DNA of 64,000 nt from contig JBBQUR010000006.1 of the NCBI GenBank assembly GCA_038212275.1, forward strand, positions 64,001 through 128,000, given 5' to 3'. Origin of the DNA: Planctomycetota bacterium. GTDB taxonomy: Bacteria > Planctomycetota > B15-G4. Under the pieces are notes generated by a model, which saw only the letters and a list, made by a program, of their open reading frames with translations, searched no databases and was not told the origin of the DNA. This document shows positions 1 to 64,000 of the stretch, piece by piece; position 1 is the stretch's first letter; every line of letters starts with the position of its first letter. A program made the translations under genes and the position numbers.

Positions 1-664
1 GCCGCAGGTGCGTCCCGACGTCGTGGTGCGGCGCGTCGGCGAAGACTTCGAGATCTCGATCGAGAACGACTGGGTGCCCAATCTCGTGCTCTCGCGCTCT
101 TATCGTCAGATGGCCCGGGATCGAAGCGTGGACCCGGAATTGCGCAAGCACATCCGGGGCAAGCTCGACGGCGCGCAGTCGCTCATCGAGGCGATCGAGC
201 AGCGCAAGAACACGCTGTTCCGTGTCGCGAGCGAGCTGGTCAACCGACAGGCGGACTTCCTCGAGCACGGGCCGTCGGGCCTGCACCCGCTGCGCATGCA
301 GGAGGTGGCTGATGCGCTGGCAGTGCACGTGTCCACGGTGAGCCGTGCGATCTCCGGCAAGTACATGCAGACGCCCCGGGGCATCATCCCGATGAAGCTG
401 CTGTTCACCGGCGAGATCCCCTCGCGCGCGGGAAGCGCGTCGTCCACCGACGGAGACGAGACGGCGTCGCGAGCGGGCGTGCAGGAACTCGTCCGCGGGA
501 TCATCGGCGCGGAGGACGTTCGCGATCCGCTCTCGGACGAGTCGATCGTCGAGATCCTCAAGACGCGGCATGGTCTGGACATCGCGCGACGGACCGTGAC
601 CAAGTACAGGAAGGCCCTGCGCCTCGGGTCGTCGCGCGACCGGCGCGTCTACGGCCAGGCGTGA
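1..664 (+). CDS. rpoN: RNA polymerase sigma-54 factor (3' part, truncated by window start)
   Basis: HTH segment VHVSTVSRAISGKY and RpoN box ARRTVTKYR; followed by hpf/ptsN/ptsH as in canonical rpoN operons. Confidence 0.97.
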   Translation, partial: PQVRPDVVVRRVGEDFEISIENDWVPNLVLSRSYRQMARDRSVDPELRKHIRGKLDGAQSLIEAIEQRKNTLFRVASELVNRQADFLEHGPSGLHPLRMQEVADALAVHVSTVSRAISGKYMQTPRGIIPMKLLFTGEIPSRAGSASSTDGDETASRAGVQELVRGIIGAEDVRDPLSDESIVEILKTRHGLDIARRTVTKYRKALRLGSSRDRRVYGQA

Positions 665-1515
665 GCCACGGCGACGTCGCGGCGGACTCGCGCCGGCGCG
701 CTCTCCTGCTGGCCTACGACGGGGGGGCTTATGCCGGCTGGCAGGTGCAGCCGGACCAGCCGACGGTGCAGGGCCGGGTCGAGGCGGCGCTGGCAGCACT
801 GCTCCGGCAACCGGTGCGCATCAGCGGCTCGGGGCGCACCGACGCGGGCGTCCACGCCCTGGGACAGGTCGCGCACTTCGACGACATGCACGGCTTTCCC
901 CCCGGACGGCTCGCGGCGGCCCTCAACAGCCTGCTGCCTGCGGACATCCGCGTGCTCCGGGCGATGGTCGTCCCTCCCGAATTCCACGCGCTGCACAGCG
1001 TGGTGTCCAAGACATATCTCTACCAGTTGCACCTGTCCCCCGGCACGGGAGGTGCACGGGCGGCGCTTGCCTCGATGCCGCCACACCGCAGGCTCACCTT
1101 TCACGCGGTGCGCGGCGACCTCGACCTCGGGGCGATGCGCCGGGCGGCGCGGTTTCTGTGCGGGACGCACGACTTCACGGCGCTCAGCAAGGCGATGGTG
1201 GACGGGCGCGGCACCGTCAAGACGCTGACCGCGCTGCGCGTGCTCCGTGTTCCGGGTGGCGTGCGTGTCTTCGCGACGGCGGACGGCTTCCTCTACGGCA
1301 TGGTGCGACTGCTCTCCGGTCTGCTCGTGGAGGTCGGTCGCGGGAGGCGCGCGCCGGAGGACGTGCCGGCTCTGCTGGCCGCCGCCGATCGGTCACGCGC
1401 CCCGGCACTCCTTCCGGCATGCGGCCTCTTTCTCTGGAGAGTGCGCTATCCCGCGGGCATGTGCACTCACGGCGGGGCGGTCGCCTGCTATGCTGGCGAA
1501 GGACCGCGGCCGTGA
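661..1515 (+). CDS. truA: tRNA pseudouridine(38-40) synthase
   Basis: AYDGxxYxGWQ, GSGRTDAGVHALGQVAHF and FLYGMVR motifs; GTGA overlap with the rpoN stop. Confidence 0.96.
   Translation: MSHGDVAADSRRRALLLAYDGGAYAGWQVQPDQPTVQGRVEAALAALLRQPVRISGSGRTDAGVHALGQVAHFDDMHGFPPGRLAAALNSLLPADIRVLRAMVVPPEFHALHSVVSKTYLYQLHLSPGTGGARAALASMPPHRRLTFHAVRGDLDLGAMRRAARFLCGTHDFTALSKAMVDGRGTVKTLTALRVLRVPGGVRVFATADGFLYGMVRLLSGLLVEVGRGRRAPEDVPALLAAADRSRAPALLPACGLFLWRVRYPAGMCTHGGAVACYAGEGPRP
1486..1494 (+). promoter_or_regulatory. possible extended -10 promoter for hpf
   Basis: TGcTATGCT about 50 nt upstream of the hpf ATG. Confidence 0.3.
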
Positions 1516-1544
1516 GCGCCGCAACACGTCTCTGGGACCATCGC

Positions 1545-1865
1545 ATGACCCTGCGAATCGACTACACGGACCGGCACGAACACCACCCCGCCAGCGTGAA
1601 GGCCTACGCGCTCGAGAAGGCCGAGAAGATCGCGCGCTTTTTCGACGGCGTGAACCACATCGAGATCGTCCTCGACCGCGAGCACGACATGCACCGCTCC
1701 GAGATGATCGTCTCGGCCTCGCACAACCTTCGTCTCGTCGGGCACGCTTCGGCGGATTCCATCCTGGTGGCGATCGACTCCGCCGTGGACAAGCTCGAGC
1801 GGCAGGTCGTGAAGGCGAAGGAGCGGCTCAAGGATCATCACCGGAAGCCGGGGGACCGTGCCTGA
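1545..1865 (+). CDS. hpf: ribosome hibernation promoting factor / RaiA (short form)
   Basis: 106 aa from ATG 1545 (MTLRIDY...AIDSAVDKLERQVVKAKERL); rpoN operon context. The ORF-track start at 1158 is over-extended. Confidence 0.9.
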   Translation: MTLRIDYTDRHEHHPASVKAYALEKAEKIARFFDGVNHIEIVLDREHDMHRSEMIVSASHNLRLVGHASADSILVAIDSAVDKLERQVVKAKERLKDHHRKPGDRA

Positions 1866-1867
1866 CC

Positions 1868-2341
1868 ATGCCTGCTCCAGCCTCTTTCAGCGGCATGTTT
1901 TCCGTGGACGGCATCTGTCCAGCGCTGGCAGCCCGCAGCAAGGCGGAGGCGCTCGTGGAACTGGTCGACGTCGCAGTTGCCGGCGGCGTCCTGCCGCGTG
2001 CGCGCAAGGCGGAGGTCCTCGCGGCCCTCGAAGCGCGTGAAGAGCGCGGCTCCACGGGGCTGGGGCGCGGCATCGCCATTCCGCACGCCAAGATTCCCGG
2101 TCTTCGCAAGCACGCCGGGCTCATCGCACGCTCGGTCGACGGCCTCGAGTTTCGAGCCATCGACGGCGAGCCTGTCCATGTCCTCGTCATGCTCATTTCG
2201 CCCGAGTCCCGCTCCGACGAGCATCTGGAGCTCCTGCGATTCATCTCGCGCATCGCGCGTGATCCCGACTTCCCGAGCTTCATCCGCCAGGCACGGACTG
2301 CCCAGGAGATGCTGGACGTGATCCTGGAGCGGGGCGCCTGA
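1868..2341 (+). CDS. ptsN: PTS EIIA (nitrogen-regulatory/fructose type)
   Basis: REERGSTGLGRGIAIPHAK phospho-His motif; FRAIDGEPV. Confidence 0.9.
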   Translation: MPAPASFSGMFSVDGICPALAARSKAEALVELVDVAVAGGVLPRARKAEVLAALEAREERGSTGLGRGIAIPHAKIPGLRKHAGLIARSVDGLEFRAIDGEPVHVLVMLISPESRSDEHLELLRFISRIARDPDFPSFIRQARTAQEMLDVILERGA

Positions 2342-2377
2342 CGCCGCCGAGCATGCCGGGTCCTGGGAGTTTCGCGG

Positions 2378-2650
2378 GTGAGTGAGAGAGTCGTCGTGCG
2401 GATTCTGAACCGGCAGGGGCTGCACGCGCGGCCGATCAGCCGGTTCGTGCAAACCGTCGCCAAGTACCAGGCCAAGGTGTCCGTGACGGGGCCCGATGGC
2501 ACCGTGGCGGACGGTGCGAGCGTGTTCTCGATGATGACCCTGGCCGCGGGCCACGGGTGCGAACTCGTGCTCGAGGCCGACGGAGGGCAGGCGCGCGAGG
2601 CGCTGGCTGCGCTGGCCTCGCTCGTTGCCGAGGGATTCGGAGAAAAGTAG
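2378..2650 (+). CDS. ptsH: HPr/NPr phosphocarrier protein
   Basis: NRQGLHARP (His15 site) and DGASVFSMMTL (Ser46 region). Confidence 0.93.
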   Translation: MSERVVVRILNRQGLHARPISRFVQTVAKYQAKVSVTGPDGTVADGASVFSMMTLAAGHGCELVLEADGGQAREALAALASLVAEGFGEK

Positions 2651-2755
2651 TCGCGCCGCCGTTGTTCGCGCCGCTGACGATCCCTTATCATCCGCGCGCC
2701 TTGCAGGCTTCATCCGCATGATGCGGTGGCTCGCAGGCTAAGACTCTGGATCGGC

Positions 2756-3502
2756 ATGGTGGAACAGGTATCCCGGTATCCCCTCGCGTTGTGTCTCTCC
2801 AAGGACGGAGATGCGCGCTTTCTGGGGCACCTGGACCTGGGCCGGCTCATCGAGCGTTCGCTGCGCCGCAGCGGCCTCCCGATCCAGTGCACTCAAGGAT
2901 TCAACCCGCGTTTCAGGCTTTCCTTCGCCGAGGCACTCCCTGTCGGAGTGGCGTCGGAGGGGGAGTGGATCAGCCTGACATTGGACGAGGATCTCCCACC
3001 GGACACGGTACGGGCGCGGCTTTCGCCGGCGCTCCCCGAGTGCGTCCGCCTGGTGGACGTGCGGAAGGGCTCGCTGCCCGCCCCCGCGCCCACTGTGCGA
3101 TACCGCCTCGACGTGCTCGGTGACCCGGGATCCGCAACCGACGCGCTCACCGCATTGCTGACGTGCGACAGCTTCCTCGTGGACGACCTCCGTCGCGCCG
3201 CGCCCATCGACGTCCGGCCCATGCTGGCCGGCGGTGAGGCGCAGGGCGGATGCCTGCTGCTGGAGCTGGTCACCGTGAACCACCGACCTCCGCGACCGAC
3301 GTTCGTGATCGCCGCCCTGACTGCCCTGGCAGTTCAGGCCGGCCTTCCCGCGCCCCGGTTCGGAGCATGCACCAGGCTCTGCGCGGTCGAGCGTCGTCAA
3401 GGAGAAGACAAGTGGGACGACGACGACGCGGCGGAGGCCAGCAACGGGCCGCCGGACGCAAACTGCTCATCAATTCCCGAGAGACTGCCGAGAGCCGGAT
3501 AG
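2756..3502 (+). CDS. radical SAM-associated protein (DUF2344/TIGR03936-like)
   Basis: SKDGDARFLGHLDL...TQGFNPRFRLSFAEALPVGVAS; usual position upstream of rng/rne. Confidence 0.85.
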   Translation: MVEQVSRYPLALCLSKDGDARFLGHLDLGRLIERSLRRSGLPIQCTQGFNPRFRLSFAEALPVGVASEGEWISLTLDEDLPPDTVRARLSPALPECVRLVDVRKGSLPAPAPTVRYRLDVLGDPGSATDALTALLTCDSFLVDDLRRAAPIDVRPMLAGGEAQGGCLLLELVTVNHRPPRPTFVIAALTALAVQAGLPAPRFGACTRLCAVERRQGEDKWDDDDAAEASNGPPDANCSSIPERLPRAG

Positions 3503-5847
3503 CGGTTCTCGAGGGCACGCGCCTCGAGGAGTACTACATCGAGCGCGGTTCGCTGAACAGCACGCTCGGGAACATCTACAAGGCGCGCATCTCGAACATC
3601 GAGAAGTCGATCGGCGCGGCCTTCGTCGAGTTCGGACATCACAGGCAGGGCTTCCTGCACGTGTCCGACCTGTGCATGGCGGCTGTGGGCGAGAACGCCC
3701 GCGGCCTGCTGGCTGATGTTCAGGCGGCTCGAGAAAATGCACACGACGACGACGTCGTGGACGTCGCCGGCACGCCGGGCGTCGAGGTCGAAGTGGCTCC
3801 CGCTTCGAGCGAGCCCGTGCTCGCCGAGGAACTGGTTCCGGACAGCGCAGGCAGTGCGGCGGACGCCGAAGGCGATGGCGCTCACGACGGCGACACGGAC
3901 GGCGATGGCGACGGCGCGGACCATGACCAGTCGAGTGGCAGCCTCGAGTTGTCACCGCGCGAGGGCCACGGTGACGAGGAGAGTGACTCGCGCAGATCGC
4001 CGCGTGCCGCGGCCGCCGATGCGTCGGCCGACGACGAGGCGCAGGCCCCCGCGAAGGCCGAGAGCCTCGCCTTCAGTCACGGCCACTGGCAGGATTCGGA
4101 CGACGATGACGGCGAGCCCGATGCGGACCGCAGTCAAGGCTCTGCCGCCGACTCGGAGCGCGCAGAAGCTGACCCCGAAGAGGGCGAGGACGACGAGGGC
4201 GAGGACGACGACGACGACGAAGAGGAAGGGGCGGAGGACGACGACGACGCTCCGGCAGGGGGCTCGCACCTTGCATCGGGTGACCGCGAGAGCGGGGATT
4301 CCGACGCGACGGGAGATGCCTCGGGCGAACACACAGAGGGAGGAGCGCCAGCCGACGCGGCCGGACTGTCCGGTGCCGATGGGTCCGCCACCAGCGACGC
4401 TGAGTCGGATGCCGATGGTGGCCGACGTGGTCGCGACCGAGGCCGCCGCGGAAGACGCCGTGGCCGGCGTTCCGGCGGTGCGACCGGTACTGCCCAGGTC
4501 AGCGCTCAAACTGGCGCCGTCGGCACCAGAAATGGGGGCGGAGGCGGACGCGGCAGCCAGGGCGGGAGCGGCGGGGGGGGCGGGCGTTCTCGCGAGCCGC
4601 GCCTTATGCCGCCGATCCACGAGATCCTGCAGAAGGGGCAGGAGATCGTGGTGCAGGTCATCAAGGACGGCATCGGCACGAAGGGGCCGACGCTCACCAC
4701 GTACCTCTCCATCCCGGGCCGATTCGTCGTGCTCATGCCGGGTATCAACAAGCGGGGCGTGTCACGCAAGGTCGTGGACAACGCGGAACGCGAGCGACTC
4801 AAGGACATCGTCCGCGAACTCGAGGTGCCCGAGGATCTCGGCTTCATTGTCCGCACGGCCGGGACGGGCGCCACGCGGGAAGATCTTCAGCGGGATCTGG
4901 ACTACCTGCTGAGGCTCTGGGACCAGATGAAGGTGCGCATCCGGGAGTTCAATGCTCCCGTGCTCCTGTATCAGGAAAACGATCTGGTCATCCGCACGCT
5001 GCGCGACCTCTACGACGGGCAAGGCGAGATCATCATCGATGACCGCGCCACCGTGGAAAAGGCCAAGCAGTTCATGTCGGAAATCATGCCTCGTTGCGTG
5101 GATCTCGTCCGGCTCTACGACGGTGAGCGGCCACTCTTCAACTTCTTCGGGGTCGAGGCCGAAATCGCGGCGCTGCTCACGGCGCGCATCGAACTGAAGT
5201 CCGGCGGTTCGCTCATCATCGAGCAGACCGAGGCGCTCGTCGCCATCGACGTGAACTCAGGGCGCTTCAAGGCGTCAGGGGGCAGTGGCATCGAAGACAC
5301 GGCCTTCCTCGTCAACAGCGAGGCGGCCATCGAAGTGGCTCGGCAGATCCGATTGCGGGACCTCGGCGGCGTCGTCGTCGTCGACTTCATCGACATGCGC
5401 AGCGAGAAGCACCGCAAGGCGCTGGAGAACATCTTCAAGGACGCCCTGCGCCGCGATCGCGCGCGCATCAAGGTCGCACGCATCTCGCCGTTCGGGATCA
5501 TCGAGCTCACGCGGCAGCGCGTGCGGCCGAGCCTCAAGCGGTCCGTGCACCAGAAGTGCCCATACTGTGCCGGAACGGGTTACATTCCTTCCGACGAGAC
5601 CTCCTGCCTCTCGGTCATTCGCGAGATCCGCGAGAACCTGTCGAGACCGGGCTCGGTGCTCGTCGTGACCGTACGGCCGGAGGTGGCGGAGGCTGTCGTC
5701 AACCAGGAACGGAAGGTGCTCGTGGAGCTCGAGCACCAGTCGCGCAAGCAGATCTTCGTGAGGAGCGACCACCGGCTGGCCTATGAGGACGTCGAAATCC
5801 GGGCCATGGTCGCCCTTCCCGAGGACATGGACCACCGGCGGGCCTGA
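3412..5847 (+). CDS. rne: ribonuclease E/G family protein with long insertion in the S1 domain
   Basis: GNIYKARI, AAFVEFG, GFLHVSD, KGQEIVVQVIKDGIGTKGP, AIDVNSG, RLRDLGG, DFIDM, CPYC zinc link; GTG start at 3412 after SD AAGGAG. Confidence 0.95.
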   Translation: MGRRRRGGGQQRAAGRKLLINSRETAESRIAVLEGTRLEEYYIERGSLNSTLGNIYKARISNIEKSIGAAFVEFGHHRQGFLHVSDLCMAAVGENARGLLADVQAARENAHDDDVVDVAGTPGVEVEVAPASSEPVLAEELVPDSAGSAADAEGDGAHDGDTDGDGDGADHDQSSGSLELSPREGHGDEESDSRRSPRAAAADASADDEAQAPAKAESLAFSHGHWQDSDDDDGEPDADRSQGSAADSERAEADPEEGEDDEGEDDDDDEEEGAEDDDDAPAGGSHLASGDRESGDSDATGDASGEHTEGGAPADAAGLSGADGSATSDAESDADGGRRGRDRGRRGRRRGRRSGGATGTAQVSAQTGAVGTRNGGGGGRGSQGGSGGGGGRSREPRLMPPIHEILQKGQEIVVQVIKDGIGTKGPTLTTYLSIPGRFVVLMPGINKRGVSRKVVDNAERERLKDIVRELEVPEDLGFIVRTAGTGATREDLQRDLDYLLRLWDQMKVRIREFNAPVLLYQENDLVIRTLRDLYDGQGEIIIDDRATVEKAKQFMSEIMPRCVDLVRLYDGERPLFNFFGVEAEIAALLTARIELKSGGSLIIEQTEALVAIDVNSGRFKASGGSGIEDTAFLVNSEAAIEVARQIRLRDLGGVVVVDFIDMRSEKHRKALENIFKDALRRDRARIKVARISPFGIIELTRQRVRPSLKRSVHQKCPYCAGTGYIPSDETSCLSVIREIRENLSRPGSVLVVTVRPEVAEAVVNQERKVLVELEHQSRKQIFVRSDHRLAYEDVEIRAMVALPEDMDHRRA

Positions 5848-5858
5848 CGGCTGTCGAG

Positions 5859-5893
5859 TCGGGTTCGGGAAGCCAAGCGCTTTCCGGGCCCGA
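5859..5893 (+). terminator. GC-rich RNA hairpin after rne stop (terminator or 3' stabiliser; no U-tract)
   Basis: tcgggttcgggaagc / caagc / gctttccgggcccga gives a 15-bp stem with three G-U pairs on the + strand. Confidence 0.5.
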
Positions 5894-5910
5894 GCGGCGG
5901 ATCGCGTGGC

Positions 5911-5938
5911 TTGACCAGCGGGCGCCGATACCTAGGAT
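5911..5938 (+). promoter_or_regulatory. sigma-70 promoter for rplU-rpmA-obgE
   Basis: TTGACC-N16-TAGGAT. Confidence 0.6.
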
Positions 5939-6016
5939 GGTCCCCCTTCCGTCGCGGAAAACCGCGGTCCCCCGTGGGACGTCCGGTGCTTCGTCCGAGT
6001 GTCCAAGGAGCGTGCT

Positions 6017-6322
6017 GTGCAGGCCATCATCAGTGATCGTGGGCGTCAGTACCCCGTGAACGACGGCGACACCCTTGTGGTCGACCTCATTGCGGACGCC
6101 GAGCCCGGCGCCGAACTTCTGTTCGAGCAGGTTCTCGTTCTGGGTGACCAGATCGGAACGCCCTTCGTTTCGGGCGCGTCCGTGAAGGCACGGATCGTGG
6201 ACCACTTCAAGGGCCCGAAGATGTACGTGGAGAAGTTTCGTCGGCGCAAGAATTACCGGCGCCGCGTGGGGCACCGCCAGCAGTTCACCCGAATCACGAT
6301 CGCATCCATCACCGGCGCTTGA
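6017..6322 (+). CDS. rplU: 50S ribosomal protein L21
   Basis: AIISDRGRQY..., KFRRRKNYRRRVGHRQQFT; SD AAGGAG before GTG 6017. Confidence 0.97.
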   Translation: MQAIISDRGRQYPVNDGDTLVVDLIADAEPGAELLFEQVLVLGDQIGTPFVSGASVKARIVDHFKGPKMYVEKFRRRKNYRRRVGHRQQFTRITIASITGA

Positions 6323-6355
6323 TCGCAAGCTGCGCAGACAGGGAGCTACAGGGAC

Positions 6356-6613
6356 ATGGCACACAAGAAGGGTCAGGGCAGTTCGCGCAACGGTCGCGAC
6401 AGCAACGCTCAGCACCGCGGCCTCAAGCGCTACGGCGGAGAGGTTGTCCAGGCCGGAACCATCATCGTGCGGCAGGTCGGGTCCAACTTCCACGCGGGCC
6501 TGAACGTCGGGACCGGTCGGGACTTCACCCTGTTTGCGCTGAAGGATGGCGTGGTCCGCTTCGGAACTCGTCGACGAGTCCACGTTGACGAGTCGCTCGT
6601 CTCCGAGAACTGA
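6356..6613 (+). CDS. rpmA: 50S ribosomal protein L27
   Basis: [16 protein letters not shown]. Confidence 0.99.
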
Positions 6614-6648
6614 TCCGTCGCTGAGCGCGACGGTTCGGGAACTCCCGC

Positions 6649-7782
6649 ATGTTCATCGACGAGACCGAGTTCGCGGTCTCGTCGGGTCGTGGAGGGGACG
6701 GCATCGTCTCCTTCCGCAGGGAGAAGTTCGTGCCGCGCGGCGGGCCGGACGGCGGCGACGGCGGGCGCGGCGGCGATGTGGTGCTGCGCTCCTCCATCCA
6801 CGTGGGCACCCTCGCGGGGCTGCAGCATCGTCGCCACTACCGAGGAGGCAACGGTCGGCCCGGCGGCGCGAACAATCGAACCGGGCGCGATGGCGAATCG
6901 CTGCTGATCGAGGTGCCCGTGGGCACGCTCGTGCGGGATCGCGAGCGTGGCCATGTCCTGCGTGATCTTTCAGCACCCGACATGGAGTTCGTGGTCGTCG
7001 CAGGAGGCCGTGGGGGCAAGGGGAACAAGCACTTCGCCCACTCCACGAATCAGACGCCGCGTCGGGCCACTCTTGGTCAGGAGGGACAGGCGCGCGAACT
7101 GAAGCTCGAGTTGCGGCTGGTTGCCGATGTCGGGCTCGTGGGACTGCCCAACGCCGGCAAGTCCACCTTCCTGAGCCGGGTCTCTGCGGCTCGCCCCAAG
7201 GTCGCGGATTACCCCTTCACGACGCTTGAGCCGGTGCTCGGCATCGTGAATCGAGATGAAATCAGCCTCGTCGTCGCCGACATTCCGGGCCTGATCGAGG
7301 GCGCCCACGCGGGAGCAGGTCTCGGCGATCGCTTCCTGAGGCATGTCGCCCGCACCCGAGTCCTGTTGCATCTTGTCGATGCCAGCGAAGGGGCGGAGGC
7401 CGCGATCAAGGCCAGCCAGACGATTCGCTCCGAGCTGGAACTCTCCGGCTTGGGACTTCAGGACAAGCCCACGGTTGTCGCGCTGTCGCGCGCGGATACT
7501 GTCGAGGATCCCGAGTCTATCGCCAGCAGCCTGGCTGGCGTCGTCGGGCAGCCGGTTCTGGTGCTGTCGGCGCACACGGGAGTTGGCGTTGCCGAGGTCC
7601 TGGGACGCCTGGCGCGCGTTCTGTCGGAGTTGCCCCGCCCTGTGCTTCCGCCCCGCGAGGTGCCCCCGGAGTTCACCGATTCCCAAGCGACGCTGCCCCT
7701 CACCGAAGCTGATGACCGTGACGGGGAAGACGCCGCGGATCCAGGGGACATGGACGCCCCTCCGTCGGACTCAGGGCCGTAG
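6649..7782 (+). CDS. obgE: GTPase Obg/CgtA
   Basis: FRREKFVPRGGPDGGDGG Obg fold, GLPNAGKST, YPFTT, DIPGLIEGAH. Confidence 0.98.
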   Translation: MFIDETEFAVSSGRGGDGIVSFRREKFVPRGGPDGGDGGRGGDVVLRSSIHVGTLAGLQHRRHYRGGNGRPGGANNRTGRDGESLLIEVPVGTLVRDRERGHVLRDLSAPDMEFVVVAGGRGGKGNKHFAHSTNQTPRRATLGQEGQARELKLELRLVADVGLVGLPNAGKSTFLSRVSAARPKVADYPFTTLEPVLGIVNRDEISLVVADIPGLIEGAHAGAGLGDRFLRHVARTRVLLHLVDASEGAEAAIKASQTIRSELELSGLGLQDKPTVVALSRADTVEDPESIASSLAGVVGQPVLVLSAHTGVGVAEVLGRLARVLSELPRPVLPPREVPPEFTDSQATLPLTEADDRDGEDAADPGDMDAPPSDSGP

Positions 7783-7869
7783 CTAGCGAGGCTTTTGCAG
7801 GTTCCGGGAAGACGGGTTCCTCGGTCGCGTCCAAGCGATGATGCATCGCTCAGCCGACCAGTCGTTGCA

Positions 7870-7899
7870 TTGAGGCGCCGCGGCCGGCACCCTTAGAAT
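7870..7899 (+). promoter_or_regulatory. sigma-70-like promoter for the GspC-like/coaX/mnmE-like operon
   Basis: TTGAGG-N18-TAGAAT, SD GAAAGG before ATG 7923. Confidence 0.45.
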
Positions 7900-7922
7900 G
7901 GCGCGGTACCGAAAGGTTCAAC

Positions 7923-8969
7923 ATGCAATTGCGCGTGAACATTCGAAGGATCAAGCTGCTCGTCTGGCTGCTGTGCGCCCTGACGTTTCTGTACGCAGGC
8001 TACACTTTCTACGAAATTTATTCGGACAAGGTCGCAGGGCGATACAGCGCTCGCAAATCGACGATTTTCGCCGACCTCCTGACGCACAACGTGAACGCGA
8101 ATTCGTTGAACCCTCGCGCCGGCAAGGAAGGTTTCTACCCGGAAGATCGTTACAAAAAACTCTGGGATGCACTCGTCGACGGGTCGGTACGCCCGGTCGA
8201 CGCCGGGCCGGTTGCGCCTGTGGAGCCGGCGCTACCGCAGTTTGTCCTGCCCGATCTTTCGGCGATCATTCACATCGGGCTCGTGGTCTACAGCAAGAGC
8301 CCGGTAGAGCGATTCGTAGCGCTGTCTTACGTTGCCGATGCCGCCAAGGGGGGAGGAGGTGCGCCGGGAGGAGCGCCGCCCACCGCAGGCAAGGAGGTAA
8401 GACTGCACCTGTCGGAGGGTGATCCGCTCAAGCCGCCCTACGATGCTGGGTACTACAACGGCAAGGTGCTGCGCATCGGCTTGCAGGAGGTGGTTTTCCA
8501 GTGGGGTGAGACCGAAGTCACCTTGACACCCAGTCTCGGCAGCGAGGGCGGAGGCCAGACCCTTGACCAATTCAAGGTTGCGCCGAGCATCGATCCGACT
8601 GCGGGCGTCCAGAAGGCACCTGATGACTCGGTCGAAGTGGCGCCTGGTCACTGGATCATCGGGACGAAGGACATTTCGCGTATGAAGCACGACCCGCAGG
8701 CCTTCATGAGCGAGGAACTGAACGTTCACTCCGTCACGGGTGTCTCGAGCGGTCGCACAGAACTTGAAGTCAGTGAAGTCAAAGCTGGATCACTCGCCGC
8801 CCAATACGGGGTGAAGACAGGCGACAAGATCATCTCCGTCAATGGATTTCCGATGAGCAGCGTCTCTGCCGCGATCAACTGGGCGAAAGCCAATCCAGAC
8901 CTGCCGATGTACGTCATCGCATACGAGCACGCAGGACAGTTGAAAACGGTCACGATTCACGTGAAGTGA
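7923..8969 (+). CDS. GspC-like (type II secretion protein C) bitopic membrane protein with C-terminal PDZ domain
   Basis: N-terminal TM (LLVWLLCALTFLYAGYTFY), HR-like segment GKVLRIGLQEVVF, PDZ VKAGSLAAQYGVKTGDKIISVNG. Confidence 0.6.
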   Translation: MQLRVNIRRIKLLVWLLCALTFLYAGYTFYEIYSDKVAGRYSARKSTIFADLLTHNVNANSLNPRAGKEGFYPEDRYKKLWDALVDGSVRPVDAGPVAPVEPALPQFVLPDLSAIIHIGLVVYSKSPVERFVALSYVADAAKGGGGAPGGAPPTAGKEVRLHLSEGDPLKPPYDAGYYNGKVLRIGLQEVVFQWGETEVTLTPSLGSEGGGQTLDQFKVAPSIDPTAGVQKAPDDSVEVAPGHWIIGTKDISRMKHDPQAFMSEELNVHSVTGVSSGRTELEVSEVKAGSLAAQYGVKTGDKIISVNGFPMSSVSAAINWAKANPDLPMYVIAYEHAGQLKTVTIHVK

Positions 8970-9682
8970 CAGCCTCGGAACTCATCACAATCGACATAGG
9001 GAACTCGTCGATTGGCATCGGTCGACGGCTTGACGAAAGATGGATCGTTCAGCGCGTTCGCGAACCACGTGAAGCGGCCATGCTCATTCGAGGTGATTCC
9101 GTTGCAATCTCGGTAGCGCCGACCAGATTCGAGCAGCTCCGCAGGGAAGTCTCGGCGCTTGGCTATCCGCGGATTCGCGAACTTCAGCGCCCTCCGCCGC
9201 GATTGACATTTGCCTCGCCGGAACTTCTACTGACCGCCGGATCGGACAGGATCGCCAATGCTTTGGCTTTGCTTCCAGGGCCTGGAATTGCTGTCGATGC
9301 GGGAACCGCTGTGACGATCGATGTGGTCGATTCCGCGGGTGTCTACCGCGGTGGGTTCATCGCCGCGGGTCCTGGCGCTTCGTCGGCGGGGCTGGCGGCG
9401 ATCACCGCTCAACTGCCCTTCCTGACAGGAATGCCTGCAAAGTTGGTTCCCGGCGATAACACTGCCGATGCGCTTGGCGCAGGACTGTGGGGGGCAGCCA
9501 TTGGTGGCGTGGACCGATTGGTCGAGTGCGCGATACACTCGCTTTCGCCGGGATCCCCCGCGTGTGTCGTGGCTACTGGTGGATGGGGACGAGCATGGGC
9601 TGCTGAGAGTCGGCATTCCCGAATTCACGACGAGCCCAATCTCGTACACATCGGGATTGCGCGTTGGGCAGAGTGGATGTGA
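8966..9682 (+). CDS. coaX: type III pantothenate kinase
   Basis: IDIGNS, GSDRIAN, VDAGTAVTID, GGFIAAG, VATGG motifs. Confidence 0.9.
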   Translation: MTASELITIDIGNSSIGIGRRLDERWIVQRVREPREAAMLIRGDSVAISVAPTRFEQLRREVSALGYPRIRELQRPPPRLTFASPELLLTAGSDRIANALALLPGPGIAVDAGTAVTIDVVDSAGVYRGGFIAAGPGASSAGLAAITAQLPFLTGMPAKLVPGDNTADALGAGLWGAAIGGVDRLVECAIHSLSPGSPACVVATGGWGRAWAAESRHSRIHDEPNLVHIGIARWAEWM

Positions 9683-10653
9683 ATACCTGGCGAAGAGTAA
9701 CCGCAGAGGGCCTCTCCTCTGTCGCGATACTGGACGTGCGCGGTGACTTGCGAAGCCTCTGCATTCGGGATCCTCACGGGTGCAGGGTTGGCTGGCCATC
9801 CATCGGTGAGTTTCGACATTGCCTTCTTTGCAATTCACATCATGTCGTGGACGAGGTGCTCGTGCTGGGCACCGCGCGCGGAGCTGAACTTCATCTGCAT
9901 GGTGGGTTCGGTTCGGCAAGCGCGGCCGAGGCATGTCTGCGTGCAGCCAATTTCGTACGAGAGCAGGCGACCGATGAACCCGCACCTCGGAGTGCATGCC
10001 ACGCTTGGGCCCTCCTTTCGATCGAACACGGGCCCCTCGCGCGGCTCCACACCTTCATTGATCGCGGTGCTGCGTCGACTTGCAACGAAACGGCTCTGCC
10101 GGACCTACTTCAGCAGGATATTGCGAGTTGCCGTCAGCGAGAGGGCCTCGGCGAAAGACTGGCAGTCCCCCCCGTTGTAGCGATCGTCGGGAGGCCCAAC
10201 GCCGGAAAGAGCACGCTCTTCAACTCAATAGTCGGTAGCAAGCGCGCCCTCGTTGCCCCCGAAGCTGGGACGACTCGGGATGAAGTTCGAGGACTTGTGG
10301 AACTCGACGGAATTGCTGTGGAACTTGTCGACACGGCCGGAGCAGTTACCCCGATACCACTTCAGTCACGTGCGGATGTCGTCGTGCACCTCCTGACAGA
10401 ACCTGACGAACAGCAGCGGAAAGTCTTGCCACGTCAAACCATCATTCGAGCCATGGGACATGCCGATCAGTTTTGCGACCATGCCATGTTGGCGGTTTCG
10501 GGGCTCACCGGCATTGGCGTTCCGCAATTGCTGGGGAACATCTCGATGTCCTTGGGCCTGCAGCACCCTGAAGGAGCTGAACTGTGGGCGCCAGTTGGGG
10601 CGAAACTCCGGCGATGGCTCCGACCAGGGAAGTCTGCTGCTCCGCTACGCTAG
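9679..10653 (+). CDS. shortened MnmE/TrmE-like GTPase
   Basis: TrmE-N-like (VVDEVLV, ELHLHGG), G1 GRPNAGKS, G2 GTTRD, G3 DTAG; GTGA overlap with coaX. Confidence 0.75.
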   Translation: MNTWRRVTAEGLSSVAILDVRGDLRSLCIRDPHGCRVGWPSIGEFRHCLLCNSHHVVDEVLVLGTARGAELHLHGGFGSASAAEACLRAANFVREQATDEPAPRSACHAWALLSIEHGPLARLHTFIDRGAASTCNETALPDLLQQDIASCRQREGLGERLAVPPVVAIVGRPNAGKSTLFNSIVGSKRALVAPEAGTTRDEVRGLVELDGIAVELVDTAGAVTPIPLQSRADVVVHLLTEPDEQQRKVLPRQTIIRAMGHADQFCDHAMLAVSGLTGIGVPQLLGNISMSLGLQHPEGAELWAPVGAKLRRWLRPGKSAAPLR

Positions 10654-11007
10654 GGGGCAGGCCAGGGAGATACCCGGCATGAGCAGGATACTGCTGAGAC
10701 GAGCATCGCAAACCGAATCGATCGTCAGGTAGCCCAAGAGAGAATCGTCGGGTGCGAATGGGCTTGCAGAGAGTAGGCTGTTTGGCTCTCGTTTTGGCCC
10801 GTTGCCCCCGACCAAAGCCATCTAAAGGGCTTGCGCGAAATGAACACGCTGCGCGATCGTCACCGGACCCCGCAAGACGGGCACACAGTCTCAACAAGTG
10901 CTCCATGCTCGCGCAGGCGACTGCCGCATCCGACGGAATGCGGCACACATGTATCTGGATCCATATCGAAGGCGCGTAGCGTAGCCGTCGCCCGCAAGTA
11001 CCCGTTC

Positions 11008-14000
11008 ATGCTGTTGCTGACGATGATCCTAGTCGCGGCAGGCCTTGGCTGTGGTGGAGGAACGGGTGGAGGTGCTGGGCCAACGGATGGCGGACCGAGC
11101 GGCGGCAACGGCAGTCTGGACCCAAAGAAGGACTTTTTCCTCACTGCTGCGGCCTTCGCCAGGCCGATCTTCGATGTTGCAGGCAAGTTGATTGGAGTCG
11201 TCAACCCCGCGTCACTGTTCGAAGTCGACCCCATCACAAATGTACCACTACCGACTTTTCCAAAAGTCCTAGTTCCTGGAACGAGTCTTGGCAGTTTGGC
11301 TTCATTGAACTTCGAGCAAATCCTGGACCCGCTGACGCCGCAAGTTCCGCTGATTCCGCGCAACAGCGCACTGGTTCTGCAATTCACCCAGCCTATCAAG
11401 GTCGACTCACTCATGTTGAGCGATGCTGACGCGGCGGCACCGGACCAAATCACGTCAACAAGTACCGTACAGATTCGGCGACAGGACGGCTCAGTCGTCC
11501 CTTCACGTGCCTTTGTTGACGGATCCAAGCTTATCATTATCGGAAATGTCGGCGACTCAGTGGGATTCGAGGCGAGTCCGTTGGTATTCAATAGTTTCGG
11601 AAACGCTGTTGAGGACCCGAAGGGCTATTTTCAGCTTGTGCTTGGCGTCGGGTCAGGCAAACTGCTTTCCACGACGGGTTTGGCGCTGGTTCCTCGTGAG
11701 GACAAGCTTGGCTCCGTAGGATTGCCAATTCCTGTAAATCCAGGAAATTCAAGCCTCGACGCGATTGTACTTCAGACTGAAAGTGGAGTCGTTTCCTTCA
11801 ACGGATTTCTACCTGACCTGACAGCCCCTAGATTGATTCGTCCGGTTGCTCAAGATGGATTCATTGATATTGTCGGATTCGCGTCTGAGGCTGGCCAGCA
11901 GATTATTGAGATCACCGGTGCACCGCTCCTGCAGGCGCCAAACGTGCTCGCCAACGGTGGCTTGGGTGAGTGGGCGAGCGCCCGGATGGACATCACCGGA
12001 ATCGGCAACGCCGTCAGCTCATACGTAGTTCTCAGAAATTATGCGCAGGTGCTGCCTCCGAACAAGCCCGTGTTCCAACTCGCGCCAGGAAGCCTCCTGG
12101 ATCCATCGGTCGTGGTCGGAAGCAAATTCAAGCTAATCCGCTCGGAATTTTTTGAACCGATTCCGCCTCCATTGCCCAATGGCACATTGCAGCTCGCCAA
12201 AGTCACTGTTGACCCTATTAATCACCCGCGTGACCCGCTTGACCCGCAGGATTCATTCAACCACGACTTGCGCTATTTCGTTCGCATGTTCGACGAAGAT
12301 GGAATGGAGGAACTCGACCGATGGAACCCGGCGACTGGCCTCTTCCTCGCGGTATCGCCGAAGTCAGAGCTGCGATTGACGTTCAGCGAGCCCATGGACT
12401 TGTCATCATTTCGACCATACGAAAACTTCTTCGTGACGGACCTCGCTCAAGTCAAGAGCGCAACGGCATTCGAGGCTCAGCGTATCGGGCAACCGATCGC
12501 CAGCAGCGACAGCCGTTCAATATCATTCGTTCCTCTGCTCGAGAACCAGCAGGCTCCCGATACGGAAAGCTTCATCGGATTCGGCGGGACACCTTCCAGT
12601 CTGAAACTCGTCCTGCGAACGATTCCAGAGAAGTCGCAGATTGCGGCACTCAAGGCAAGTGCGTCCCCGGCTCAACTGGCGCTTCTGCAGGATCTCGAAA
12701 CCAAGGGCGTGCTTGGAATAAACGACCTCGGGGGAAGGGGGCTCGGCCTACCGCAAGCACTGCTCGATCAGGGCAATACCACGCAGTTTCTCCTTCAGTC
12801 TACTAGTGTGGGAGGTGGGCCCTTTCCACCTGCTGTTGATTTTCAAGTCGCATTCCAGACGATGCAGTCGAGCGACCCAGACTACGGCGCCGTCGTCCAC
12901 CGATTCATGGGGCAGGCTTCAACTGCGTCCTTCACATATCCGAATGGTTCGATCCACGATACGGTGACATCTGGTGTTGAGTATGCTGATCACCCTGCAA
13001 TTGACGCCAATGGCGACAGTGTCATTGACCAGCGATTCATCTACGGACCGCAGACTTTCGACATCGCGCTCAACCTCCCCGGAAAACTGGCTGGTGCAAG
13101 CGCGCAGACGATACAGCACCTGATCGATGATTTTAACAAGCCAAAGGTGTCCCCGTACTCATCTCCAAACGGAGAGGACACGCTCAAGAAGCTAGGATTC
13201 GGACTTAGTACGCCATTAAACTCGCCACTTGGCTGCCGCTTTCAGCATGTCTATCGAGCCGGTGATGCGTCGCCTTCGTATAATGATTTCAACGGCGTCA
13301 TCCTTGACCTCGTAGGTCTCGCATGGTCACCACTGAACAATACAGTCAGCAATACGGTAATAGACGACATTGAAATATTGGTCGGTCTAAGCGGCGCTGG
13401 AATGCTGCAAGGGCCTGGAATTACGACCGGTGGCGACGGCATCCCCGATTCTCCGCAGTCAGGGCTGATTCAGCAATTCGATTGCAATCTCCTCGAGTGG
13501 GCAGAAAATTGCTGCCTGCTATCATCCTTGCCCGAGTTCCCCGCGTCTCTGATAAAGTACATTGAATCGGAGCCAAAGCTTACCCCCGTTGTCGCGTCTG
13601 GAACCGCGTATCCGATCGTCGCGGGCTCGCTGTTCAAGCCCCAGAACGCCGGTGCTCCCGGTACATTCAACCTTTGGATGAATTATCCAACATTCAACTC
13701 TGGAACTGATCCAATTTTCGGCAAGACAACGACCAAGTCATTTCCCTACGACAGCCGATTTCCGATGCTCATCGAATATCGTATTGATCCCGCTAGCTCG
13801 GTGTATCCATCGACCAATAACTTCTACCGATTCTCGCCCGGACTGCTCTCGTCGGCACTGCCCCGCTTCCGAATCTGGAGTCAGGGGCAGGATCCCTTGG
13901 CTTACTCCGTTCCGAATTTCACACTAGGCTTATCAATGCCTGGTACAATTGCATGTACATTTAAAGCAGGTGAGGGGGGGCCGCTCTACGAACCGGGGAC

Positions 14001-14745
14001 ATTCACTTCCGACATCCTGCCTCCGACGCCCAACAACGGCATGCCCATAATAAAAGCTTCGGTATATCAACTGCCGCCCAAAGCAAATTGCGTCGAAGCG
14101 CAGTTGCCGAAACCAGACTTGGTGCTTGGCAAGATACCGGGGCCACCGGTAGTGCTTCCAATGTCCAACACCGACCCGAATACTAACTGGTACTACGCCG
14201 ACGGGCAGCTTGCATATCCACTCCCGAACAAAGGGTGTTTTCCCGGTCCAGCCAACCCCGGGCAGAAAACGGCAAATGTTGGCTATGGCATAGATGGCGT
14301 ATGCACCGCAGGAAGCCCGCTCAACGTGAACGAGCCGAACTATCAGTGCAATCCGGGTCAATACGGGGATAATTCTCGATATTTTATGCTTTGGCAGTAT
14401 CGAAAGCGTGTTTCGATCATCGAGTCACCGACCCTTATTGCCACGGCTCCAAGTGGCTTGGTTGAATACCGAGTGCCGATCATACAGCCGCCGCTCTCCA
14501 CAGTGGATCCAGCTGCAGGCTTGAATGTCGAAGTGCGTGCGGGTACCGAACTCGACTTCTCAATCCCAGTACTGGAGTCAGGCTACGTATCGGTTACCGA
14601 TCCGGAGTTTGTCAGCAAGGTATCCGGCGAGAACGTCGATCGGCAGTTCGTGAAGTTTCGAGCAAGTTTTGCAGTCGCACCCGGACAGTTTCAGCCTCCG
14701 TACATCGACACGATCATCATTCCTTATCGCAGGGTCGCCCCATGA
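11008..14745 (+). CDS. giant lipoprotein A with Ig-like (SbsA/Big_5-like) domains, function unknown; start uncertain (10981-11008)
   Basis: lipobox AGLGC followed by GGGTGGG; Ig-like motifs LVLQFTQPIKVDSL and LRLTFSEPMDLSSF; uninterrupted 3.7 kb ORF. Confidence 0.8.
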   Translation: MLLLTMILVAAGLGCGGGTGGGAGPTDGGPSGGNGSLDPKKDFFLTAAAFARPIFDVAGKLIGVVNPASLFEVDPITNVPLPTFPKVLVPGTSLGSLASLNFEQILDPLTPQVPLIPRNSALVLQFTQPIKVDSLMLSDADAAAPDQITSTSTVQIRRQDGSVVPSRAFVDGSKLIIIGNVGDSVGFEASPLVFNSFGNAVEDPKGYFQLVLGVGSGKLLSTTGLALVPREDKLGSVGLPIPVNPGNSSLDAIVLQTESGVVSFNGFLPDLTAPRLIRPVAQDGFIDIVGFASEAGQQIIEITGAPLLQAPNVLANGGLGEWASARMDITGIGNAVSSYVVLRNYAQVLPPNKPVFQLAPGSLLDPSVVVGSKFKLIRSEFFEPIPPPLPNGTLQLAKVTVDPINHPRDPLDPQDSFNHDLRYFVRMFDEDGMEELDRWNPATGLFLAVSPKSELRLTFSEPMDLSSFRPYENFFVTDLAQVKSATAFEAQRIGQPIASSDSRSISFVPLLENQQAPDTESFIGFGGTPSSLKLVLRTIPEKSQIAALKASASPAQLALLQDLETKGVLGINDLGGRGLGLPQALLDQGNTTQFLLQSTSVGGGPFPPAVDFQVAFQTMQSSDPDYGAVVHRFMGQASTASFTYPNGSIHDTVTSGVEYADHPAIDANGDSVIDQRFIYGPQTFDIALNLPGKLAGASAQTIQHLIDDFNKPKVSPYSSPNGEDTLKKLGFGLSTPLNSPLGCRFQHVYRAGDASPSYNDFNGVILDLVGLAWSPLNNTVSNTVIDDIEILVGLSGAGMLQGPGITTGGDGIPDSPQSGLIQQFDCNLLEWAENCCLLSSLPEFPASLIKYIESEPKLTPVVASGTAYPIVAGSLFKPQNAGAPGTFNLWMNYPTFNSGTDPIFGKTTTKSFPYDSRFPMLIEYRIDPASSVYPSTNNFYRFSPGLLSSALPRFRIWSQGQDPLAYSVPNFTLGLSMPGTIACTFKAGEGGPLYEPGTFTSDILPPTPNNGMPIIKASVYQLPPKANCVEAQLPKPDLVLGKIPGPPVVLPMSNTDPNTNWYYADGQLAYPLPNKGCFPGPANPGQKTANVGYGIDGVCTAGSPLNVNEPNYQCNPGQYGDNSRYFMLWQYRKRVSIIESPTLIATAPSGLVEYRVPIIQPPLSTVDPAAGLNVEVRAGTELDFSIPVLESGYVSVTDPEFVSKVSGENVDRQFVKFRASFAVAPGQFQPPYIDTIIIPYRRVAP

Positions 14746-17700
14746 TCTTTTCGCCTCACAAAAGCGTGCACGGTCATGTTCTGGTCTCCGCCATCATGGT
14801 TGTCGCCTTGCTCGCGGGATGCGGTGGCGGAGGGGGTAGTGGAACGACCGTCGATCCGCCGTCGGCGAGCAAGGTTGCATTTACAGGCTTCAGTTTCAGA
14901 ATAGGATCGAAGGCTGCGAGTAGCGTGCCGCCCTTCGAGAATACGACGGCTGTACCGCCCTCGCTCGGCGCACCGTTGGATGTGACTATAATTTTCGAAT
15001 TCACCGGAGCGCCCCAGGGCCCTTTCACCCAGGCAAACCTTCCGGTCTATACAACAAGCGCCGAAGTGAATCCATCAGCGTTTCCACCGCTGGGGCAAAC
15101 GGTGATCGCAGCGAAGGGAAAATACGTCGCCGTTGGTTCGACTGTCGAGTTTAGGCCCTTTGTTCCAACACAACCGTTACAGGTGAAACTCAGTGCTCCG
15201 GCCGCTGCGGTACCAGGATTGTTGCCAGCCTCCGTCTACACAGCACAGGTCTCGTCGACCAATGGGGAGAAATTGACAAACCTGCTGGGTGCTGGGGGCA
15301 CTGTCAAGTTCGGAACAACTTCAAACCCCGCAGCCTATTACGCAGTGGGATCGGGTGATGGCAAGGCACCATCATTGCTCGCATCCCTCCCCGTTGACGG
15401 CACGACGGGTTTCTATCCGGGTGTCTTCTCTAACTACGCACCAGGTTCGTCCATCGCTAGCTTTCCGGATGGCCCAAAGTCGATCACCCTCAGCTACGAT
15501 CGCGCAGTCCTGCCGACGGTTGAAAACCTGAACGGCAAGGATTGGGACGGGGACGGGATCACGGATCCGTCGTTCTTTCTTCGAACAAGGGCGACCAGCC
15601 TGCTGGTTGGTGCCATGATTCCAGCGTTCTCCTCCATTGGTAATACTCTAGCATTCCCATCGATTTCCGGACTTTCGCCGGGAAGTTCCGTGGCAGTGGA
15701 TGGATCGGACATTGTCCTACACAATAGCAAGGGATCGGGGGCACTCGCTGGTGCCAACCCTGCGCTCATCGCGCTCCCAGGAAGCCTCGCCACTGGCTCC
15801 GACCCGTCCCTGCTATGGGTAATTCTTAAGGTTGGCGATGGAAATGACAAACTCACAGTGGTTGATCAGATTCTCGGCGATGCCTCGTATTGCCAGATCA
15901 GCTCTGACGCGGCGATCGATACAGGGCTGGACGACGTGGTGGGACTCACAACGCTTCAAAGTGGTCGCCTCATAGCATTCGACAGGACGACACGTCGTAT
16001 TTATGAACTTCTGGCGAACGTCACTAGGCATCGGCCTGCCGGAGAGCCGGAGTTGGCTAGCCCAACAGGGGACGGAATGGCTAGTTTTGGATTCATCAGT
16101 GAACCGTTTCCGAATGGCGTCGACATTTTGGACCTAGCTCAGACTCCGTCGGGATCAGTGCTCGCGCTCGCGGAAAACGGCAGCGCGTTTCCCGTCATCC
16201 TGCACCTTCTGCCAATCGATCCGGACCTGAATGGTGAATTTCTTCCGACAGATGGCAACGTTGACAATTCGATTCCGGCAATACTCCTTGGCGCAGCTTA
16301 CGCATCAATCGAGTGTACTTCTGATTCAGAATTCTTTGCACTGAACCGCTCGAGTGATTCGATTGATGTGCTTTCTGCGACTGGAAGCAAGCTTCTTACG
16401 GTAGTGAATGGCGTCGCCGCGTACGGTATAAATCTTGCGTCGCTTCCCGACGGTCTATCGCCCGCGTGTTCGCTCGCGATTGGATTCATGGAAATGGACG
16501 CTGGTGTAACAGTGCAGACCAATGGATCGACCGGGGCAATTCTTGAAATAGTCCCAAAGGGAATACTGCCAATTGGTGCCGACGTGTCAGTGATGCAGCG
16601 AAATAGCTTCTCGGCCCTCAACGGTGTAAGCGCCGCGAACGAAGATCCTTCCCACCCGGTGTCAGTACTTGGCTCGACGCGACTGCTGACCGTCTCGACT
16701 TCCGCTCCGAGTTCGACAGTGGGTGCGTGTACGCTTCCCGACCCAGACAGCCGAGTGAACGATGTATACCAAGAGGAGTTCCTCGATTCTAAGTACGAGG
16801 ACACTTCCCCTCCAACGCTCTCGCCTCAGGCCGATTGGGCGAAGCTTATTACTGGTTCAACTCCGAGTGGTAGCCTTCGCGCTTTAGCGGGAGCGTCAGA
16901 CCAAAGTTCGTTGGGCGACTTTCAGCCCGCTCCGTTTTCTGATTTCGATCCCAGTTTGGCATACCCGATTGGCAGTGCCACGCTGGCACATTTTGCATAT
17001 GTGTTTCTCGATACCGATGCGCAGGCGTTTCCGCTGCCGAATGGCGCGACGCCTGGTGTTACTACAAGCGCTACCATCGGCGGCGGAAAGTTCACATTCC
17101 GAGACTTCATTATTCCGGAGGGCGTGTGGGTCGTGGCGCGGGGCAGCAATCCGCTCCAAATCACGGCCACCGGGATGGTCGAAATTCGTGGTGTGCTGGA
17201 CGTATCAGGCACAAATGGCATCGGAGATGAGACGTTTGATTCCGGATATATCCCAGTTCCCGGGGGCGCCGGTGGGCCCGGCGGCGGACGTGGGGGGAAC
17301 GGTCACCCCACACTTTTTGACCCCAATGGTCCTGGAACGCTCAACCAGTACGTGACACCGGAGACTGGCGAGCGAGGCCTTGGGCCCGTCATTGGTACCG
17401 GTGGCGGGGTAGTGATGGCGTCGGTTGGTGGACATGGCGGCCGTTCGACGCTTGGGGCGGATTTTAGCGCCCCCGGTGGATATCCAGTAGTCGGCAATAC
17501 GACGAACAACTCAGAGTTCACTCGGCCTCCCGGAGGCGGTGGAGGAACCTTCTATTTCCACGGGATGTATGCACATTCGGGAACAGGTGGATATGTGGTG
17601 CAGAGCAACTCCACGTGGTTCCCGTTCTCCCTGTGTCCAATCAACGACAAGATTCGCGACGCACTCTATGGAAATGACGAGAATCGAGCGCAGGGGCTGC

Positions 17701-19616
17701 TCCCGAGTACGCCACTGCAGTGCGTCTATCTCTTGGGGACACCCGATAATCCTAATTACTTTCTGGATGGTGGTGCTGAAGGTGATGGCGTATTCGTCGA
17801 CGCTGACCCTAGCAATGACTTCATTGGGGAGGGTGGTGAACTGCCGTTACTCATTGGTGGCCAAGGTGGTGGTGGCGGCGGAAGTCGTATTGACAGCAAT
17901 GGCCACGAAAACAACGCACTACTCTGGGCTGGCAATAACCTCGGGGATCCCATTCAGTTCCCGCCGCTCGCTCCTCCTTTTTACCCGAGTTTAGGCGGTG
18001 GGACGCTATTTTTCTCCCCGACTCTCTTTGATGCCAAGGGCGGCGGCGGTGGAGGCGGAGGCGGCAGCGTGATGATTCGGACGCTCGGCGCGATTCGGAT
18101 CTCGAGGTCGGGTCACATCAATGCATATGGCGGTGCTGGTGAGGGTGGAGAGGCTATCAAGAACAGTAATTATGCGGGCGGCGGAGGCGGCGGTAGTGGA
18201 GGGGCTGTGATTCTTCAAGCCGCCGGTGATATTCTCATAGAGGCCGATGCTAATCACAAGACACCATACTTTACGGATAAGTCGGGAGCCCAAGGCGCTT
18301 CCATAGACGTGTCCGGTGGGTACGGCAAGGATGCTGTCACTACGCCGATTGTGGATACCAGCAATAATAAGATCGCGAATGGCGATTGGGCGAGGAGTGA
18401 TGGCGGTCAAGGTGGTTTTGGTCTCATTCAGCTTCAGGCTGGTGGCGAGTCGACAAATCCGCTGGTTCAGCAAGGCGCTTTTCTATTCGCGCGGGTTCAC
18501 AATGTGTTGAAGCTAGGTACATGGACGGGCGACACGGGCAAGAGCAAAGAGCACCCATCCTGGAACGGTTCCGGAAATAACAAGCCTCCAGATATACTCC
18601 GCTATATTGATATTCTTGAGTATCGGTACTTCCTGCTTGAATCAGGAACCCTAGACCGGTCCTACTTTTCCTTGCTGAATGGCTCGGATCCGCCGATAAT
18701 TACACCCAGTGCGTCTGTCCCCGCCGATGTGTTTCAGCTGGATACGCCGATGATTACGCATTTTGGTCGCCGCGTTGTGAGGGAACGTGAGCCGGGGAAG
18801 ATCATGCAGTCGTATGCTGGCTGGGACCCAGTGACGTTCAAGGAAAATTTTGTGGGTACCGGTCTTCCGCCTGGGGTGCTGTATGACGCGAAGGACAGCA
18901 TTCCGATGAGCATATACCTCAAGGAGCCGGATGGCACGCCGTTGTTCCAAGTCGAGAATGGCGTTGTTACCCAAGAATTCGACCGATATCAGACAATTGA
19001 CAGGCTTCCGGTGGTCCCTGTGTCCAAGTCACCACCGCCGATTGGGACGGTGAGTCGCGGTACGAGTTTGTGGCTCGACTTCAATGGTGTGGCTCTCCGG
19101 TTTCGAAATTCTCAGGGATTGGCGCCTCCCCTGTTTGCGAGCGGAATCAATGGTACGTACAACGCGAAGCTTGGCGTGGTACCTCCGAGCAAGGACGGTC
19201 AGGTCATCACCGGTAGCGGTGTACTGAACAAGCCGGCGCACCACGTCACTAACACAGGTGCAATTCCGTTCTTTGATCCGGGGCTGTGCGTTGCTGGTCC
19301 CGGTCCGTATCCGGCCTTCAATGATATAAAGGTAGATGCGCCGGAAGTCCCGGAACTGGGGCTGGAAAATGCCATTAGCGATAACGCTACCGTGACTTTA
19401 CTATTCCAGGGCGCGTTTCCGATTCGAGCGGGTTCACATGTTCCTGATTCCACGACGCTGACCGGTTGGGTCTCGGACTTGCGCGAACTCTCCGGCTATC
19501 CGCTAATTCGTTTTCAGGTCGCATTTGACTTATCCGCCGACGTGAACAATTATCCGTTCGGGGTCGGAAGTTTTCGCCCGGCTGTGGATCGAGTCCGAAT
19601 CAGGACCAAGTACTGA
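14742..19616 (+). CDS. giant glycine-rich lipoprotein B with Ig-like domains, function unknown
   Basis: lipobox LLAGC+GGGGGS; ATGA overlap with lipoprotein A; Gly-rich core; DWDGDG Ca-binding-like motif. Confidence 0.85.
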   Translation: MIFSPHKSVHGHVLVSAIMVVALLAGCGGGGGSGTTVDPPSASKVAFTGFSFRIGSKAASSVPPFENTTAVPPSLGAPLDVTIIFEFTGAPQGPFTQANLPVYTTSAEVNPSAFPPLGQTVIAAKGKYVAVGSTVEFRPFVPTQPLQVKLSAPAAAVPGLLPASVYTAQVSSTNGEKLTNLLGAGGTVKFGTTSNPAAYYAVGSGDGKAPSLLASLPVDGTTGFYPGVFSNYAPGSSIASFPDGPKSITLSYDRAVLPTVENLNGKDWDGDGITDPSFFLRTRATSLLVGAMIPAFSSIGNTLAFPSISGLSPGSSVAVDGSDIVLHNSKGSGALAGANPALIALPGSLATGSDPSLLWVILKVGDGNDKLTVVDQILGDASYCQISSDAAIDTGLDDVVGLTTLQSGRLIAFDRTTRRIYELLANVTRHRPAGEPELASPTGDGMASFGFISEPFPNGVDILDLAQTPSGSVLALAENGSAFPVILHLLPIDPDLNGEFLPTDGNVDNSIPAILLGAAYASIECTSDSEFFALNRSSDSIDVLSATGSKLLTVVNGVAAYGINLASLPDGLSPACSLAIGFMEMDAGVTVQTNGSTGAILEIVPKGILPIGADVSVMQRNSFSALNGVSAANEDPSHPVSVLGSTRLLTVSTSAPSSTVGACTLPDPDSRVNDVYQEEFLDSKYEDTSPPTLSPQADWAKLITGSTPSGSLRALAGASDQSSLGDFQPAPFSDFDPSLAYPIGSATLAHFAYVFLDTDAQAFPLPNGATPGVTTSATIGGGKFTFRDFIIPEGVWVVARGSNPLQITATGMVEIRGVLDVSGTNGIGDETFDSGYIPVPGGAGGPGGGRGGNGHPTLFDPNGPGTLNQYVTPETGERGLGPVIGTGGGVVMASVGGHGGRSTLGADFSAPGGYPVVGNTTNNSEFTRPPGGGGGTFYFHGMYAHSGTGGYVVQSNSTWFPFSLCPINDKIRDALYGNDENRAQGLLPSTPLQCVYLLGTPDNPNYFLDGGAEGDGVFVDADPSNDFIGEGGELPLLIGGQGGGGGGSRIDSNGHENNALLWAGNNLGDPIQFPPLAPPFYPSLGGGTLFFSPTLFDAKGGGGGGGGGSVMIRTLGAIRISRSGHINAYGGAGEGGEAIKNSNYAGGGGGGSGGAVILQAAGDILIEADANHKTPYFTDKSGAQGASIDVSGGYGKDAVTTPIVDTSNNKIANGDWARSDGGQGGFGLIQLQAGGESTNPLVQQGAFLFARVHNVLKLGTWTGDTGKSKEHPSWNGSGNNKPPDILRYIDILEYRYFLLESGTLDRSYFSLLNGSDPPIITPSASVPADVFQLDTPMITHFGRRVVREREPGKIMQSYAGWDPVTFKENFVGTGLPPGVLYDAKDSIPMSIYLKEPDGTPLFQVENGVVTQEFDRYQTIDRLPVVPVSKSPPPIGTVSRGTSLWLDFNGVALRFRNSQGLAPPLFASGINGTYNAKLGVVPPSKDGQVITGSGVLNKPAHHVTNTGAIPFFDPGLCVAGPGPYPAFNDIKVDAPEVPELGLENAISDNATVTLLFQGAFPIRAGSHVPDSTTLTGWVSDLRELSGYPLIRFQVAFDLSADVNNYPFGVGSFRPAVDRVRIRTKY

Positions 19617-19626
19617 ACATCAAGAC

Positions 19627-20376
19627 GTGGGACACCGTGCTGCTTTTCTGTGTTGCTTCGTCTTGTCAGGTTGCTGCAGGGGTGCCTTGCCCGCTGAGCT
19701 CCTTCCGGATTCTGCGGGGGCGCGACCTCTGAATGGAGCAATTGTTGTCGCGCTCGATGGGAATATTGATCCTCTCTCCGTTACCTCGAGTTCCGTGCGT
19801 GTCGAGCGAATGGATGGAACCGAATTTCCGATCGCCATCAGGAGCGACTCTGGAACTGTCCGGATTCTGCTGGTTGTTACTGATGACTATTTCAGCCGAC
19901 ATGGTGGTGGTGTCTGGCTTGAAGTTGCCGGGTTTCCTTCGCCAAGCGCATTAGTAACTCTAGACGGTCGCTGCCTGCGTTCCACAGTTCGGCGTTGCAT
20001 CGTGTTGGAGCCACACCTCGGCGCGGGTTCTGCAGTCCCACCGATGGTAGTTTCAGTTAACGGGACTACTGATTGGAGCGATCCGGTCGTAGTTGCTGGA
20101 ACGAACGTTGTCCTGTCGTTCGATGGAGTTCTGGATCCGAACACAGTCACGTCGGTGTTCTGCCCGATCTATCCAGATGCTGGTGAACTTACTTTGATGG
20201 CGCCGCTGCTTCCCGCCGTGACGTGGGAATGCGTTGGTAGCCGATTTGATGTAATTCTTGTGATACCGCCAGCGTCGGGACTCTTGCATTTCATTCTCCG
20301 GCGGTGCGGATTTCGCGACTTGTCCGGCAGGCCTCCCGAACCCGCCAGTCTTTCCGTCAACTTGCTCTCCATGTAG
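19627..20376 (+). CDS. small putative lipoprotein with two Ig-like (Big_5-like) repeats
   Basis: LSGC lipobox-like; IVVALDGNIDPLSVT and VVLSFDGVLDPNTVT repeats. Confidence 0.6.
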   Translation: MGHRAAFLCCFVLSGCCRGALPAELLPDSAGARPLNGAIVVALDGNIDPLSVTSSSVRVERMDGTEFPIAIRSDSGTVRILLVVTDDYFSRHGGGVWLEVAGFPSPSALVTLDGRCLRSTVRRCIVLEPHLGAGSAVPPMVVSVNGTTDWSDPVVVAGTNVVLSFDGVLDPNTVTSVFCPIYPDAGELTLMAPLLPAVTWECVGSRFDVILVIPPASGLLHFILRRCGFRDLSGRPPEPASLSVNLLSM

Positions 20377-20402
20377 CATTGACTGGAACTTCGGTAAATC
20401 TG

Positions 20403-20430
20403 TTGGAATCCGTTGCGCGCATCATAGAAT
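20403..20430 (+). promoter_or_regulatory. promoter for a probably leaderless pilD mRNA
   Basis: TTGGAA-N16-TAGAAT, then 7 nt to ATG 20438, no SD. Confidence 0.45.
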
Positions 20431-20437
20431 CCCAGGC

Positions 20438-21331
20438 ATGAACCTCTACTTGAATGACTGGGCAGTGCATGCGCTCTCTGGCGCCTTCGGGCTTGTGGTC
20501 GGTAGCTTCGCAAATGTAGTGATTTTCCGCTCGCCGCGCGAGGGGTTATCCAGCTTTCGACCAGCTCGCTCATTCTGTCCAGCATGCCACGCACAGGTGA
20601 GCTTGTTTGACAACGTGCCGGTGGTCTCATGGCTTATGCTGAGGGCGCGATGCAGGAGTTGTAACGCGCCAATCAGCATGCGCTATCCTGCCGTAGAAAT
20701 ATTGATGGGTGCGATGTTCGTGGTTGCGAGCTTGGTCATTGCACCGTCTACTGCAGGCAGCTATGTGCGTCTCGCCGCCGCGTTCTATCTCGTCGCTACC
20801 TGCGTCATTGTCACATTGATTGATCTTGAGTATCTGATCATTCCGGACAGCATCACGTGGCCCGGGGTGTTTCTTGGCCTGGTTGCGTCAACCATATTTC
20901 CAAGCCTCCAAGTTGGTCATCCTGGATTCAAGTTGGAAAGCCCGCATAGTAGTGCGCTCATAGCCTCACTCTTCGGCATTATTGTGGGTGGTGGAGTGCT
21001 TATCCTTGTGGGACTCATCGGCAACGTCATGCTGAGACGGCGACTCAAGGAGGCAGGAGTGCAAGATGCGATGGGTTGGGGTGACATCAAGTGGATGGGA
21101 CTTGCGGGCGCGTTCCTTGGCGCATCATCGGTCGTGGGCGCAATCCTGATTGGTTGCTTCAGTGGTGCTGTTGCCGGATTGTTCATGAAGCTTCTAGCGA
21201 AGTTAAGGAATCAACCGCAACCAGTCGGGCTGCCGTTCGGCCCATTCCTGTCGGTTGGGATTCTTGTCGAGTTTGCGCGTCCTGGGCTTACATGGAGTGT
21301 GCTCGACATGCTCACGAGTACCGCTCGATGA
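20438..21331 (+). CDS. pilD: prepilin peptidase / N-methyltransferase (A24A)
   Basis: GSFANVVIFR, RSFCPAC and RARCRSC Zn motifs, IDLEYLIIPD, MGWGDIK, LPFGPFL. Confidence 0.96.
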   Translation: MNLYLNDWAVHALSGAFGLVVGSFANVVIFRSPREGLSSFRPARSFCPACHAQVSLFDNVPVVSWLMLRARCRSCNAPISMRYPAVEILMGAMFVVASLVIAPSTAGSYVRLAAAFYLVATCVIVTLIDLEYLIIPDSITWPGVFLGLVASTIFPSLQVGHPGFKLESPHSSALIASLFGIIVGGGVLILVGLIGNVMLRRRLKEAGVQDAMGWGDIKWMGLAGAFLGASSVVGAILIGCFSGAVAGLFMKLLAKLRNQPQPVGLPFGPFLSVGILVEFARPGLTWSVLDMLTSTAR

Positions 21332-21416
21332 TGGGCTGTGAGGCGCACGCGCATTTCACGACTCTTGCACTTTAGTCAGACCGAGTCGGTTCGAAATGGC
21401 GCGACTCCTCCTCGGT

Positions 21417-22307
21417 TCAGTTGTCGAGTCCGAATAGGGTGTGGGCGTTTGCTGTTGTTGTCGCTGCAAGTATTTCGTAGTTGAGTCCGCGGTCGTCGGC
21501 CAATCGCCTTGCGACATGACCGATGAAGGCCGGCTCATTTCGGCGACCTCGGACCGGTACTGGCGCAAGCCAAGGCGAATCTGTTTCCAAGAGCAAGCGA
21601 TGAATTGGAATATCTTTCACGGCATTTCGAAGCACGTTGTTAGGTCGAAAGGTTGCCGCACCGCCAACTCCAATGTGCAAGCCGGCGTCGATGATTGGTG
21701 AAACGTCAGACTGAGCACCTGTAAAACAATGCAGGACACCTCGAAGTGGAGTTCCGCGCCAAGCATCCAGCTCACGAGTCAGTCGTTCAAATGCGTTGCG
21801 ACAATGCAATATGACAGGTAGCTTGCGTTCGACGGCGGCGCCAAGGTGCCTCTGTAAGGAGAGGGCTTGATCGTCGAGTGAAGTGCCTTTGTGGAATGCG
21901 TCGAGGCCCGTCTCTCCAACGGCGACAAACCCACCCTCATCAAGTAGGGTCTCGATGTCCCTCCAGGCCGATTCATCAGTGATTGCAAACTCGGTCGGGT
22001 GTATTCCGGCCGTGGGGTATCCCCAGCCAGGAAGCCCTGTTGCGATGAGCTTTGCGGCTCGTGCGCTCTTGGGGTCGACCGCCACAACGATGCATCCGAC
22101 GACACGCGCCGCGCGCGCCCGGGCGACGACTTCCTCACGGTCCATATCGAATGCGCTGAATGCCAAGTGGCAATGGCTATCAAATAGGGAGGATATTGCC
22201 AAGTCCGGCTCAGGAATTGCGGTTGTAGAGGGATGGGGCAAGTCCGTCGCATCCGATCGGGTCGCGGCGTCAGGAATTATCATGTTTTGCCCCTCTACCG
22301 TGCTCAT
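21417..22307 (-). CDS. tatD: TatD family DNase/hydrolase (start uncertain)
   Basis: DSHCHL, AGIHP, VGETGLD, LHCR, GVLHCF, LETDSPWL, RNEP. Confidence 0.95.
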   Translation of the reverse strand: MSTVEGQNMIIPDAATRSDATDLPHPSTTAIPEPDLAISSLFDSHCHLAFSAFDMDREEVVARARAARVVGCIVVAVDPKSARAAKLIATGLPGWGYPTAGIHPTEFAITDESAWRDIETLLDEGGFVAVGETGLDAFHKGTSLDDQALSLQRHLGAAVERKLPVILHCRNAFERLTRELDAWRGTPLRGVLHCFTGAQSDVSPIIDAGLHIGVGGAATFRPNNVLRNAVKDIPIHRLLLETDSPWLAPVPVRGRRNEPAFIGHVARRLADDRGLNYEILAATTTANAHTLFGLDN

Positions 22308-22470
22308 CGCCGTGTCACGTCTCCCGTGGTTGCTGCGTCCTGAGAAGCATGCTGGGCACGCCTGTGGTCGGCATGGCATTCTATGGCGTCGTCCATGGCC
22401 GCTGCCGGGCCTGTCAAATTGCGGGCAGGACCGAACGAATCCTCGCATTTCCCTCGGGAAGTTGTCCCCG

Positions 22471-25400
22471 ATGCGTATGTCTTTCAGTTTTTTTCGTAGT
22501 TCCAGCTTTGCGTTGCTCTGCCTTCTGATCGGGGCATGTGGCGGTGGAACCGTTGCGAGCAGTTCCAGCGGTGGTGGCGGCAATGGTGCCGGGGGGGCGT
22601 TTTCCGTAACCGGCGGGCCTAACGGGGGGGGGATAGGTGGTCTCAACCTCCCGGTGAGCTTGGTGTTCAGCAAGGACATCAGTCCGGCGTCAGTCAACGC
22701 CGTGACCGTGCAGGTCGTCACGATCCTCGATCCAGCTGGTCAGGCAACAGCGCTTCCTGGAATTGTCGCTAGCGTGACATATTCAGTGACCGGCAACTTG
22801 CTCCGGTTGACACCCAGCGTGACTTTTGAGCCCTCCAAAGTAAGTTATGGATTTGTCGCAAACGCCCTCTACGAGATTGCCTTCAGCGACCCCAGCAACG
22901 GTGCTTCGGTTACCTCAAGTACCGGGCAGTCAATGGCCAACCCCGAGGCAACGTTCTTCTTTCGGACGCCATCCAAGGGCTTCGACTTGAATCCGGGTTA
23001 TCCAGCGGTTCGCGCCTTCTTCGTGGATGATCCGAGTTCAGTGTCGCTGCCTGCGGTGATCTTGGATATCAACGGCGATGGTTCCTTGCTTCTGGAGGTA
23101 CTCTCGTACTACGAGAACGAGGTCGAAGTCGTGGCGCTATCGTCGCCCCTCGAGGTGCCATCGGCGCCAGTACGGGACATTCTGTTCATATTCAATGACG
23201 CGGTCATTCCGAATACGGTACTCAACCCGATAGATGACAGCAGCCCGGCTATCGTTGTCTCGATCAACGCGGCTTCACTCCCGACTTATCTGCCGAAGGC
23301 CATTCCTGCCGAGTACTCATTCACCCATCAGCAGGCAGACCTCAGCATCATACGATGGCACCCGGCTGCGACGGCGTTTCCACCGGCGAGCTTCCTGTTC
23401 GTAGAAGTCGCCCCAACCGTGCAGGATCTGGCATGTAATACTAAGGCCGGACAGTCAGAGGTCGGCGTTCCCGATCTGCTGGCGACGATTCGGGTTTCCG
23501 ATGATCCGGACTTGGCCGTTTACACACTGACGGAACCCTTCGACGACGACTCGAACGAGGACCAGAACAATACGTCTGCCGCTTGGGCATCGGATTTTCC
23601 TGGCTTGCTTGGCCCGGTTCTTGGCGGAGGCACGGGTGCCGAGGGCCCACTGCTCATCGACTCAAATATCACCGTCTCTGATCCAGGACAGACGGTGGTT
23701 CCGATTGGCTCCGTGATTGATGTACCAGGCAAGCGTCTGTTGCTGCCAACGGTCGAGGCTGTGGCTGAGGGCGTCTTTGAGCCGCGAATCTATAACTTGT
23801 CCTCTTTTCTCCTTCCCGCCGGCTGGACCTTGGGGGTGCTCTTCGACCGTAACGGTGATGGAGTATTTGACCCCGATGAGTACCTAGTGCAGAGCATCGG
23901 GCATCCTCTGGATGGGATGGGCGCCCCATTGACCATTCGATGCGCCGGTAACCTGCAGTTGCTGGGCATCGTTGATGTACGTGGCGCCGATGCGCCTACT
24001 CTGGTCCGCCCGGAGAGCACCTTTGATGCTCTTTACTCCGGTTATATGGGGCAAGGTGCGCCATCGTTGGCAGCGCTGCAGGCGGGAGGCAGCGGGGGGC
24101 GTGGTGGTGATGTGTTGCTGCTGGGTAGCGGTGGTCTCAACCCCATTCCGTTGAAGTCACCATCCGCCGTTCCTGCCTACCAGTCGTCGGACGGCAAGTT
24201 GACAGGAGCGAGCGGTCGGAGCAGCTTGCTTACTGCAACGACGCTGCACGATTCGAATGCAAACTTCTTTGCGATCGACAATGTGCACGGTACAGGCGAT
24301 CCCGCGCTCGTATCTCTGGTAAATGCCGGTGAAATACTGCTTCAGCCGAATCTCGGCGTAGGCAGCTCTCTACTAGGCAACAGCGGAACGGCGAATCAGT
24401 CGATCGACGAAAATCATCCTACATTCGTCGTCGAATCAGTATCAACGGTCTCGGGACAAACGACATTCACTGTGCGCTCGGCGCCTGGAGACCCGACGCT
24501 CACGCAGGCTAGCAAGAACATCGGAATGTCCGCGATCGCAGCAGCTGGAGACTGCTACCTCGTAGGGCGCTTGCGCGGCGGTAATGGCGGTGACACGACT
24601 CCCATGGATCGAGGGGGTGTGGGTGCGGAGCCGTTCGTCGTCGTGAATGAGGGTGCCCTTGGAGTCAGCACGACGGGCGGTGGAGGCGGAGGTGGGGGCT
24701 CTATCCGTGAAGGTTCAACCGGTGAGAGTGACGGCCCTCCTAGTGACCCATTGGTCAACCAGCGGGGCCTCTCTGGTGGCGTCGCACTGGATGATTCTGC
24801 GGGCGCAAACGGCGGATTGGGGACGATCGAAGGCCTCGGTAAAATCATTAACAGCAGCCAACTCGACGTCGTGAGCCAGACTGGTGGTCGGCCACTCGCC
24901 GAATTGGCAGGAGGCGAACTCGTTGGCAGTTTGATTCTGCCGAACGTTTTGAACGATGGTTGGCTCTTCGAGATCGTGGCATTTGATGGATTCACGATTA
25001 CGGTTGAGCACATCCAGATTGATGCGATTGATGTCGGCCTGACCGACGATCCCGGCCTTATTCCTGGTTCCGACTATGCATTCCGAATTGTGCCATCGCT
25101 CGAGATCGGCGGCGCTGGCGGTGGTGGCTCCGGAGTTTGCGTGACTGGAACTGTCAATAACGTGGCGACAGTTCTGCCGACACTGGCGCCGGGGGCAGCT
25201 GGTGGCACTGGAGGCGGAAGCGTCCTGCTGGAAACAGCGCGTGACCTGCTCGTCGGTCCGACTGGCGGTGTGCTGGCGGACGGTGGCAAAGGCGGTCTGG
25301 TGTTCGATGTTCAGACTAAGTTTGCAGGCGGTGGTGGAGGGGGTGGAGGAAACGCTGTCATTCGCGCTGGCAGATCACTCCAGGTATTCCAGGGCGGACG

Positions 25401-26793
25401 AATCTCGGTAGAGGGTGGCTTGGGTGGTAGCCAGAGTGGCTTCGGGCGAGGCGGGTCGGGTGGTTCAGGCTACATCCGAATCGAGTCATTCGAAGACGAT
25501 ATTGCGCCCTCGAGCCTCGCAAACGTTACGTTCCCATCCGTCGATGAAAGCAATATGGGCCGCCTGATCGGCCTTCCTCAGGGTGTCGCCCAGAGTCTTT
25601 TCTATGAAGCTTCTACGCTGAATCCGGCGTGGCAAGGCGTCCACGTGAGCTATTTTGCGGACACAAACGCGGATGATATTCTGGAATCGCTCGCGTGGAG
25701 TTTCGATGGAACGGGCAGCGATGGAGGGACTGAGAAGTACATTGACCCCCCGTTCAGGATAAGGTTCAACACGGCCCCGTTCAGTGACGCCGGTTTCATT
25801 GATGAGACTCTCGTGAATAGTGAGTTCTATTCTCCGGCCGATCTGGTCTCGGCACGGACAGGATTGGCGTGGAACTCGGCGGCAAACGTGTTGCTCTTTT
25901 GCGTCGGTGAGGGCTGCACGCAGATCGATCGACTGGATCCGATCAGCCTGCTACCGGTCTCCACTGGAGTCCCAAACGTCCTCCTGCCCGTCATCCCTTC
26001 GGTGGGCTCTTCCAAGCTGAATGTCCTGTCGATGGCCGTGGATGCTTCACGGTCTGAAGTGTTTCTGCTTGAGCGTGCAACACGGAAGGTTCACGTCATC
26101 GATGCGAACACGGCGGAATTCAAGCGAACAATCACGCTACCTCGGGACCTTCAGGGGGCGATGACCTATTTGCCCGATCCACTGGATCTCCTCATTTTCG
26201 CCGACAATGCGAATGACCGCCTCGTGACATTCCTCCCCCGAAATTCTGCGGCTCCCAACCCGGCGACCACCGACTATTCGCCCTTGGTTCCGGTTTCGCA
26301 GTTCGATGTGAGTCGGGATGGAGTGTTGGTCGATATGGAGCTAGTTGGCATGGCGTATGACGAGATCTCGCAGCGGCTGTGGTGTTCAGACAGCATCGCC
26401 GGGTCGGTTTTCGAACTTAATTTTGCTGCGGGATTCGAAGGTACGTCTCTGATCGGAAGCGAACGATTCAGTGCGCTCACGTTTGGTGGCGACGGTGCCT
26501 TGCCATCTGCCATAGCGTTTCGGAGCGGGTCGTTGTTTCTTGTGCATGCTACCGATCCCCTGGACAGTCGGATTCAGTCGTTACCTCCGACAAGCGTCAG
26601 CCTGATCGGCGAGGATCTCGCCCTCACCGCATTCGGTGTGGTCTTGCCGGAGAGTCCGAGAGCAATCGGTGCTGGAGACGTGTTCATTCGATTCCGGGCA
26701 TCGATTGACGGCGCACATGATGCCGACGGCGTGTCGTTTCGTACGGTGCGTATCGACTCAATCGACATGCGCTACGTCAACGACTCGTTCTGA
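22471..26793 (+). CDS. giant glycine-rich lipoprotein C with Ig-like domains and beta-propeller-like segment
   Basis: MRMSF...LLIGAC+GGG lipobox; LVFSKDISPASV Ig-like motif; Gly-rich core homologous to lipoprotein B. The ORF-track start at 21883 is over-extended. Confidence 0.85.
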   Translation: MRMSFSFFRSSSFALLCLLIGACGGGTVASSSSGGGGNGAGGAFSVTGGPNGGGIGGLNLPVSLVFSKDISPASVNAVTVQVVTILDPAGQATALPGIVASVTYSVTGNLLRLTPSVTFEPSKVSYGFVANALYEIAFSDPSNGASVTSSTGQSMANPEATFFFRTPSKGFDLNPGYPAVRAFFVDDPSSVSLPAVILDINGDGSLLLEVLSYYENEVEVVALSSPLEVPSAPVRDILFIFNDAVIPNTVLNPIDDSSPAIVVSINAASLPTYLPKAIPAEYSFTHQQADLSIIRWHPAATAFPPASFLFVEVAPTVQDLACNTKAGQSEVGVPDLLATIRVSDDPDLAVYTLTEPFDDDSNEDQNNTSAAWASDFPGLLGPVLGGGTGAEGPLLIDSNITVSDPGQTVVPIGSVIDVPGKRLLLPTVEAVAEGVFEPRIYNLSSFLLPAGWTLGVLFDRNGDGVFDPDEYLVQSIGHPLDGMGAPLTIRCAGNLQLLGIVDVRGADAPTLVRPESTFDALYSGYMGQGAPSLAALQAGGSGGRGGDVLLLGSGGLNPIPLKSPSAVPAYQSSDGKLTGASGRSSLLTATTLHDSNANFFAIDNVHGTGDPALVSLVNAGEILLQPNLGVGSSLLGNSGTANQSIDENHPTFVVESVSTVSGQTTFTVRSAPGDPTLTQASKNIGMSAIAAAGDCYLVGRLRGGNGGDTTPMDRGGVGAEPFVVVNEGALGVSTTGGGGGGGGSIREGSTGESDGPPSDPLVNQRGLSGGVALDDSAGANGGLGTIEGLGKIINSSQLDVVSQTGGRPLAELAGGELVGSLILPNVLNDGWLFEIVAFDGFTITVEHIQIDAIDVGLTDDPGLIPGSDYAFRIVPSLEIGGAGGGGSGVCVTGTVNNVATVLPTLAPGAAGGTGGGSVLLETARDLLVGPTGGVLADGGKGGLVFDVQTKFAGGGGGGGGNAVIRAGRSLQVFQGGRISVEGGLGGSQSGFGRGGSGGSGYIRIESFEDDIAPSSLANVTFPSVDESNMGRLIGLPQGVAQSLFYEASTLNPAWQGVHVSYFADTNADDILESLAWSFDGTGSDGGTEKYIDPPFRIRFNTAPFSDAGFIDETLVNSEFYSPADLVSARTGLAWNSAANVLLFCVGEGCTQIDRLDPISLLPVSTGVPNVLLPVIPSVGSSKLNVLSMAVDASRSEVFLLERATRKVHVIDANTAEFKRTITLPRDLQGAMTYLPDPLDLLIFADNANDRLVTFLPRNSAAPNPATTDYSPLVPVSQFDVSRDGVLVDMELVGMAYDEISQRLWCSDSIAGSVFELNFAAGFEGTSLIGSERFSALTFGGDGALPSAIAFRSGSLFLVHATDPLDSRIQSLPPTSVSLIGEDLALTAFGVVLPESPRAIGAGDVFIRFRASIDGAHDADGVSFRTVRIDSIDMRYVNDSF

Positions 26794-26800
26794 GCCCGCA

Positions 26801-28069
26801 GTGTCCTTCCAGCTCGAGGTTCGAGCTGCTTTGAGCGCCGACGGGCGTGTCATCGCGCCTGCCATTTGGCGGGTGGAGGGAGGCCGCACTCGTGCGCTCG
26901 ATCCGCTTCCACGTCCCGGGCCAGGCCTCGTTGACGCGATGCTGCTTCCGGGCTTGGTGAATGCCCATTCACATCTCGACTTGTCGGGGGCGGCGGCCCT
27001 GCCGGCAACCGCCCCCTTCACGGACTGGCTGGCGGGCGTGGGAGGCATTCGGAGTGCCGAGCGAGACATCGTGGAGAGTGCCTATCGCGAGTCGAAGTCT
27101 CTGGCCAGCCGTGGGGTTGTTGCGGTCGGCGACATCGATGGGAGTGGCGGCGGTGGCACGGCGGGCCGAAGACGGAGTTTGCTGGGAGGGGTCTCCTACA
27201 TTGAGGTTCTCGGTGTTCGGCGGGAAAGCGCTCGTGCGCAGCTTGCCCAGTCTCTTGCGCTCATTGACCGCATCGGTGGGGGGGCTCAAGCGCTTGGGCT
27301 TTCGCCGCACGCGCCGTACTCGGTTCATTCTGAAGTGCTGCCAGAAATCGCCCGTGCAGCCAAGTCGCGCGGATTGCGTTTGGCGATGCACTTGGCGGAG
27401 ACTGCCGAGGAAACTCGATTCATGCTCCGGGGCGACGGTCCCTTCGTGGAATTCCTGCAGTCTGCAGGGCGTGGGCTGCCGTTTACCGATCCCCCTGGGG
27501 TCCGGCCCATTGCGTTTGCGGACGAGGCTGGCCTGCTCGCTGCAGGTTGCGTCGTGATTCATGGCAGCGACTTGGATGACGACGACATTGCTCGACTCGC
27601 GGCTCACCGCGCGTCGGTCGTCTACTGTCATGGAACGAACGTGCACTTTTCGCGGCCTCGGCACCGCTTTCCAGAACTGCTTGCAGCAGGAGTGAATGTC
27701 GCCTTCGGCACCGATTCAGGTTTGAGCAACAGTGGGGTAGACCTGTTCGACGAACTCTGCAAGCTCCGTACGGATTGGATGGAACTGGATGCGATGACGC
27801 TCATCCGTTGTGCGAGCTGGGGCGGAAGGGTGGCGTTGCAGCACGAGCCCGCAGCCGCGCTCTTGCAGCCGGGAAGCCAAGCCGACGCGCTGCTCGTCTC
27901 GGCGCCGGCAAGTGCTGAGAGCCGCACCGCAAGCGACCTGGCTGGTTGGGCCCTATCCGGTTCGGCAGTGCCGTTGCTCACGTTTCACGCGGGGGTGCCT
28001 AGCGGAGGGCACGAGGTCTTGAGTGGGCCGCTTCGTGCATTCCTTGACACTGCCGTGAGGCACGGCTAG
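26801..28069 (+). CDS. metal-dependent amidohydrolase (nucleoside deaminase-like, possibly aminodeoxyfutalosine deaminase)
   Basis: PGLVNAHSHLD, SPHAPYSV, MHLAET, VAFGTDS. Confidence 0.85.
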   Translation: MSFQLEVRAALSADGRVIAPAIWRVEGGRTRALDPLPRPGPGLVDAMLLPGLVNAHSHLDLSGAAALPATAPFTDWLAGVGGIRSAERDIVESAYRESKSLASRGVVAVGDIDGSGGGGTAGRRRSLLGGVSYIEVLGVRRESARAQLAQSLALIDRIGGGAQALGLSPHAPYSVHSEVLPEIARAAKSRGLRLAMHLAETAEETRFMLRGDGPFVEFLQSAGRGLPFTDPPGVRPIAFADEAGLLAAGCVVIHGSDLDDDDIARLAAHRASVVYCHGTNVHFSRPRHRFPELLAAGVNVAFGTDSGLSNSGVDLFDELCKLRTDWMELDAMTLIRCASWGGRVALQHEPAAALLQPGSQADALLVSAPASAESRTASDLAGWALSGSAVPLLTFHAGVPSGGHEVLSGPLRAFLDTAVRHG

Positions 28070-28072
28070 GGT
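28044..28072 (+). promoter_or_regulatory. sigma-70 promoter, probably leaderless, for the DHH phosphoesterase
   Basis: TTGACA-N17-TAGGGT, then 7 nt to ATG 28080. Confidence 0.6.
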
Positions 28073-28079
28073 CCTCCGG

Positions 28080-29087
28080 ATGTCGCCGCTTTCGTCTCGC
28101 TTCGATGAGCTGAAAGCGCTGATCGCTTCCAGTTCGCGGGTCGTTGTGGCGGGGCATGCCCGTGCCGATGGCGACTCCGTGGGGGCGGTGGCTGCATTGA
28201 GGCGTCACCTTGAAATCGAGGGCAAGGATGTCACGGCCCTGCTCCTCGAGCCTCTTTCGCCGCGCTACGCATTCATGGAGTTCAGCCGGCATCACGACGT
28301 TTTCGACCCTGCGAGGCACGCTGCTCTGCTGGCTTCGACTGACCTGTTCATCATGTGCGACCTCGCCTCCCTTGGTCGGCTCGGTGCGCTGGGAGAGGCT
28401 GTCTCCAACGCCGGCTGCCGCACGGTTTGCGTCGATCACCACCCTTGCGAGGACGAGGGCCCGGCGGACATCAATCTGCTCGACAGCACCGCGACGGCGA
28501 CCGGCCGGATCGTATGGGACTACATCCGACACGCGGGGGGGCGAGTGGACCGTGAAATTGCGGAAGGCGTCTTCGTTTCCCTATGCACCGACTCGGGCTG
28601 GTTTCGCTATTCGAACACGGACGCCTCCGTACTCGCGCTCGCCGCGGAGCTGGCCGGCTACCGACTGGACCTTCCGAGCATCTACCGAACGATCTACCAG
28701 AGCAACAGCGTGCCGATGCTGCGGCTGTTGGGGCACGTGACGCGCAGTCTCAATGAGGAATGCGATGGTGCCTTCGTCTGGACCATCATTCGCGACGAAC
28801 TGATCCGCGACCTGAGCGTGAAGCGCCTGGACAGCGATCCAATTCTCGATGTGCTTCGTTCCGCCGAGAACGTCAACGTCGTCGCACTCTTCACGGAGCA
28901 GCCAGACCGCAGCATCGCCGTGAGCCTGCGTTCGCGCGGCATCCCCGACGTGAACCGTATCGCCCGCTCGTTCAATGGGGGCGGGCATGTTCATTCCGCC
29001 GGCACGATGCTGGAGGCTGAGACTGCGGAGCGCGAGATGCGCCGCATGGTGGCCGTCATCCGCCAGTCGCTGTGGGCTGGGCGCTGA
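28080..29087 (+). CDS. nrnA: DHH/DHHA1 phosphoesterase (NrnA-like nanoRNase/pAp phosphatase)
   Basis: HARADGD, VDHH, TDSGWFRYSNT, SLRSRG, GGGH. Confidence 0.9.
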   Translation: MSPLSSRFDELKALIASSSRVVVAGHARADGDSVGAVAALRRHLEIEGKDVTALLLEPLSPRYAFMEFSRHHDVFDPARHAALLASTDLFIMCDLASLGRLGALGEAVSNAGCRTVCVDHHPCEDEGPADINLLDSTATATGRIVWDYIRHAGGRVDREIAEGVFVSLCTDSGWFRYSNTDASVLALAAELAGYRLDLPSIYRTIYQSNSVPMLRLLGHVTRSLNEECDGAFVWTIIRDELIRDLSVKRLDSDPILDVLRSAENVNVVALFTEQPDRSIAVSLRSRGIPDVNRIARSFNGGGHVHSAGTMLEAETAEREMRRMVAVIRQSLWAGR

Positions 29088-29845
29088 TGTCACGCTTCGC
29101 GATCATTTCCGACTTGCATAGCAACATCGAGGCGCTCGGCGCAGTGCTCGCGCGACTCGACCGCGAGGGGATCGAGCGTATCGTGTGTCTCGGTGATGTC
29201 GTGGGCTACGGCCCGGATCCCGAGCACTGCATCGACCTCGTCATGCAGCGTTGCCAGCTCACGCTCTGCGGCAATCACGACGAGGCGCTGCTGCGCGGTG
29301 CTCACGACTTCAATCCGGTTGCGCGTCAGGTGATCGAGTACAACCGCCGCATGCTGAAGCCGACGCTGCTCTCGGGTTCTGCACGACGTGCCCGGTGGAA
29401 GTTCATCGAAACGCTGCCGGTGAGCCACCGGGAGGGTGACTTCCTCATGGTGCACGGGAGCCCGCGCGACCCGATTCACGAATACATCATGAAGACCGAC
29501 GTGATCTTCGTCCCCGACAAGATCCGCGATATCTTCCAGCATTTCGAGGGGCTCTGTTTCGTGGGGCACACGCACTTCCCGGGCGTTTTCTCGAGCGACC
29601 TGCAGTTTCGAGACCCGTCGCAGCTCGACTATGCGTACGAGTGGACGGGCGAGAAATCCATCGTGAACGTCGGATCTGTAGGGCAACCACGCGACGGAGA
29701 TCCGCGCGCATCCTGCGTGATCGTCGAGGACCATCTCATCCGCTTCCTTCGCACGGACTACGACATCGCCACGTGTCAGCGCAAGATCTACGACAACCCC
29801 AACATCCCCGATCTGTGCGCGGCTCGACTGGAAATAGGCAAGTGA
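29087..29845 (+). CDS. calcineurin-like metallophosphoesterase (YfcE/MJ0912-like)
   Basis: SDLHSN, LGDVVGYGP, GNHD, HGSP, GHTH, NVGSVGQPRDGD. Confidence 0.92.
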   Translation: MSRFAIISDLHSNIEALGAVLARLDREGIERIVCLGDVVGYGPDPEHCIDLVMQRCQLTLCGNHDEALLRGAHDFNPVARQVIEYNRRMLKPTLLSGSARRARWKFIETLPVSHREGDFLMVHGSPRDPIHEYIMKTDVIFVPDKIRDIFQHFEGLCFVGHTHFPGVFSSDLQFRDPSQLDYAYEWTGEKSIVNVGSVGQPRDGDPRASCVIVEDHLIRFLRTDYDIATCQRKIYDNPNIPDLCAARLEIGK

Positions 29846-29981
29846 GTCGAGTCGTGCGCGACATCACGGACGGCACTACGCACAGGATCGGCCCTGCCGA
29901 GGTCACCGCGCGATCGATGCGGGTTTCGAGCCCCCCTCGGGCCCGGAAGAGCATGAATCCGTGTCTCTGGGTTCGGCTTCC

Positions 29982-30905
29982 ATGACGGTTGCCAACAAGC
30001 TTGTTGAACTTTCCTTGCCACTCATTCCGCGGCGCGCGCTCTGGCTGGTGGCGCAGCGCTACGTTGCCGGTGACGACCTGCCGGCGGCCATCGATGCGAT
30101 TCGACGACTCTCCGCCGACGGCTTCGGCACGATCATCGATGTGCTTGGCGAAAATATCTCCACGACCGGTGAAGCTGAGGAGGCCGCGCGCGAGTACCAC
30201 CGGGCGCTCGCCGCGCTCACCGACGTGGATCGCGGTTGCGTGCTCTCGGTCAAACCCACGCATCTCGGCTTGCTGCTCGATCGGACTCTGTGCGAGCGGC
30301 TGCTCTCCGACCTCTGTATCGCCGCCGCAGGTCAAGCCCGGCGCGTTCGTTTCGAGATGGAAGACTCGACCACGATCGACGCAACTCTCGCCGCATTCGC
30401 CGCAGTACGGCGCAGCCACTCCAATCTCGGCTGCGTGCTTCAGTCCCGGCTGTTCCGAACGGAAGCGGACGTCACGAGGCTGCTCGCTGCCTGGCCGGAC
30501 CTCAGCGTTCGCCTGGTCAAGGGTATCTATATCGAGCCCAAGGAGATCGCCTGGACCGAGCCTGACGACATCTCTGCCAGCTTCGTGCGCCTTGCGAAGC
30601 AGCTGTTCGACGGGGGTGCCACGGTAGGTCTGGCGACACACGACAGTGCTCTGGCCCAGCAGCTCGTTGCGGAGGTTCGGAATCGCGGCTTCGACCGCGG
30701 CGACATCGACTCACGTCGCTACGAGTTCCAATGCCTCATGGGCGTGCGAAGCGAGTTTGCCGGTCAGCTGCGTGACGCCGGCCACCCGACCCGCATCTAC
30801 GTGCCGTACGGAAAGGACTGGCATGCGTACTCGATGCGGCGACTCAAGCGAAACCCGGCCATCGCGATGCACGTGGCGCGCGCTCTCTTCCATCGCGACG
30901 GCTGA
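29982..30905 (+). CDS. monofunctional proline dehydrogenase
   Basis: RYVAG, DVLGE, VRLVKGIY, ATHD, YEFQCLMG, RIYVPYG..W..YSMRRL. Confidence 0.92.
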   Translation: MTVANKLVELSLPLIPRRALWLVAQRYVAGDDLPAAIDAIRRLSADGFGTIIDVLGENISTTGEAEEAAREYHRALAALTDVDRGCVLSVKPTHLGLLLDRTLCERLLSDLCIAAAGQARRVRFEMEDSTTIDATLAAFAAVRRSHSNLGCVLQSRLFRTEADVTRLLAAWPDLSVRLVKGIYIEPKEIAWTEPDDISASFVRLAKQLFDGGATVGLATHDSALAQQLVAEVRNRGFDRGDIDSRRYEFQCLMGVRSEFAGQLRDAGHPTRIYVPYGKDWHAYSMRRLKRNPAIAMHVARALFHRDG

Positions 30906-30943
30906 TGGCGGAGCCGAATCTCTGATCCTCGGGAGGATCAGCC

Positions 30944-32320
30944 TCAGGGACGCAAGGGACTCTCGAAGAACTGCCAGCGGTCGCCGTCGGCGTTTCCCGG
31001 GACGTCGCCATGCCGGACCCAGTCCGGGACTGCTTCGCCCGGCGCGATCGCGATGGTGATCGTCAACGGGCTGAGGTTGAAGCGCGTCGCGTAGGACCGC
31101 GCCGCTTGCGACGCAGCTTCCTCCGACTCGGAAGCCTCGGGAACGACGTGGCGTTGGCAACGATGGAGGAAGACGAAGCCGATGCCGGCAGGACGGACAT
31201 AGATCGTGTCGGCGGCCGGGTCGGTGGCCTCGCGCAGGCTGTCCGCCAGCCGCGCCTGGGCTGTCGACGCGCGCGCCGGTGCTGCATTTCGATACTGCTG
31301 CCAGGAGAGCGTCAGCAACACGGCGGACAGGAGGATGCCTATGGCGGTCGAAGGGCGTGCGGCCTGTTCACGAGGGAACAGCAGCGTTGAAGTGGCGAGC
31401 ACGACGTAAGGCAGCAACAGCAACGAGAAGTGCTCGTGGCCCGTTGCGTGTCGCGCAAAGAGGGTGACGTTCAGCGTCCCGACGGCAAGCAGGACGAGAA
31501 GCGCTCGTCGCAGCAGCGCGCCGCGTCGCGGCAGCAGGCCAAGCGCCACGATCGCCGGCACGAGCGCCCAGCCGTAGAGGCTCAGCAGATGCTCGCGCAT
31601 GGCAGCCAGCCATTCCGTCGGCACGAAATCTGGTGCAAGGAAGGTGGTCGCCAGACCTTGCGAGACCAGCCCGCCGAGAGCTACCGGCTGCGCCGCCCGC
31701 GCCATCAGTGCACAGGCAGTCAGCACGGCCGCCGCCGCTGCGAGCGAGTACCACCATTGCCGCCGGGGCGGCCAGCGCATGGCGAAACACAGCGGCAGCA
31801 GCGCGACGTAGTCGGTCAGGGCCGCCAGCGCGGCAACCAGCCAGGTCGTCGGTCGATCGAGCAGCAGCCCACGCAGCAAGGCGAGCATTGCCGGCAGCGC
31901 CAGCGTCTCATAGTTCACGAGAAGACCGTGGTGGAGGCTCGCCGGGAGGGCAAGCGCAAACACCGCGGCGGCGAGGCCGGCGTGACGGCCAGAGAGCCGC
32001 GTCGCGAGATCTGCGAGCAGGAGTGCCGTGGCAAGCGTCGCCAGCAGTGCGACGATTCGTGCTGCTGGCTCGATGTCCAGCGGCAGTCGGCTCGCGAGCA
32101 TCACCAGCCATGGCAGCCCCGGCGGATGATGGCTGTAGAACTCGGCTCCGGCGACGTCTGCGGGCGGCACGGGATTCACGACGGGCACGCCGTGCGTGGG
32201 GAGCAAGCCGAGCGCCTGCTCATTGCGCGCGAAGATCGCGAACATGGCGCCGCAGTTCCCGTTCTGCCCGTCGGTGAATGGACCCGCGAGCCCACCGACG
32301 TGGAGCGCGAGTCCGAGCAA
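30944..32320 (-). CDS. GT-C superfamily (ArnT/PMT-like) membrane glycosyltransferase; start uncertain
   Basis: many TM segments, FYSHHPPG loop motif, NYE acidic residue. Confidence 0.65.
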   Translation of the reverse strand: MLGLALHVGGLAGPFTDGQNGNCGAMFAIFARNEQALGLLPTHGVPVVNPVPPADVAGAEFYSHHPPGLPWLVMLASRLPLDIEPAARIVALLATLATALLLADLATRLSGRHAGLAAAVFALALPASLHHGLLVNYETLALPAMLALLRGLLLDRPTTWLVAALAALTDYVALLPLCFAMRWPPRRQWWYSLAAAAAVLTACALMARAAQPVALGGLVSQGLATTFLAPDFVPTEWLAAMREHLLSLYGWALVPAIVALGLLPRRGALLRRALLVLLAVGTLNVTLFARHATGHEHFSLLLLPYVVLATSTLLFPREQAARPSTAIGILLSAVLLTLSWQQYRNAAPARASTAQARLADSLREATDPAADTIYVRPAGIGFVFLHRCQRHVVPEASESEEAASQAARSYATRFNLSPLTITIAIAPGEAVPDWVRHGDVPGNADGDRWQFFESPLRP

Positions 32321-32733
32321 GGTGATGAGGACGAAACGTCCTCTGGTCAGTCCGGGTCGTGTCGTCGGCAGGCGCGCGCGGGAATCTCCGCCGCCACCGG
32401 ACGTGTCGGCATCGTGTGCATCTCCACCTGCGTCAGCCGCCAGCTTGCCGACGCGATCCTGCGCTCCGGTCCCGGCCCCGGTGTCGGACTGCGTCGGGCG
32501 GCGACTGTCCTGCGGCTTCAGCGGGCTGGTCCTTTGCGACGTGGGGTCGGATGCGTGCGGGGACTGATCGCGCCAGGAGTCTGCCGGCGTGACGGCAAGG
32601 CCAGCGCCAAGGATCGCTGCTGCGTGCGCGAGTGCAAGCGTCGGCTGGAGGCATGTCGCGGGCCACGCCTTGATTCCCGACGCGAAGGACCCACACTTGG
32701 CGTTCCCCCGCCAGACTGCCTGGAGTCCCGCAG

Positions 32734-34920
32734 ATGTCCGTCGCGAATGCCCCCTTCCAATCGGCCCGGAACGGCATCGGCGCCCTGAGGCTCGACTCGG
32801 CGGTCACGGACCGCACGCTTGCCGCCCTGAAACCATGGCTCACGGAGGACCAGTTCGCGGCCTGGCGCCCCCAGCTCGAGTCGCTCATCGAGCGCGGGAA
32901 ATTCGAACTTCTCGTGGACGCGTTCTGGCAGGTCATCCCGTTCGGCACGGGCGGCCGGCGCGGGCCGGTGGGGATCGGCCCCAATCGCTTCAATGCATGG
33001 ACCCTCGGTACATCGGTTCAGGGCCACGCCGAGATCCTCAAGGAGACGTATCCCGACGAAGACGTCTCGGTCGTCATCGCCTACGACGTGCGCGTCTTTC
33101 GCGACGTGCGCGGCATCTACGACCCCGCGCTGCCCAACCCGCTGCTCGGCACGACCTCGGCGGACTTCGCGATGCAGGCGGCAGGCGTGTATGCGGCCAA
33201 CGGCGTGCGCGTGCACATCCTCGATCCGGCGCGCGGCAGCTTCATGTCCACGCCGGAACTCTCGCTTGCGATCCGCCGGCTGGGAGCGCATGGCGGACTC
33301 AACGTCTCGGCCAGCCACAATCACCCCGACGACAACGGCGGCAAGTTCTACAACCGGCACGGCGGACAGGACGTTCCGCCGCATGACGAAATCCTCGCGC
33401 AGCGCGTCGAGCGCGTCGCGTCCGTGCGCAGCCTGCCTTACACACGCGCGCTGTCCGAAGGCTGGGTCACGCTCATCACGGAGGAGCAGAACCGACACTA
33501 TCTGAACGTGAATCGACGCTTGTCGCTGTGCCCGGAGCAGCGCGGCGGACGCATCGTCTTCACGCCGCTCAACGGCACGGGCTCGTGCACGGTGGGGCGC
33601 CTGCTTCGCGCGGAGGGCTTCGACGTCCGCGACGTCCCGAGTCAGGCCGCCTTCGACGGCGGCTTCACCCACGTGAAGTTCCTGGCTCCGAATCCGGAAG
33701 TGCCGGCCTGTTTCGAGGAGGCCGAAAAGGTCGCGACAGCGTGCGATGCCGACATGATCCTCGCCACGGATCCGGATGCGGACCGGATCGGGCTTGAGGT
33801 GCGACGCCCTGACGGCAGCTGGCGCTTCGTGAGCGGCAACGAGATCCTTTTCCTCGTGACACGTTTCGTGCTTGGGCGCCGTCGCGATCTCGGCAAGCTC
33901 CCCACGGACGCCTTCCTCCTGAAGACCGAGGTCACGTCGACGCTCGTCGCGACGATCGCGCGCAGCTACGGCTGCTCCGTCGTCGGGCGGTTGCTGGTCG
34001 GCTTCAAGTACATGGGCGAGGTGCTCGCGTCCCTCGAACAGACCGGCCGCTGGGAGGAGTTGCGAGCGAAGCCCGAGAGCTTCGTGCTCGGTGCCGAGGA
34101 GAGCCACGGCCTGCTGCTCACGCCCGCCATCCGCGACAAGGATGCGGGCGGCGCCGCGCTGGCGCTCGCGGAGCTCAACGCGTTGCTGAAGAGCCAGGGC
34201 CGCACGCTGCTCTCGGAGCTGGACGCGATCTACGCGCGCTTCGGCTACATGAGCAACCGCCTGGTGAACACGGTGATGTCCGGGTCGGCCGGGCTCTCGC
34301 GCATCCGCGACATCCAGGCCAGCCTGCGAAAGGATCCTCCGGTGGAGGTAGCCGGCATCGCGATCACGCATTGCGCAGACCTGCTCTCGGAAGACTGCTG
34401 GCTGGGCCCGATCAAATCCGGCACGGACGCCGCCTCGCGCAACGTGCTCGTCTTCACGCTGGCGGACGACAGCCGCGTGATCATCCGCCCCAGCGGCACG
34501 GAGCCGAAGAACAAGATCTACATCGAGGTGCCGGGCCGCACGCCCAAGGCCGACCTCACCACGGCGGAACTGCAGGTCGAACGCGAGCGCTGCGAGAACC
34601 GCGCCGTCGTGCTGGGTCGCGCCTTCGAGCGCCTCATGCTCGCGCGCGTCGGCATCGAGGTGCCCGATTATGCGCTGGCCGTGTCGGGGCTCGTGGGGCT
34701 CGACCAGAAGCAGCACTTCGCGCAGGTGTTCCTGCCCGACCTGGAGCAACGGGCGCGCGCGGGCGTCGACTTGACCGCCTTCGTCGAGCAGAGCCTCAAG
34801 CCGTACGGCAAGGATCCGCGGGACCTCGTGGCCTCGGGCGTGGCCGCCTGGCTGGCCATCACGGACCTGCCGGCTCCGGCGGCCGCGGCGATCCGCAGGG
34901 AGTTCCGCCTGGCGACCTGA
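32734..34920 (+). CDS. phosphoglucomutase/phosphomannomutase
   Basis: FGTGGRRG, SASHN, TDPDADR, GFKY, EESHG, IRPSGTEPK. Confidence 0.95.
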   Translation: MSVANAPFQSARNGIGALRLDSAVTDRTLAALKPWLTEDQFAAWRPQLESLIERGKFELLVDAFWQVIPFGTGGRRGPVGIGPNRFNAWTLGTSVQGHAEILKETYPDEDVSVVIAYDVRVFRDVRGIYDPALPNPLLGTTSADFAMQAAGVYAANGVRVHILDPARGSFMSTPELSLAIRRLGAHGGLNVSASHNHPDDNGGKFYNRHGGQDVPPHDEILAQRVERVASVRSLPYTRALSEGWVTLITEEQNRHYLNVNRRLSLCPEQRGGRIVFTPLNGTGSCTVGRLLRAEGFDVRDVPSQAAFDGGFTHVKFLAPNPEVPACFEEAEKVATACDADMILATDPDADRIGLEVRRPDGSWRFVSGNEILFLVTRFVLGRRRDLGKLPTDAFLLKTEVTSTLVATIARSYGCSVVGRLLVGFKYMGEVLASLEQTGRWEELRAKPESFVLGAEESHGLLLTPAIRDKDAGGAALALAELNALLKSQGRTLLSELDAIYARFGYMSNRLVNTVMSGSAGLSRIRDIQASLRKDPPVEVAGIAITHCADLLSEDCWLGPIKSGTDAASRNVLVFTLADDSRVIIRPSGTEPKNKIYIEVPGRTPKADLTTAELQVERERCENRAVVLGRAFERLMLARVGIEVPDYALAVSGLVGLDQKQHFAQVFLPDLEQRARAGVDLTAFVEQSLKPYGKDPRDLVASGVAAWLAITDLPAPAAAAIRREFRLAT

Positions 34921-34971
34921 GTGCCGCCATGCAGCGCGGAGTCGGGGGGGCGACGGACGCGCCGCGGCGCA

Positions 34972-36750
34972 TCAGTGGCCGAGCATGCGCTTGAGATCTT
35001 CGAGGCCCGTCACGAGGGTGGGATCCGAGTCCGCAGCCGCCTGCAACTCCGCGACGATGGCGGCTGCCGCGGCCGGATCGTGATACGGGTTGCCGGGGTC
35101 CGGCACCGCATAGAGGAAGCCGCGATTGAGGCGCGTGGCGGCATGGCCCGGCATCCCTTGCTCCATGGAGTCGAGCGCCTCCAGGCATTCGGCCCAGCGT
35201 CCCAGCAGCAGGCTTGCCCGCGCCTGCAGGAGCAACGCGCGTGAGAAGCCAGGCTTCTCGGCCAGCGCGACATGTGCGTCGGCGAGTGCGGCCTCGACAG
35301 CCTGAAGGTCGCCGGGACGAGCCAGCGCGAGGCGCGCCTGCCCGGTGCTCGCCAACCCGTTGGCTCGAGTCGTGGCGTGATGCGCTGCCGGAAGCTGCGA
35401 GAACAGCGTGACGGCCGCCACGACCGCAAGTGCGGCACATCCACGCGCGAGTCCGGTGTGTCCGGCGCGGATTCTGTCCCATGCGGCGGCCCCGCCGATG
35501 GCGAGCAGCGGGATGAGGGGCAGGCGGAAGCGGCTGTAATGAAAGAAGAGCAGTGCCGTGAGCACCACCATGCCGCCGAGCGCGAGCATTGGCAGGCGCG
35601 GGGCGCGCCTCCAGCGTGCGCCCAGCACCGCGGCGCCGAGGCACAGCCCGAGCAGCACGCCGAAGGGCAGCGCGAGCAGCCGGAGCGGAGCGATGAGTCC
35701 GCGACCGGTCTCGGGGAAACTGGCGATGTCGGTCTCGAAGGATTCGGTGAGCGCCCGCGCGCGGAGCAGAACGCGCTGCAGGAACAGGCCCGGCCGTGAG
35801 GCGATGGCAGACAGGGTTGAGCGCACGAACCAGCCGGACACCGCGCCGTCCGAGAGCGCATGGCCGGCCTCGCGCTCGGCGATGCTTCGGGCCACGTCGG
35901 CCTGGCTCGCGATGTCGCCGAAGGCCTCCTTGTCGCTGCCGAAGGTACCGGTGAGGGGCCCGGTGTTCGCGAGCCAGAGGTTCACGCCGCCGTTGTCGGA
36001 GACCAGGATGACGTCACCGCTGGCGCGCAGGTTGTGCATCGCCGACGGCAGCAGCACGAGCACGGCGGCCACGGCGCACGCCAGCCACGGTCGGTGCGGG
36101 AGCGTGCCTGCCCAGAGCAGCAGGACGGGCAGGAGCAGCAGCGCCTGCGGGCGCAGCAGCGCTGCAAGAGCCAGAAGCGCACCGAGCAGTGCCGCGCGCG
36201 CCGTCACGCCGCGCGGCTTCGAGCCTGACGGCCCTGATGCCGCGGCCACTTGCCCGTGTGCGGCCGCCGCAAGGGCGTCCGCCGCGACGAGCGCCGCGAG
36301 CAGTGCCAGGCACGCCAGCGAGTCGCCCAGCAGGCGCGTCTCGTAGAAGCTCAGCGGGCCGTAGAAAAGCGTGAGCGCCGCGGCCAGCATCGCGCCAGAG
36401 TGCGAGATCCGTCGCCGCGCCAGGATGTAGGTCAGGGCGAGCAGCAGCGTCCCGCCAGCGGCCTGCAGCAGCAGTGCTGCCGCGAACTCGCCGTGCACGA
36501 CACCGGGCAGCGAGGCCAGGATCCGTGGATAGAGCGGGGGCAGATGATAGCTCTGCGCGGCGAGCGGGTCCGCCTCCACGCCGGCGAGGCCGCTCGCGCG
36601 GTCGAGGTAGTAGGCCGCATCGCTGGTGGGCAGTTGCGCGAGCGGATCCTCGGCGAGCGCCGACATCGCGATGACCAGCTTCAGGATGAGCGCGACGCCG
36701 AGCAGCAGGAGCAACGGCCGGCCGCCATCACGCAGAAGCGCGAGGGGCAT
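34972..36750 (-). CDS. GT-C (ArnT/PMT_2-like) glycosyltransferase with C-terminal TPR-like region; start 36750 or 36858
   Basis: SDAAYY, PPLYP, FYETRLL, HNLRASGD..LVSDNGGVNLW, RFRLP; helical C-terminus. Confidence 0.75.
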   Translation of the reverse strand: MPLALLRDGGRPLLLLLGVALILKLVIAMSALAEDPLAQLPTSDAAYYLDRASGLAGVEADPLAAQSYHLPPLYPRILASLPGVVHGEFAAALLLQAAGGTLLLALTYILARRRISHSGAMLAAALTLFYGPLSFYETRLLGDSLACLALLAALVAADALAAAAHGQVAAASGPSGSKPRGVTARAALLGALLALAALLRPQALLLLPVLLLWAGTLPHRPWLACAVAAVLVLLPSAMHNLRASGDVILVSDNGGVNLWLANTGPLTGTFGSDKEAFGDIASQADVARSIAEREAGHALSDGAVSGWFVRSTLSAIASRPGLFLQRVLLRARALTESFETDIASFPETGRGLIAPLRLLALPFGVLLGLCLGAAVLGARWRRAPRLPMLALGGMVVLTALLFFHYSRFRLPLIPLLAIGGAAAWDRIRAGHTGLARGCAALAVVAAVTLFSQLPAAHHATTRANGLASTGQARLALARPGDLQAVEAALADAHVALAEKPGFSRALLLQARASLLLGRWAECLEALDSMEQGMPGHAATRLNRGFLYAVPDPGNPYHDPAAAAAIVAELQAAADSDPTLVTGLEDLKRMLGH

Positions 36751-36830
36751 CTCGGGCTCGGCAGGCTCGGCAGCCGACGCCGACCCCGGGTGCGGCGGCG
36801 GAAGGTGCGATCGGTCCTCCCTGCGGCGCG

Positions 36831-36858
36831 TTGAAGGCATGCGGGCCGAGCGTATCAT
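36831..36858 (+). promoter_or_regulatory. possible sigma-70 promoter for the YfhO-like gene
   Basis: TTGAAG-N16-TATCAT. Confidence 0.4.
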
Positions 36859-36954
36859 GCGGCCGTCACCTTGCGGTGCGTCGGACGCGCAGGTCCGGTT
36901 CGACGTGGGCGGCGTGATGACTGCGCTGACGGCGCGACAGGGCGGGAGTAGCCG

Positions 36955-39411
36955 ATGAGCCGTGAGCCCCCGGGCCTTGCCAGCAGGGAGAGCTTGTGCG
37001 CCGCCTTGTCCTGCGCGGTGCTCGTCGCGCTGCTGCTCGCGCCCGTCCTGTTCGGCGGAAAGAGCGCGCTGTCCTTCGAGTCGAGTGACCCGCGCATCGA
37101 CGTGCGGCCCTGGGCACAGGCCGCGGCGCCCGGCACGCCGCTGCCGGCGATCAATCCGATCACGTCGGACGTGAACTTCTACGTGCTGCCCGGACTCATC
37201 CGGCAGCGCCAGAGCGAGGCGTCGGGAGATCCCGGGCTGTGGGAAGACCGGCAGCTCCTCGGCTGCCCGCTGCGCGGCAACGTTCCCTTCCCGGACTTTT
37301 CGCCCGCGGCGTGGCTGCTCACGACGCTTGACCCTGTCTCCACGCTGGATTGGATGTTGTGGCTGCACCTGAGCGTGGCCGCATGGCTCGCGTACCGGGC
37401 GATGCGCCTGCTCGGCGCTGGCCCGCCCGCCGCCGCGTGCGCCGCCGCCGGATTCGCCTTGTCGGGCTGGATGTCGACGCGCTGGCACCTGCCGCACATC
37501 GTGTACACGACGGCCTGGTGGCCGGGCCTGATCGCTTCGCTCGGCTGGTGGAAGCGCGGCGCACTCTGGAGAGGCACCGCCGAGGGCGCGTTCTTCCTCG
37601 GCGTCATGCTGCGTTCCGGACATCCGCAGGTGGGACTCACACTGCTCCTGGCATGGATGGCTCTGGTCGTCGCGATGCGGCCCTTGCCGCTGCGGCGCCT
37701 GGTCATGCCGACGGCGCTGTTGAGTGTGCTGGGGGTGATGCTCGCCCTGCCTCCGCTGCTGGTGCTCGGCGAGACGTACGGGGAGTCGCTGCGCGCCACG
37801 CCGGAGACACGGGACATCACTGCCACGCAGGGCATGGCGCCGGGAGCGCTGTGCGCGTTGCTGTTGCCCGAGTTCTTCGGGCGCCCGTCCGACTTCGCCG
37901 GTGAGGATCCGCCGGCTGCCTCGATGAAGGAGTGGTTGCCGCAACGCCTGCTGCTCTCGGACGCGGCCTCGGACAACGTCGTCGAGAATGCGCTGTATCC
38001 GGGCGCGGTGCTGCTGCTGCTGCTGCCGCTCCTGCTGTGGCGCGGTGTCTCGCGCGAGGGTCGCTGGCTGGGTGCGCTGGCTTTCGTTGCCCTGCTGACC
38101 TGCCTCGCATGGCCATGGTTGCAGCGCGCCGTACCTTCCCTTGCCCTCGTCGCTGCCGGAAGCAGCCGACGCCTGCTCGTCGTGTGGTCGGCGGCCGCGC
38201 CGCTTGCAGGCGGCTTCGCCCTGCAGGCCCTCGTCGAGCGTCGCGTGCGCGTGACGACCTGCTGGATCGCCGCGACGCTGTGCGCGCTGGTCGTGCTGGC
38301 GGCTCCGATGCTGGCGGCCCGGCTGCAGGACCCGGCCGCGGACGACTTCGCGCTGCTTCTGGCGATCCAGGCGCGTCGGCAGGTCGCGCTGCTGGTCGCC
38401 GCCACCGTCGGTCTCTGGCTGGCCACGCGCGGCTCGCGCGTGCTGGCCTTCGTCCCGGCGCTGCTGCTGGCACTCGACCTCGCGGCGCTGGCCCTGGTGT
38501 TCAATCCTTTCCAGGAGCAGCGCGACCCCTTCCCGTCCACGCCGTCACTGGTGGCGCTGGCCGGCCGCGACGGGCGCGTGGCGGTGCTGGGGGACTCCCA
38601 TCTGCTGCCGCCCACGGCGGCTGCCACCGCGGGCATCGAGAGCGTCCACGGCGTGGCGGGCCTGCTGGGTCGGCGCACGGCCGAGCTGCTCGCCTGCATC
38701 GAGGGGCCGCTGTACGACCCGACCGACCCGCGTGTGCTGCGGCCCTTCCATGAGGCTGCGAGCCTCAGCCACCCGTTGCTCGACCTCCTCGCGGTGAGCA
38801 CCGTCGTGCATGCCGACCCCGGCCTTGCGGCGGCGAGCGGCTGGACCGTGCTCTTCGAGAATCCCGCGGAAGGCCTCGGCGCGGTGGCCCGGCCGACACC
38901 GGGGCCGCGCGCCTTCGTCTGCGGAGGCGCGGAGCTCGTGACCGACGACCACGAACGCCTGCAGCGCCTCGCCTCGCGGGACTTTCCAGTGCACGGCACG
39001 GTACTGCTGGAACGTGACACCGGGCTCTCCTTGCCTTCGCAGGGACCGATGCTCCCCGCGCGCCTCCTCGCCGCCGCCGACGCTTCGCCCGGGCAACCCG
39101 GCACGGTGAGACTGCAGACGGCCGCGCCGTTCGACGGAGTGCTGGTGCTTGCCAACTCGTGGGACCCGGGCTGGCGTGTGAGCGTGGACGGAGTGGACGG
39201 TCGCGTGCTCATCGCGGACCACGCCTTGCTGGGAGTGGCCTTGCCCGCGGGGGAGCATCTCGTGAGCTTCTCCTACGATCCGCACGGTCAGGGGCGCGCA
39301 CAGCTGGCCGCACTCGCGGCACTCGCCGGACTGATGGCCGTCGCCTGGGCGGCCTTCCGCGAGCGCCGCGCCTCGCAGTCGATGGACTCGCAAGCCTCCC
39401 GGCTGGCCTGA
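36955..39411 (+). CDS. YfhO-family polytopic membrane protein (GT-C glycosyltransferase-like)
   Basis: LWEDRQLLGCP, SGHPQ, C-terminal LVLANSWDPGWRVSVDG...GVALPAGEHLVSFSY plus terminal TM. Confidence 0.85.
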   Translation: MSREPPGLASRESLCAALSCAVLVALLLAPVLFGGKSALSFESSDPRIDVRPWAQAAAPGTPLPAINPITSDVNFYVLPGLIRQRQSEASGDPGLWEDRQLLGCPLRGNVPFPDFSPAAWLLTTLDPVSTLDWMLWLHLSVAAWLAYRAMRLLGAGPPAAACAAAGFALSGWMSTRWHLPHIVYTTAWWPGLIASLGWWKRGALWRGTAEGAFFLGVMLRSGHPQVGLTLLLAWMALVVAMRPLPLRRLVMPTALLSVLGVMLALPPLLVLGETYGESLRATPETRDITATQGMAPGALCALLLPEFFGRPSDFAGEDPPAASMKEWLPQRLLLSDAASDNVVENALYPGAVLLLLLPLLLWRGVSREGRWLGALAFVALLTCLAWPWLQRAVPSLALVAAGSSRRLLVVWSAAAPLAGGFALQALVERRVRVTTCWIAATLCALVVLAAPMLAARLQDPAADDFALLLAIQARRQVALLVAATVGLWLATRGSRVLAFVPALLLALDLAALALVFNPFQEQRDPFPSTPSLVALAGRDGRVAVLGDSHLLPPTAAATAGIESVHGVAGLLGRRTAELLACIEGPLYDPTDPRVLRPFHEAASLSHPLLDLLAVSTVVHADPGLAAASGWTVLFENPAEGLGAVARPTPGPRAFVCGGAELVTDDHERLQRLASRDFPVHGTVLLERDTGLSLPSQGPMLPARLLAAADASPGQPGTVRLQTAAPFDGVLVLANSWDPGWRVSVDGVDGRVLIADHALLGVALPAGEHLVSFSYDPHGQGRAQLAALAALAGLMAVAWAAFRERRASQSMDSQASRLA

Positions 39412-39458
39412 GCGCTTCGAGCAGGTCGCTCGAGGCGACCGGCCGCTCCACCGGCCCG

Positions 39459-39566
39459 TGACCGGTGCGATGACCGGTGCGATGACCGGTGCGATGACCG
39501 GTGCGATGACCGGTGCGGTGAGCGGTGCGATAGCCGGTGCGTTGATGGCTGCGATGACTGCTGCGG
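39459..39566. repeat. 12-bp tandem repeat TGACCGGTGCGA (4 perfect, 1 near-perfect, about 4 degenerate copies)
   Basis: read directly; lies between convergent yfhO-like and comM genes. Confidence 0.95.
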
Positions 39567-39627
39567 CGATCCGGCCAGTGTCTCGGCCGAGGCGTTGTCG
39601 AAGCACTGTCGTGCGCTTCAACGGGCT

Positions 39628-41205
39628 TCATGCGGTCCCCGAGAAATCGAGCAGCGGGAGCCGCAGGGCGAGCGCTTCGTCGATGTCGTGGCATCCGGCT
39701 TCGCCTCGACCATCGAGAGCTGCGATCGTGCGGGCAACCTCGATGAGGCGACGGACCGAACGCCCGGACAGCGCGAAGCTGCCGATGACGCGCTCGAGTC
39801 GTGCGTGCACAGCGCGATCGCGCGGCAACTCGTCGGTGGAGCGGGGCAGGTTGCGCGCGGCAGCCACACGCAGGGCGACGGCGGCGCTGCCCTCCGCACG
39901 GGCGCCGCCCAGCAGGTCGCGCGCCGGCGGCACCGGCACCTCGATGCACAGATCGAGCCGGTCGAGCAGCGGCCCGGAGATGCGCTGGCGGTAGCTCTGC
40001 AGTTGAAGCGGCGTGCACACGCAGCCGCGTCGTGGGTGGCCCAGGTATCCGCACGGGCATGGGTTCATCGCGCCCACCAGCCTGAAGTCTGCGGGGAAGG
40101 TGACCGTGGTGGCCGCGCGTGCCAGCCGCACGGCGCGATCCTCGAGGGGCTGGCGCAGCGCCTCGAGCAGCGAGCGGGGGAACTCGGGCAATTCGTCGAG
40201 GAAGAGCACGCCCGCGTGCGCGAGACTGACCTCGCCGGGCACGAGCGGACTGCCGCCGCCGATGAGTCCCGCACGCGAGATCGTGTGGTGAGGAGCACGA
40301 AACGGGGGCGTGCTGAGGATGCCGGACGGCACGGCCGTGAGTCCGTGCAGCGCCGTGACTTCGAGCGCGGTGGCCTGATCGAGCGGCGGTAGAATGCCCG
40401 GCAGGCGCTGCGCCAGCATCGTCTTGCCGGTGCCTGGCGGGCCCGTGAGCAGCAGGTTGTGACGCCCGGCTGCGGCGATCTCGAGCGTGCGCCGCGCGGC
40501 ACCCTGGCCTCGCACGTCCACGAGATCGAGCTGCGGCGCCGACACGTACCGGAGCGGCGGCGCCTCCGGTGCGGGCAGCCCGGCCAGCACCCCCAGCGCC
40601 TCGGGCAGGTTGCTCACGGCCTCCACAGTGAGTCCGCCGACGAGGCGCGCCTCGCCGCCGTTCTCCGCTGGCAGCAGCAGCCGCGCCATGCCGAGACGGC
40701 GCGCTTCCAGGGCGGAGAGCAGGGCACCACGCACGGGTCGCAGCCGCCCGTCGAGCGCGACCTCCCCGAGGATCGCACGGCCCACGAGGGCCTCCGCTGG
40801 CACGAGGCCAGCCAGCGCCAGGATGCCCACAGCCAGCGGCAGGTCGAAGCCATTGCCCTCCTTGTGCAGGTCGGCAGGGGCGAAGTTGGCGAGCACGGAT
40901 CGCCGCGGCACGGGCAGCCCGCAGCGCTCGAGGCAGCCGCGGATGCGATCGCGCGACTCGCGCAGCGCGTGGCCCGGCAGTCCCGTCATCACGATGCGCT
41001 GCATGAGCCCACCCGTGTACTGCAGCTCGATTTCCACCGGCACCGCACGCGCGCCGTGCAGGCACAGGGTCATGACGCGGCACGAGCGCACGACGGGAAT
41101 GACCGGTGGCTGCACCTCACTGGCCGCGTCGGACGGCGCATCGGACGCCGCCTCGAACGGCGCCTCGAACGGCGGGCCGGGGCGGTCGGTCGGCGGCGCC
41201 GTCAT
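39628..41205 (-). CDS. comM: YifB/ComM Mg-chelatase-like AAA+ ATPase
   Basis: RESRDRI, NFAPADLHKEG..FDLP, GPPGTGKT, PFRAPHH, LAHAGVLFLDELPEF, AMNPCPCG, ISGPLLDRLD. Confidence 0.95.
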   Translation of the reverse strand: MTAPPTDRPGPPFEAPFEAASDAPSDAASEVQPPVIPVVRSCRVMTLCLHGARAVPVEIELQYTGGLMQRIVMTGLPGHALRESRDRIRGCLERCGLPVPRRSVLANFAPADLHKEGNGFDLPLAVGILALAGLVPAEALVGRAILGEVALDGRLRPVRGALLSALEARRLGMARLLLPAENGGEARLVGGLTVEAVSNLPEALGVLAGLPAPEAPPLRYVSAPQLDLVDVRGQGAARRTLEIAAAGRHNLLLTGPPGTGKTMLAQRLPGILPPLDQATALEVTALHGLTAVPSGILSTPPFRAPHHTISRAGLIGGGSPLVPGEVSLAHAGVLFLDELPEFPRSLLEALRQPLEDRAVRLARAATTVTFPADFRLVGAMNPCPCGYLGHPRRGCVCTPLQLQSYRQRISGPLLDRLDLCIEVPVPPARDLLGGARAEGSAAVALRVAAARNLPRSTDELPRDRAVHARLERVIGSFALSGRSVRRLIEVARTIAALDGRGEAGCHDIDEALALRLPLLDFSGTA

Positions 41206-42485
41206 GGCACGAGATCCGCGAGGCGCTGCGACGTCCGCCGCACATGCGTCAGCGCCACGAGCGCCGCCACGACGGCGAGTCCGACGAGCGCACCGGGGAG
41301 GTCCGTCGGTGGCGGTCGCAGGGGCGCCGGCGCGACGCGCGCGAGCCAGGCCGACACGGTCAGCAGCGCGTGGGCCGTCGTGTCGAGAATCGGCCCGGTG
41401 ATCGGATCGAGCGCCGCAAAGAGTGCGCCGGGAAGAATGGCGACGAGGCCGACCGCGAGGATGACGGTGACGAACGGCACGAGCACCGGCGTCGCCAGCA
41501 GTCCGAAGGGCGCCACGCGCCCGAAGGTCTCGGCGCAGAGCGGGGCGGTGGCAAGGAAGGCGCCGCACGGCGCCAGTGCGAGGCCCAGAGGCGGCCGCAG
41601 CACGCCGGCCGCGGCGATGAGGCCGGCCACGGCGAGAAAGGACAGCTGCGCCGAGAGTTGATGGTGCAGCCCGGGCTCCCACGCCTCCATGACCAATGCG
41701 ACGACCGCAAGGCGTCGCAATCCCGGGGATCGACGCGCCGTGCGCAGGCCGATGGCCATGGCGCCGAAGCCGAGTGCGGATCGCACCAGCGGTGCACCGG
41801 CACCAGCCACCAGCACGAAGCTCCACACCAGCAGCGCCGTGCCGAACGCGATGCGCCCGAGCCCCGAGCGCTGCCAGCACGCGACAACGAGCGTCACGTT
41901 CTGTCCGGAGAGCGCCAGCAGGTGCGAGACCCCCAGCCGTGCCCAGTCGGCGGTCACGGGAAAGGGCACGTCCTGCCGTTGGCCGAGCAGCAACGCGGCC
42001 ACGATGCCCTGGCGATCGCGCGCGACGAGCTGCTTCGAGCGCTCCGCCGTGGCGGCGGCCCAGCGGTCGAGCCACGCGCCGCGTGGCGTGCCGTTGCCCA
42101 CGAGCGACACCGCCAGCACGTCGCCGTCGCTGCCGACGCGGGCTCGGACGGCAAGCTCCGTTCCGGCCGGCGGAGGCGAGAGCCCTTCGACGAAGCCCAG
42201 CGCGATGTCACCGCGCGCCGTCTGCAGGAACGGCCGCGCGCCAGGGGGCTCACGCCAGCGTCCGTGCAAGGCGATGGCGCCGGTTGCAGCCGTGTCCGCC
42301 GCCTGGTGCTTCGTCGCGACGTGCGGCGGCGGGATCTGCAGCGGCACCAGCGCGCAGCACAGCAGCGCCAGCACGACCAGGGGGCTTCCGCGCAGCGCCA
42401 CGCCGAGCAGCGGGACCAGCAGCCCCATGCCGGGTGGCGCCAGCAGCGCCGCCAGCGCCAGACCGACTTGCCATGTCTCATGCAC
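41202..42485 (-). CDS. comEC: ComEC/Rec2 competence membrane protein (no beta-lactamase domain)
   Basis: ALLLG, GVSHLLALSGQNV, PLVRS, SAQLSFLAV motifs. Confidence 0.85.
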   Translation of the reverse strand: MHETWQVGLALAALLAPPGMGLLVPLLGVALRGSPLVVLALLCCALVPLQIPPPHVATKHQAADTAATGAIALHGRWREPPGARPFLQTARGDIALGFVEGLSPPPAGTELAVRARVGSDGDVLAVSLVGNGTPRGAWLDRWAAATAERSKQLVARDRQGIVAALLLGQRQDVPFPVTADWARLGVSHLLALSGQNVTLVVACWQRSGLGRIAFGTALLVWSFVLVAGAGAPLVRSALGFGAMAIGLRTARRSPGLRRLAVVALVMEAWEPGLHHQLSAQLSFLAVAGLIAAAGVLRPPLGLALAPCGAFLATAPLCAETFGRVAPFGLLATPVLVPFVTVILAVGLVAILPGALFAALDPITGPILDTTAHALLTVSAWLARVAPAPLRPPPTDLPGALVGLAVVAALVALTHVRRTSQRLADLVP

Positions 42486-42636
42486 GCCGTGAACGACGGC
42501 GCGCTGGCCTCTGCGTTACAGGGCCCCGTGCGCGAGCCCCTCCGGCGCGGCCGCGCCACGCGATCACCGGAGCAGCGGCAGCGAGCCGGGTGCCGGTTGC
42601 TAAGCTGGCCGGCCGCATGCCCGGACGACTCACGAC

Positions 42637-43478
<842 letters not shown>

Positions 43479-43482
<4 letters not shown>

Positions 43483-44012
43483 CACGCGCGGGCTTCTTCG
43501 CCGGCTCGTTCGACCCGCCGACGCTCGGGCACGTGGACCTCGTGGCGCGCGCGCGCGGCGTCGTGGACGAGGTCATCGTCGGCGTGGGACACAATGCGGA
43601 CAAGACGCCGTGGCTGCCGTTGTCCGAGCGGCTGGCGCTGCTCGCCGAGGTGCTGGGCAGCCGCGTGCGCGTCGTGTCGTACGCCGGGCTTTCGGTGGAT
43701 GCGGCGCGTGCGGCCGGCGCGTGCGTCCTGCTGCGTGGCGTGCGCAGCGAGACCGACATGGCCCTCGAACTGCAGATGGCACTGGCCAATCGCCGGCTGG
43801 CGCCCGAACTCGAGACAATCGTGCTCATCGGTTCGCCGGAGCTGTCGCACGTCAGTTCGCGTCTCGTGCGCGAGGTCCATCGCTCCGGCGGTGACGTGAG
43901 CCTCTTCGTTCCTCCGGCCGTCGTGGCCTGCCTGGCCCGTCGGCCCGGCGCCACGGCCAGCACCGCACCCGTTTCCAGCCCAGCGATCCAGCATCCCGAA
44001 AGGAAAGCATGA
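43479..44012 (+). CDS. coaD: pantetheine-phosphate adenylyltransferase
   Basis: GSFDPPTLGH, LRGVR, ELETI, VSSRLVREV. Confidence 0.96.
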
Positions 44013-44401
44013 ATTCCCGAGTTGCCGTGCAGACCACCGACGCCCCGGCCGCCATCGGCCCGTACAGCCAGGCCATCGTGTGCGGGGACTTCGTCTTCAC
44101 CTCCGGGCAGGTCGCGCTCGACCCGGCGACCGCGCAACTGGTCGGCGCCGACGTGTCCGTGCAGACGGTGCGCGTGCTGGCCAACCTCGCGGCCGTGCTC
44201 GAGAAGGCGGGGAGCAGCATGGCGGACATCGTGCGCACCACGGTCTACCTGCGCGACATGGCCGACTTCGCCGCAATGAACGCCGTCTATGCCGGCAGTT
44301 TCCATGGTGCGCCGCCCGCGCGGTCGACCGTGGCCGTCGCGGGACTGCCCAAGGATGCGCGCGTCGAGATCGACGCCATCGCGCGCGTGCGACGAGCCTG
44401 A
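44009..44401 (+). CDS. ridA: RidA/YjgF reactive intermediate deaminase
   Basis: APAAIGPYSQA, SGQV, DFAAMNAVY, PARSTV..LPK..VEID. Confidence 0.95.
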   Translation: MNSRVAVQTTDAPAAIGPYSQAIVCGDFVFTSGQVALDPATAQLVGADVSVQTVRVLANLAAVLEKAGSSMADIVRTTVYLRDMADFAAMNAVYAGSFHGAPPARSTVAVAGLPKDARVEIDAIARVRRA

Positions 44402-44402
44402 A

Positions 44403-44975
44403 GTGACACTGGACCTCGCGCTGGGTACGGGCCTCGTGGACCGCGGGCTGGCCGTGCTGGCCATGCTCGCGTCCATCCGCCCGTTGCTGGCGGGCAGCCT
44501 CGGAAGCCGCAGCCACCTCTCGTGGAAGCGCAGCATCGTGCTGCTCTGCGGCGGGGCCAGCGCACTGGTCGGTGCGGTGGGGCTGCTCGCACTGCGCCAC
44601 GTGCTCTTCGCCGAGGACTTCTACCTGCCGTCGCTGCTCGGCGGGACGCTCGCGTTCTTCGGCGGCATGCTCGGCGTGTCCACGCTCATCGCGGGACGCG
44701 GCCCGAGCGGCCTGTCGGAGGACAGCGCCCTGCGGTCGGCGACGCAGGCCGTCGCCATGGTGCTTTACGTCGCGGCGCCGCGTCCGGCGCTGGCGCTGCT
44801 GGGGGCCACGCGGCTGCTGCGCAGCGCGCTTCCCTGGACGACGTCCGAGCGTCGCGGGTGGCGCATCGTCGAAGGGCTCGCGCTCATCGCCTTGTGTTTC
44901 GTGCCGCGGGACGCGTCGCTGGGCGGACTGCGCATCCTGGCGCCGGACCTGCTGGCCGTCATCCGCCAGGGCTAG
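44403..44975 (+). CDS. hypothetical membrane protein
   Basis: hydrophobic multi-TM ORF starting right after the ridA stop. Confidence 0.55.
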   Translation: MTLDLALGTGLVDRGLAVLAMLASIRPLLAGSLGSRSHLSWKRSIVLLCGGASALVGAVGLLALRHVLFAEDFYLPSLLGGTLAFFGGMLGVSTLIAGRGPSGLSEDSALRSATQAVAMVLYVAAPRPALALLGATRLLRSALPWTTSERRGWRIVEGLALIALCFVPRDASLGGLRILAPDLLAVIRQG

Positions 44976-45119
44976 GCGCTCACGTCCTGAAGCCACGACG
45001 GAACTGCGACGAAACAGCAGCGAGTCGCGCGTGGCATGAGCTGCGCCGCAGCCCGTGTGGCCGACCTTCAACACCGGACGCAAGTCCCGCATTTCCAGAT
45101 GCTTGCACAAGCGCTGCGA

Positions 45120-45148
45120 TTGACACACCACGCGCACCTGCTTACGGT
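45120..45148 (+). promoter_or_regulatory. sigma-70 promoter for peptide ABC operon 1
   Basis: TTGACA-N17-TACGGT; inverted repeat GCTTG-CA-CAAGC at 45101-45112 just upstream. Confidence 0.55.
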
Positions 45149-45252
45149 GCGCGCCGCCGATCGCCGCCGATCGCCGGCGCCGCCCAGGCATCGGATCGCA
45201 CCCGAAAGCCCGGGACCCTGGCGGCGTCCCGAAGCACACCCGGAGACCTGCC

Positions 45253-47340
45253 ATGAAGCGCACGCCCGTGATGTTCGCCGGCCTCGTGGTCGCAGCCGCT
45301 GTCGGCATGGCAGGGGTCGGGTGCGGGCAGGACGCGGGCTCGCCGGCGGTGCGCGGCGCCGATGCGAAGAGCGCCCTGCCATCGGCCGCTGCCGCGGACG
45401 ACCCGGGTGCGTCGTCGGCGGCGATGCAGGCGTCCCTCGAGACACTGGCCGAGCAGTTCGGCGGCGGCGTGCGGCCCGAGGACGTCGGAGGCCCGCACGT
45501 TCCGCCGATCGACCTCTTCAACCCGGACAAGCGCGAGGCCAGGCCGGCGCTCGGCGGACGCGTCATCGCGCACATGCCCACCGAGCCGGCCAACATCAAC
45601 TACATGCTCGACAACCAGGGCACGACGACGACGATCCTCAAGTCGTGTCACTCCGCGCTGCTGCTCTTCAACTGGGAGACCTGGAAGCAGGAGCTGGCGC
45701 TGGCCGAGCGCATGGACATCGAGGACACGCTCATCCTCAAGGGCGGCCGCGGAGCGGACAACGGCAACATCGTCTTCGGCAAGGTCGTCGAGGACGGCGA
45801 CGACTACGTCGTGACCTCCGGCAGCCCGGCGCACGCGATGGAGGAACGGCGCGTGCCGAAGGCCGACGTCGAGTCGCTCGAGCGGGGCACCGTCTTCACC
45901 TTCAAGCTGCGCCCCGACGTGCTCTGGCAGGACGGGCATCCCTTCGACGCACAGGACGTGCTGTTCACGTGGCAGGCCTACCTCAACCCCACGGTGAAGT
46001 GCGAGCAGTCGCGCTTCCGCTTCCAGGAAATCGTCGCGGGCGAGCTGCTCGACAAGCTCGCGGTGCGCTTCTTCTACCGGCAGCAGTACTACTCCGCGGT
46101 CGAGACCTTCAACGACTCGATGTGCATCCTGCCGCGGCACCTCTACGACCTGCACGACCCGGACAACAAGGACTTCGACGCGAAGGCGACGGCCGAGCAG
46201 TGCGGCACGTACATCAACGACAACCCGCACAACATCGAATGGGTGGGGCTGGGGCCGTACCGCGTGACGAAGTGGGAGCGCAACCAGTACATCGAGGCCG
46301 AGCGCTTCCCCGGCTACTTCGAGAAGGATCCCGCCAGGGCCGGCTACCTCGACACGCTGCGCTGGCGCTTCATCAAGGATGACGACGCAGCCTTCAACGC
46401 GCTGCTCAACGGCGACATCGACATCTTCTGGCGCGTGAAAACCGAGGACTACATGGGCGACAACACGGCCCAGAAGGCCTTCGTCGACCGCTACTACAAG
46501 GCCTACACCTATGCCGGCCAGTACAACTACACCGCGTGGAACATGTCCCGCAGCAAGCTGAGCGACGTGCGCGTGCGCACCGCGCTGGCCCTGGCCTTCG
46601 ACGTGCGCGGCTGGATCAAGTCCAAGTACTCGGGGCTCGCCGTGGCTGTCACCGGGCCGGCCTTCTTCCTCTCGCCGGCCTACAACCGCGAGGTCCTGCC
46701 GCTGCCGTACGATCCGGACAAGGCCGAGGAACTGCTCACCGAGGCCGGGTGGTATGACCGCAACGGCGACGGCACCGTGGACAAGGACGGCGAGGAACTG
46801 GTCATCGGCTTCCTCTACCCGGCGGGCAACAAGGCCAGCGAGTCCCTGGCCACGAAGATGCAGGAGAGCTACGCGAAGATCGGCGTGAAGCTCGCCATGG
46901 AGCCCATGGAATTCGCCTCGATGCAGGAGCGGATGAAGGACCGCAAGTTCGATTCGGCCAGCCAGTCGTGGACCATTCCCGAACTGGAGAGCGATCCATA
47001 CCAGATCTGGGACAGCGCGCAGGCGGCCGTCGGACTGCGCAGCTCGAACTATTCGGCCTACGCGGACCCGCTCACGGACGAACTCATCGACAAGGGCCGC
47101 CGCGAGCTGGACTTCGCCACGCGCCAGGATGACTGGCGTGCGATGCACAAGCGCATCTACGAGCTTCAGCCCTACATGTTCGGGCAGACGCCGCCGATCA
47201 AGATCGCCTTCAACAAGGCGCTGCGCGGCGTCAAGCTCTTCAACTTCACGCCCGGCTTCCGGCTGCGCGACCTTTACTACCCGGAAGGCACGCCCGGCAC
47301 GCGCCCCATGGACGGTGTCGGCGGCGGCAGCGGCCGCTAG
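45253..47340 (+). CDS. peptide/nickel ABC transporter substrate-binding lipoprotein (family 5)
   Basis: lipobox GVGC, FTFKLRPDVLWQDGHPFDAQDVLFT, GLGPYRV, YDPDKAEELLTEAGW. Confidence 0.93.
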   Translation: MKRTPVMFAGLVVAAAVGMAGVGCGQDAGSPAVRGADAKSALPSAAAADDPGASSAAMQASLETLAEQFGGGVRPEDVGGPHVPPIDLFNPDKREARPALGGRVIAHMPTEPANINYMLDNQGTTTTILKSCHSALLLFNWETWKQELALAERMDIEDTLILKGGRGADNGNIVFGKVVEDGDDYVVTSGSPAHAMEERRVPKADVESLERGTVFTFKLRPDVLWQDGHPFDAQDVLFTWQAYLNPTVKCEQSRFRFQEIVAGELLDKLAVRFFYRQQYYSAVETFNDSMCILPRHLYDLHDPDNKDFDAKATAEQCGTYINDNPHNIEWVGLGPYRVTKWERNQYIEAERFPGYFEKDPARAGYLDTLRWRFIKDDDAAFNALLNGDIDIFWRVKTEDYMGDNTAQKAFVDRYYKAYTYAGQYNYTAWNMSRSKLSDVRVRTALALAFDVRGWIKSKYSGLAVAVTGPAFFLSPAYNREVLPLPYDPDKAEELLTEAGWYDRNGDGTVDKDGEELVIGFLYPAGNKASESLATKMQESYAKIGVKLAMEPMEFASMQERMKDRKFDSASQSWTIPELESDPYQIWDSAQAAVGLRSSNYSAYADPLTDELIDKGRRELDFATRQDDWRAMHKRIYELQPYMFGQTPPIKIAFNKALRGVKLFNFTPGFRLRDLYYPEGTPGTRPMDGVGGGSGR

Positions 47341-47359
47341 GTCCGGGCGCGGAGCGGTC

Positions 47360-48367
47360 ATGTTCGTCTACGTTCTGCGCCGCGTGCTCTGGATGGTGCC
47401 GACCATGCTCGGCATCACGTTCCTGCTGTTCCTCGTGATGCAGCTCGCGCCGGGCGATCCGGCCTCGGTGCTGTTCGGCAACGCGGGCGAGATGGGCGGT
47501 GCGAGCACGAACGCGGCGGGCGGCATCGAGGACGCGATCCGCAGGTTCCGCGAGCAGAATCACCTCGACGAGCCGATCCCGAGCCAGTACCTGCACTGGC
47601 TGAAGTCCGTCGCCATGCTGGACTTCGGCGCGGAGTTCGCGCGACCGAATGTGCGCATCATGGACGAGCTCGGGCGCCGGATGCAGGTCACCGTGCCGCT
47701 TGCCGTGATCTCCGTGCTGCTGAGCTACCTCATCGCGTTGCCGCTGGGCATTCTCTCCGCGGTCCGGCAGCGCTCGCTGCTCGACAAGTCGGCGACACTC
47801 GCGCTCTTCCTGCTCTACTCGCTGCCGCAGTTCTGGGTGGGCCTGATGCTGGTGCTCGTCTTCGGCGCCACCGGACTGCACTGGCTGCCCGTCATCGGCC
47901 TGCACGACAAGGACATCTCCCCCGACGCCGGCTGGGCGTACTGGAAGGATCTGCTGCTGCACGTGATCCTGCCGATCACGGTCCTGACCTTCGGCGGACT
48001 GGCGTACCTGTCGCGGCAGATGCGCGTCGGCATGCTCGAGGTCGTGCGGCAGGACTACATCCGCACCGCGCGCGCCAAGGGGCTCCCCGAGAGGACGGTG
48101 ATCATGCGCCACGCGCTGCGCAACTCGCTCATCCCGGTGGTCACCGTGTTCGCGACGATCCTGCCCGTGCTCATCGGCGGCTCCGTGATCGTCGAGCTGA
48201 TCTTCGACATTCCCGGCATGGGGCTCTACGCCTACGAAGGCCTGCTGAAGCGCGACTACAACGTGGTCATGGCGACCACCACGCTCTCGGCGCTGCTCAC
48301 GCTCTGCGGCTTCCTGATCTCGGACATCCTGTACGGCCTCGTCGATCCGCGGATCAGCTATGACTGA
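47360..48367 (+). CDS. peptide ABC transporter permease (OppB/DppB)
   Basis: APGDP, QDYIRTARAKGL, HALRNSL, LYGLVDPRI. Confidence 0.95.
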   Translation: MFVYVLRRVLWMVPTMLGITFLLFLVMQLAPGDPASVLFGNAGEMGGASTNAAGGIEDAIRRFREQNHLDEPIPSQYLHWLKSVAMLDFGAEFARPNVRIMDELGRRMQVTVPLAVISVLLSYLIALPLGILSAVRQRSLLDKSATLALFLLYSLPQFWVGLMLVLVFGATGLHWLPVIGLHDKDISPDAGWAYWKDLLLHVILPITVLTFGGLAYLSRQMRVGMLEVVRQDYIRTARAKGLPERTVIMRHALRNSLIPVVTVFATILPVLIGGSVIVELIFDIPGMGLYAYEGLLKRDYNVVMATTTLSALLTLCGFLISDILYGLVDPRISYD

Positions 48368-50108
48368 CGCACGAGATCCCCGGGCCGCGCCGCCCGGAGC
48401 CGCGGTCTACAGCAAGGACTACTGGGACCTGGTCCTCGCGCAGCTGCGCAAGCGGCCCTCGGTGCGCCTCTCGCTGGTGCTGCTCGCGCTGCTCTATGGC
48501 ACGGCGATCTACGCGCCCTTCCTCGCGGGTGACCGGCCGCTGATGATCCGTGCCACGGACGCGGCCAGCTACCGCAAGGCGCAGCGCCTGCTCGTGCCGA
48601 TCGCGACGAACTACCGCGGCCTGGTCGTGGCCGGCGAGGCGGGCTTTCATCCGCCGGCGGCGAAGCCCGGCGAGTCGGCGCAGAGCTTCGACAGCGCGCT
48701 GGCCGCGGAGGGGGACGCCCTGCGCCAGAAGGCGGAGCTCATGGCCGGCCAGCTCTCCCGCGAGGACGACGTGCTGCTGCGCGAACTGCTGGCCGCACTC
48801 GATGCGGCGGACCGAGCGACCGTCGGCCACGATGCCGCGGCGGCCGCGGCCGCCGGCGACCGGGCCGTCGAGCTGGCAAAGCGCGCCAAGGCGCAACTCG
48901 TGCCGACGGAAGCGGGCGCGGCTCCGGAGGCCGGGCGCAGCGTCACGCTGTGCGAACGCACGCTCTGGCCAGCCTTCGATGCGATCTCGCGCGGCGAGCT
49001 GTACTTCATGGGTCTGTGGCTGCTCGTGCTGAGCTGGCCGCTGTGGAATGCAGCCGTCAACCGCTGGCTGCTGCGTGGCGACCGCGAGGCGATCCGCCAC
49101 GCGCGCCGCCGCAAGGCGCTCGCGCTCGTCCTGCTGCCGCTGCTGCCGCTGCCCTTCTGGAGCAGCGACGCGGACCCGTTCGCGACCAGCCCGTACAAGG
49201 CGGGTCTTGGAAACGGCGACATCGTGGCCAGCAAGGTCGTCTTCCCGCTGCTGGCCTTTGGTCTCGCGGAGCAGAACGATGCGGAGTACTACCGCGCGCC
49301 CACCTGGCACGAGGACTCCGAGTTCGACGAGGCGGGGCGGCGCGTGCACGCCCGGCACGCTCCGGCCGCCACGGACTTCGCCGCGACAAGCTCTCCCGTC
49401 GAGGTGCGCTACGCCGAGCCCGCGCTGAACGCGGCCAGCCGGCATCCGCTGGGCACGGACACGCTCGGGCGCGACGTCCTCGTGCGCCTGATCTGGGGCG
49501 GGCGCGTCTCACTCTCGGTCGGCCTGGTGTCCACGCTCTTCCTCGTGCTCATCGGCGTCGTGCTCGGCGCGCTGGCCGGCTACTACGGCGGCGTCACGGA
49601 CCTGGTCATCTCGCGCATCATCGAGATCTTCCAGTGCTTCCCGGCCTTCTTCCTCATCCTGATCGTCGTGGTCTTCCTCGGGCCGAGCATCATCAACATC
49701 ATGGTCGTGCTGGGCATCACACGCTGGCCCGGCGTGGCGCGGCTCGTGCGCGGCGAGTTCCTGCGGCTGCGGGAGCAGGACTTCGTCGTGGCCAGCGAGG
49801 CGCTGGGCGTGCCCGAACGCCGCACGATCTTCCGGCACATCCTGCCCAATGCGATGGGGCCGGTGCTGGTGGCCGCGACCTTCAGCGTGGCCAGCGGCAT
49901 CCTCACGGAATCGGCCCTGTCCTTCCTCGGCTTCGGCGTGCTCGCGCCGGTGCCGAGCTGGGGCAGCCTGCTCACCGAGAACCGCTCGCCCGAGTACTGG
50001 TGGATCCAGATCTTCCCGGGTCTGATGATCTTCCTGACCGTCACCCTCTACAACCTGCTGGGCGAGGGCGTGTCCGACGCGCTCGACCCGCGACAGAAGA
50101 CCGCATGA
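48360..50108 (+). CDS. peptide ABC transporter permease (OppC/DppC) with large insertion
   Basis: [34 protein letters not shown]. Confidence 0.93.
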
Positions 50109-51145
50109 GCGACCAGAGAACTCCGGCCGCGAACCACGAGCCGCGTGCGATGAACGACACGCTGCTCGAGATCCGCAACCTGGCCACGTGCTTCGACACT
50201 GACGACGGCGTCGTGCACGCCGTCGCGGGCGTGAGCTACCGCATCGCGAAGGGCGAGACGCTTGGCGTCGTGGGCGAGTCGGGCTGCGGCAAGAGCGTCA
50301 CGGCCATGTCCATCCTGCGGCTCAATCCGGTGCCGCCCACGCGCTACGTGGGCGGGCAGATCCTCTTCCGCGGACGCGACCTGCTCACGCTGCCCGAGCC
50401 GGAACTCCGGGCGGTGCGCGGCAACGAGATCGCGATGATCTTCCAGGAGCCGATGACCTCGCTGAACCCCGTGTACACGGTCGGCGCGCAGATCGCCGAG
50501 GTGCTCACGCTGCACCGCGGCATGAAGGCCGGCGAGGCGCGGGAGCACGCCATCGGCATGCTGCGCAAGGTGGGCATCCCGTCGCCCGAGACGCGCGTCG
50601 ACGAGTATCCGCACCAGATGTCCGGCGGCATGAAGCAACGCGTGATGATCGCGATGGCTCTGGCCTGCGACCCGGCGCTGCTCATCGCGGACGAGCCGAC
50701 GACCGCGCTCGACGTCACCATTCAGGCACAGATCCTCGAGCTGCTGCAGGAGATGCAGGCGCAGCTGGGCATGTCCATCCTGCTGATCACGCACGATCTC
50801 GGCGTGGTGGCCGAGACGGCCGACCACGTCGCGGTGATGTATGCAGGCCGCATCGTGGAGTACGCGGCCACCGACGAGCTCTTCGCGCGGCCGCTGCATC
50901 CGTACACGTGGGGGCTGTTCCAGTCGCTCCCGGAGATGCACGCGGCGGGCGACCGGCGCCTGCGCGAAATCCCGGGCACGGTCCCCAACCCGCTGCACCT
51001 GCCGAGCGGCTGCCCCTTCCGCACGCGCTGCAGCAACGCCATCGCCCGCTGCGCGCAGGAGGAGCCGCCGCTCGTGCCGCACGGCAAGGGCCATCTGCTC
51101 GCGTGCCACGTGCCGATGGACGTGCCGTCGGGGGTGTCCTCGTGA
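50105..51145 (+). CDS. peptide ABC transporter ATPase (OppD/DppD)
   Basis: [36 protein letters not shown]-terminal Cys cluster. Confidence 0.96.
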
Positions 51146-52179
51146 GCGCGCCGCCTGCCGCGCCCGCTTCAGCCGCCGTCGCCGGTGCGCCGGGCCGTCC
51201 GCTGCTCGACGTGCGCGACCTGCGCAAGCACTTCCCGGTGCGCAAGGGGCTGTTCTCGCGCGTGGTCGCCAGCGTGAAGGCCGTGGACGGCGTGAGCTTC
51301 CACCTCGCTCCGGGCGAGACGCTCGGCCTCGTCGGCGAGTCGGGCTGCGGCAAGACCACGGTGGGACGCTCGATCCTGCGCCTCATCGAGCCCACCGGCG
51401 GCAGCGTGCGCTTCGACGGTCAGGACGTGCTGGCGGCGGGCCGCGACGAGCTGCGCGCCATGCGCCGGCACATGCAGATCATCTTCCAGGACCCGTACGC
51501 CTCGCTCAATCCGCGCATGTCCGTGGCGGACATCGTGGGCGAGGGTCTGCGCGTGCACGGCCTGGTGTCGGGCCGCGCGCAGCTGCAGGAGGCCGTGCGC
51601 GAGCTGCTCGTCAAGGTGCGCCTCGATCCGAGCTACGTGAACCGCTATCCGCACGAGTTCTCGGGCGGGCAGCGCCAGCGCATCGGCATCGCGCGCGCCC
51701 TGTCGCTGCGCCCGCGCTTCATCGTGTGCGACGAGGCCGTGTCCGCGCTGGACGTCTCGATCCAGGCGCAGATCATCAACCTGCTCATGGACCTGCGCGA
51801 CGAGTTCGGCCTCGGCTACCTCTTCGTCGCGCATGACCTCTCGGTGGTGCGGCACATCAGCCACCGCGTCGCGGTCATGTACCTCGGGCGCATCGTGGAG
51901 ACCGGCGCCACGGCCGACCTCTTCGCGCAGCCGAAGCATCCTTACACGAACGCCCTGCTCTCGGCCGCGCCGGTGGCCGACGCCCGTCGGCGCAAGCAGC
52001 GCATCATCCTGCGCGGCGACGTGCCCTCTCCGAAGAACCCTCCGCCCGGATGCGCCTTCCACACGCGCTGTCCCGCCGTGATGGAGATCTGCCGCAGCGA
52101 GGCGCCGCCGCTGCGCGATGTCGGCGGAGGCCACCACTACGCCTGCCACCTGCCGCCGGAGCGCGCGCCGCTCGGCTGA
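51142..52179 (+). CDS. peptide ABC transporter ATPase (OppF/DppF)
   Basis: [33 protein letters not shown]. Confidence 0.96.
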
Positions 52180-52356
52180 GCTAGCTCCTGGTGCGGCGCG
52201 TTCCCGGTGCGGCGCGTTCCGCACGCCGGCTCACCCGGGCCGCGACAAGGGTGGTATGGTGCCGCGCTCCCCCGAACGAACGGTCGCGCGACGGCGGCGG
52301 TCTGCCCGCCGTGCGACCGGTGTCTCCATGGCCGTGTCTCTCTCCGGGTTTCCTGC

Positions 52357-54936
52357 ATGCGCGCTCTCGTCATCGCGGCTCTCTTCACGCTCGTGTCGTC
52401 CTTCCCTGCCGCGCAGGCGCAACAGGCCGAGGCCGAGACGGGCGCGCCCCTGACCCGGCCCGCCTCGCTGGCGGTCCTCGCCGGCCCGCTTCCGTCGGAC
52501 ACCGTCGCGCTGCTGCGCAGGGCGCTCCCCTTTCACGGGGATTTCGGCGACTTCCTGCTCGTGCAGGCCGATGCCGGACAGCAGCGCTGGCTCGCGGAGC
52601 GGGGGCTGCACCCGCTGCTGCTCGGCGCCTGGCCTGCGGGCCGGCAGCTTGGCGTCGTCGATCCGGCCGAGTTGCCGGGCGATGCCACGCTGCTCTACGC
52701 GACCGCGCACTCGGCGCTCGTCGCGGTGGATGCAGGACACGGCTTCGCGACGGGCTGCCTGCACGGCGTGCCCGTCTCGCCGACGCGGCAGCGGCCGGGC
52801 GCGGCCTTCGTGATGCCGGCGGTGGCCGCCGCTCTTCCGGGCAGCGCCGCGCTGCTCGCGACCGATCCGCGCATCGCGCCGCTGCTGCCGCAGGTGAGCG
52901 CCTCGAACATCGAGGCCACGGTCGCGCAGCTCTCCTCGAACTTCACGCGCCGCGCCGACAGCGCGCAGGTGCTCGTCGCACGCGACTGGATCCTGGCGCA
53001 GCTCGCCGCGATCCCGGGCCTCACGGTCACGACCGAGACCTTCAACGGCAGCTACGCGCCCAACATCGTCGCGACGAAGACCGGCGCGGTGCATCCCGAG
53101 CGGCTGGTCATCCTGGGCGCGCACTACGACTCGATCAACGGCGCGGGCTCCTCGCTGGCGGCGCCCGGCGCGGACGACAATGCCTCGGGCTCGGCCGGCC
53201 TGCTGGAGGCCGCGCGCCTGCTCGCGCAGGGCAACTACGAGAACACGGTGCGCTGCGTCTGGTTCTGCGCCGAGGAATTGGGACTGCTCGGCAGCGAGGC
53301 CATGGCGGCGGCGCTCGACGCGCAGGACGAGCATGTCGTGGCCATGCTCAACATGGACATGATCGCGCACAGGGAGGCGGGCGATGCCTTCGACCTCGAC
53401 TTCGCCACGAACAACACGGATCCGTCGCTGGTGCAGTTCTGCCGCGACATCACGGCGGCGTACGTGCCCACGCTGCCCACCGTCACCGGCGTGCTCACGG
53501 CCGGCTCGTCGGACCATGCGCCGTTCGCGGGGCACGGCTTTCCGGCCGCGTTCTTCTTCGAGGACCTCACGCAGTTCAGCCAGGTGATCCACACCGCCAA
53601 CGATGCGCTTCCGTCCAGCCCCAACGACTTCACGCTGGCGCGGGCGATCACGCAGTCCTTCGTGGCCGCGGCGGCGACGCTCGCGTCGCCCGTGGACATG
53701 GCGCTGGTGCACGTCGCGCTGGCCGACAGCGCGGATTCGGGCGGCCCCTACGCGCTCCTGGCGGAAGCGACATCGCTGAGCGCGGCGAGCGTTGTCGCGG
53801 TGGAGGCGCACTTCAGCTTGAACGGCGGCGCGGAGCAGGTCGTGTCGCTGCTGCCGTCCGTGAACCCCGCATCGTGGGTGGGCTCGCTGCCCGGCGTCGC
53901 GGGCCACGGAGAAGTGCGCTACTGGCTGCTCGCCACCGACAGCGGCGGCTTTCAGCAGTGGCTGCCCGAGTCCTTCGCGCCGGGCGGCGCGACCTACGGC
54001 TTCTCCGTCGGCACCTACACGCCCGCGTACACCGAGGGCTTCGAGGGCGCCTCCGACGCCGGATGGACGCACGCCCAGCTGGCCACGCAGGACGACTGGC
54101 AGCGCGGCGCGCCGCAGGGCAAAGGTGGCGACCCGGCCGTCGCGGCCGCGGGCACGTCCGTGTGGGGCAACGACCTCGGCGGCAGCGGCTTCAACGGCAT
54201 CTACCAGCCGAACGTGAACAACTTCCTCGAGTCGCCGGCGCTCGACCTGAGCGGAAAGACCGGCCTGCACCTGCGCTACAAGCGCTGGCTCACCGTCGAG
54301 GACGCGCTCTTCGACCAGGCCACGATCAAGGTCAACGGCACGACGGTGTGGACCAACCCGGCGACGCCCGGCGGCGGCAGCAACACGGCGGACTCGGCGT
54401 GGACGCTGCACGACGTCGACATCTCGGCGCTCGCCGACGACAACCCTGCGGTGAAGCTGCGCTTCGGGCTGCAGTCGGACGGTGGCCTGGAGTTCGGCGG
54501 CTGGAACCTGGACGAGTTGCAGGTGTCGTCCGTCGGGCCGGGCGCCGTGGCCTCGCTCGTGACATCGGCGCTGCACGTCTCGGGGGCGGCGGGCGGCAGC
54601 GTGAGCTTTGCCGTCCACGGCGGGGCGGCGCGCGCCGGGCGCAAGTATCTGCTGGCGCTCTCCGCGTCCGGCTCGGCGCCGGGCACGCCGGCCGGCTCGG
54701 TCACGATTCCGCTCAACTTCGACGCCGTGACCTCGATCGGCTTCCAGTTCCTCAACACGCCGCTGTTCGCGAACTTCGGCGGCCTGCTCGACGCGTCCGG
54801 CAACGCGGCGGCGACCTGGATCGTGCCGCCGGGACTGCCCGCAGCCGCCGCAGGCGTGCCGCTGCAGTTCGCAGCCTTCACGCTCGGCCCGCTGGACTTT
54901 GCGACCAACGCGGTGAGCGTGACGCTGCAGCCCTGA
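52357..54936 (+). CDS. secreted M28 family zinc aminopeptidase with C-terminal beta-rich domains
   Basis: signal peptide; GAHYDS, GADDNASG, AEELGLLGS, NMDM, SDH, IHT. Confidence 0.92.
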   Translation: MRALVIAALFTLVSSFPAAQAQQAEAETGAPLTRPASLAVLAGPLPSDTVALLRRALPFHGDFGDFLLVQADAGQQRWLAERGLHPLLLGAWPAGRQLGVVDPAELPGDATLLYATAHSALVAVDAGHGFATGCLHGVPVSPTRQRPGAAFVMPAVAAALPGSAALLATDPRIAPLLPQVSASNIEATVAQLSSNFTRRADSAQVLVARDWILAQLAAIPGLTVTTETFNGSYAPNIVATKTGAVHPERLVILGAHYDSINGAGSSLAAPGADDNASGSAGLLEAARLLAQGNYENTVRCVWFCAEELGLLGSEAMAAALDAQDEHVVAMLNMDMIAHREAGDAFDLDFATNNTDPSLVQFCRDITAAYVPTLPTVTGVLTAGSSDHAPFAGHGFPAAFFFEDLTQFSQVIHTANDALPSSPNDFTLARAITQSFVAAAATLASPVDMALVHVALADSADSGGPYALLAEATSLSAASVVAVEAHFSLNGGAEQVVSLLPSVNPASWVGSLPGVAGHGEVRYWLLATDSGGFQQWLPESFAPGGATYGFSVGTYTPAYTEGFEGASDAGWTHAQLATQDDWQRGAPQGKGGDPAVAAAGTSVWGNDLGGSGFNGIYQPNVNNFLESPALDLSGKTGLHLRYKRWLTVEDALFDQATIKVNGTTVWTNPATPGGGSNTADSAWTLHDVDISALADDNPAVKLRFGLQSDGGLEFGGWNLDELQVSSVGPGAVASLVTSALHVSGAAGGSVSFAVHGGAARAGRKYLLALSASGSAPGTPAGSVTIPLNFDAVTSIGFQFLNTPLFANFGGLLDASGNAAATWIVPPGLPAAAAGVPLQFAAFTLGPLDFATNAVSVTLQP

Positions 54937-55015
54937 GCCTGGCAACGCGCCGGGCCAGCCCGACAGCCAGCCCGCGTTCCCGCTTGCTCGTCGGCCGGTC
55001 GACGCCAGGCGGCGC

Positions 55016-56032
55016 TCAGGCGAAGCGGCTGCCGCGCGGGTCCAGCGCGTCGCGCAGCGAATCGCCGAGCGCGTTGAGCGACGACAGCGTCGCCACGAGG
55101 GCGAGGCCCGGAAACACGATGAGCCACCAGCTCGTGGAGATCACCGTGAGCTGCTCGAGGCCCTCGCTCGCCAGCAGGCCCCAGCTCACGCCGGGCGCCT
55201 CGACGCCGAGGCCGAGGAAAGAAAGGAAAGCCTCGAAGAGCATGACGCGCGGCACGGTGAGCGTGAGGTAGATGCAGACCAGTCCCCACAGGTGCGGCAG
55301 GATGTGCCGCAGCATGATGTGGGTGTCGCCGCCGCCCAGCGCGCGTGCGGCGGCCACGAAGTCGCGCTCGCGCAGCGACAGCACCTGGCCGCGCACGATG
55401 CGCGCCATCGTGAGCCACGACACGGCACCGATGACCGCGTAGAGCACGACCTCGCGCGTGATCCCGAGCGCTGCGAGGCGCGTCGCATGCTCGCGCAGCA
55501 GCGCCACGATGAGGATCACGAGGAAGAGCAGCGGGATCGCGTAGAGCACGTCGACGATGCGCATGAGCACCGCGTCCACGCGACCGCCCGTGAAGCCGGC
55601 GACCAGGCCCCAGCTCACGCCGATCAGCACCGAGACGAGCGTGGCCAGCAGACCCACGAGCAGCGAGACGCGCGCGCCCCAGACCACGCGTGCGAACACG
55701 TCGCGCCCCAGAGCGTCCGTGCCGCAGAGGCCGGCCAGCTCGCGCTCGCCGAAGATCGCGCGGCGCACGGCGTCGGCCGCCGGGTGGTCCTCGGCTTGCA
55801 GCGCGGCCCGGGCCGGCTCGCGCAGTCTCCAGGCCGGCGACGGGGGCTGGCCGGAGCGCGCGGGGTCCATCGCCGACGGGTCGGGCAGCGGCAGCAGCGG
55901 AGCGCCCAGCGCGAGCAGCGTGACGGACACCAGCAGGCCGACGGCCGCGAGCGTGCCGCGGCGCCGCCGAAGCCGTGTCCAGAACGAGGGCCTCGACGGC
56001 GGCGGCTCCGCAGCCGGCGTCCCCGTGCTCAT
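55016..56032 (-). CDS. peptide ABC transporter permease (OppC), cluster 2
   Basis: GTDALGRDV, SLRERDFVAAARALG, RDALDP. Confidence 0.93.
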   Translation of the reverse strand: MSTGTPAAEPPPSRPSFWTRLRRRRGTLAAVGLLVSVTLLALGAPLLPLPDPSAMDPARSGQPPSPAWRLREPARAALQAEDHPAADAVRRAIFGERELAGLCGTDALGRDVFARVVWGARVSLLVGLLATLVSVLIGVSWGLVAGFTGGRVDAVLMRIVDVLYAIPLLFLVILIVALLREHATRLAALGITREVVLYAVIGAVSWLTMARIVRGQVLSLRERDFVAAARALGGGDTHIMLRHILPHLWGLVCIYLTLTVPRVMLFEAFLSFLGLGVEAPGVSWGLLASEGLEQLTVISTSWWLIVFPGLALVATLSSLNALGDSLRDALDPRGSRFA

Positions 56033-56946
56033 GCGACCTCGATGCGCGGGTCGAGCAGGCCGTAGGCCAGGTCCGCGAGCAGGTTGAAGCCGGAGACCAG
56101 CGCCGTGTAGACGATGACCACGCCGAGGGCGAGGTTGTAGTCCGCATTGAAGGCGGAGTCGACGAAGTGGCTGCCCATGCCGGAGATGGCGAAGACGCGC
56201 TCCACCACGAGCGAACCCGAGAGGATGCCTGCCGCCGCCGGGCCGACGTACGAGACGACGGGCAGCAGCGCCACGCGCGCCGCATGTCCCCACAGGATGC
56301 CCGACGGCGAGCGGCCCTTGGCGCGCGCGGTGCGGATCCAGTCCTCGCCGAAGGTCTCCAGCAGGCCTGCGCGGAAGAGGCGCGCGATCGACGCCGCGAA
56401 CGGCAGGCCGAGCGCGAGCGACGGCAGCACGAGCTGCGCGGGGCTGCCCCAGCCCGCGACGGGGAAGAGACGCCAGTGGAACGAGAACAGCAGCACGAGC
56501 ACGCCGGCCAGCACGAAGTTGGGCAACGCGATGCCGAGCGTGGCCGCGCCCATGACCCCCGTGTCGATCCAGCTGCCGCGGCGTGCGGCGGCCAGCGCAC
56601 CGGCCGTCAGCCCGACCGCCAGCGCGATGAGCAGAGCGAGGGCGCCGAGCAGCGCGGAGATGGGCAGGCTCTCGGCGAGGATCTGGCCGACGCTGTAGTC
56701 GCGGTAGCGCAGCGACGGCCCGAAGTTCCCGTGCAGCAGCCCGCCGACGTAGCGCGCGTACTGCTCGGGGAGCGGCGCGGCGAGGTCGTAGGCGGCCATG
56801 AGGTTGGCGCGGATCACGGGATCGAGGGCGCGGCTCTCGTCGAAGGGCCCGCCGGGCAGCGAGCGGACCAGCACGAAGGACAGTGTGACGACCGCGAAGA
56901 GGATGACCGCGGCCCACAGCAGTCGCGAGAGCAGCCAGCGCGTCAC
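56029..56946 (-). CDS. peptide ABC transporter permease (OppB), cluster 2
   Basis: LPGGPF, WIRTARAKG, LAYGLLDPRI. Confidence 0.93.
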   Translation of the reverse strand: MTRWLLSRLLWAAVILFAVVTLSFVLVRSLPGGPFDESRALDPVIRANLMAAYDLAAPLPEQYARYVGGLLHGNFGPSLRYRDYSVGQILAESLPISALLGALALLIALAVGLTAGALAAARRGSWIDTGVMGAATLGIALPNFVLAGVLVLLFSFHWRLFPVAGWGSPAQLVLPSLALGLPFAASIARLFRAGLLETFGEDWIRTARAKGRSPSGILWGHAARVALLPVVSYVGPAAAGILSGSLVVERVFAISGMGSHFVDSAFNADYNLALGVVIVYTALVSGFNLLADLAYGLLDPRIEVA

Positions 56947-58544
56947 GGCGCGTCCTCCGCGACGACGGAGAGGTCGCGCAGCGGGTGCACGTCGAGCAGG
57001 TTGTCGTGGAATCCGCGGACCGTCGGCGCCACGAGGTTCACGTTGGCGCGCTGGAAGATCGGCGCCAGGACGCAGGCGTCGACGAGGCGCTGCTCGGCGC
57101 GGGCCTGCAGCCGCGCGCGCTCGGCAGGGTCGGGGGCGCCGGCCGCCAGGCCGAGCAAGGCATCGTAGGTCGCGTCGGCGAAGTGGCTGCGGTTGTTGCC
57201 GCTCTCGCTGGCGAAGATGTCGAGGAACGCCTCCGGCGCGACGTAGTCGGCGGTCCAGACGCTCCACGACACGTCGTAGGCACCCCTGGTCTGGCTGTCG
57301 AGGAAGACCTTCCACGGCTGGGCCACGAGGCGGCAGCGCACGCCGAGCCGCTCGCGCCACTGCGCCGCGAGCGACTCGCACAGGTCGCGGGCGGTCTGCA
57401 GCTGAGGGTGCAGCAGCTCGAACACCGGGAAGCCGGCGCCTCCGGGGAAGCCGGCTTCGGCCAGGAGGTCGCGGGCGCGGGCCGGGTCGAAGCTCGGCCA
57501 GAGCGGCGGCTCGTAGCCGGACATGCCACGCGGCACGAAGGTGTCGGCGGCCGTCTCGCCGCCGCGCACGACGTCCCTGGCGATGCTCTCCCGGTCGAGA
57601 GCGAGGAGCAGCGCGAGTCGCACGCTGGGGTCGCTGAAGGGGGAGCGTTCGTGGTTGTAGCGGAGGAAGGTCAGGCCGCACTGCGGGCCGCGCAGGCAGT
57701 CGGGGCGTCCGAGCAGAGCGCCGTACAGGCCGGAGGGCGGCCGCACGACCCAGTCTGCGCTGCCGGTCAGGTACAGGTTCACCTGCGTCGTGCCCGAGTC
57801 GGCGGCCCAGGCGTCGATGCTGGCCAGCGCCACTTCGTCGCGGCCCCAGTAGCCGTCGAAGCGCTGCAGGCGCAGCCGGTCGCGCACGCGACGCTCCACG
57901 AGCCGGAAGGGCCCGTTGGTGACCAGGTGCTCGGGCGCGATCCACTGGCGGCCCCAGCGCTCCACGCAGGCGCGCTGCACGGTGCAGGCGAAGGGCAGGG
58001 CGAGGATGGCGGGCAACGCCGGCGTCGGGCGCTCGAGGCTGAGCACCAGCTCGGTGTCGGAGAGCGCCTCGACACCCAGGGCGCCGGCGTCGGGGGCGGC
58101 CGCGTGGCCGTACGCGAAGGCTCCCTTGAGGCACCAGAGCATCGGGGCATTGGGCGCCGCGGTGGACGGATGCAGCACGCGGCGCAGCGTGTAGGCCACG
58201 TCGTGCGCGGTGACGGGCGTGCCGTCGGTCCAGAGGCTGTCGGAGCGGACGTCGAAGCGGACGCTCAGGCCGTCCTCCGAGACGGTCCAGCGACTGGCCA
58301 TGCCGGGGAGCGCTTCGGCTGTCACCGGGTCCTGGCGCGTGAGGCCCTCGAACAGTGCCTGCACGATGCGCGCTTCGGGCACGCCCGTGATGCTGGCAGG
58401 GTCCAGCGACGAGATCTCCGCCTGGTTGCAGAAGCTGAAGTCGGCGGGCGCCCGCAGCGAGGCGCCGCCCCAGACCGCCACGGCGGCGAGGGCGCCGAGA
58501 GCCAGCAGGACCGCACCCGCGAGGCGGGCCCTTTCAGCGCGCAC
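56943..58544 (-). CDS. oligopeptide ABC substrate-binding protein (OppA-like), cluster 2
   Basis: EISSLDP, LFEGL, WTDGTPVTAHD, TNGPF. Confidence 0.92.
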   Translation of the reverse strand: MRAERARLAGAVLLALGALAAVAVWGGASLRAPADFSFCNQAEISSLDPASITGVPEARIVQALFEGLTRQDPVTAEALPGMASRWTVSEDGLSVRFDVRSDSLWTDGTPVTAHDVAYTLRRVLHPSTAAPNAPMLWCLKGAFAYGHAAAPDAGALGVEALSDTELVLSLERPTPALPAILALPFACTVQRACVERWGRQWIAPEHLVTNGPFRLVERRVRDRLRLQRFDGYWGRDEVALASIDAWAADSGTTQVNLYLTGSADWVVRPPSGLYGALLGRPDCLRGPQCGLTFLRYNHERSPFSDPSVRLALLLALDRESIARDVVRGGETAADTFVPRGMSGYEPPLWPSFDPARARDLLAEAGFPGGAGFPVFELLHPQLQTARDLCESLAAQWRERLGVRCRLVAQPWKVFLDSQTRGAYDVSWSVWTADYVAPEAFLDIFASESGNNRSHFADATYDALLGLAAGAPDPAERARLQARAEQRLVDACVLAPIFQRANVNLVAPTVRGFHDNLLDVHPLRDLSVVAEDAP

Positions 58545-58556
58545 GATGCGCGTCGG

Positions 58557-59285
58557 TCATGGCGGCAGGGCGATCCCGAAGTCGCGCTCGAGAACCGGCA
58601 CGAGTTCTTCCAGCGAGTGGACCTCGTAGCGCGGCGCGGTGCGGCCCTGCACGCCCTCGAAGCGATTGTCGCGGTGGATGCGCACCGGCACGAGCCCCGC
58701 CGCATTGCACGGATCCACGTCGTGCAGCGGGTGGTCGCCGATGTACATGACCTCCTGCGGCAGCAGGCCGAGCGTGGCGCAGGCGCGCTGATAGAGCTTC
58801 GGGTTCGGTTTGCTGATGCCGACCTGGTCGCTGATGAAGATCGCCGCCGGGTTGAGCCACGGGACGACGTTGAGCAGCAGCAGCTTCTCGGCCTGCTTGA
58901 CCTCGAGTCCGTGCGTGATGATGCCCAGCATGATGTCGCCCTGCTCGTGCACACGGCGCAGGAAGGGCAGCACGTCGGGGAAGGGTTGCAGCTCGGCCTT
59001 CGTCGCGTGGTAGGCCATGATGCCCGCCGCGATGATCAGTGCGCGGTTCGTGCCGGCCCAGCTGGTAGGCGGCAGGCGCAGCAGCAGCTTGTCGAAGTGA
59101 CCGCCGTAGTTGCTGGTGAACTCGGCGATGACCTCGTCGAGTTCGCGGCGCACCTCGGTCACGGGCAGGCGCAGTCCCTGTCGCACCATGGCATCCACGG
59201 CCCTGCGCCGCGCGAGCGACGCGAACTGCGTCGTGCTGAACAACGTGTCGTCGACGTCGAAGAAGATCGCGCTGAGCTTCGCCAC
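58557..59285 (-). CDS. HAD-IA hydrolase (TIGR02253-like)
   Basis: FFDVDDTL, GIIT, KPNP, GDHPLHD. Confidence 0.9.
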   Translation of the reverse strand: MAKLSAIFFDVDDTLFSTTQFASLARRRAVDAMVRQGLRLPVTEVRRELDEVIAEFTSNYGGHFDKLLLRLPPTSWAGTNRALIIAAGIMAYHATKAELQPFPDVLPFLRRVHEQGDIMLGIITHGLEVKQAEKLLLLNVVPWLNPAAIFISDQVGISKPNPKLYQRACATLGLLPQEVMYIGDHPLHDVDPCNAAGLVPVRIHRDNRFEGVQGRTAPRYEVHSLEELVPVLERDFGIALPP

Positions 59286-59437
59286 GCAGGGATTCTGGGC
59301 CTGCTGCGTGCAGCGATCAAGGCTCAGCCGGCCTGATCATCCGACGCCTCCCCGCGCGCCCGATGGGGTGCCGGTGGGGCAGGCCGGCCCGCCCCGGCGC
59401 ACGCGCGAGTCCGGCGTCAGCGCGGGATCGCGCGAGT

Positions 59438-61969
59438 TCAGCGCGGGTTGGCGCTGCTGATCGGGCGCGTGTCCATTTCGCTGAAGTCGGAGATCGTGGC
59501 CCGGATGATGATGATCAGGTCCTCGGTCTCGTCGGTCAGGCCCTTCTCGCGGAAGAGGAAGCCAAGCACCGGGATGTCGCCCAGCCAGGGCGTCTGGGCC
59601 GTGCGGTTCTTGTAGTTCACGTGCTTGAGGCCGCCGATCACCACCGAGCCCCGGTCGGGAACCACGACGGTGGTCTGGGCATCGCTGACGTCGAGCTGCG
59701 GCAGCGAGAACTGGACCGCGCTGCTGATGCCGCCGAGGTTGGTCGAGATCTGGCGGATCGGGCGCCGGAGGTCGGCCACGGTGGCCTGCACGTCCAGCGT
59801 CACGTACTTGCGGTCGAAGGAGATCGTGGGCCGCACGTCGAGCACGATGCCTTCCTGCACGACGCCGATGAACGGATCGGCGATGAAGGCGCCGTTGGCC
59901 ACGTCGACGTCGTAGCCCTGCACGAACGAGACCTCGTTCACGACGGTCACGAAGGCACGCTGCGTGTTGTAGACCGAGACGACGGGCGAGCTGATCTCGG
60001 TGGCATTGCGGCTCTTCTGCACCGCGTTGATGACGATGTTGAACTCGTCGTCGCCGAGGACCGCGATCTGGAAGGCGCCGCCGCCGACGGTCGAGAGCAG
60101 GCCGCCGAGCGGATCGTTGAAGAAGTTCTCCGACACGCCCGCGTACTTGGAGTTGCCCTTGTCGAAGAAGAAACCGGCGTTCGGGTTGCCCGTGCCGTTT
60201 CCGTTGTTGTCGAGGCCCTGAGAGTTCGCCGGATCGACGGCGGTCAGGTCGACCTCGGTGCCGAGGTTGCCGCCGGGGCCGAGGCCGCGGAGGTCGGTGC
60301 CGATTTCCTCGATGAAGGCGTCGGTGATCTCGAAGAAGCGGGCCTCGAGCGTGACCATCGTGGTGGAGAAGGCGCGCAGGTCGTTCAGGAAGTCCGCGAC
60401 CTGCTGCTGCACTTCGGGCGTGTGGATCACGAGCAGGTTGTTGCTGTCCACGAAGTCGATGCTGTAGCCGAGGCCGGCGTCCCACGATTCGCGGTCGATG
60501 TTCTCGCGCACGAGGTTGAGCACCTCGTCGGGCTCGATGAGGCGCACCTTCTCGAGCTCCGAGCTGAAGATCGTGTTCTCGTTGCTGTCGCCCGCCTCGC
60601 CGGGGAGCGGGATGTCACGGATGTCGGGGCCCTTGAAGTCCGTGATGGGGAAGGTCAGGTCCTGGATGTCGTGGATATGCGGGACGGGAAGGCCGGCCGC
60701 TTTGGTCTTCAGGGTGATGTACACGCGGCCGTTGCGGATCATCCATGCCAGGTCCTTGCCGACCTGATCCACGAGGATGTTCAGCAGCGACTCCACCGGG
60801 ATGTCGCGCAGGTCGTTGATCGTGACGTACTCGGCGGCGCTGTCGAGCGCTGCCGTGACCTCCGGGTCCACCGAAACCGGGATGTCCGTCGTGAAGAAGA
60901 TGTTGTTGGCGACCTGGGCCAGAGTCAGCTCCTGGAAGTCGGCGTTCATGCGCGTGGACTTCAGCTTGGCGATGAGCGCCACCGCCTCGGGATCCGGAGC
61001 CTTGCCCAGCACGCCGCCGCCGGTGCGAAGGCGCGTGAGCTCGGCCCAGCGCTCGCCGTCGGGCGCGGTGAGGATGTCGTTGGTCGGGATGCGCACCGCG
61101 TCCATCGACTCGCGCCAGCGCGTGAATTCCTCGCGTCGCTGCTTCAGGAACTCGCGATTCGCGTTCTCACGGCGACCCTCACGGGCCGCCTCGACGAGCT
61201 GCAGCGCCTGGGCGTTGTCCGGCTGCTCCTTCAGGGCCTCCTCGGCCAGTTCCGCGGAGGCGGCGAAGTCGTTGCGCAGGAACTTCGCGGCGGAGGCATC
61301 GAGGAGCGCGTCCACCTTCGCCTGGTTCTGCTGAGTCAGTTGCGACTCCTCCGCCTGCAGCGCGAGGTAGGCGGCCTTCTCCTTGTTCAGGCGCTCGGTC
61401 GTGGACGATCCGCTGGCGGCGTTCTCGGCCTTGTCGAGCAGGCTGCGCGCGTTGTTGGAGATCTCGCCCCAGTCCACGCCCGAAGACCACTGGACCTGAT
61501 TGACGACGTTGCGCGCGAGGGCGCTCGCCTTCATCGAGTCGCCGGCCTCGAGGAGCGCCTTGGCGGTGGCGAGGTCCTGCTGCGCGGCAGCCTTCATCTG
61601 CTGGCGCTGCGCCTCGTAGCGCTGCGCGGCGGAGACCGCGAGCGCGCGCGCCTCGGCCTCGGGCTTGCCCTGCAGCAGCTGGATCTGCGCGAGGTAGTCG
61701 CCGACGACGCGGTTGGTCACGTCGAGGTCGCGCGCGAGGAGCAACTCGGACTCGGCGTGCGCGAGATCGAGGCGTTCCTCGAAGGCCCGCGCATTCGCGA
61801 GGTGCCGCTCGACGAGCAGATAGTTCTTCTGCGCGATGAGATCGAGTCGGGCGCGCTCGGCCGCGACCTTGTCGGACATGGAGTCCTGAGCCGGAGCGTG
61901 CACGGCGAGCATGAGCAGCGCCAGAAGCGCGAGCAGTGCGACCGGGGAGTGGACAGCGAGGCGCTTCAT
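59438..61969 (-). CDS. secretin (GspD/PilQ-like) with long helical N-terminal extension
   Basis: signal peptide from MKRLAV; STN-like and N3-like domains; VTLEARFFEI, GIVLDVRPTIS, VIGGL, PWLGDIPVLGFLFR. Confidence 0.92.
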   Translation of the reverse strand: MKRLAVHSPVALLALLALLMLAVHAPAQDSMSDKVAAERARLDLIAQKNYLLVERHLANARAFEERLDLAHAESELLLARDLDVTNRVVGDYLAQIQLLQGKPEAEARALAVSAAQRYEAQRQQMKAAAQQDLATAKALLEAGDSMKASALARNVVNQVQWSSGVDWGEISNNARSLLDKAENAASGSSTTERLNKEKAAYLALQAEESQLTQQNQAKVDALLDASAAKFLRNDFAASAELAEEALKEQPDNAQALQLVEAAREGRRENANREFLKQRREEFTRWRESMDAVRIPTNDILTAPDGERWAELTRLRTGGGVLGKAPDPEAVALIAKLKSTRMNADFQELTLAQVANNIFFTTDIPVSVDPEVTAALDSAAEYVTINDLRDIPVESLLNILVDQVGKDLAWMIRNGRVYITLKTKAAGLPVPHIHDIQDLTFPITDFKGPDIRDIPLPGEAGDSNENTIFSSELEKVRLIEPDEVLNLVRENIDRESWDAGLGYSIDFVDSNNLLVIHTPEVQQQVADFLNDLRAFSTTMVTLEARFFEITDAFIEEIGTDLRGLGPGGNLGTEVDLTAVDPANSQGLDNNGNGTGNPNAGFFFDKGNSKYAGVSENFFNDPLGGLLSTVGGGAFQIAVLGDDEFNIVINAVQKSRNATEISSPVVSVYNTQRAFVTVVNEVSFVQGYDVDVANGAFIADPFIGVVQEGIVLDVRPTISFDRKYVTLDVQATVADLRRPIRQISTNLGGISSAVQFSLPQLDVSDAQTTVVVPDRGSVVIGGLKHVNYKNRTAQTPWLGDIPVLGFLFREKGLTDETEDLIIIIRATISDFSEMDTRPISSANPR

Positions 61970-62073
61970 CAGCAGGAATCTCCAGGGCGGCCCGAGGCCG
62001 GGAGGGTCAGCTTGCCTCTCGGCCCGCCACGCGGGGCCGTGCTTCGGTGGCACGGCCATGCGTTGGGGGGCGG

Positions 62074-62082
62074 ATGCTAGCA
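62074..62082 (-). promoter_or_regulatory. possible extended -10 for the secretin gene (inside palindrome GATGCTAGCATC)
   Basis: TGcTAGCAT on the minus strand about 105 nt upstream of the secretin ATG. Confidence 0.3.
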
Positions 62083-62086
62083 TCGG

Positions 62087-62527
62087 TCACGCGTCGAACG
62101 CCACGCCGGCAAAGGTGATGTCCAGCATCCCGGCCTTGATGCACTCGTCCACCACCTTGACCACGTGGGCGTAGGTGATGCCGCGATAGGGGTAGAGCGT
62201 GGCCTTCATGTCGGGGCTCACGCGCTTCAGTTCGGACAGCTTGGCCCGCAGGGTGGTCAGGTTGGGGATCTTGGACGCGTTCAGGGTGATGAAGAACCCG
62301 TCCGGCAGGCTCTTGTCAGCGAAGAGCCCGATCTCGGCCTTGAGCAGGTTGGCGTCGGTCTGGGTGCTGTTGACACCCAGGTCCTTGGGGAGCTGCGTCT
62401 CCAGCTTGCCCTCGAGCGCTTTGAACTTGATCGTGGTCAGGAAGAAGATGATGAGCTGGAACACGACGTCGATCATCGGCGTCATGTCCGCCTCGGTCGC
62501 GTCCAGGTTGTACTGCTTGCTTCCCAT
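62087..62527 (-). CDS. exbD: ExbD/TolR family protein (copy 2)
   Basis: DMTPMIDVVFQLIIFF TM with the essential Asp; YAHVVKVVDECIKAG. Confidence 0.92.
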   Translation of the reverse strand: MGSKQYNLDATEADMTPMIDVVFQLIIFFLTTIKFKALEGKLETQLPKDLGVNSTQTDANLLKAEIGLFADKSLPDGFFITLNASKIPNLTTLRAKLSELKRVSPDMKATLYPYRGITYAHVVKVVDECIKAGMLDITFAGVAFDA

Positions 62528-62530
62528 CGC

Positions 62531-62992
62531 TCAGGACTCCTCGGGCTGGCCGGCCGCCAGATGGATCTTGTAGATGCGGATGCCCATCTCGCCGCAGATG
62601 CGCAGCAGCTTCTGCACGTGCTTGAACTCCGTGGTCTGATCCGCACGGATCAGCAACGCGCGCTCGGACAGTCCCTGAGCGTCCTTCTTGCCCTTGAGCA
62701 CGGCGTCGGCGAGCAGCGCGCGGATGACCTGCTGCGTGGCCGGGTCGTCGAGCGTGCTGTACTCCTTGCGCTTGATCTGGATGGAGCCGTTTTTCATCAG
62801 GTTGACGGTGAGGCGTCCCGTCTCCTGTTCGTCCTTCACCGCCTGCGTGGCGAGCGGGAGCTTGATGTCGGCCAGCTCCTGCTGGGTCATGTCCGTCACG
62901 ACCATGAAGAAGATGATGAGCTGGAACACGACGTCGATCATCGGCGTCATGTCCATCTTCGTGGCTTCCATCTCGTACTTCTTGTTGCCCAT
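62531..62992 (-). CDS. exbD: ExbD/TolR family protein (copy 1)
   Basis: DMTPMIDVVFQLIIFF; IKLP; LLIRAD. Confidence 0.93.
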   Translation of the reverse strand: MGNKKYEMEATKMDMTPMIDVVFQLIIFFMVVTDMTQQELADIKLPLATQAVKDEQETGRLTVNLMKNGSIQIKRKEYSTLDDPATQQVIRALLADAVLKGKKDAQGLSERALLIRADQTTEFKHVQKLLRICGEMGIRIYKIHLAAGQPEES

Positions 62993-63087
62993 GGCTCAGC
63001 TCCTCATGCCGACGGGGCTTCGGGGCAGCAGCGCGCGGACGCGGGGCGGCAGATCCGTCCCGGTCTCGCGGCGGCTGCAGGCGGACG

Positions 63088-63837
63088 TCACGACGCGTTC
63101 CGCGGACGGAAGCGCTCGAACATGTCTTCGATGACCGAACCGACCTCGATGGTGAAGGACACCATGCGGTTGCGCAGGATCACGAAGGCCGACGTCACGG
63201 GGATGGCGACCATCAGACCGAGCAGCGTGGTGATCAGCGCCGACGCGATGTTGTGCGCGAGCTGGTCCGGCGTGGCCTGACCCTTGGTGGCGGCGATCTG
63301 CTCGAAGGCCGCGATCATGCCCTGCACCGTACCGAGCAGTCCGAGCATCGGGGCGATGGCGGCGATCAGCGAGAGCCACGCCAGCTTGGCGTTCACCTTC
63401 GTGACCTCCTCGTCCATCATCTCCTCGAGGTGCTTCTCCATCGTCTCGAAGGACACGTTGATCTTCGGCAGGCCGGCGGCCACGACGTTGGTGAAGAAGC
63501 AGGGCTCCGACTCGCAGACCTCCATGGCCTCCTGATACTCCTCGGCCTCGAGCAGCGCCTCGATCTCGTCCACGATCTCCGGAGGCGCCATCTTCACCTT
63601 CCGGATCTCGATGAAGAGCTTGATGATCAGCGTGAGGCCGATCACGGAGAGCAACTCGATCACCCAGCCGATGTAGCCGGCGTCGTACTGGAACTTGTCG
63701 AAGCCCGACATCTCCTGCGCCGCCGGAGCGGGAGCGGCGCCCTCGACCGGAGCGTCTTGCGCGGCGACGATCGCGGGGAGCACGAGGAGGGCCAGCAAGG
63801 CCAGGGCGGGCAGCAGGTACTTGATCTTGGCCTTCAT
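63088..63837 (-). CDS. exbB: MotA/TolQ/ExbB proton channel protein
   Basis: APMLGLLGTVQGMI and ALITTLLGLMVAIP; signal-like N-terminus. Confidence 0.95.
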   Translation of the reverse strand: MKAKIKYLLPALALLALLVLPAIVAAQDAPVEGAAPAPAAQEMSGFDKFQYDAGYIGWVIELLSVIGLTLIIKLFIEIRKVKMAPPEIVDEIEALLEAEEYQEAMEVCESEPCFFTNVVAAGLPKINVSFETMEKHLEEMMDEEVTKVNAKLAWLSLIAAIAPMLGLLGTVQGMIAAFEQIAATKGQATPDQLAHNIASALITTLLGLMVAIPVTSAFVILRNRMVSFTIEVGSVIEDMFERFRPRNAS

Positions 63838-63872
63838 GAATGAGGTTCTCATTGGGTAGGTACAGGCGGGGA

Positions 63873-64000
63873 TCATGGGAGTGACTCCTGGGCCAGCTTG
63901 GCCCAGCGCGTGTCGGGGTAGCGTGCGACGACTTCCTGGAAGCACGCCATGGCGCGCTGGTGCCCGTTGGGCTCCTTGCCTGCCGCGGCGAGCGCTTCCG
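63873..64000 (-). CDS. TPR-containing protein (3' end only; CpoB/BamD-like terminus)
   Basis: manual translation ...RAMACFQEVVARYPDTRWAKLAQESLP*. Confidence 0.6.
   Translation of the reverse strand, partial: EALAAAGKEPNGHQRAMACFQEVVARYPDTRWAKLAQESLP

Follow-up and report, generated by a model that had tools for sequence, protein, structure and literature searches.

Paralogous lipoproteins with predicted Ig stalks in a remnant type IVa pilus locus of Planctomycetota, and their possible export by a type II secretion system

The 64-kb stretch of planctomycete DNA analysed here (the window) encodes four lipoproteins, A to D, which on sequence comparison are distant paralogs with a predicted Ig stalk, topped in A, B and C by a head. 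We tentatively read them as surface adhesins exported by a type II secretion system (T2SS), in which the adjacent GspC-like gene and pilD would complete a remote gspD-J operon. The family occurs in about a quarter of the sampled Planctomycetota (79 of 301 genomes, many by partial matches) and sits at a constant position next to type IV filament genes, but is nameless. In lineages known chiefly through metagenomes, it is a candidate for the main apparatus of surface recognition; if the surface reading is true, the apparatus would be an undescribed one, in bacteria about which little is known. The question is testable because a cultured carrier exists, Engelhardtia mirabilis Pla133, in which a B-type homolog is annotated.

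The locus opens on the plus strand with the GspC-like gene (7923..8969), whose product has an N-terminal membrane anchor, a putative HR region at about residues 95-212 and a C-terminal PDZ domain. Two housekeeping passengers follow on the same strand: coaX, for type III pantothenate kinase (8966..9682; Pan_kinase E 2e-23), and a gene for an MnmE-like GTPase (9664..10653; MMR_HSR1 E 2e-18, with the MnmE model as top match below its cut-off). Next on the plus strand are lipoprotein A (11008..14745; 1,245 residues from its ATG, LGC-GGG, lipobox Cys15), B (14742..19616; 1,624 residues, AGC-GGGG, lipobox Cys27), D (19627..20376; 249 residues, LSGC lipobox), which is a paralog in truncated form, and the prepilin peptidase gene pilD/gspO (20438..21331; two A24 Pfam domains, each over its cut-off). 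Since a minus-strand gene for the nuclease TatD (about 21417..22307, start codon approximate; E 9e-67) intervenes between pilD and the plus-strand gene for C (22471..26793; 1,440 residues, GAC-GGG, lipobox Cys23), C is transcribed separately. Our ORF check agrees with the initial annotation on the lipobox cysteines, glycine tethers and lengths of A, B and C, on the coupling of A and B, where the ATG of B overlaps the stop codon of A (ATGA), and on the spacings by which D starts 10 nt past B and pilD 61 nt past D. That annotation had left out coaX and the MnmE-like gene between the PDZ gene and A, and tatD. Just 6 of the 471 genome ORFs of at least 900 residues match the lipobox-plus-Gly/Ser pattern, and A, B and C are three of the six, so the combination in these proteins is not due to chance.

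Profile comparison by hhalign relates B to C at a probability of 100% and D to both at 98.9%, and A to B at 90%, which bears out the related C-terminal motif noticed earlier. Two other motifs reported at the outset fared unevenly: Big_5-like motifs are marginal in the window copies (C, E 0.056) and rise above the cut-off in three of eight family homologs scanned (L093 D-type, P0260 and P0176), and B and C each carry two D-x-D/N-x-D/N-G motifs, with none in A or D. The models predict a common plan of two CopC-like Ig domains followed by a split beta-sandwich that bears the head. In the AlphaFold model of A (residues 43-1242, pLDDT 90), model and fold search place Ig1 at about 43-247, Ig2 with a beta-barrel insert at about 270-621, and a split jelly-roll with its head at about 626-1241. 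B, with borders transferred from the model of a 976-residue homolog, would have Ig1, Ig2 with an insertion of about 290 residues, the split beta-sandwich, and a beta-helix plus glycine-rich head at about 720-1430. Alignment to the modelled homolog gives C a B-like plan with a propeller-like insertion of about 270 residues in its C-terminal domain (YncE propeller model, E 0.003, below cut-off). D consists of Ig1-Ig2 alone and is predicted to be headless in this locus, with forms of 600-800 residues in distant families.

The head of A is predicted to differ from the B/C type and to be of a non-glycine kind, while that of B and C is predicted to be a beta-helix whose variable loops are separated by conserved glycine tracts; in the B-type alignment the glycine motifs are conserved and the alternating segments and loops vary, and B and C carry six G-x-GG-x-GG runs each. 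The B-type beta-helix resembles the FHA secretion domain (Z 9.5, rmsd 2.9, 124 aligned residues), and the split sandwich has a middling likeness to phage tail domains (Z 7.1-7.7 for A, 7.2-8.3 for B-type). The stalk Ig domains of the A and B-type models match the folds of CopC (Z 9.3-10.2) and of the Ig domains of SbsC (Z 6.6-7.9); unlike that S-layer protein, the family has two Ig domains only, and no S-layer anchor was found. The CopC-like Ig fold is common and says nothing on function.

As in the first reading, A-D could not be assigned to a characterised family: sequence searches of Pfam, NCBIfam, PHROGs and the PDB returned no full-length solved or named relative, and literature searches found no description of the family. 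Their partial matches were to Big_5, AgmC and linker artefacts, and an AgmC identity was rejected as a glycine-driven match (25 bits against a cut-off of 275). Foldseek matches to the complete A model were all of low probability, and Atlas matches at 0.76-0.81 serve as leads only. Further paralogs in the genome numbered zero by tblastn and one weak match by profile search; a search for related loci by low-complexity pattern returned one locus.

Across the 41 genomes of the host's order, homologs of A, B and C occur in 37, 40 and 38, respectively, and within the host's family each is 50-60% identical. The linkage with pilD and the GspC-like gene, whose recurrence the initial annotation proposed as a check, was found widely: of 79 genomes with an A-like gene, 46, drawn from 16 of 20 families, have one no more than 13 kb downstream of the GspC-like gene. 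The GspC-like gene itself is wider spread than the lipoproteins (161 against 79 of 301 genomes, at differing thresholds), a point against the T2SS reading. Among relatives, B occurs in tandem arrays with 3-5 copies and A in arrays with 2-3, and C and D are mostly single-copy; expansion and variation belong to A and B, while C and D stay fixed. Gene order is equally well kept for rne, rplU, obg, coaX, mnmE, tatD, an amidohydrolase gene and DHH, and linkage alone is therefore no proof of shared function. This sharing of linkage with housekeeping genes counts against the T2SS reading, as does the separation of A and B from pilD in two of the order's five families, which make up 8 of 24 unlinked genomes. 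An explanation of the low GC by recent acquisition from some distant lineage is not supported, because the nearest-ranking relatives are the same for the block genes and gspD.

The corresponding block of most relatives forms a type IVa pilus operon, with fusA2-pilT-pilB-pilC-pilA upstream of tatD. The block thus goes back to an ancient type IVa pilus superoperon, housekeeping genes included, and the host's family has deleted its pilus genes. A PilO ortholog is present in 0 of 16 genomes of that family, 1 of 5 of its sister family and 20 of 20 of the other three; pilN, pilO and pilA have no match in the host genome, nor do pilB, pilT, pilC, pilA or pilMNOQ in the window. Despite this loss, the host's family retains the GspC-like gene, A-D and pilD. 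The pilus had no evident need of GspC because its PilO carries its own fused HR-like domain (T2SSB E 2e-5), to which the HR region of the GspC-like protein aligns with an hhalign probability of 34%.

Evidence for the GspC assignment is of several kinds. All 21 aligned members have a hydrophobic stretch at about residues 12-30 (read from sequence), and 20 of 21 have a PDZ domain, PDZ_6 in the window copy scoring 30.2 bits against a cut-off of 27. The GspC_delta model also matches 20 of 21 members (best E 3e-17), the window copy at 22.9 bits against a cut-off of 150, and T2SSC in Pfam gave no match. That the assignment is built on matches under cut-off counts against the T2SS reading. The predicted complex with GspD N0-N1 scored 0.56 (best control 0.01) and is rated weak; runs agreed in at least 85% of contacts, with partner pLDDT of at least 71. 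Among solved pairs 116 of 157 reached the score mark, and among mismatched pairs 2 of 215; only 18 of the solved pairs did so at 0.60 or below, as did both mismatches. Complexes like this one have already been solved, so the score may reflect that likeness.

The rest of the system lies elsewhere, and the T2SS is here divided over three loci. The gspD-J operon is on another contig, a GspL-like gene is on contig C10, and a GspC-like ORF stands beside gspD in none of 15 loci. Orthologs of gspD occur in 37 of the order's 41 genomes and in 5 of 5 from elsewhere. The genome as a whole has GspD, E, F, G, H, I, J, L and O: GspG over cut-off, GspD, E and F with T2SS models as best matches slightly below cut-off, and H-J and L by weak matches; no GspK or GspM was found adjoining gspJ or gspL. 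Several other secretin/ATPase clusters in the genome could also export A-D. The T2SS- or T4P-like export first proposed fits these findings; a dedicated, local machine does not, since pilD, the single prepilin-peptidase match in the genome, serves about 22 prepilin-like ORFs, and the block is a pilus-operon remnant.

We tentatively favour adhesin export because the pilus genes were lost while A-D, the GspC-like gene and pilD were kept, and the anatomy is adhesin-like because of the FHA-like beta-helix, the conserved glycine tracts with variable loops, and the tandem arrays. The signal peptide, lipobox cysteine and glycine tether would direct Sec export and lipidation. The proteins would then pass through GspD, pushed by a GspG pseudopilus matured by PilD, and be displayed on the outer leaflet or released; the lipobox is present across families, and one family of relatives keeps A, B and C without the lipid-anchor cysteine. 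The variable loops of the heads may bind surfaces, glycans or other cells.

The closest precedent is SslE (YghJ) of E. coli, described as a surface-anchored lipoprotein secreted by T2SS beta from a yghJ-pppA-yghG-gspC-M cluster (PMC3707838). Both loci place a large lipoprotein beside a prepilin peptidase, a small lipoprotein and gspC, and T2SS export with surface anchoring is the route proposed here. In contrast to that locus, gspD-M are elsewhere and four paralogs sit within a pilus superoperon. SslE is reported to be an M60-like protease (PMC4014459), whereas A, B and C have no M60-like match in Pfam or NCBIfam. Unlike the small lipoprotein of the SslE locus, D is a truncated B/C paralog, and no family match to a pilotin such as YghG/AspS or PulS came from the same databases. 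InvL, described as a T2SS-secreted adhesin of Acinetobacter baumannii (PMC9245377), would share the Ig-like stalk, judging from its invasin-like label, but A-D have no invasin-family match in Pfam or NCBIfam and the head differs. For the B/C head, the parallel is the phage gp38 tail-fibre adhesins, whose N- and C-terminal parts are described as forming a beta-helix and whose glycine-rich motifs alternate with hypervariable loops (PMC12032242). A glycine-rich zone with few strands suggests polyglycine II geometry in the modelled B/C head, which would be a cellular counterpart to the phage heads, set here on a lipid-anchored Ig stalk and split sandwich. gp38 was not among the 50 fold-search matches listed for the B-type model, and no PHROG gp38 match was found.

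A-D might instead co-assemble into a lattice, fibre, or secretin ring or cap, C and D forming the fixed base and A and B the exchangeable part; this is compatible with a T2SS, and we consider it unlikely. The stop/start overlap of A and B here, their side-by-side position in 12 of 18 sampled distant genomes, the mostly single-copy C and D, and the anchor-less A, B and C of one family, as though partner-held, all suit it, as does the split sandwich, which resembles phage tail domains made of N- and C-terminal halves. In the Deinococcus radiodurans T2SS, GspP and GspT, lipoproteins of which one has an Ig fold, are described as belt and cap subunits added to the secretin from separate operons (PMC10828601). 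Unlike these proteins of 155-208 residues, A-D span 250-1,600, and the marginal, N-terminal sequence match to the cap (8co1, E 0.033, profile positions 1-90) was lost with a broader profile. Counting against co-assembly, A and B vary freely in copy number, the family is reduced to one or two members in distant lineages, and the monomer models of A and the B-type homolog are each confident on their own. In its boldest form, with about as little likelihood, A-D would be Ig-stalked subunits of an ancient, undescribed surface lattice or appendage of the deep-branching Planctomycetota, selected by the orphan GspC of a split T2SS, bearing exchangeable gp38-like polyglycine heads and outliving the pilus with which it was formerly encoded; if true, such a structure could lie behind the cell-contact behaviour or tissue-like aggregation that has been reported in Saltatorellota.

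It is similarly improbable that A-D are ordinary envelope lipoproteins independent of T2SS and pili, in a neighbourhood of inherited macrosynteny. The interleaved housekeeping genes are conserved equally well, A and B relocate without loss, and pilD would be required for the prepilin-like ORFs regardless. Nevertheless, D remains immediately upstream of pilD in all 15 loci, from two other families, that A, B and mnmE have left. Variable-loop heads and tandem expansion suit an outward-facing role, and such large proteins, if exposed, would require an outer-membrane route.

More doubtful still is descent from accessories of the ancestral pilus, tip or shaft adhesins that would now be relics or have passed to another pilus-like system. 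The ancestral block is a complete pilus operon in which C comes after the pilA genes, and at 5 of the 10 distant loci one lone member of the family stands directly ahead of pilD-pilT-(pilB)-pilC-pilA, an arrangement that points to the pilus as much as to the T2SS; Saltatorellota are reported to encode PilB and PilT (bioRxiv 10.1101/817700). Against it, all four genes are intact, at the family-wide identity of A, B and C given above, where PilO is missing throughout.

The secretin at 59.4-62.0 kb that the initial annotation named as a possible exporter (Secretin domain E 4e-26, same window) is a most improbable channel and probably unrelated to A-D: it ends an exbB-exbD-exbD-secretin unit 33 kb off on the opposite strand, its likeness to GspD is limited to the C-terminal part, and no ortholog occurs in the block neighbourhoods compared (about 10-15 kb beyond C).

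Sigma-70 and terminator scans of the locus were near shuffle level. Sigma-54 sites scoring 11 of 13 against the consensus were absent before A, before A at 24 other loci and before C at 18; weaker sigma-54-like sites recur before C in one family.

The open reading frames, lengths, lipoboxes and spacings that the initial annotation gave for the lipoproteins A (11008-14745), B (14742-19616), C (22471-26793) and D (19627-20376), the prepilin peptidase gene pilD (20438-21331) and the GspC-like PDZ gene (7923-8969), all on the plus strand, were confirmed by an ORF check. Sequence searches of Pfam, NCBIfam, PHROG and the PDB returned no substantial match for A, B or C, which the initial annotation likewise could not assign to a characterized family, and named homologs are annotated only as "hypothetical" or "Ig-like domain-containing". 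BLAST found no link among A, B, C and D. Profile-profile comparison joins B to C (100%), D to B and to C (98.9% each), A to B through the C-terminus (90%) and D to A (84%), and on these profiles the four are one superfamily of paralogs. The names of these homologs and the Atlas taxa assign the window's genome to Planctomycetota. Within the order, homologs of A, B and C occur in 37, 40 and 38 of 41 genomes, and some relatives carry B in tandem arrays of 3-5. Across the phylum, the A-type and B-type profiles each match in 79 of 301 genomes, with many matches partial, and the A-type profile found nothing in three well-sampled families (0/16, 0/17 and 0/8). At an E value of 1e-30 the B/C profile collects 1,350 clusters, in part through the glycine-rich repeats of unrelated giant proteins; an annotated family member is found in Engelhardtia mirabilis Pla133. 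A literature search, mainly of openly available papers, found no description of this family, which is real, conserved and undescribed in the literature searched, and A-D are a new protein family that most likely acts in a known way.

The lipobox and glycine tether are kept widely among relatives, except in f2, another family of the same order, where a plain signal peptide is found instead in each of the 10 inspected homologs (of A, B and C). Homologs without the lipobox Cys are found at loci L049, L050, L051, L052, L053, L054 and L080, and f2's A has gained an N-terminal PPC-like domain. Two more giant ORFs with a lipobox and glycine tether are present in the window's own genome (G000:C2:224158-227844, 1,228 aa; G000:C14:70577-75076, 1,499 aa), neither matching the A-D profiles.

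The predicted structure of A (residues 43-1242, 66 sequences, pLDDT 90, pTM 0.80) contains a CopC-like Ig domain (Z 9.3, rmsd 2.0, 91 aligned), another Ig domain into which a barrel is inserted, and a jelly-roll assembled from residues near 626 and the C-terminus, whose matches to CBM61 (Z 7.2, rmsd 3.0, 118 aligned) and phage tail proteins (Z 7.1-7.7) are middling. For the B type, a 976-aa homolog (L059:8961-11888; 60 sequences, pLDDT 88) was modeled instead of the window's B. It is predicted to have two Ig domains, Ig1 and Ig2, the latter matching CopC (Z 10.2, rmsd 2.3, 95 aligned), and a split domain (305..976) around a beta-helix (351-813) that resembles the FHA secretion domain (Z 9.5, rmsd 2.9, 124 aligned), the two helix halves surrounding a zone with 29% glycine and few strands. 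The window's B has ~290 aa extra within Ig2 and its C ~270 aa extra in the last domain; weak evidence suggests that these insertions are possibly propellers. The window's D is Ig1-Ig2 alone, and in distant families D reaches 600-800 aa with a reduced head. The glycine tracts of the B-type head are conserved and the intervening loops variable, a layout also known from phage gp38 (PMC12032242); gp38 is absent among the 50 fold matches listed for the L059 model. In two giant Ig-like proteins, P0169 (7,437 aa) and P0295 (4,063 aa), from Desulfopila and Myxococcota, 11 and 7 stretches match this beta-helix/glycine head, so the head module is also tandem beyond planctomycetes.

We tentatively favor a reading in which A-D are surface-displayed lipoproteins exported by a type II secretion system (T2SS): they would be lipidated, would pass through the T2SS, and, once displayed on the cell surface, may adhere through their variable loops. 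It is unlikely that A-D co-assemble into a structure. The nearest known logic is that of SslE in yghJ-pppA-yghG-gspC-M (PMC3707838), but A-D lie outside the SslE family.

The window's own genome encodes gspD-E-F-G-H-I-J on contig C4, a GspL-like gene on C10, one pilD and, spread over several clusters, about 22 prepilin-like ORFs. Orthologs of gspD occur in 37 of 41 genomes of the order and 5 of 5 outside it, and none of 15 gspD loci has a GspC-like ORF beside gspD. GspC_delta is matched, at scores below the cut-off, by 20 of the 21 members of the PDZ family. When residues 95-212 of the GspC-like protein were modeled in complex with residues 24-215 of GspD, the prediction scored 0.56 vs 0.01 for the best control (run agreement at least 85%, partner pLDDT at least 71) and is rated weak; the score mark is reached by 116 of 157 solved pairs and by 2 of the 215 mismatched ones, and of those, 18 solved and 2 mismatched pairs score at or below 0.60. 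GspC-GspD complexes have solved structures, so the prediction may reflect mere likeness. The secretin at 59.4-62.0 kb is part of an exbB-exbD-exbD-secretin unit (59438-63945, minus strand). The N-terminal part of this 881-aa secretin is long and helical, and the protein weakly matches the Amuc_1098 family; a second secretin-like gene lies directly past the window end (L105:3908). Two f5 genomes carry a ~1,040-aa gene between gspF and gspG (L123:4235-7345, L132:10429-13569), and a scan of the L123 copy gave no Pfam match. On contigs C1, C10, C12 and C22, the window's genome has five further genes for PilB/GspE-like ATPases, two that are PilT-like, and an Amuc_1101-like cluster that includes a 1,727-aa protein.

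The initial annotation had tied the giant lipoproteins to pilD and gspC, and both linkages recur in other genomes. In the window's family, B-D-pilD order is kept in 14 of 15 relatives and all six genes stand in order on a single contig in 10 of 15, the exceptions being contig ends or incompleteness; 4 of the 5 f5 genomes have the same order. A and B are located elsewhere in f2 and f4, where pilD is still immediately preceded by a D homolog in 15/15 fetched loci, all of which include one or more type IVa pilus genes, and in other families A-B-(A')-D-pilD occurs in 12 of 18 sampled genomes (20 regions around the best B match). In 46 of 79 genomes, from 16 of 20 families, an A-like gene is found no more than 13 kb downstream of the GspC-like gene; the two are unlinked in 24, 8 of them f2 or f4, and 9 have no coordinate listed. 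In each of ten still more distant loci the GspC-like gene lies upstream; of these loci, 5 carry a single family gene 5' of pilD plus pilus genes, 4 carry two family members with no pilD within the stretch, and 1 runs off the stretch. Some distant families have a second, tandem GspC-like gene (L091:3-305, L094:19610-19999, L144:2416). In the window, coaX (8966-9682) and an MnmE-like gene (9664-10653, plus strand) intervene between the PDZ gene and A, and tatD (~21417-22307, minus strand) between pilD and C. The housekeeping neighbors are conserved to the same degree as A-D, so gene adjacency does not by itself prove function, and the alternative that A-D are T2SS-independent lipoproteins whose synteny is merely inherited, improbable as we consider it, has this control on its side.

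With labels checked, the reconstructed block reads truA-pilMNOQ-rne-rplU-obg-pilU-GspC-like-coaX-mnmE-A-B-D-pilD-fusA2-pilT-pilB-pilC-pilA-tatD-C-amidohydrolase-DHH, and by comparison of gene order the window is this block minus deleted pilus genes. A PilO ortholog is missing from 16/16 genomes of the window's family and 4/5 of f5 and present in 20/20 others. That A-D are pilus accessories, as their place among pilus genes might suggest, is very unlikely: A-D, pilD and the GspC-like gene are retained despite PilO absence. In the relatives' pilus operon, PilO (L062:2001-3422, 473 aa) carries an HR-like (PilP/GspC-type) domain at its C-terminus, and a separate pilP was not seen. In bioRxiv 10.1101/817700, T4P genes, PilB and PilT among them, are reported together with tissue-like aggregates, and the terms "lipoprotein", "secretion", "S-layer" and "Ig-like" are absent from its main text.

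Sigma-54 control found no support here: sites reaching 11 of 13 were absent ahead of A, in the window and at 24 other A loci, and ahead of C at 18 loci. A weaker sigma-54-like site (10 of 13) lies 210-240 nt 5' of C's Cys codon in 4/4 f4 loci (L055, L058, L065, L078), each singly near shuffle level. The genome's GC minimum falls at window positions 9000-27000, where 10-kb windows have a GC of 0.555-0.606 compared with about 0.70. Over this stretch GC at third codon positions declines gradually from 0.85 to 0.54-0.62 and then recovers, across coaX, mnmE, tatD, pilD and A-D alike, and in 8 relatives the GC of the block differs by no more than 0.05 from that of its flanks.
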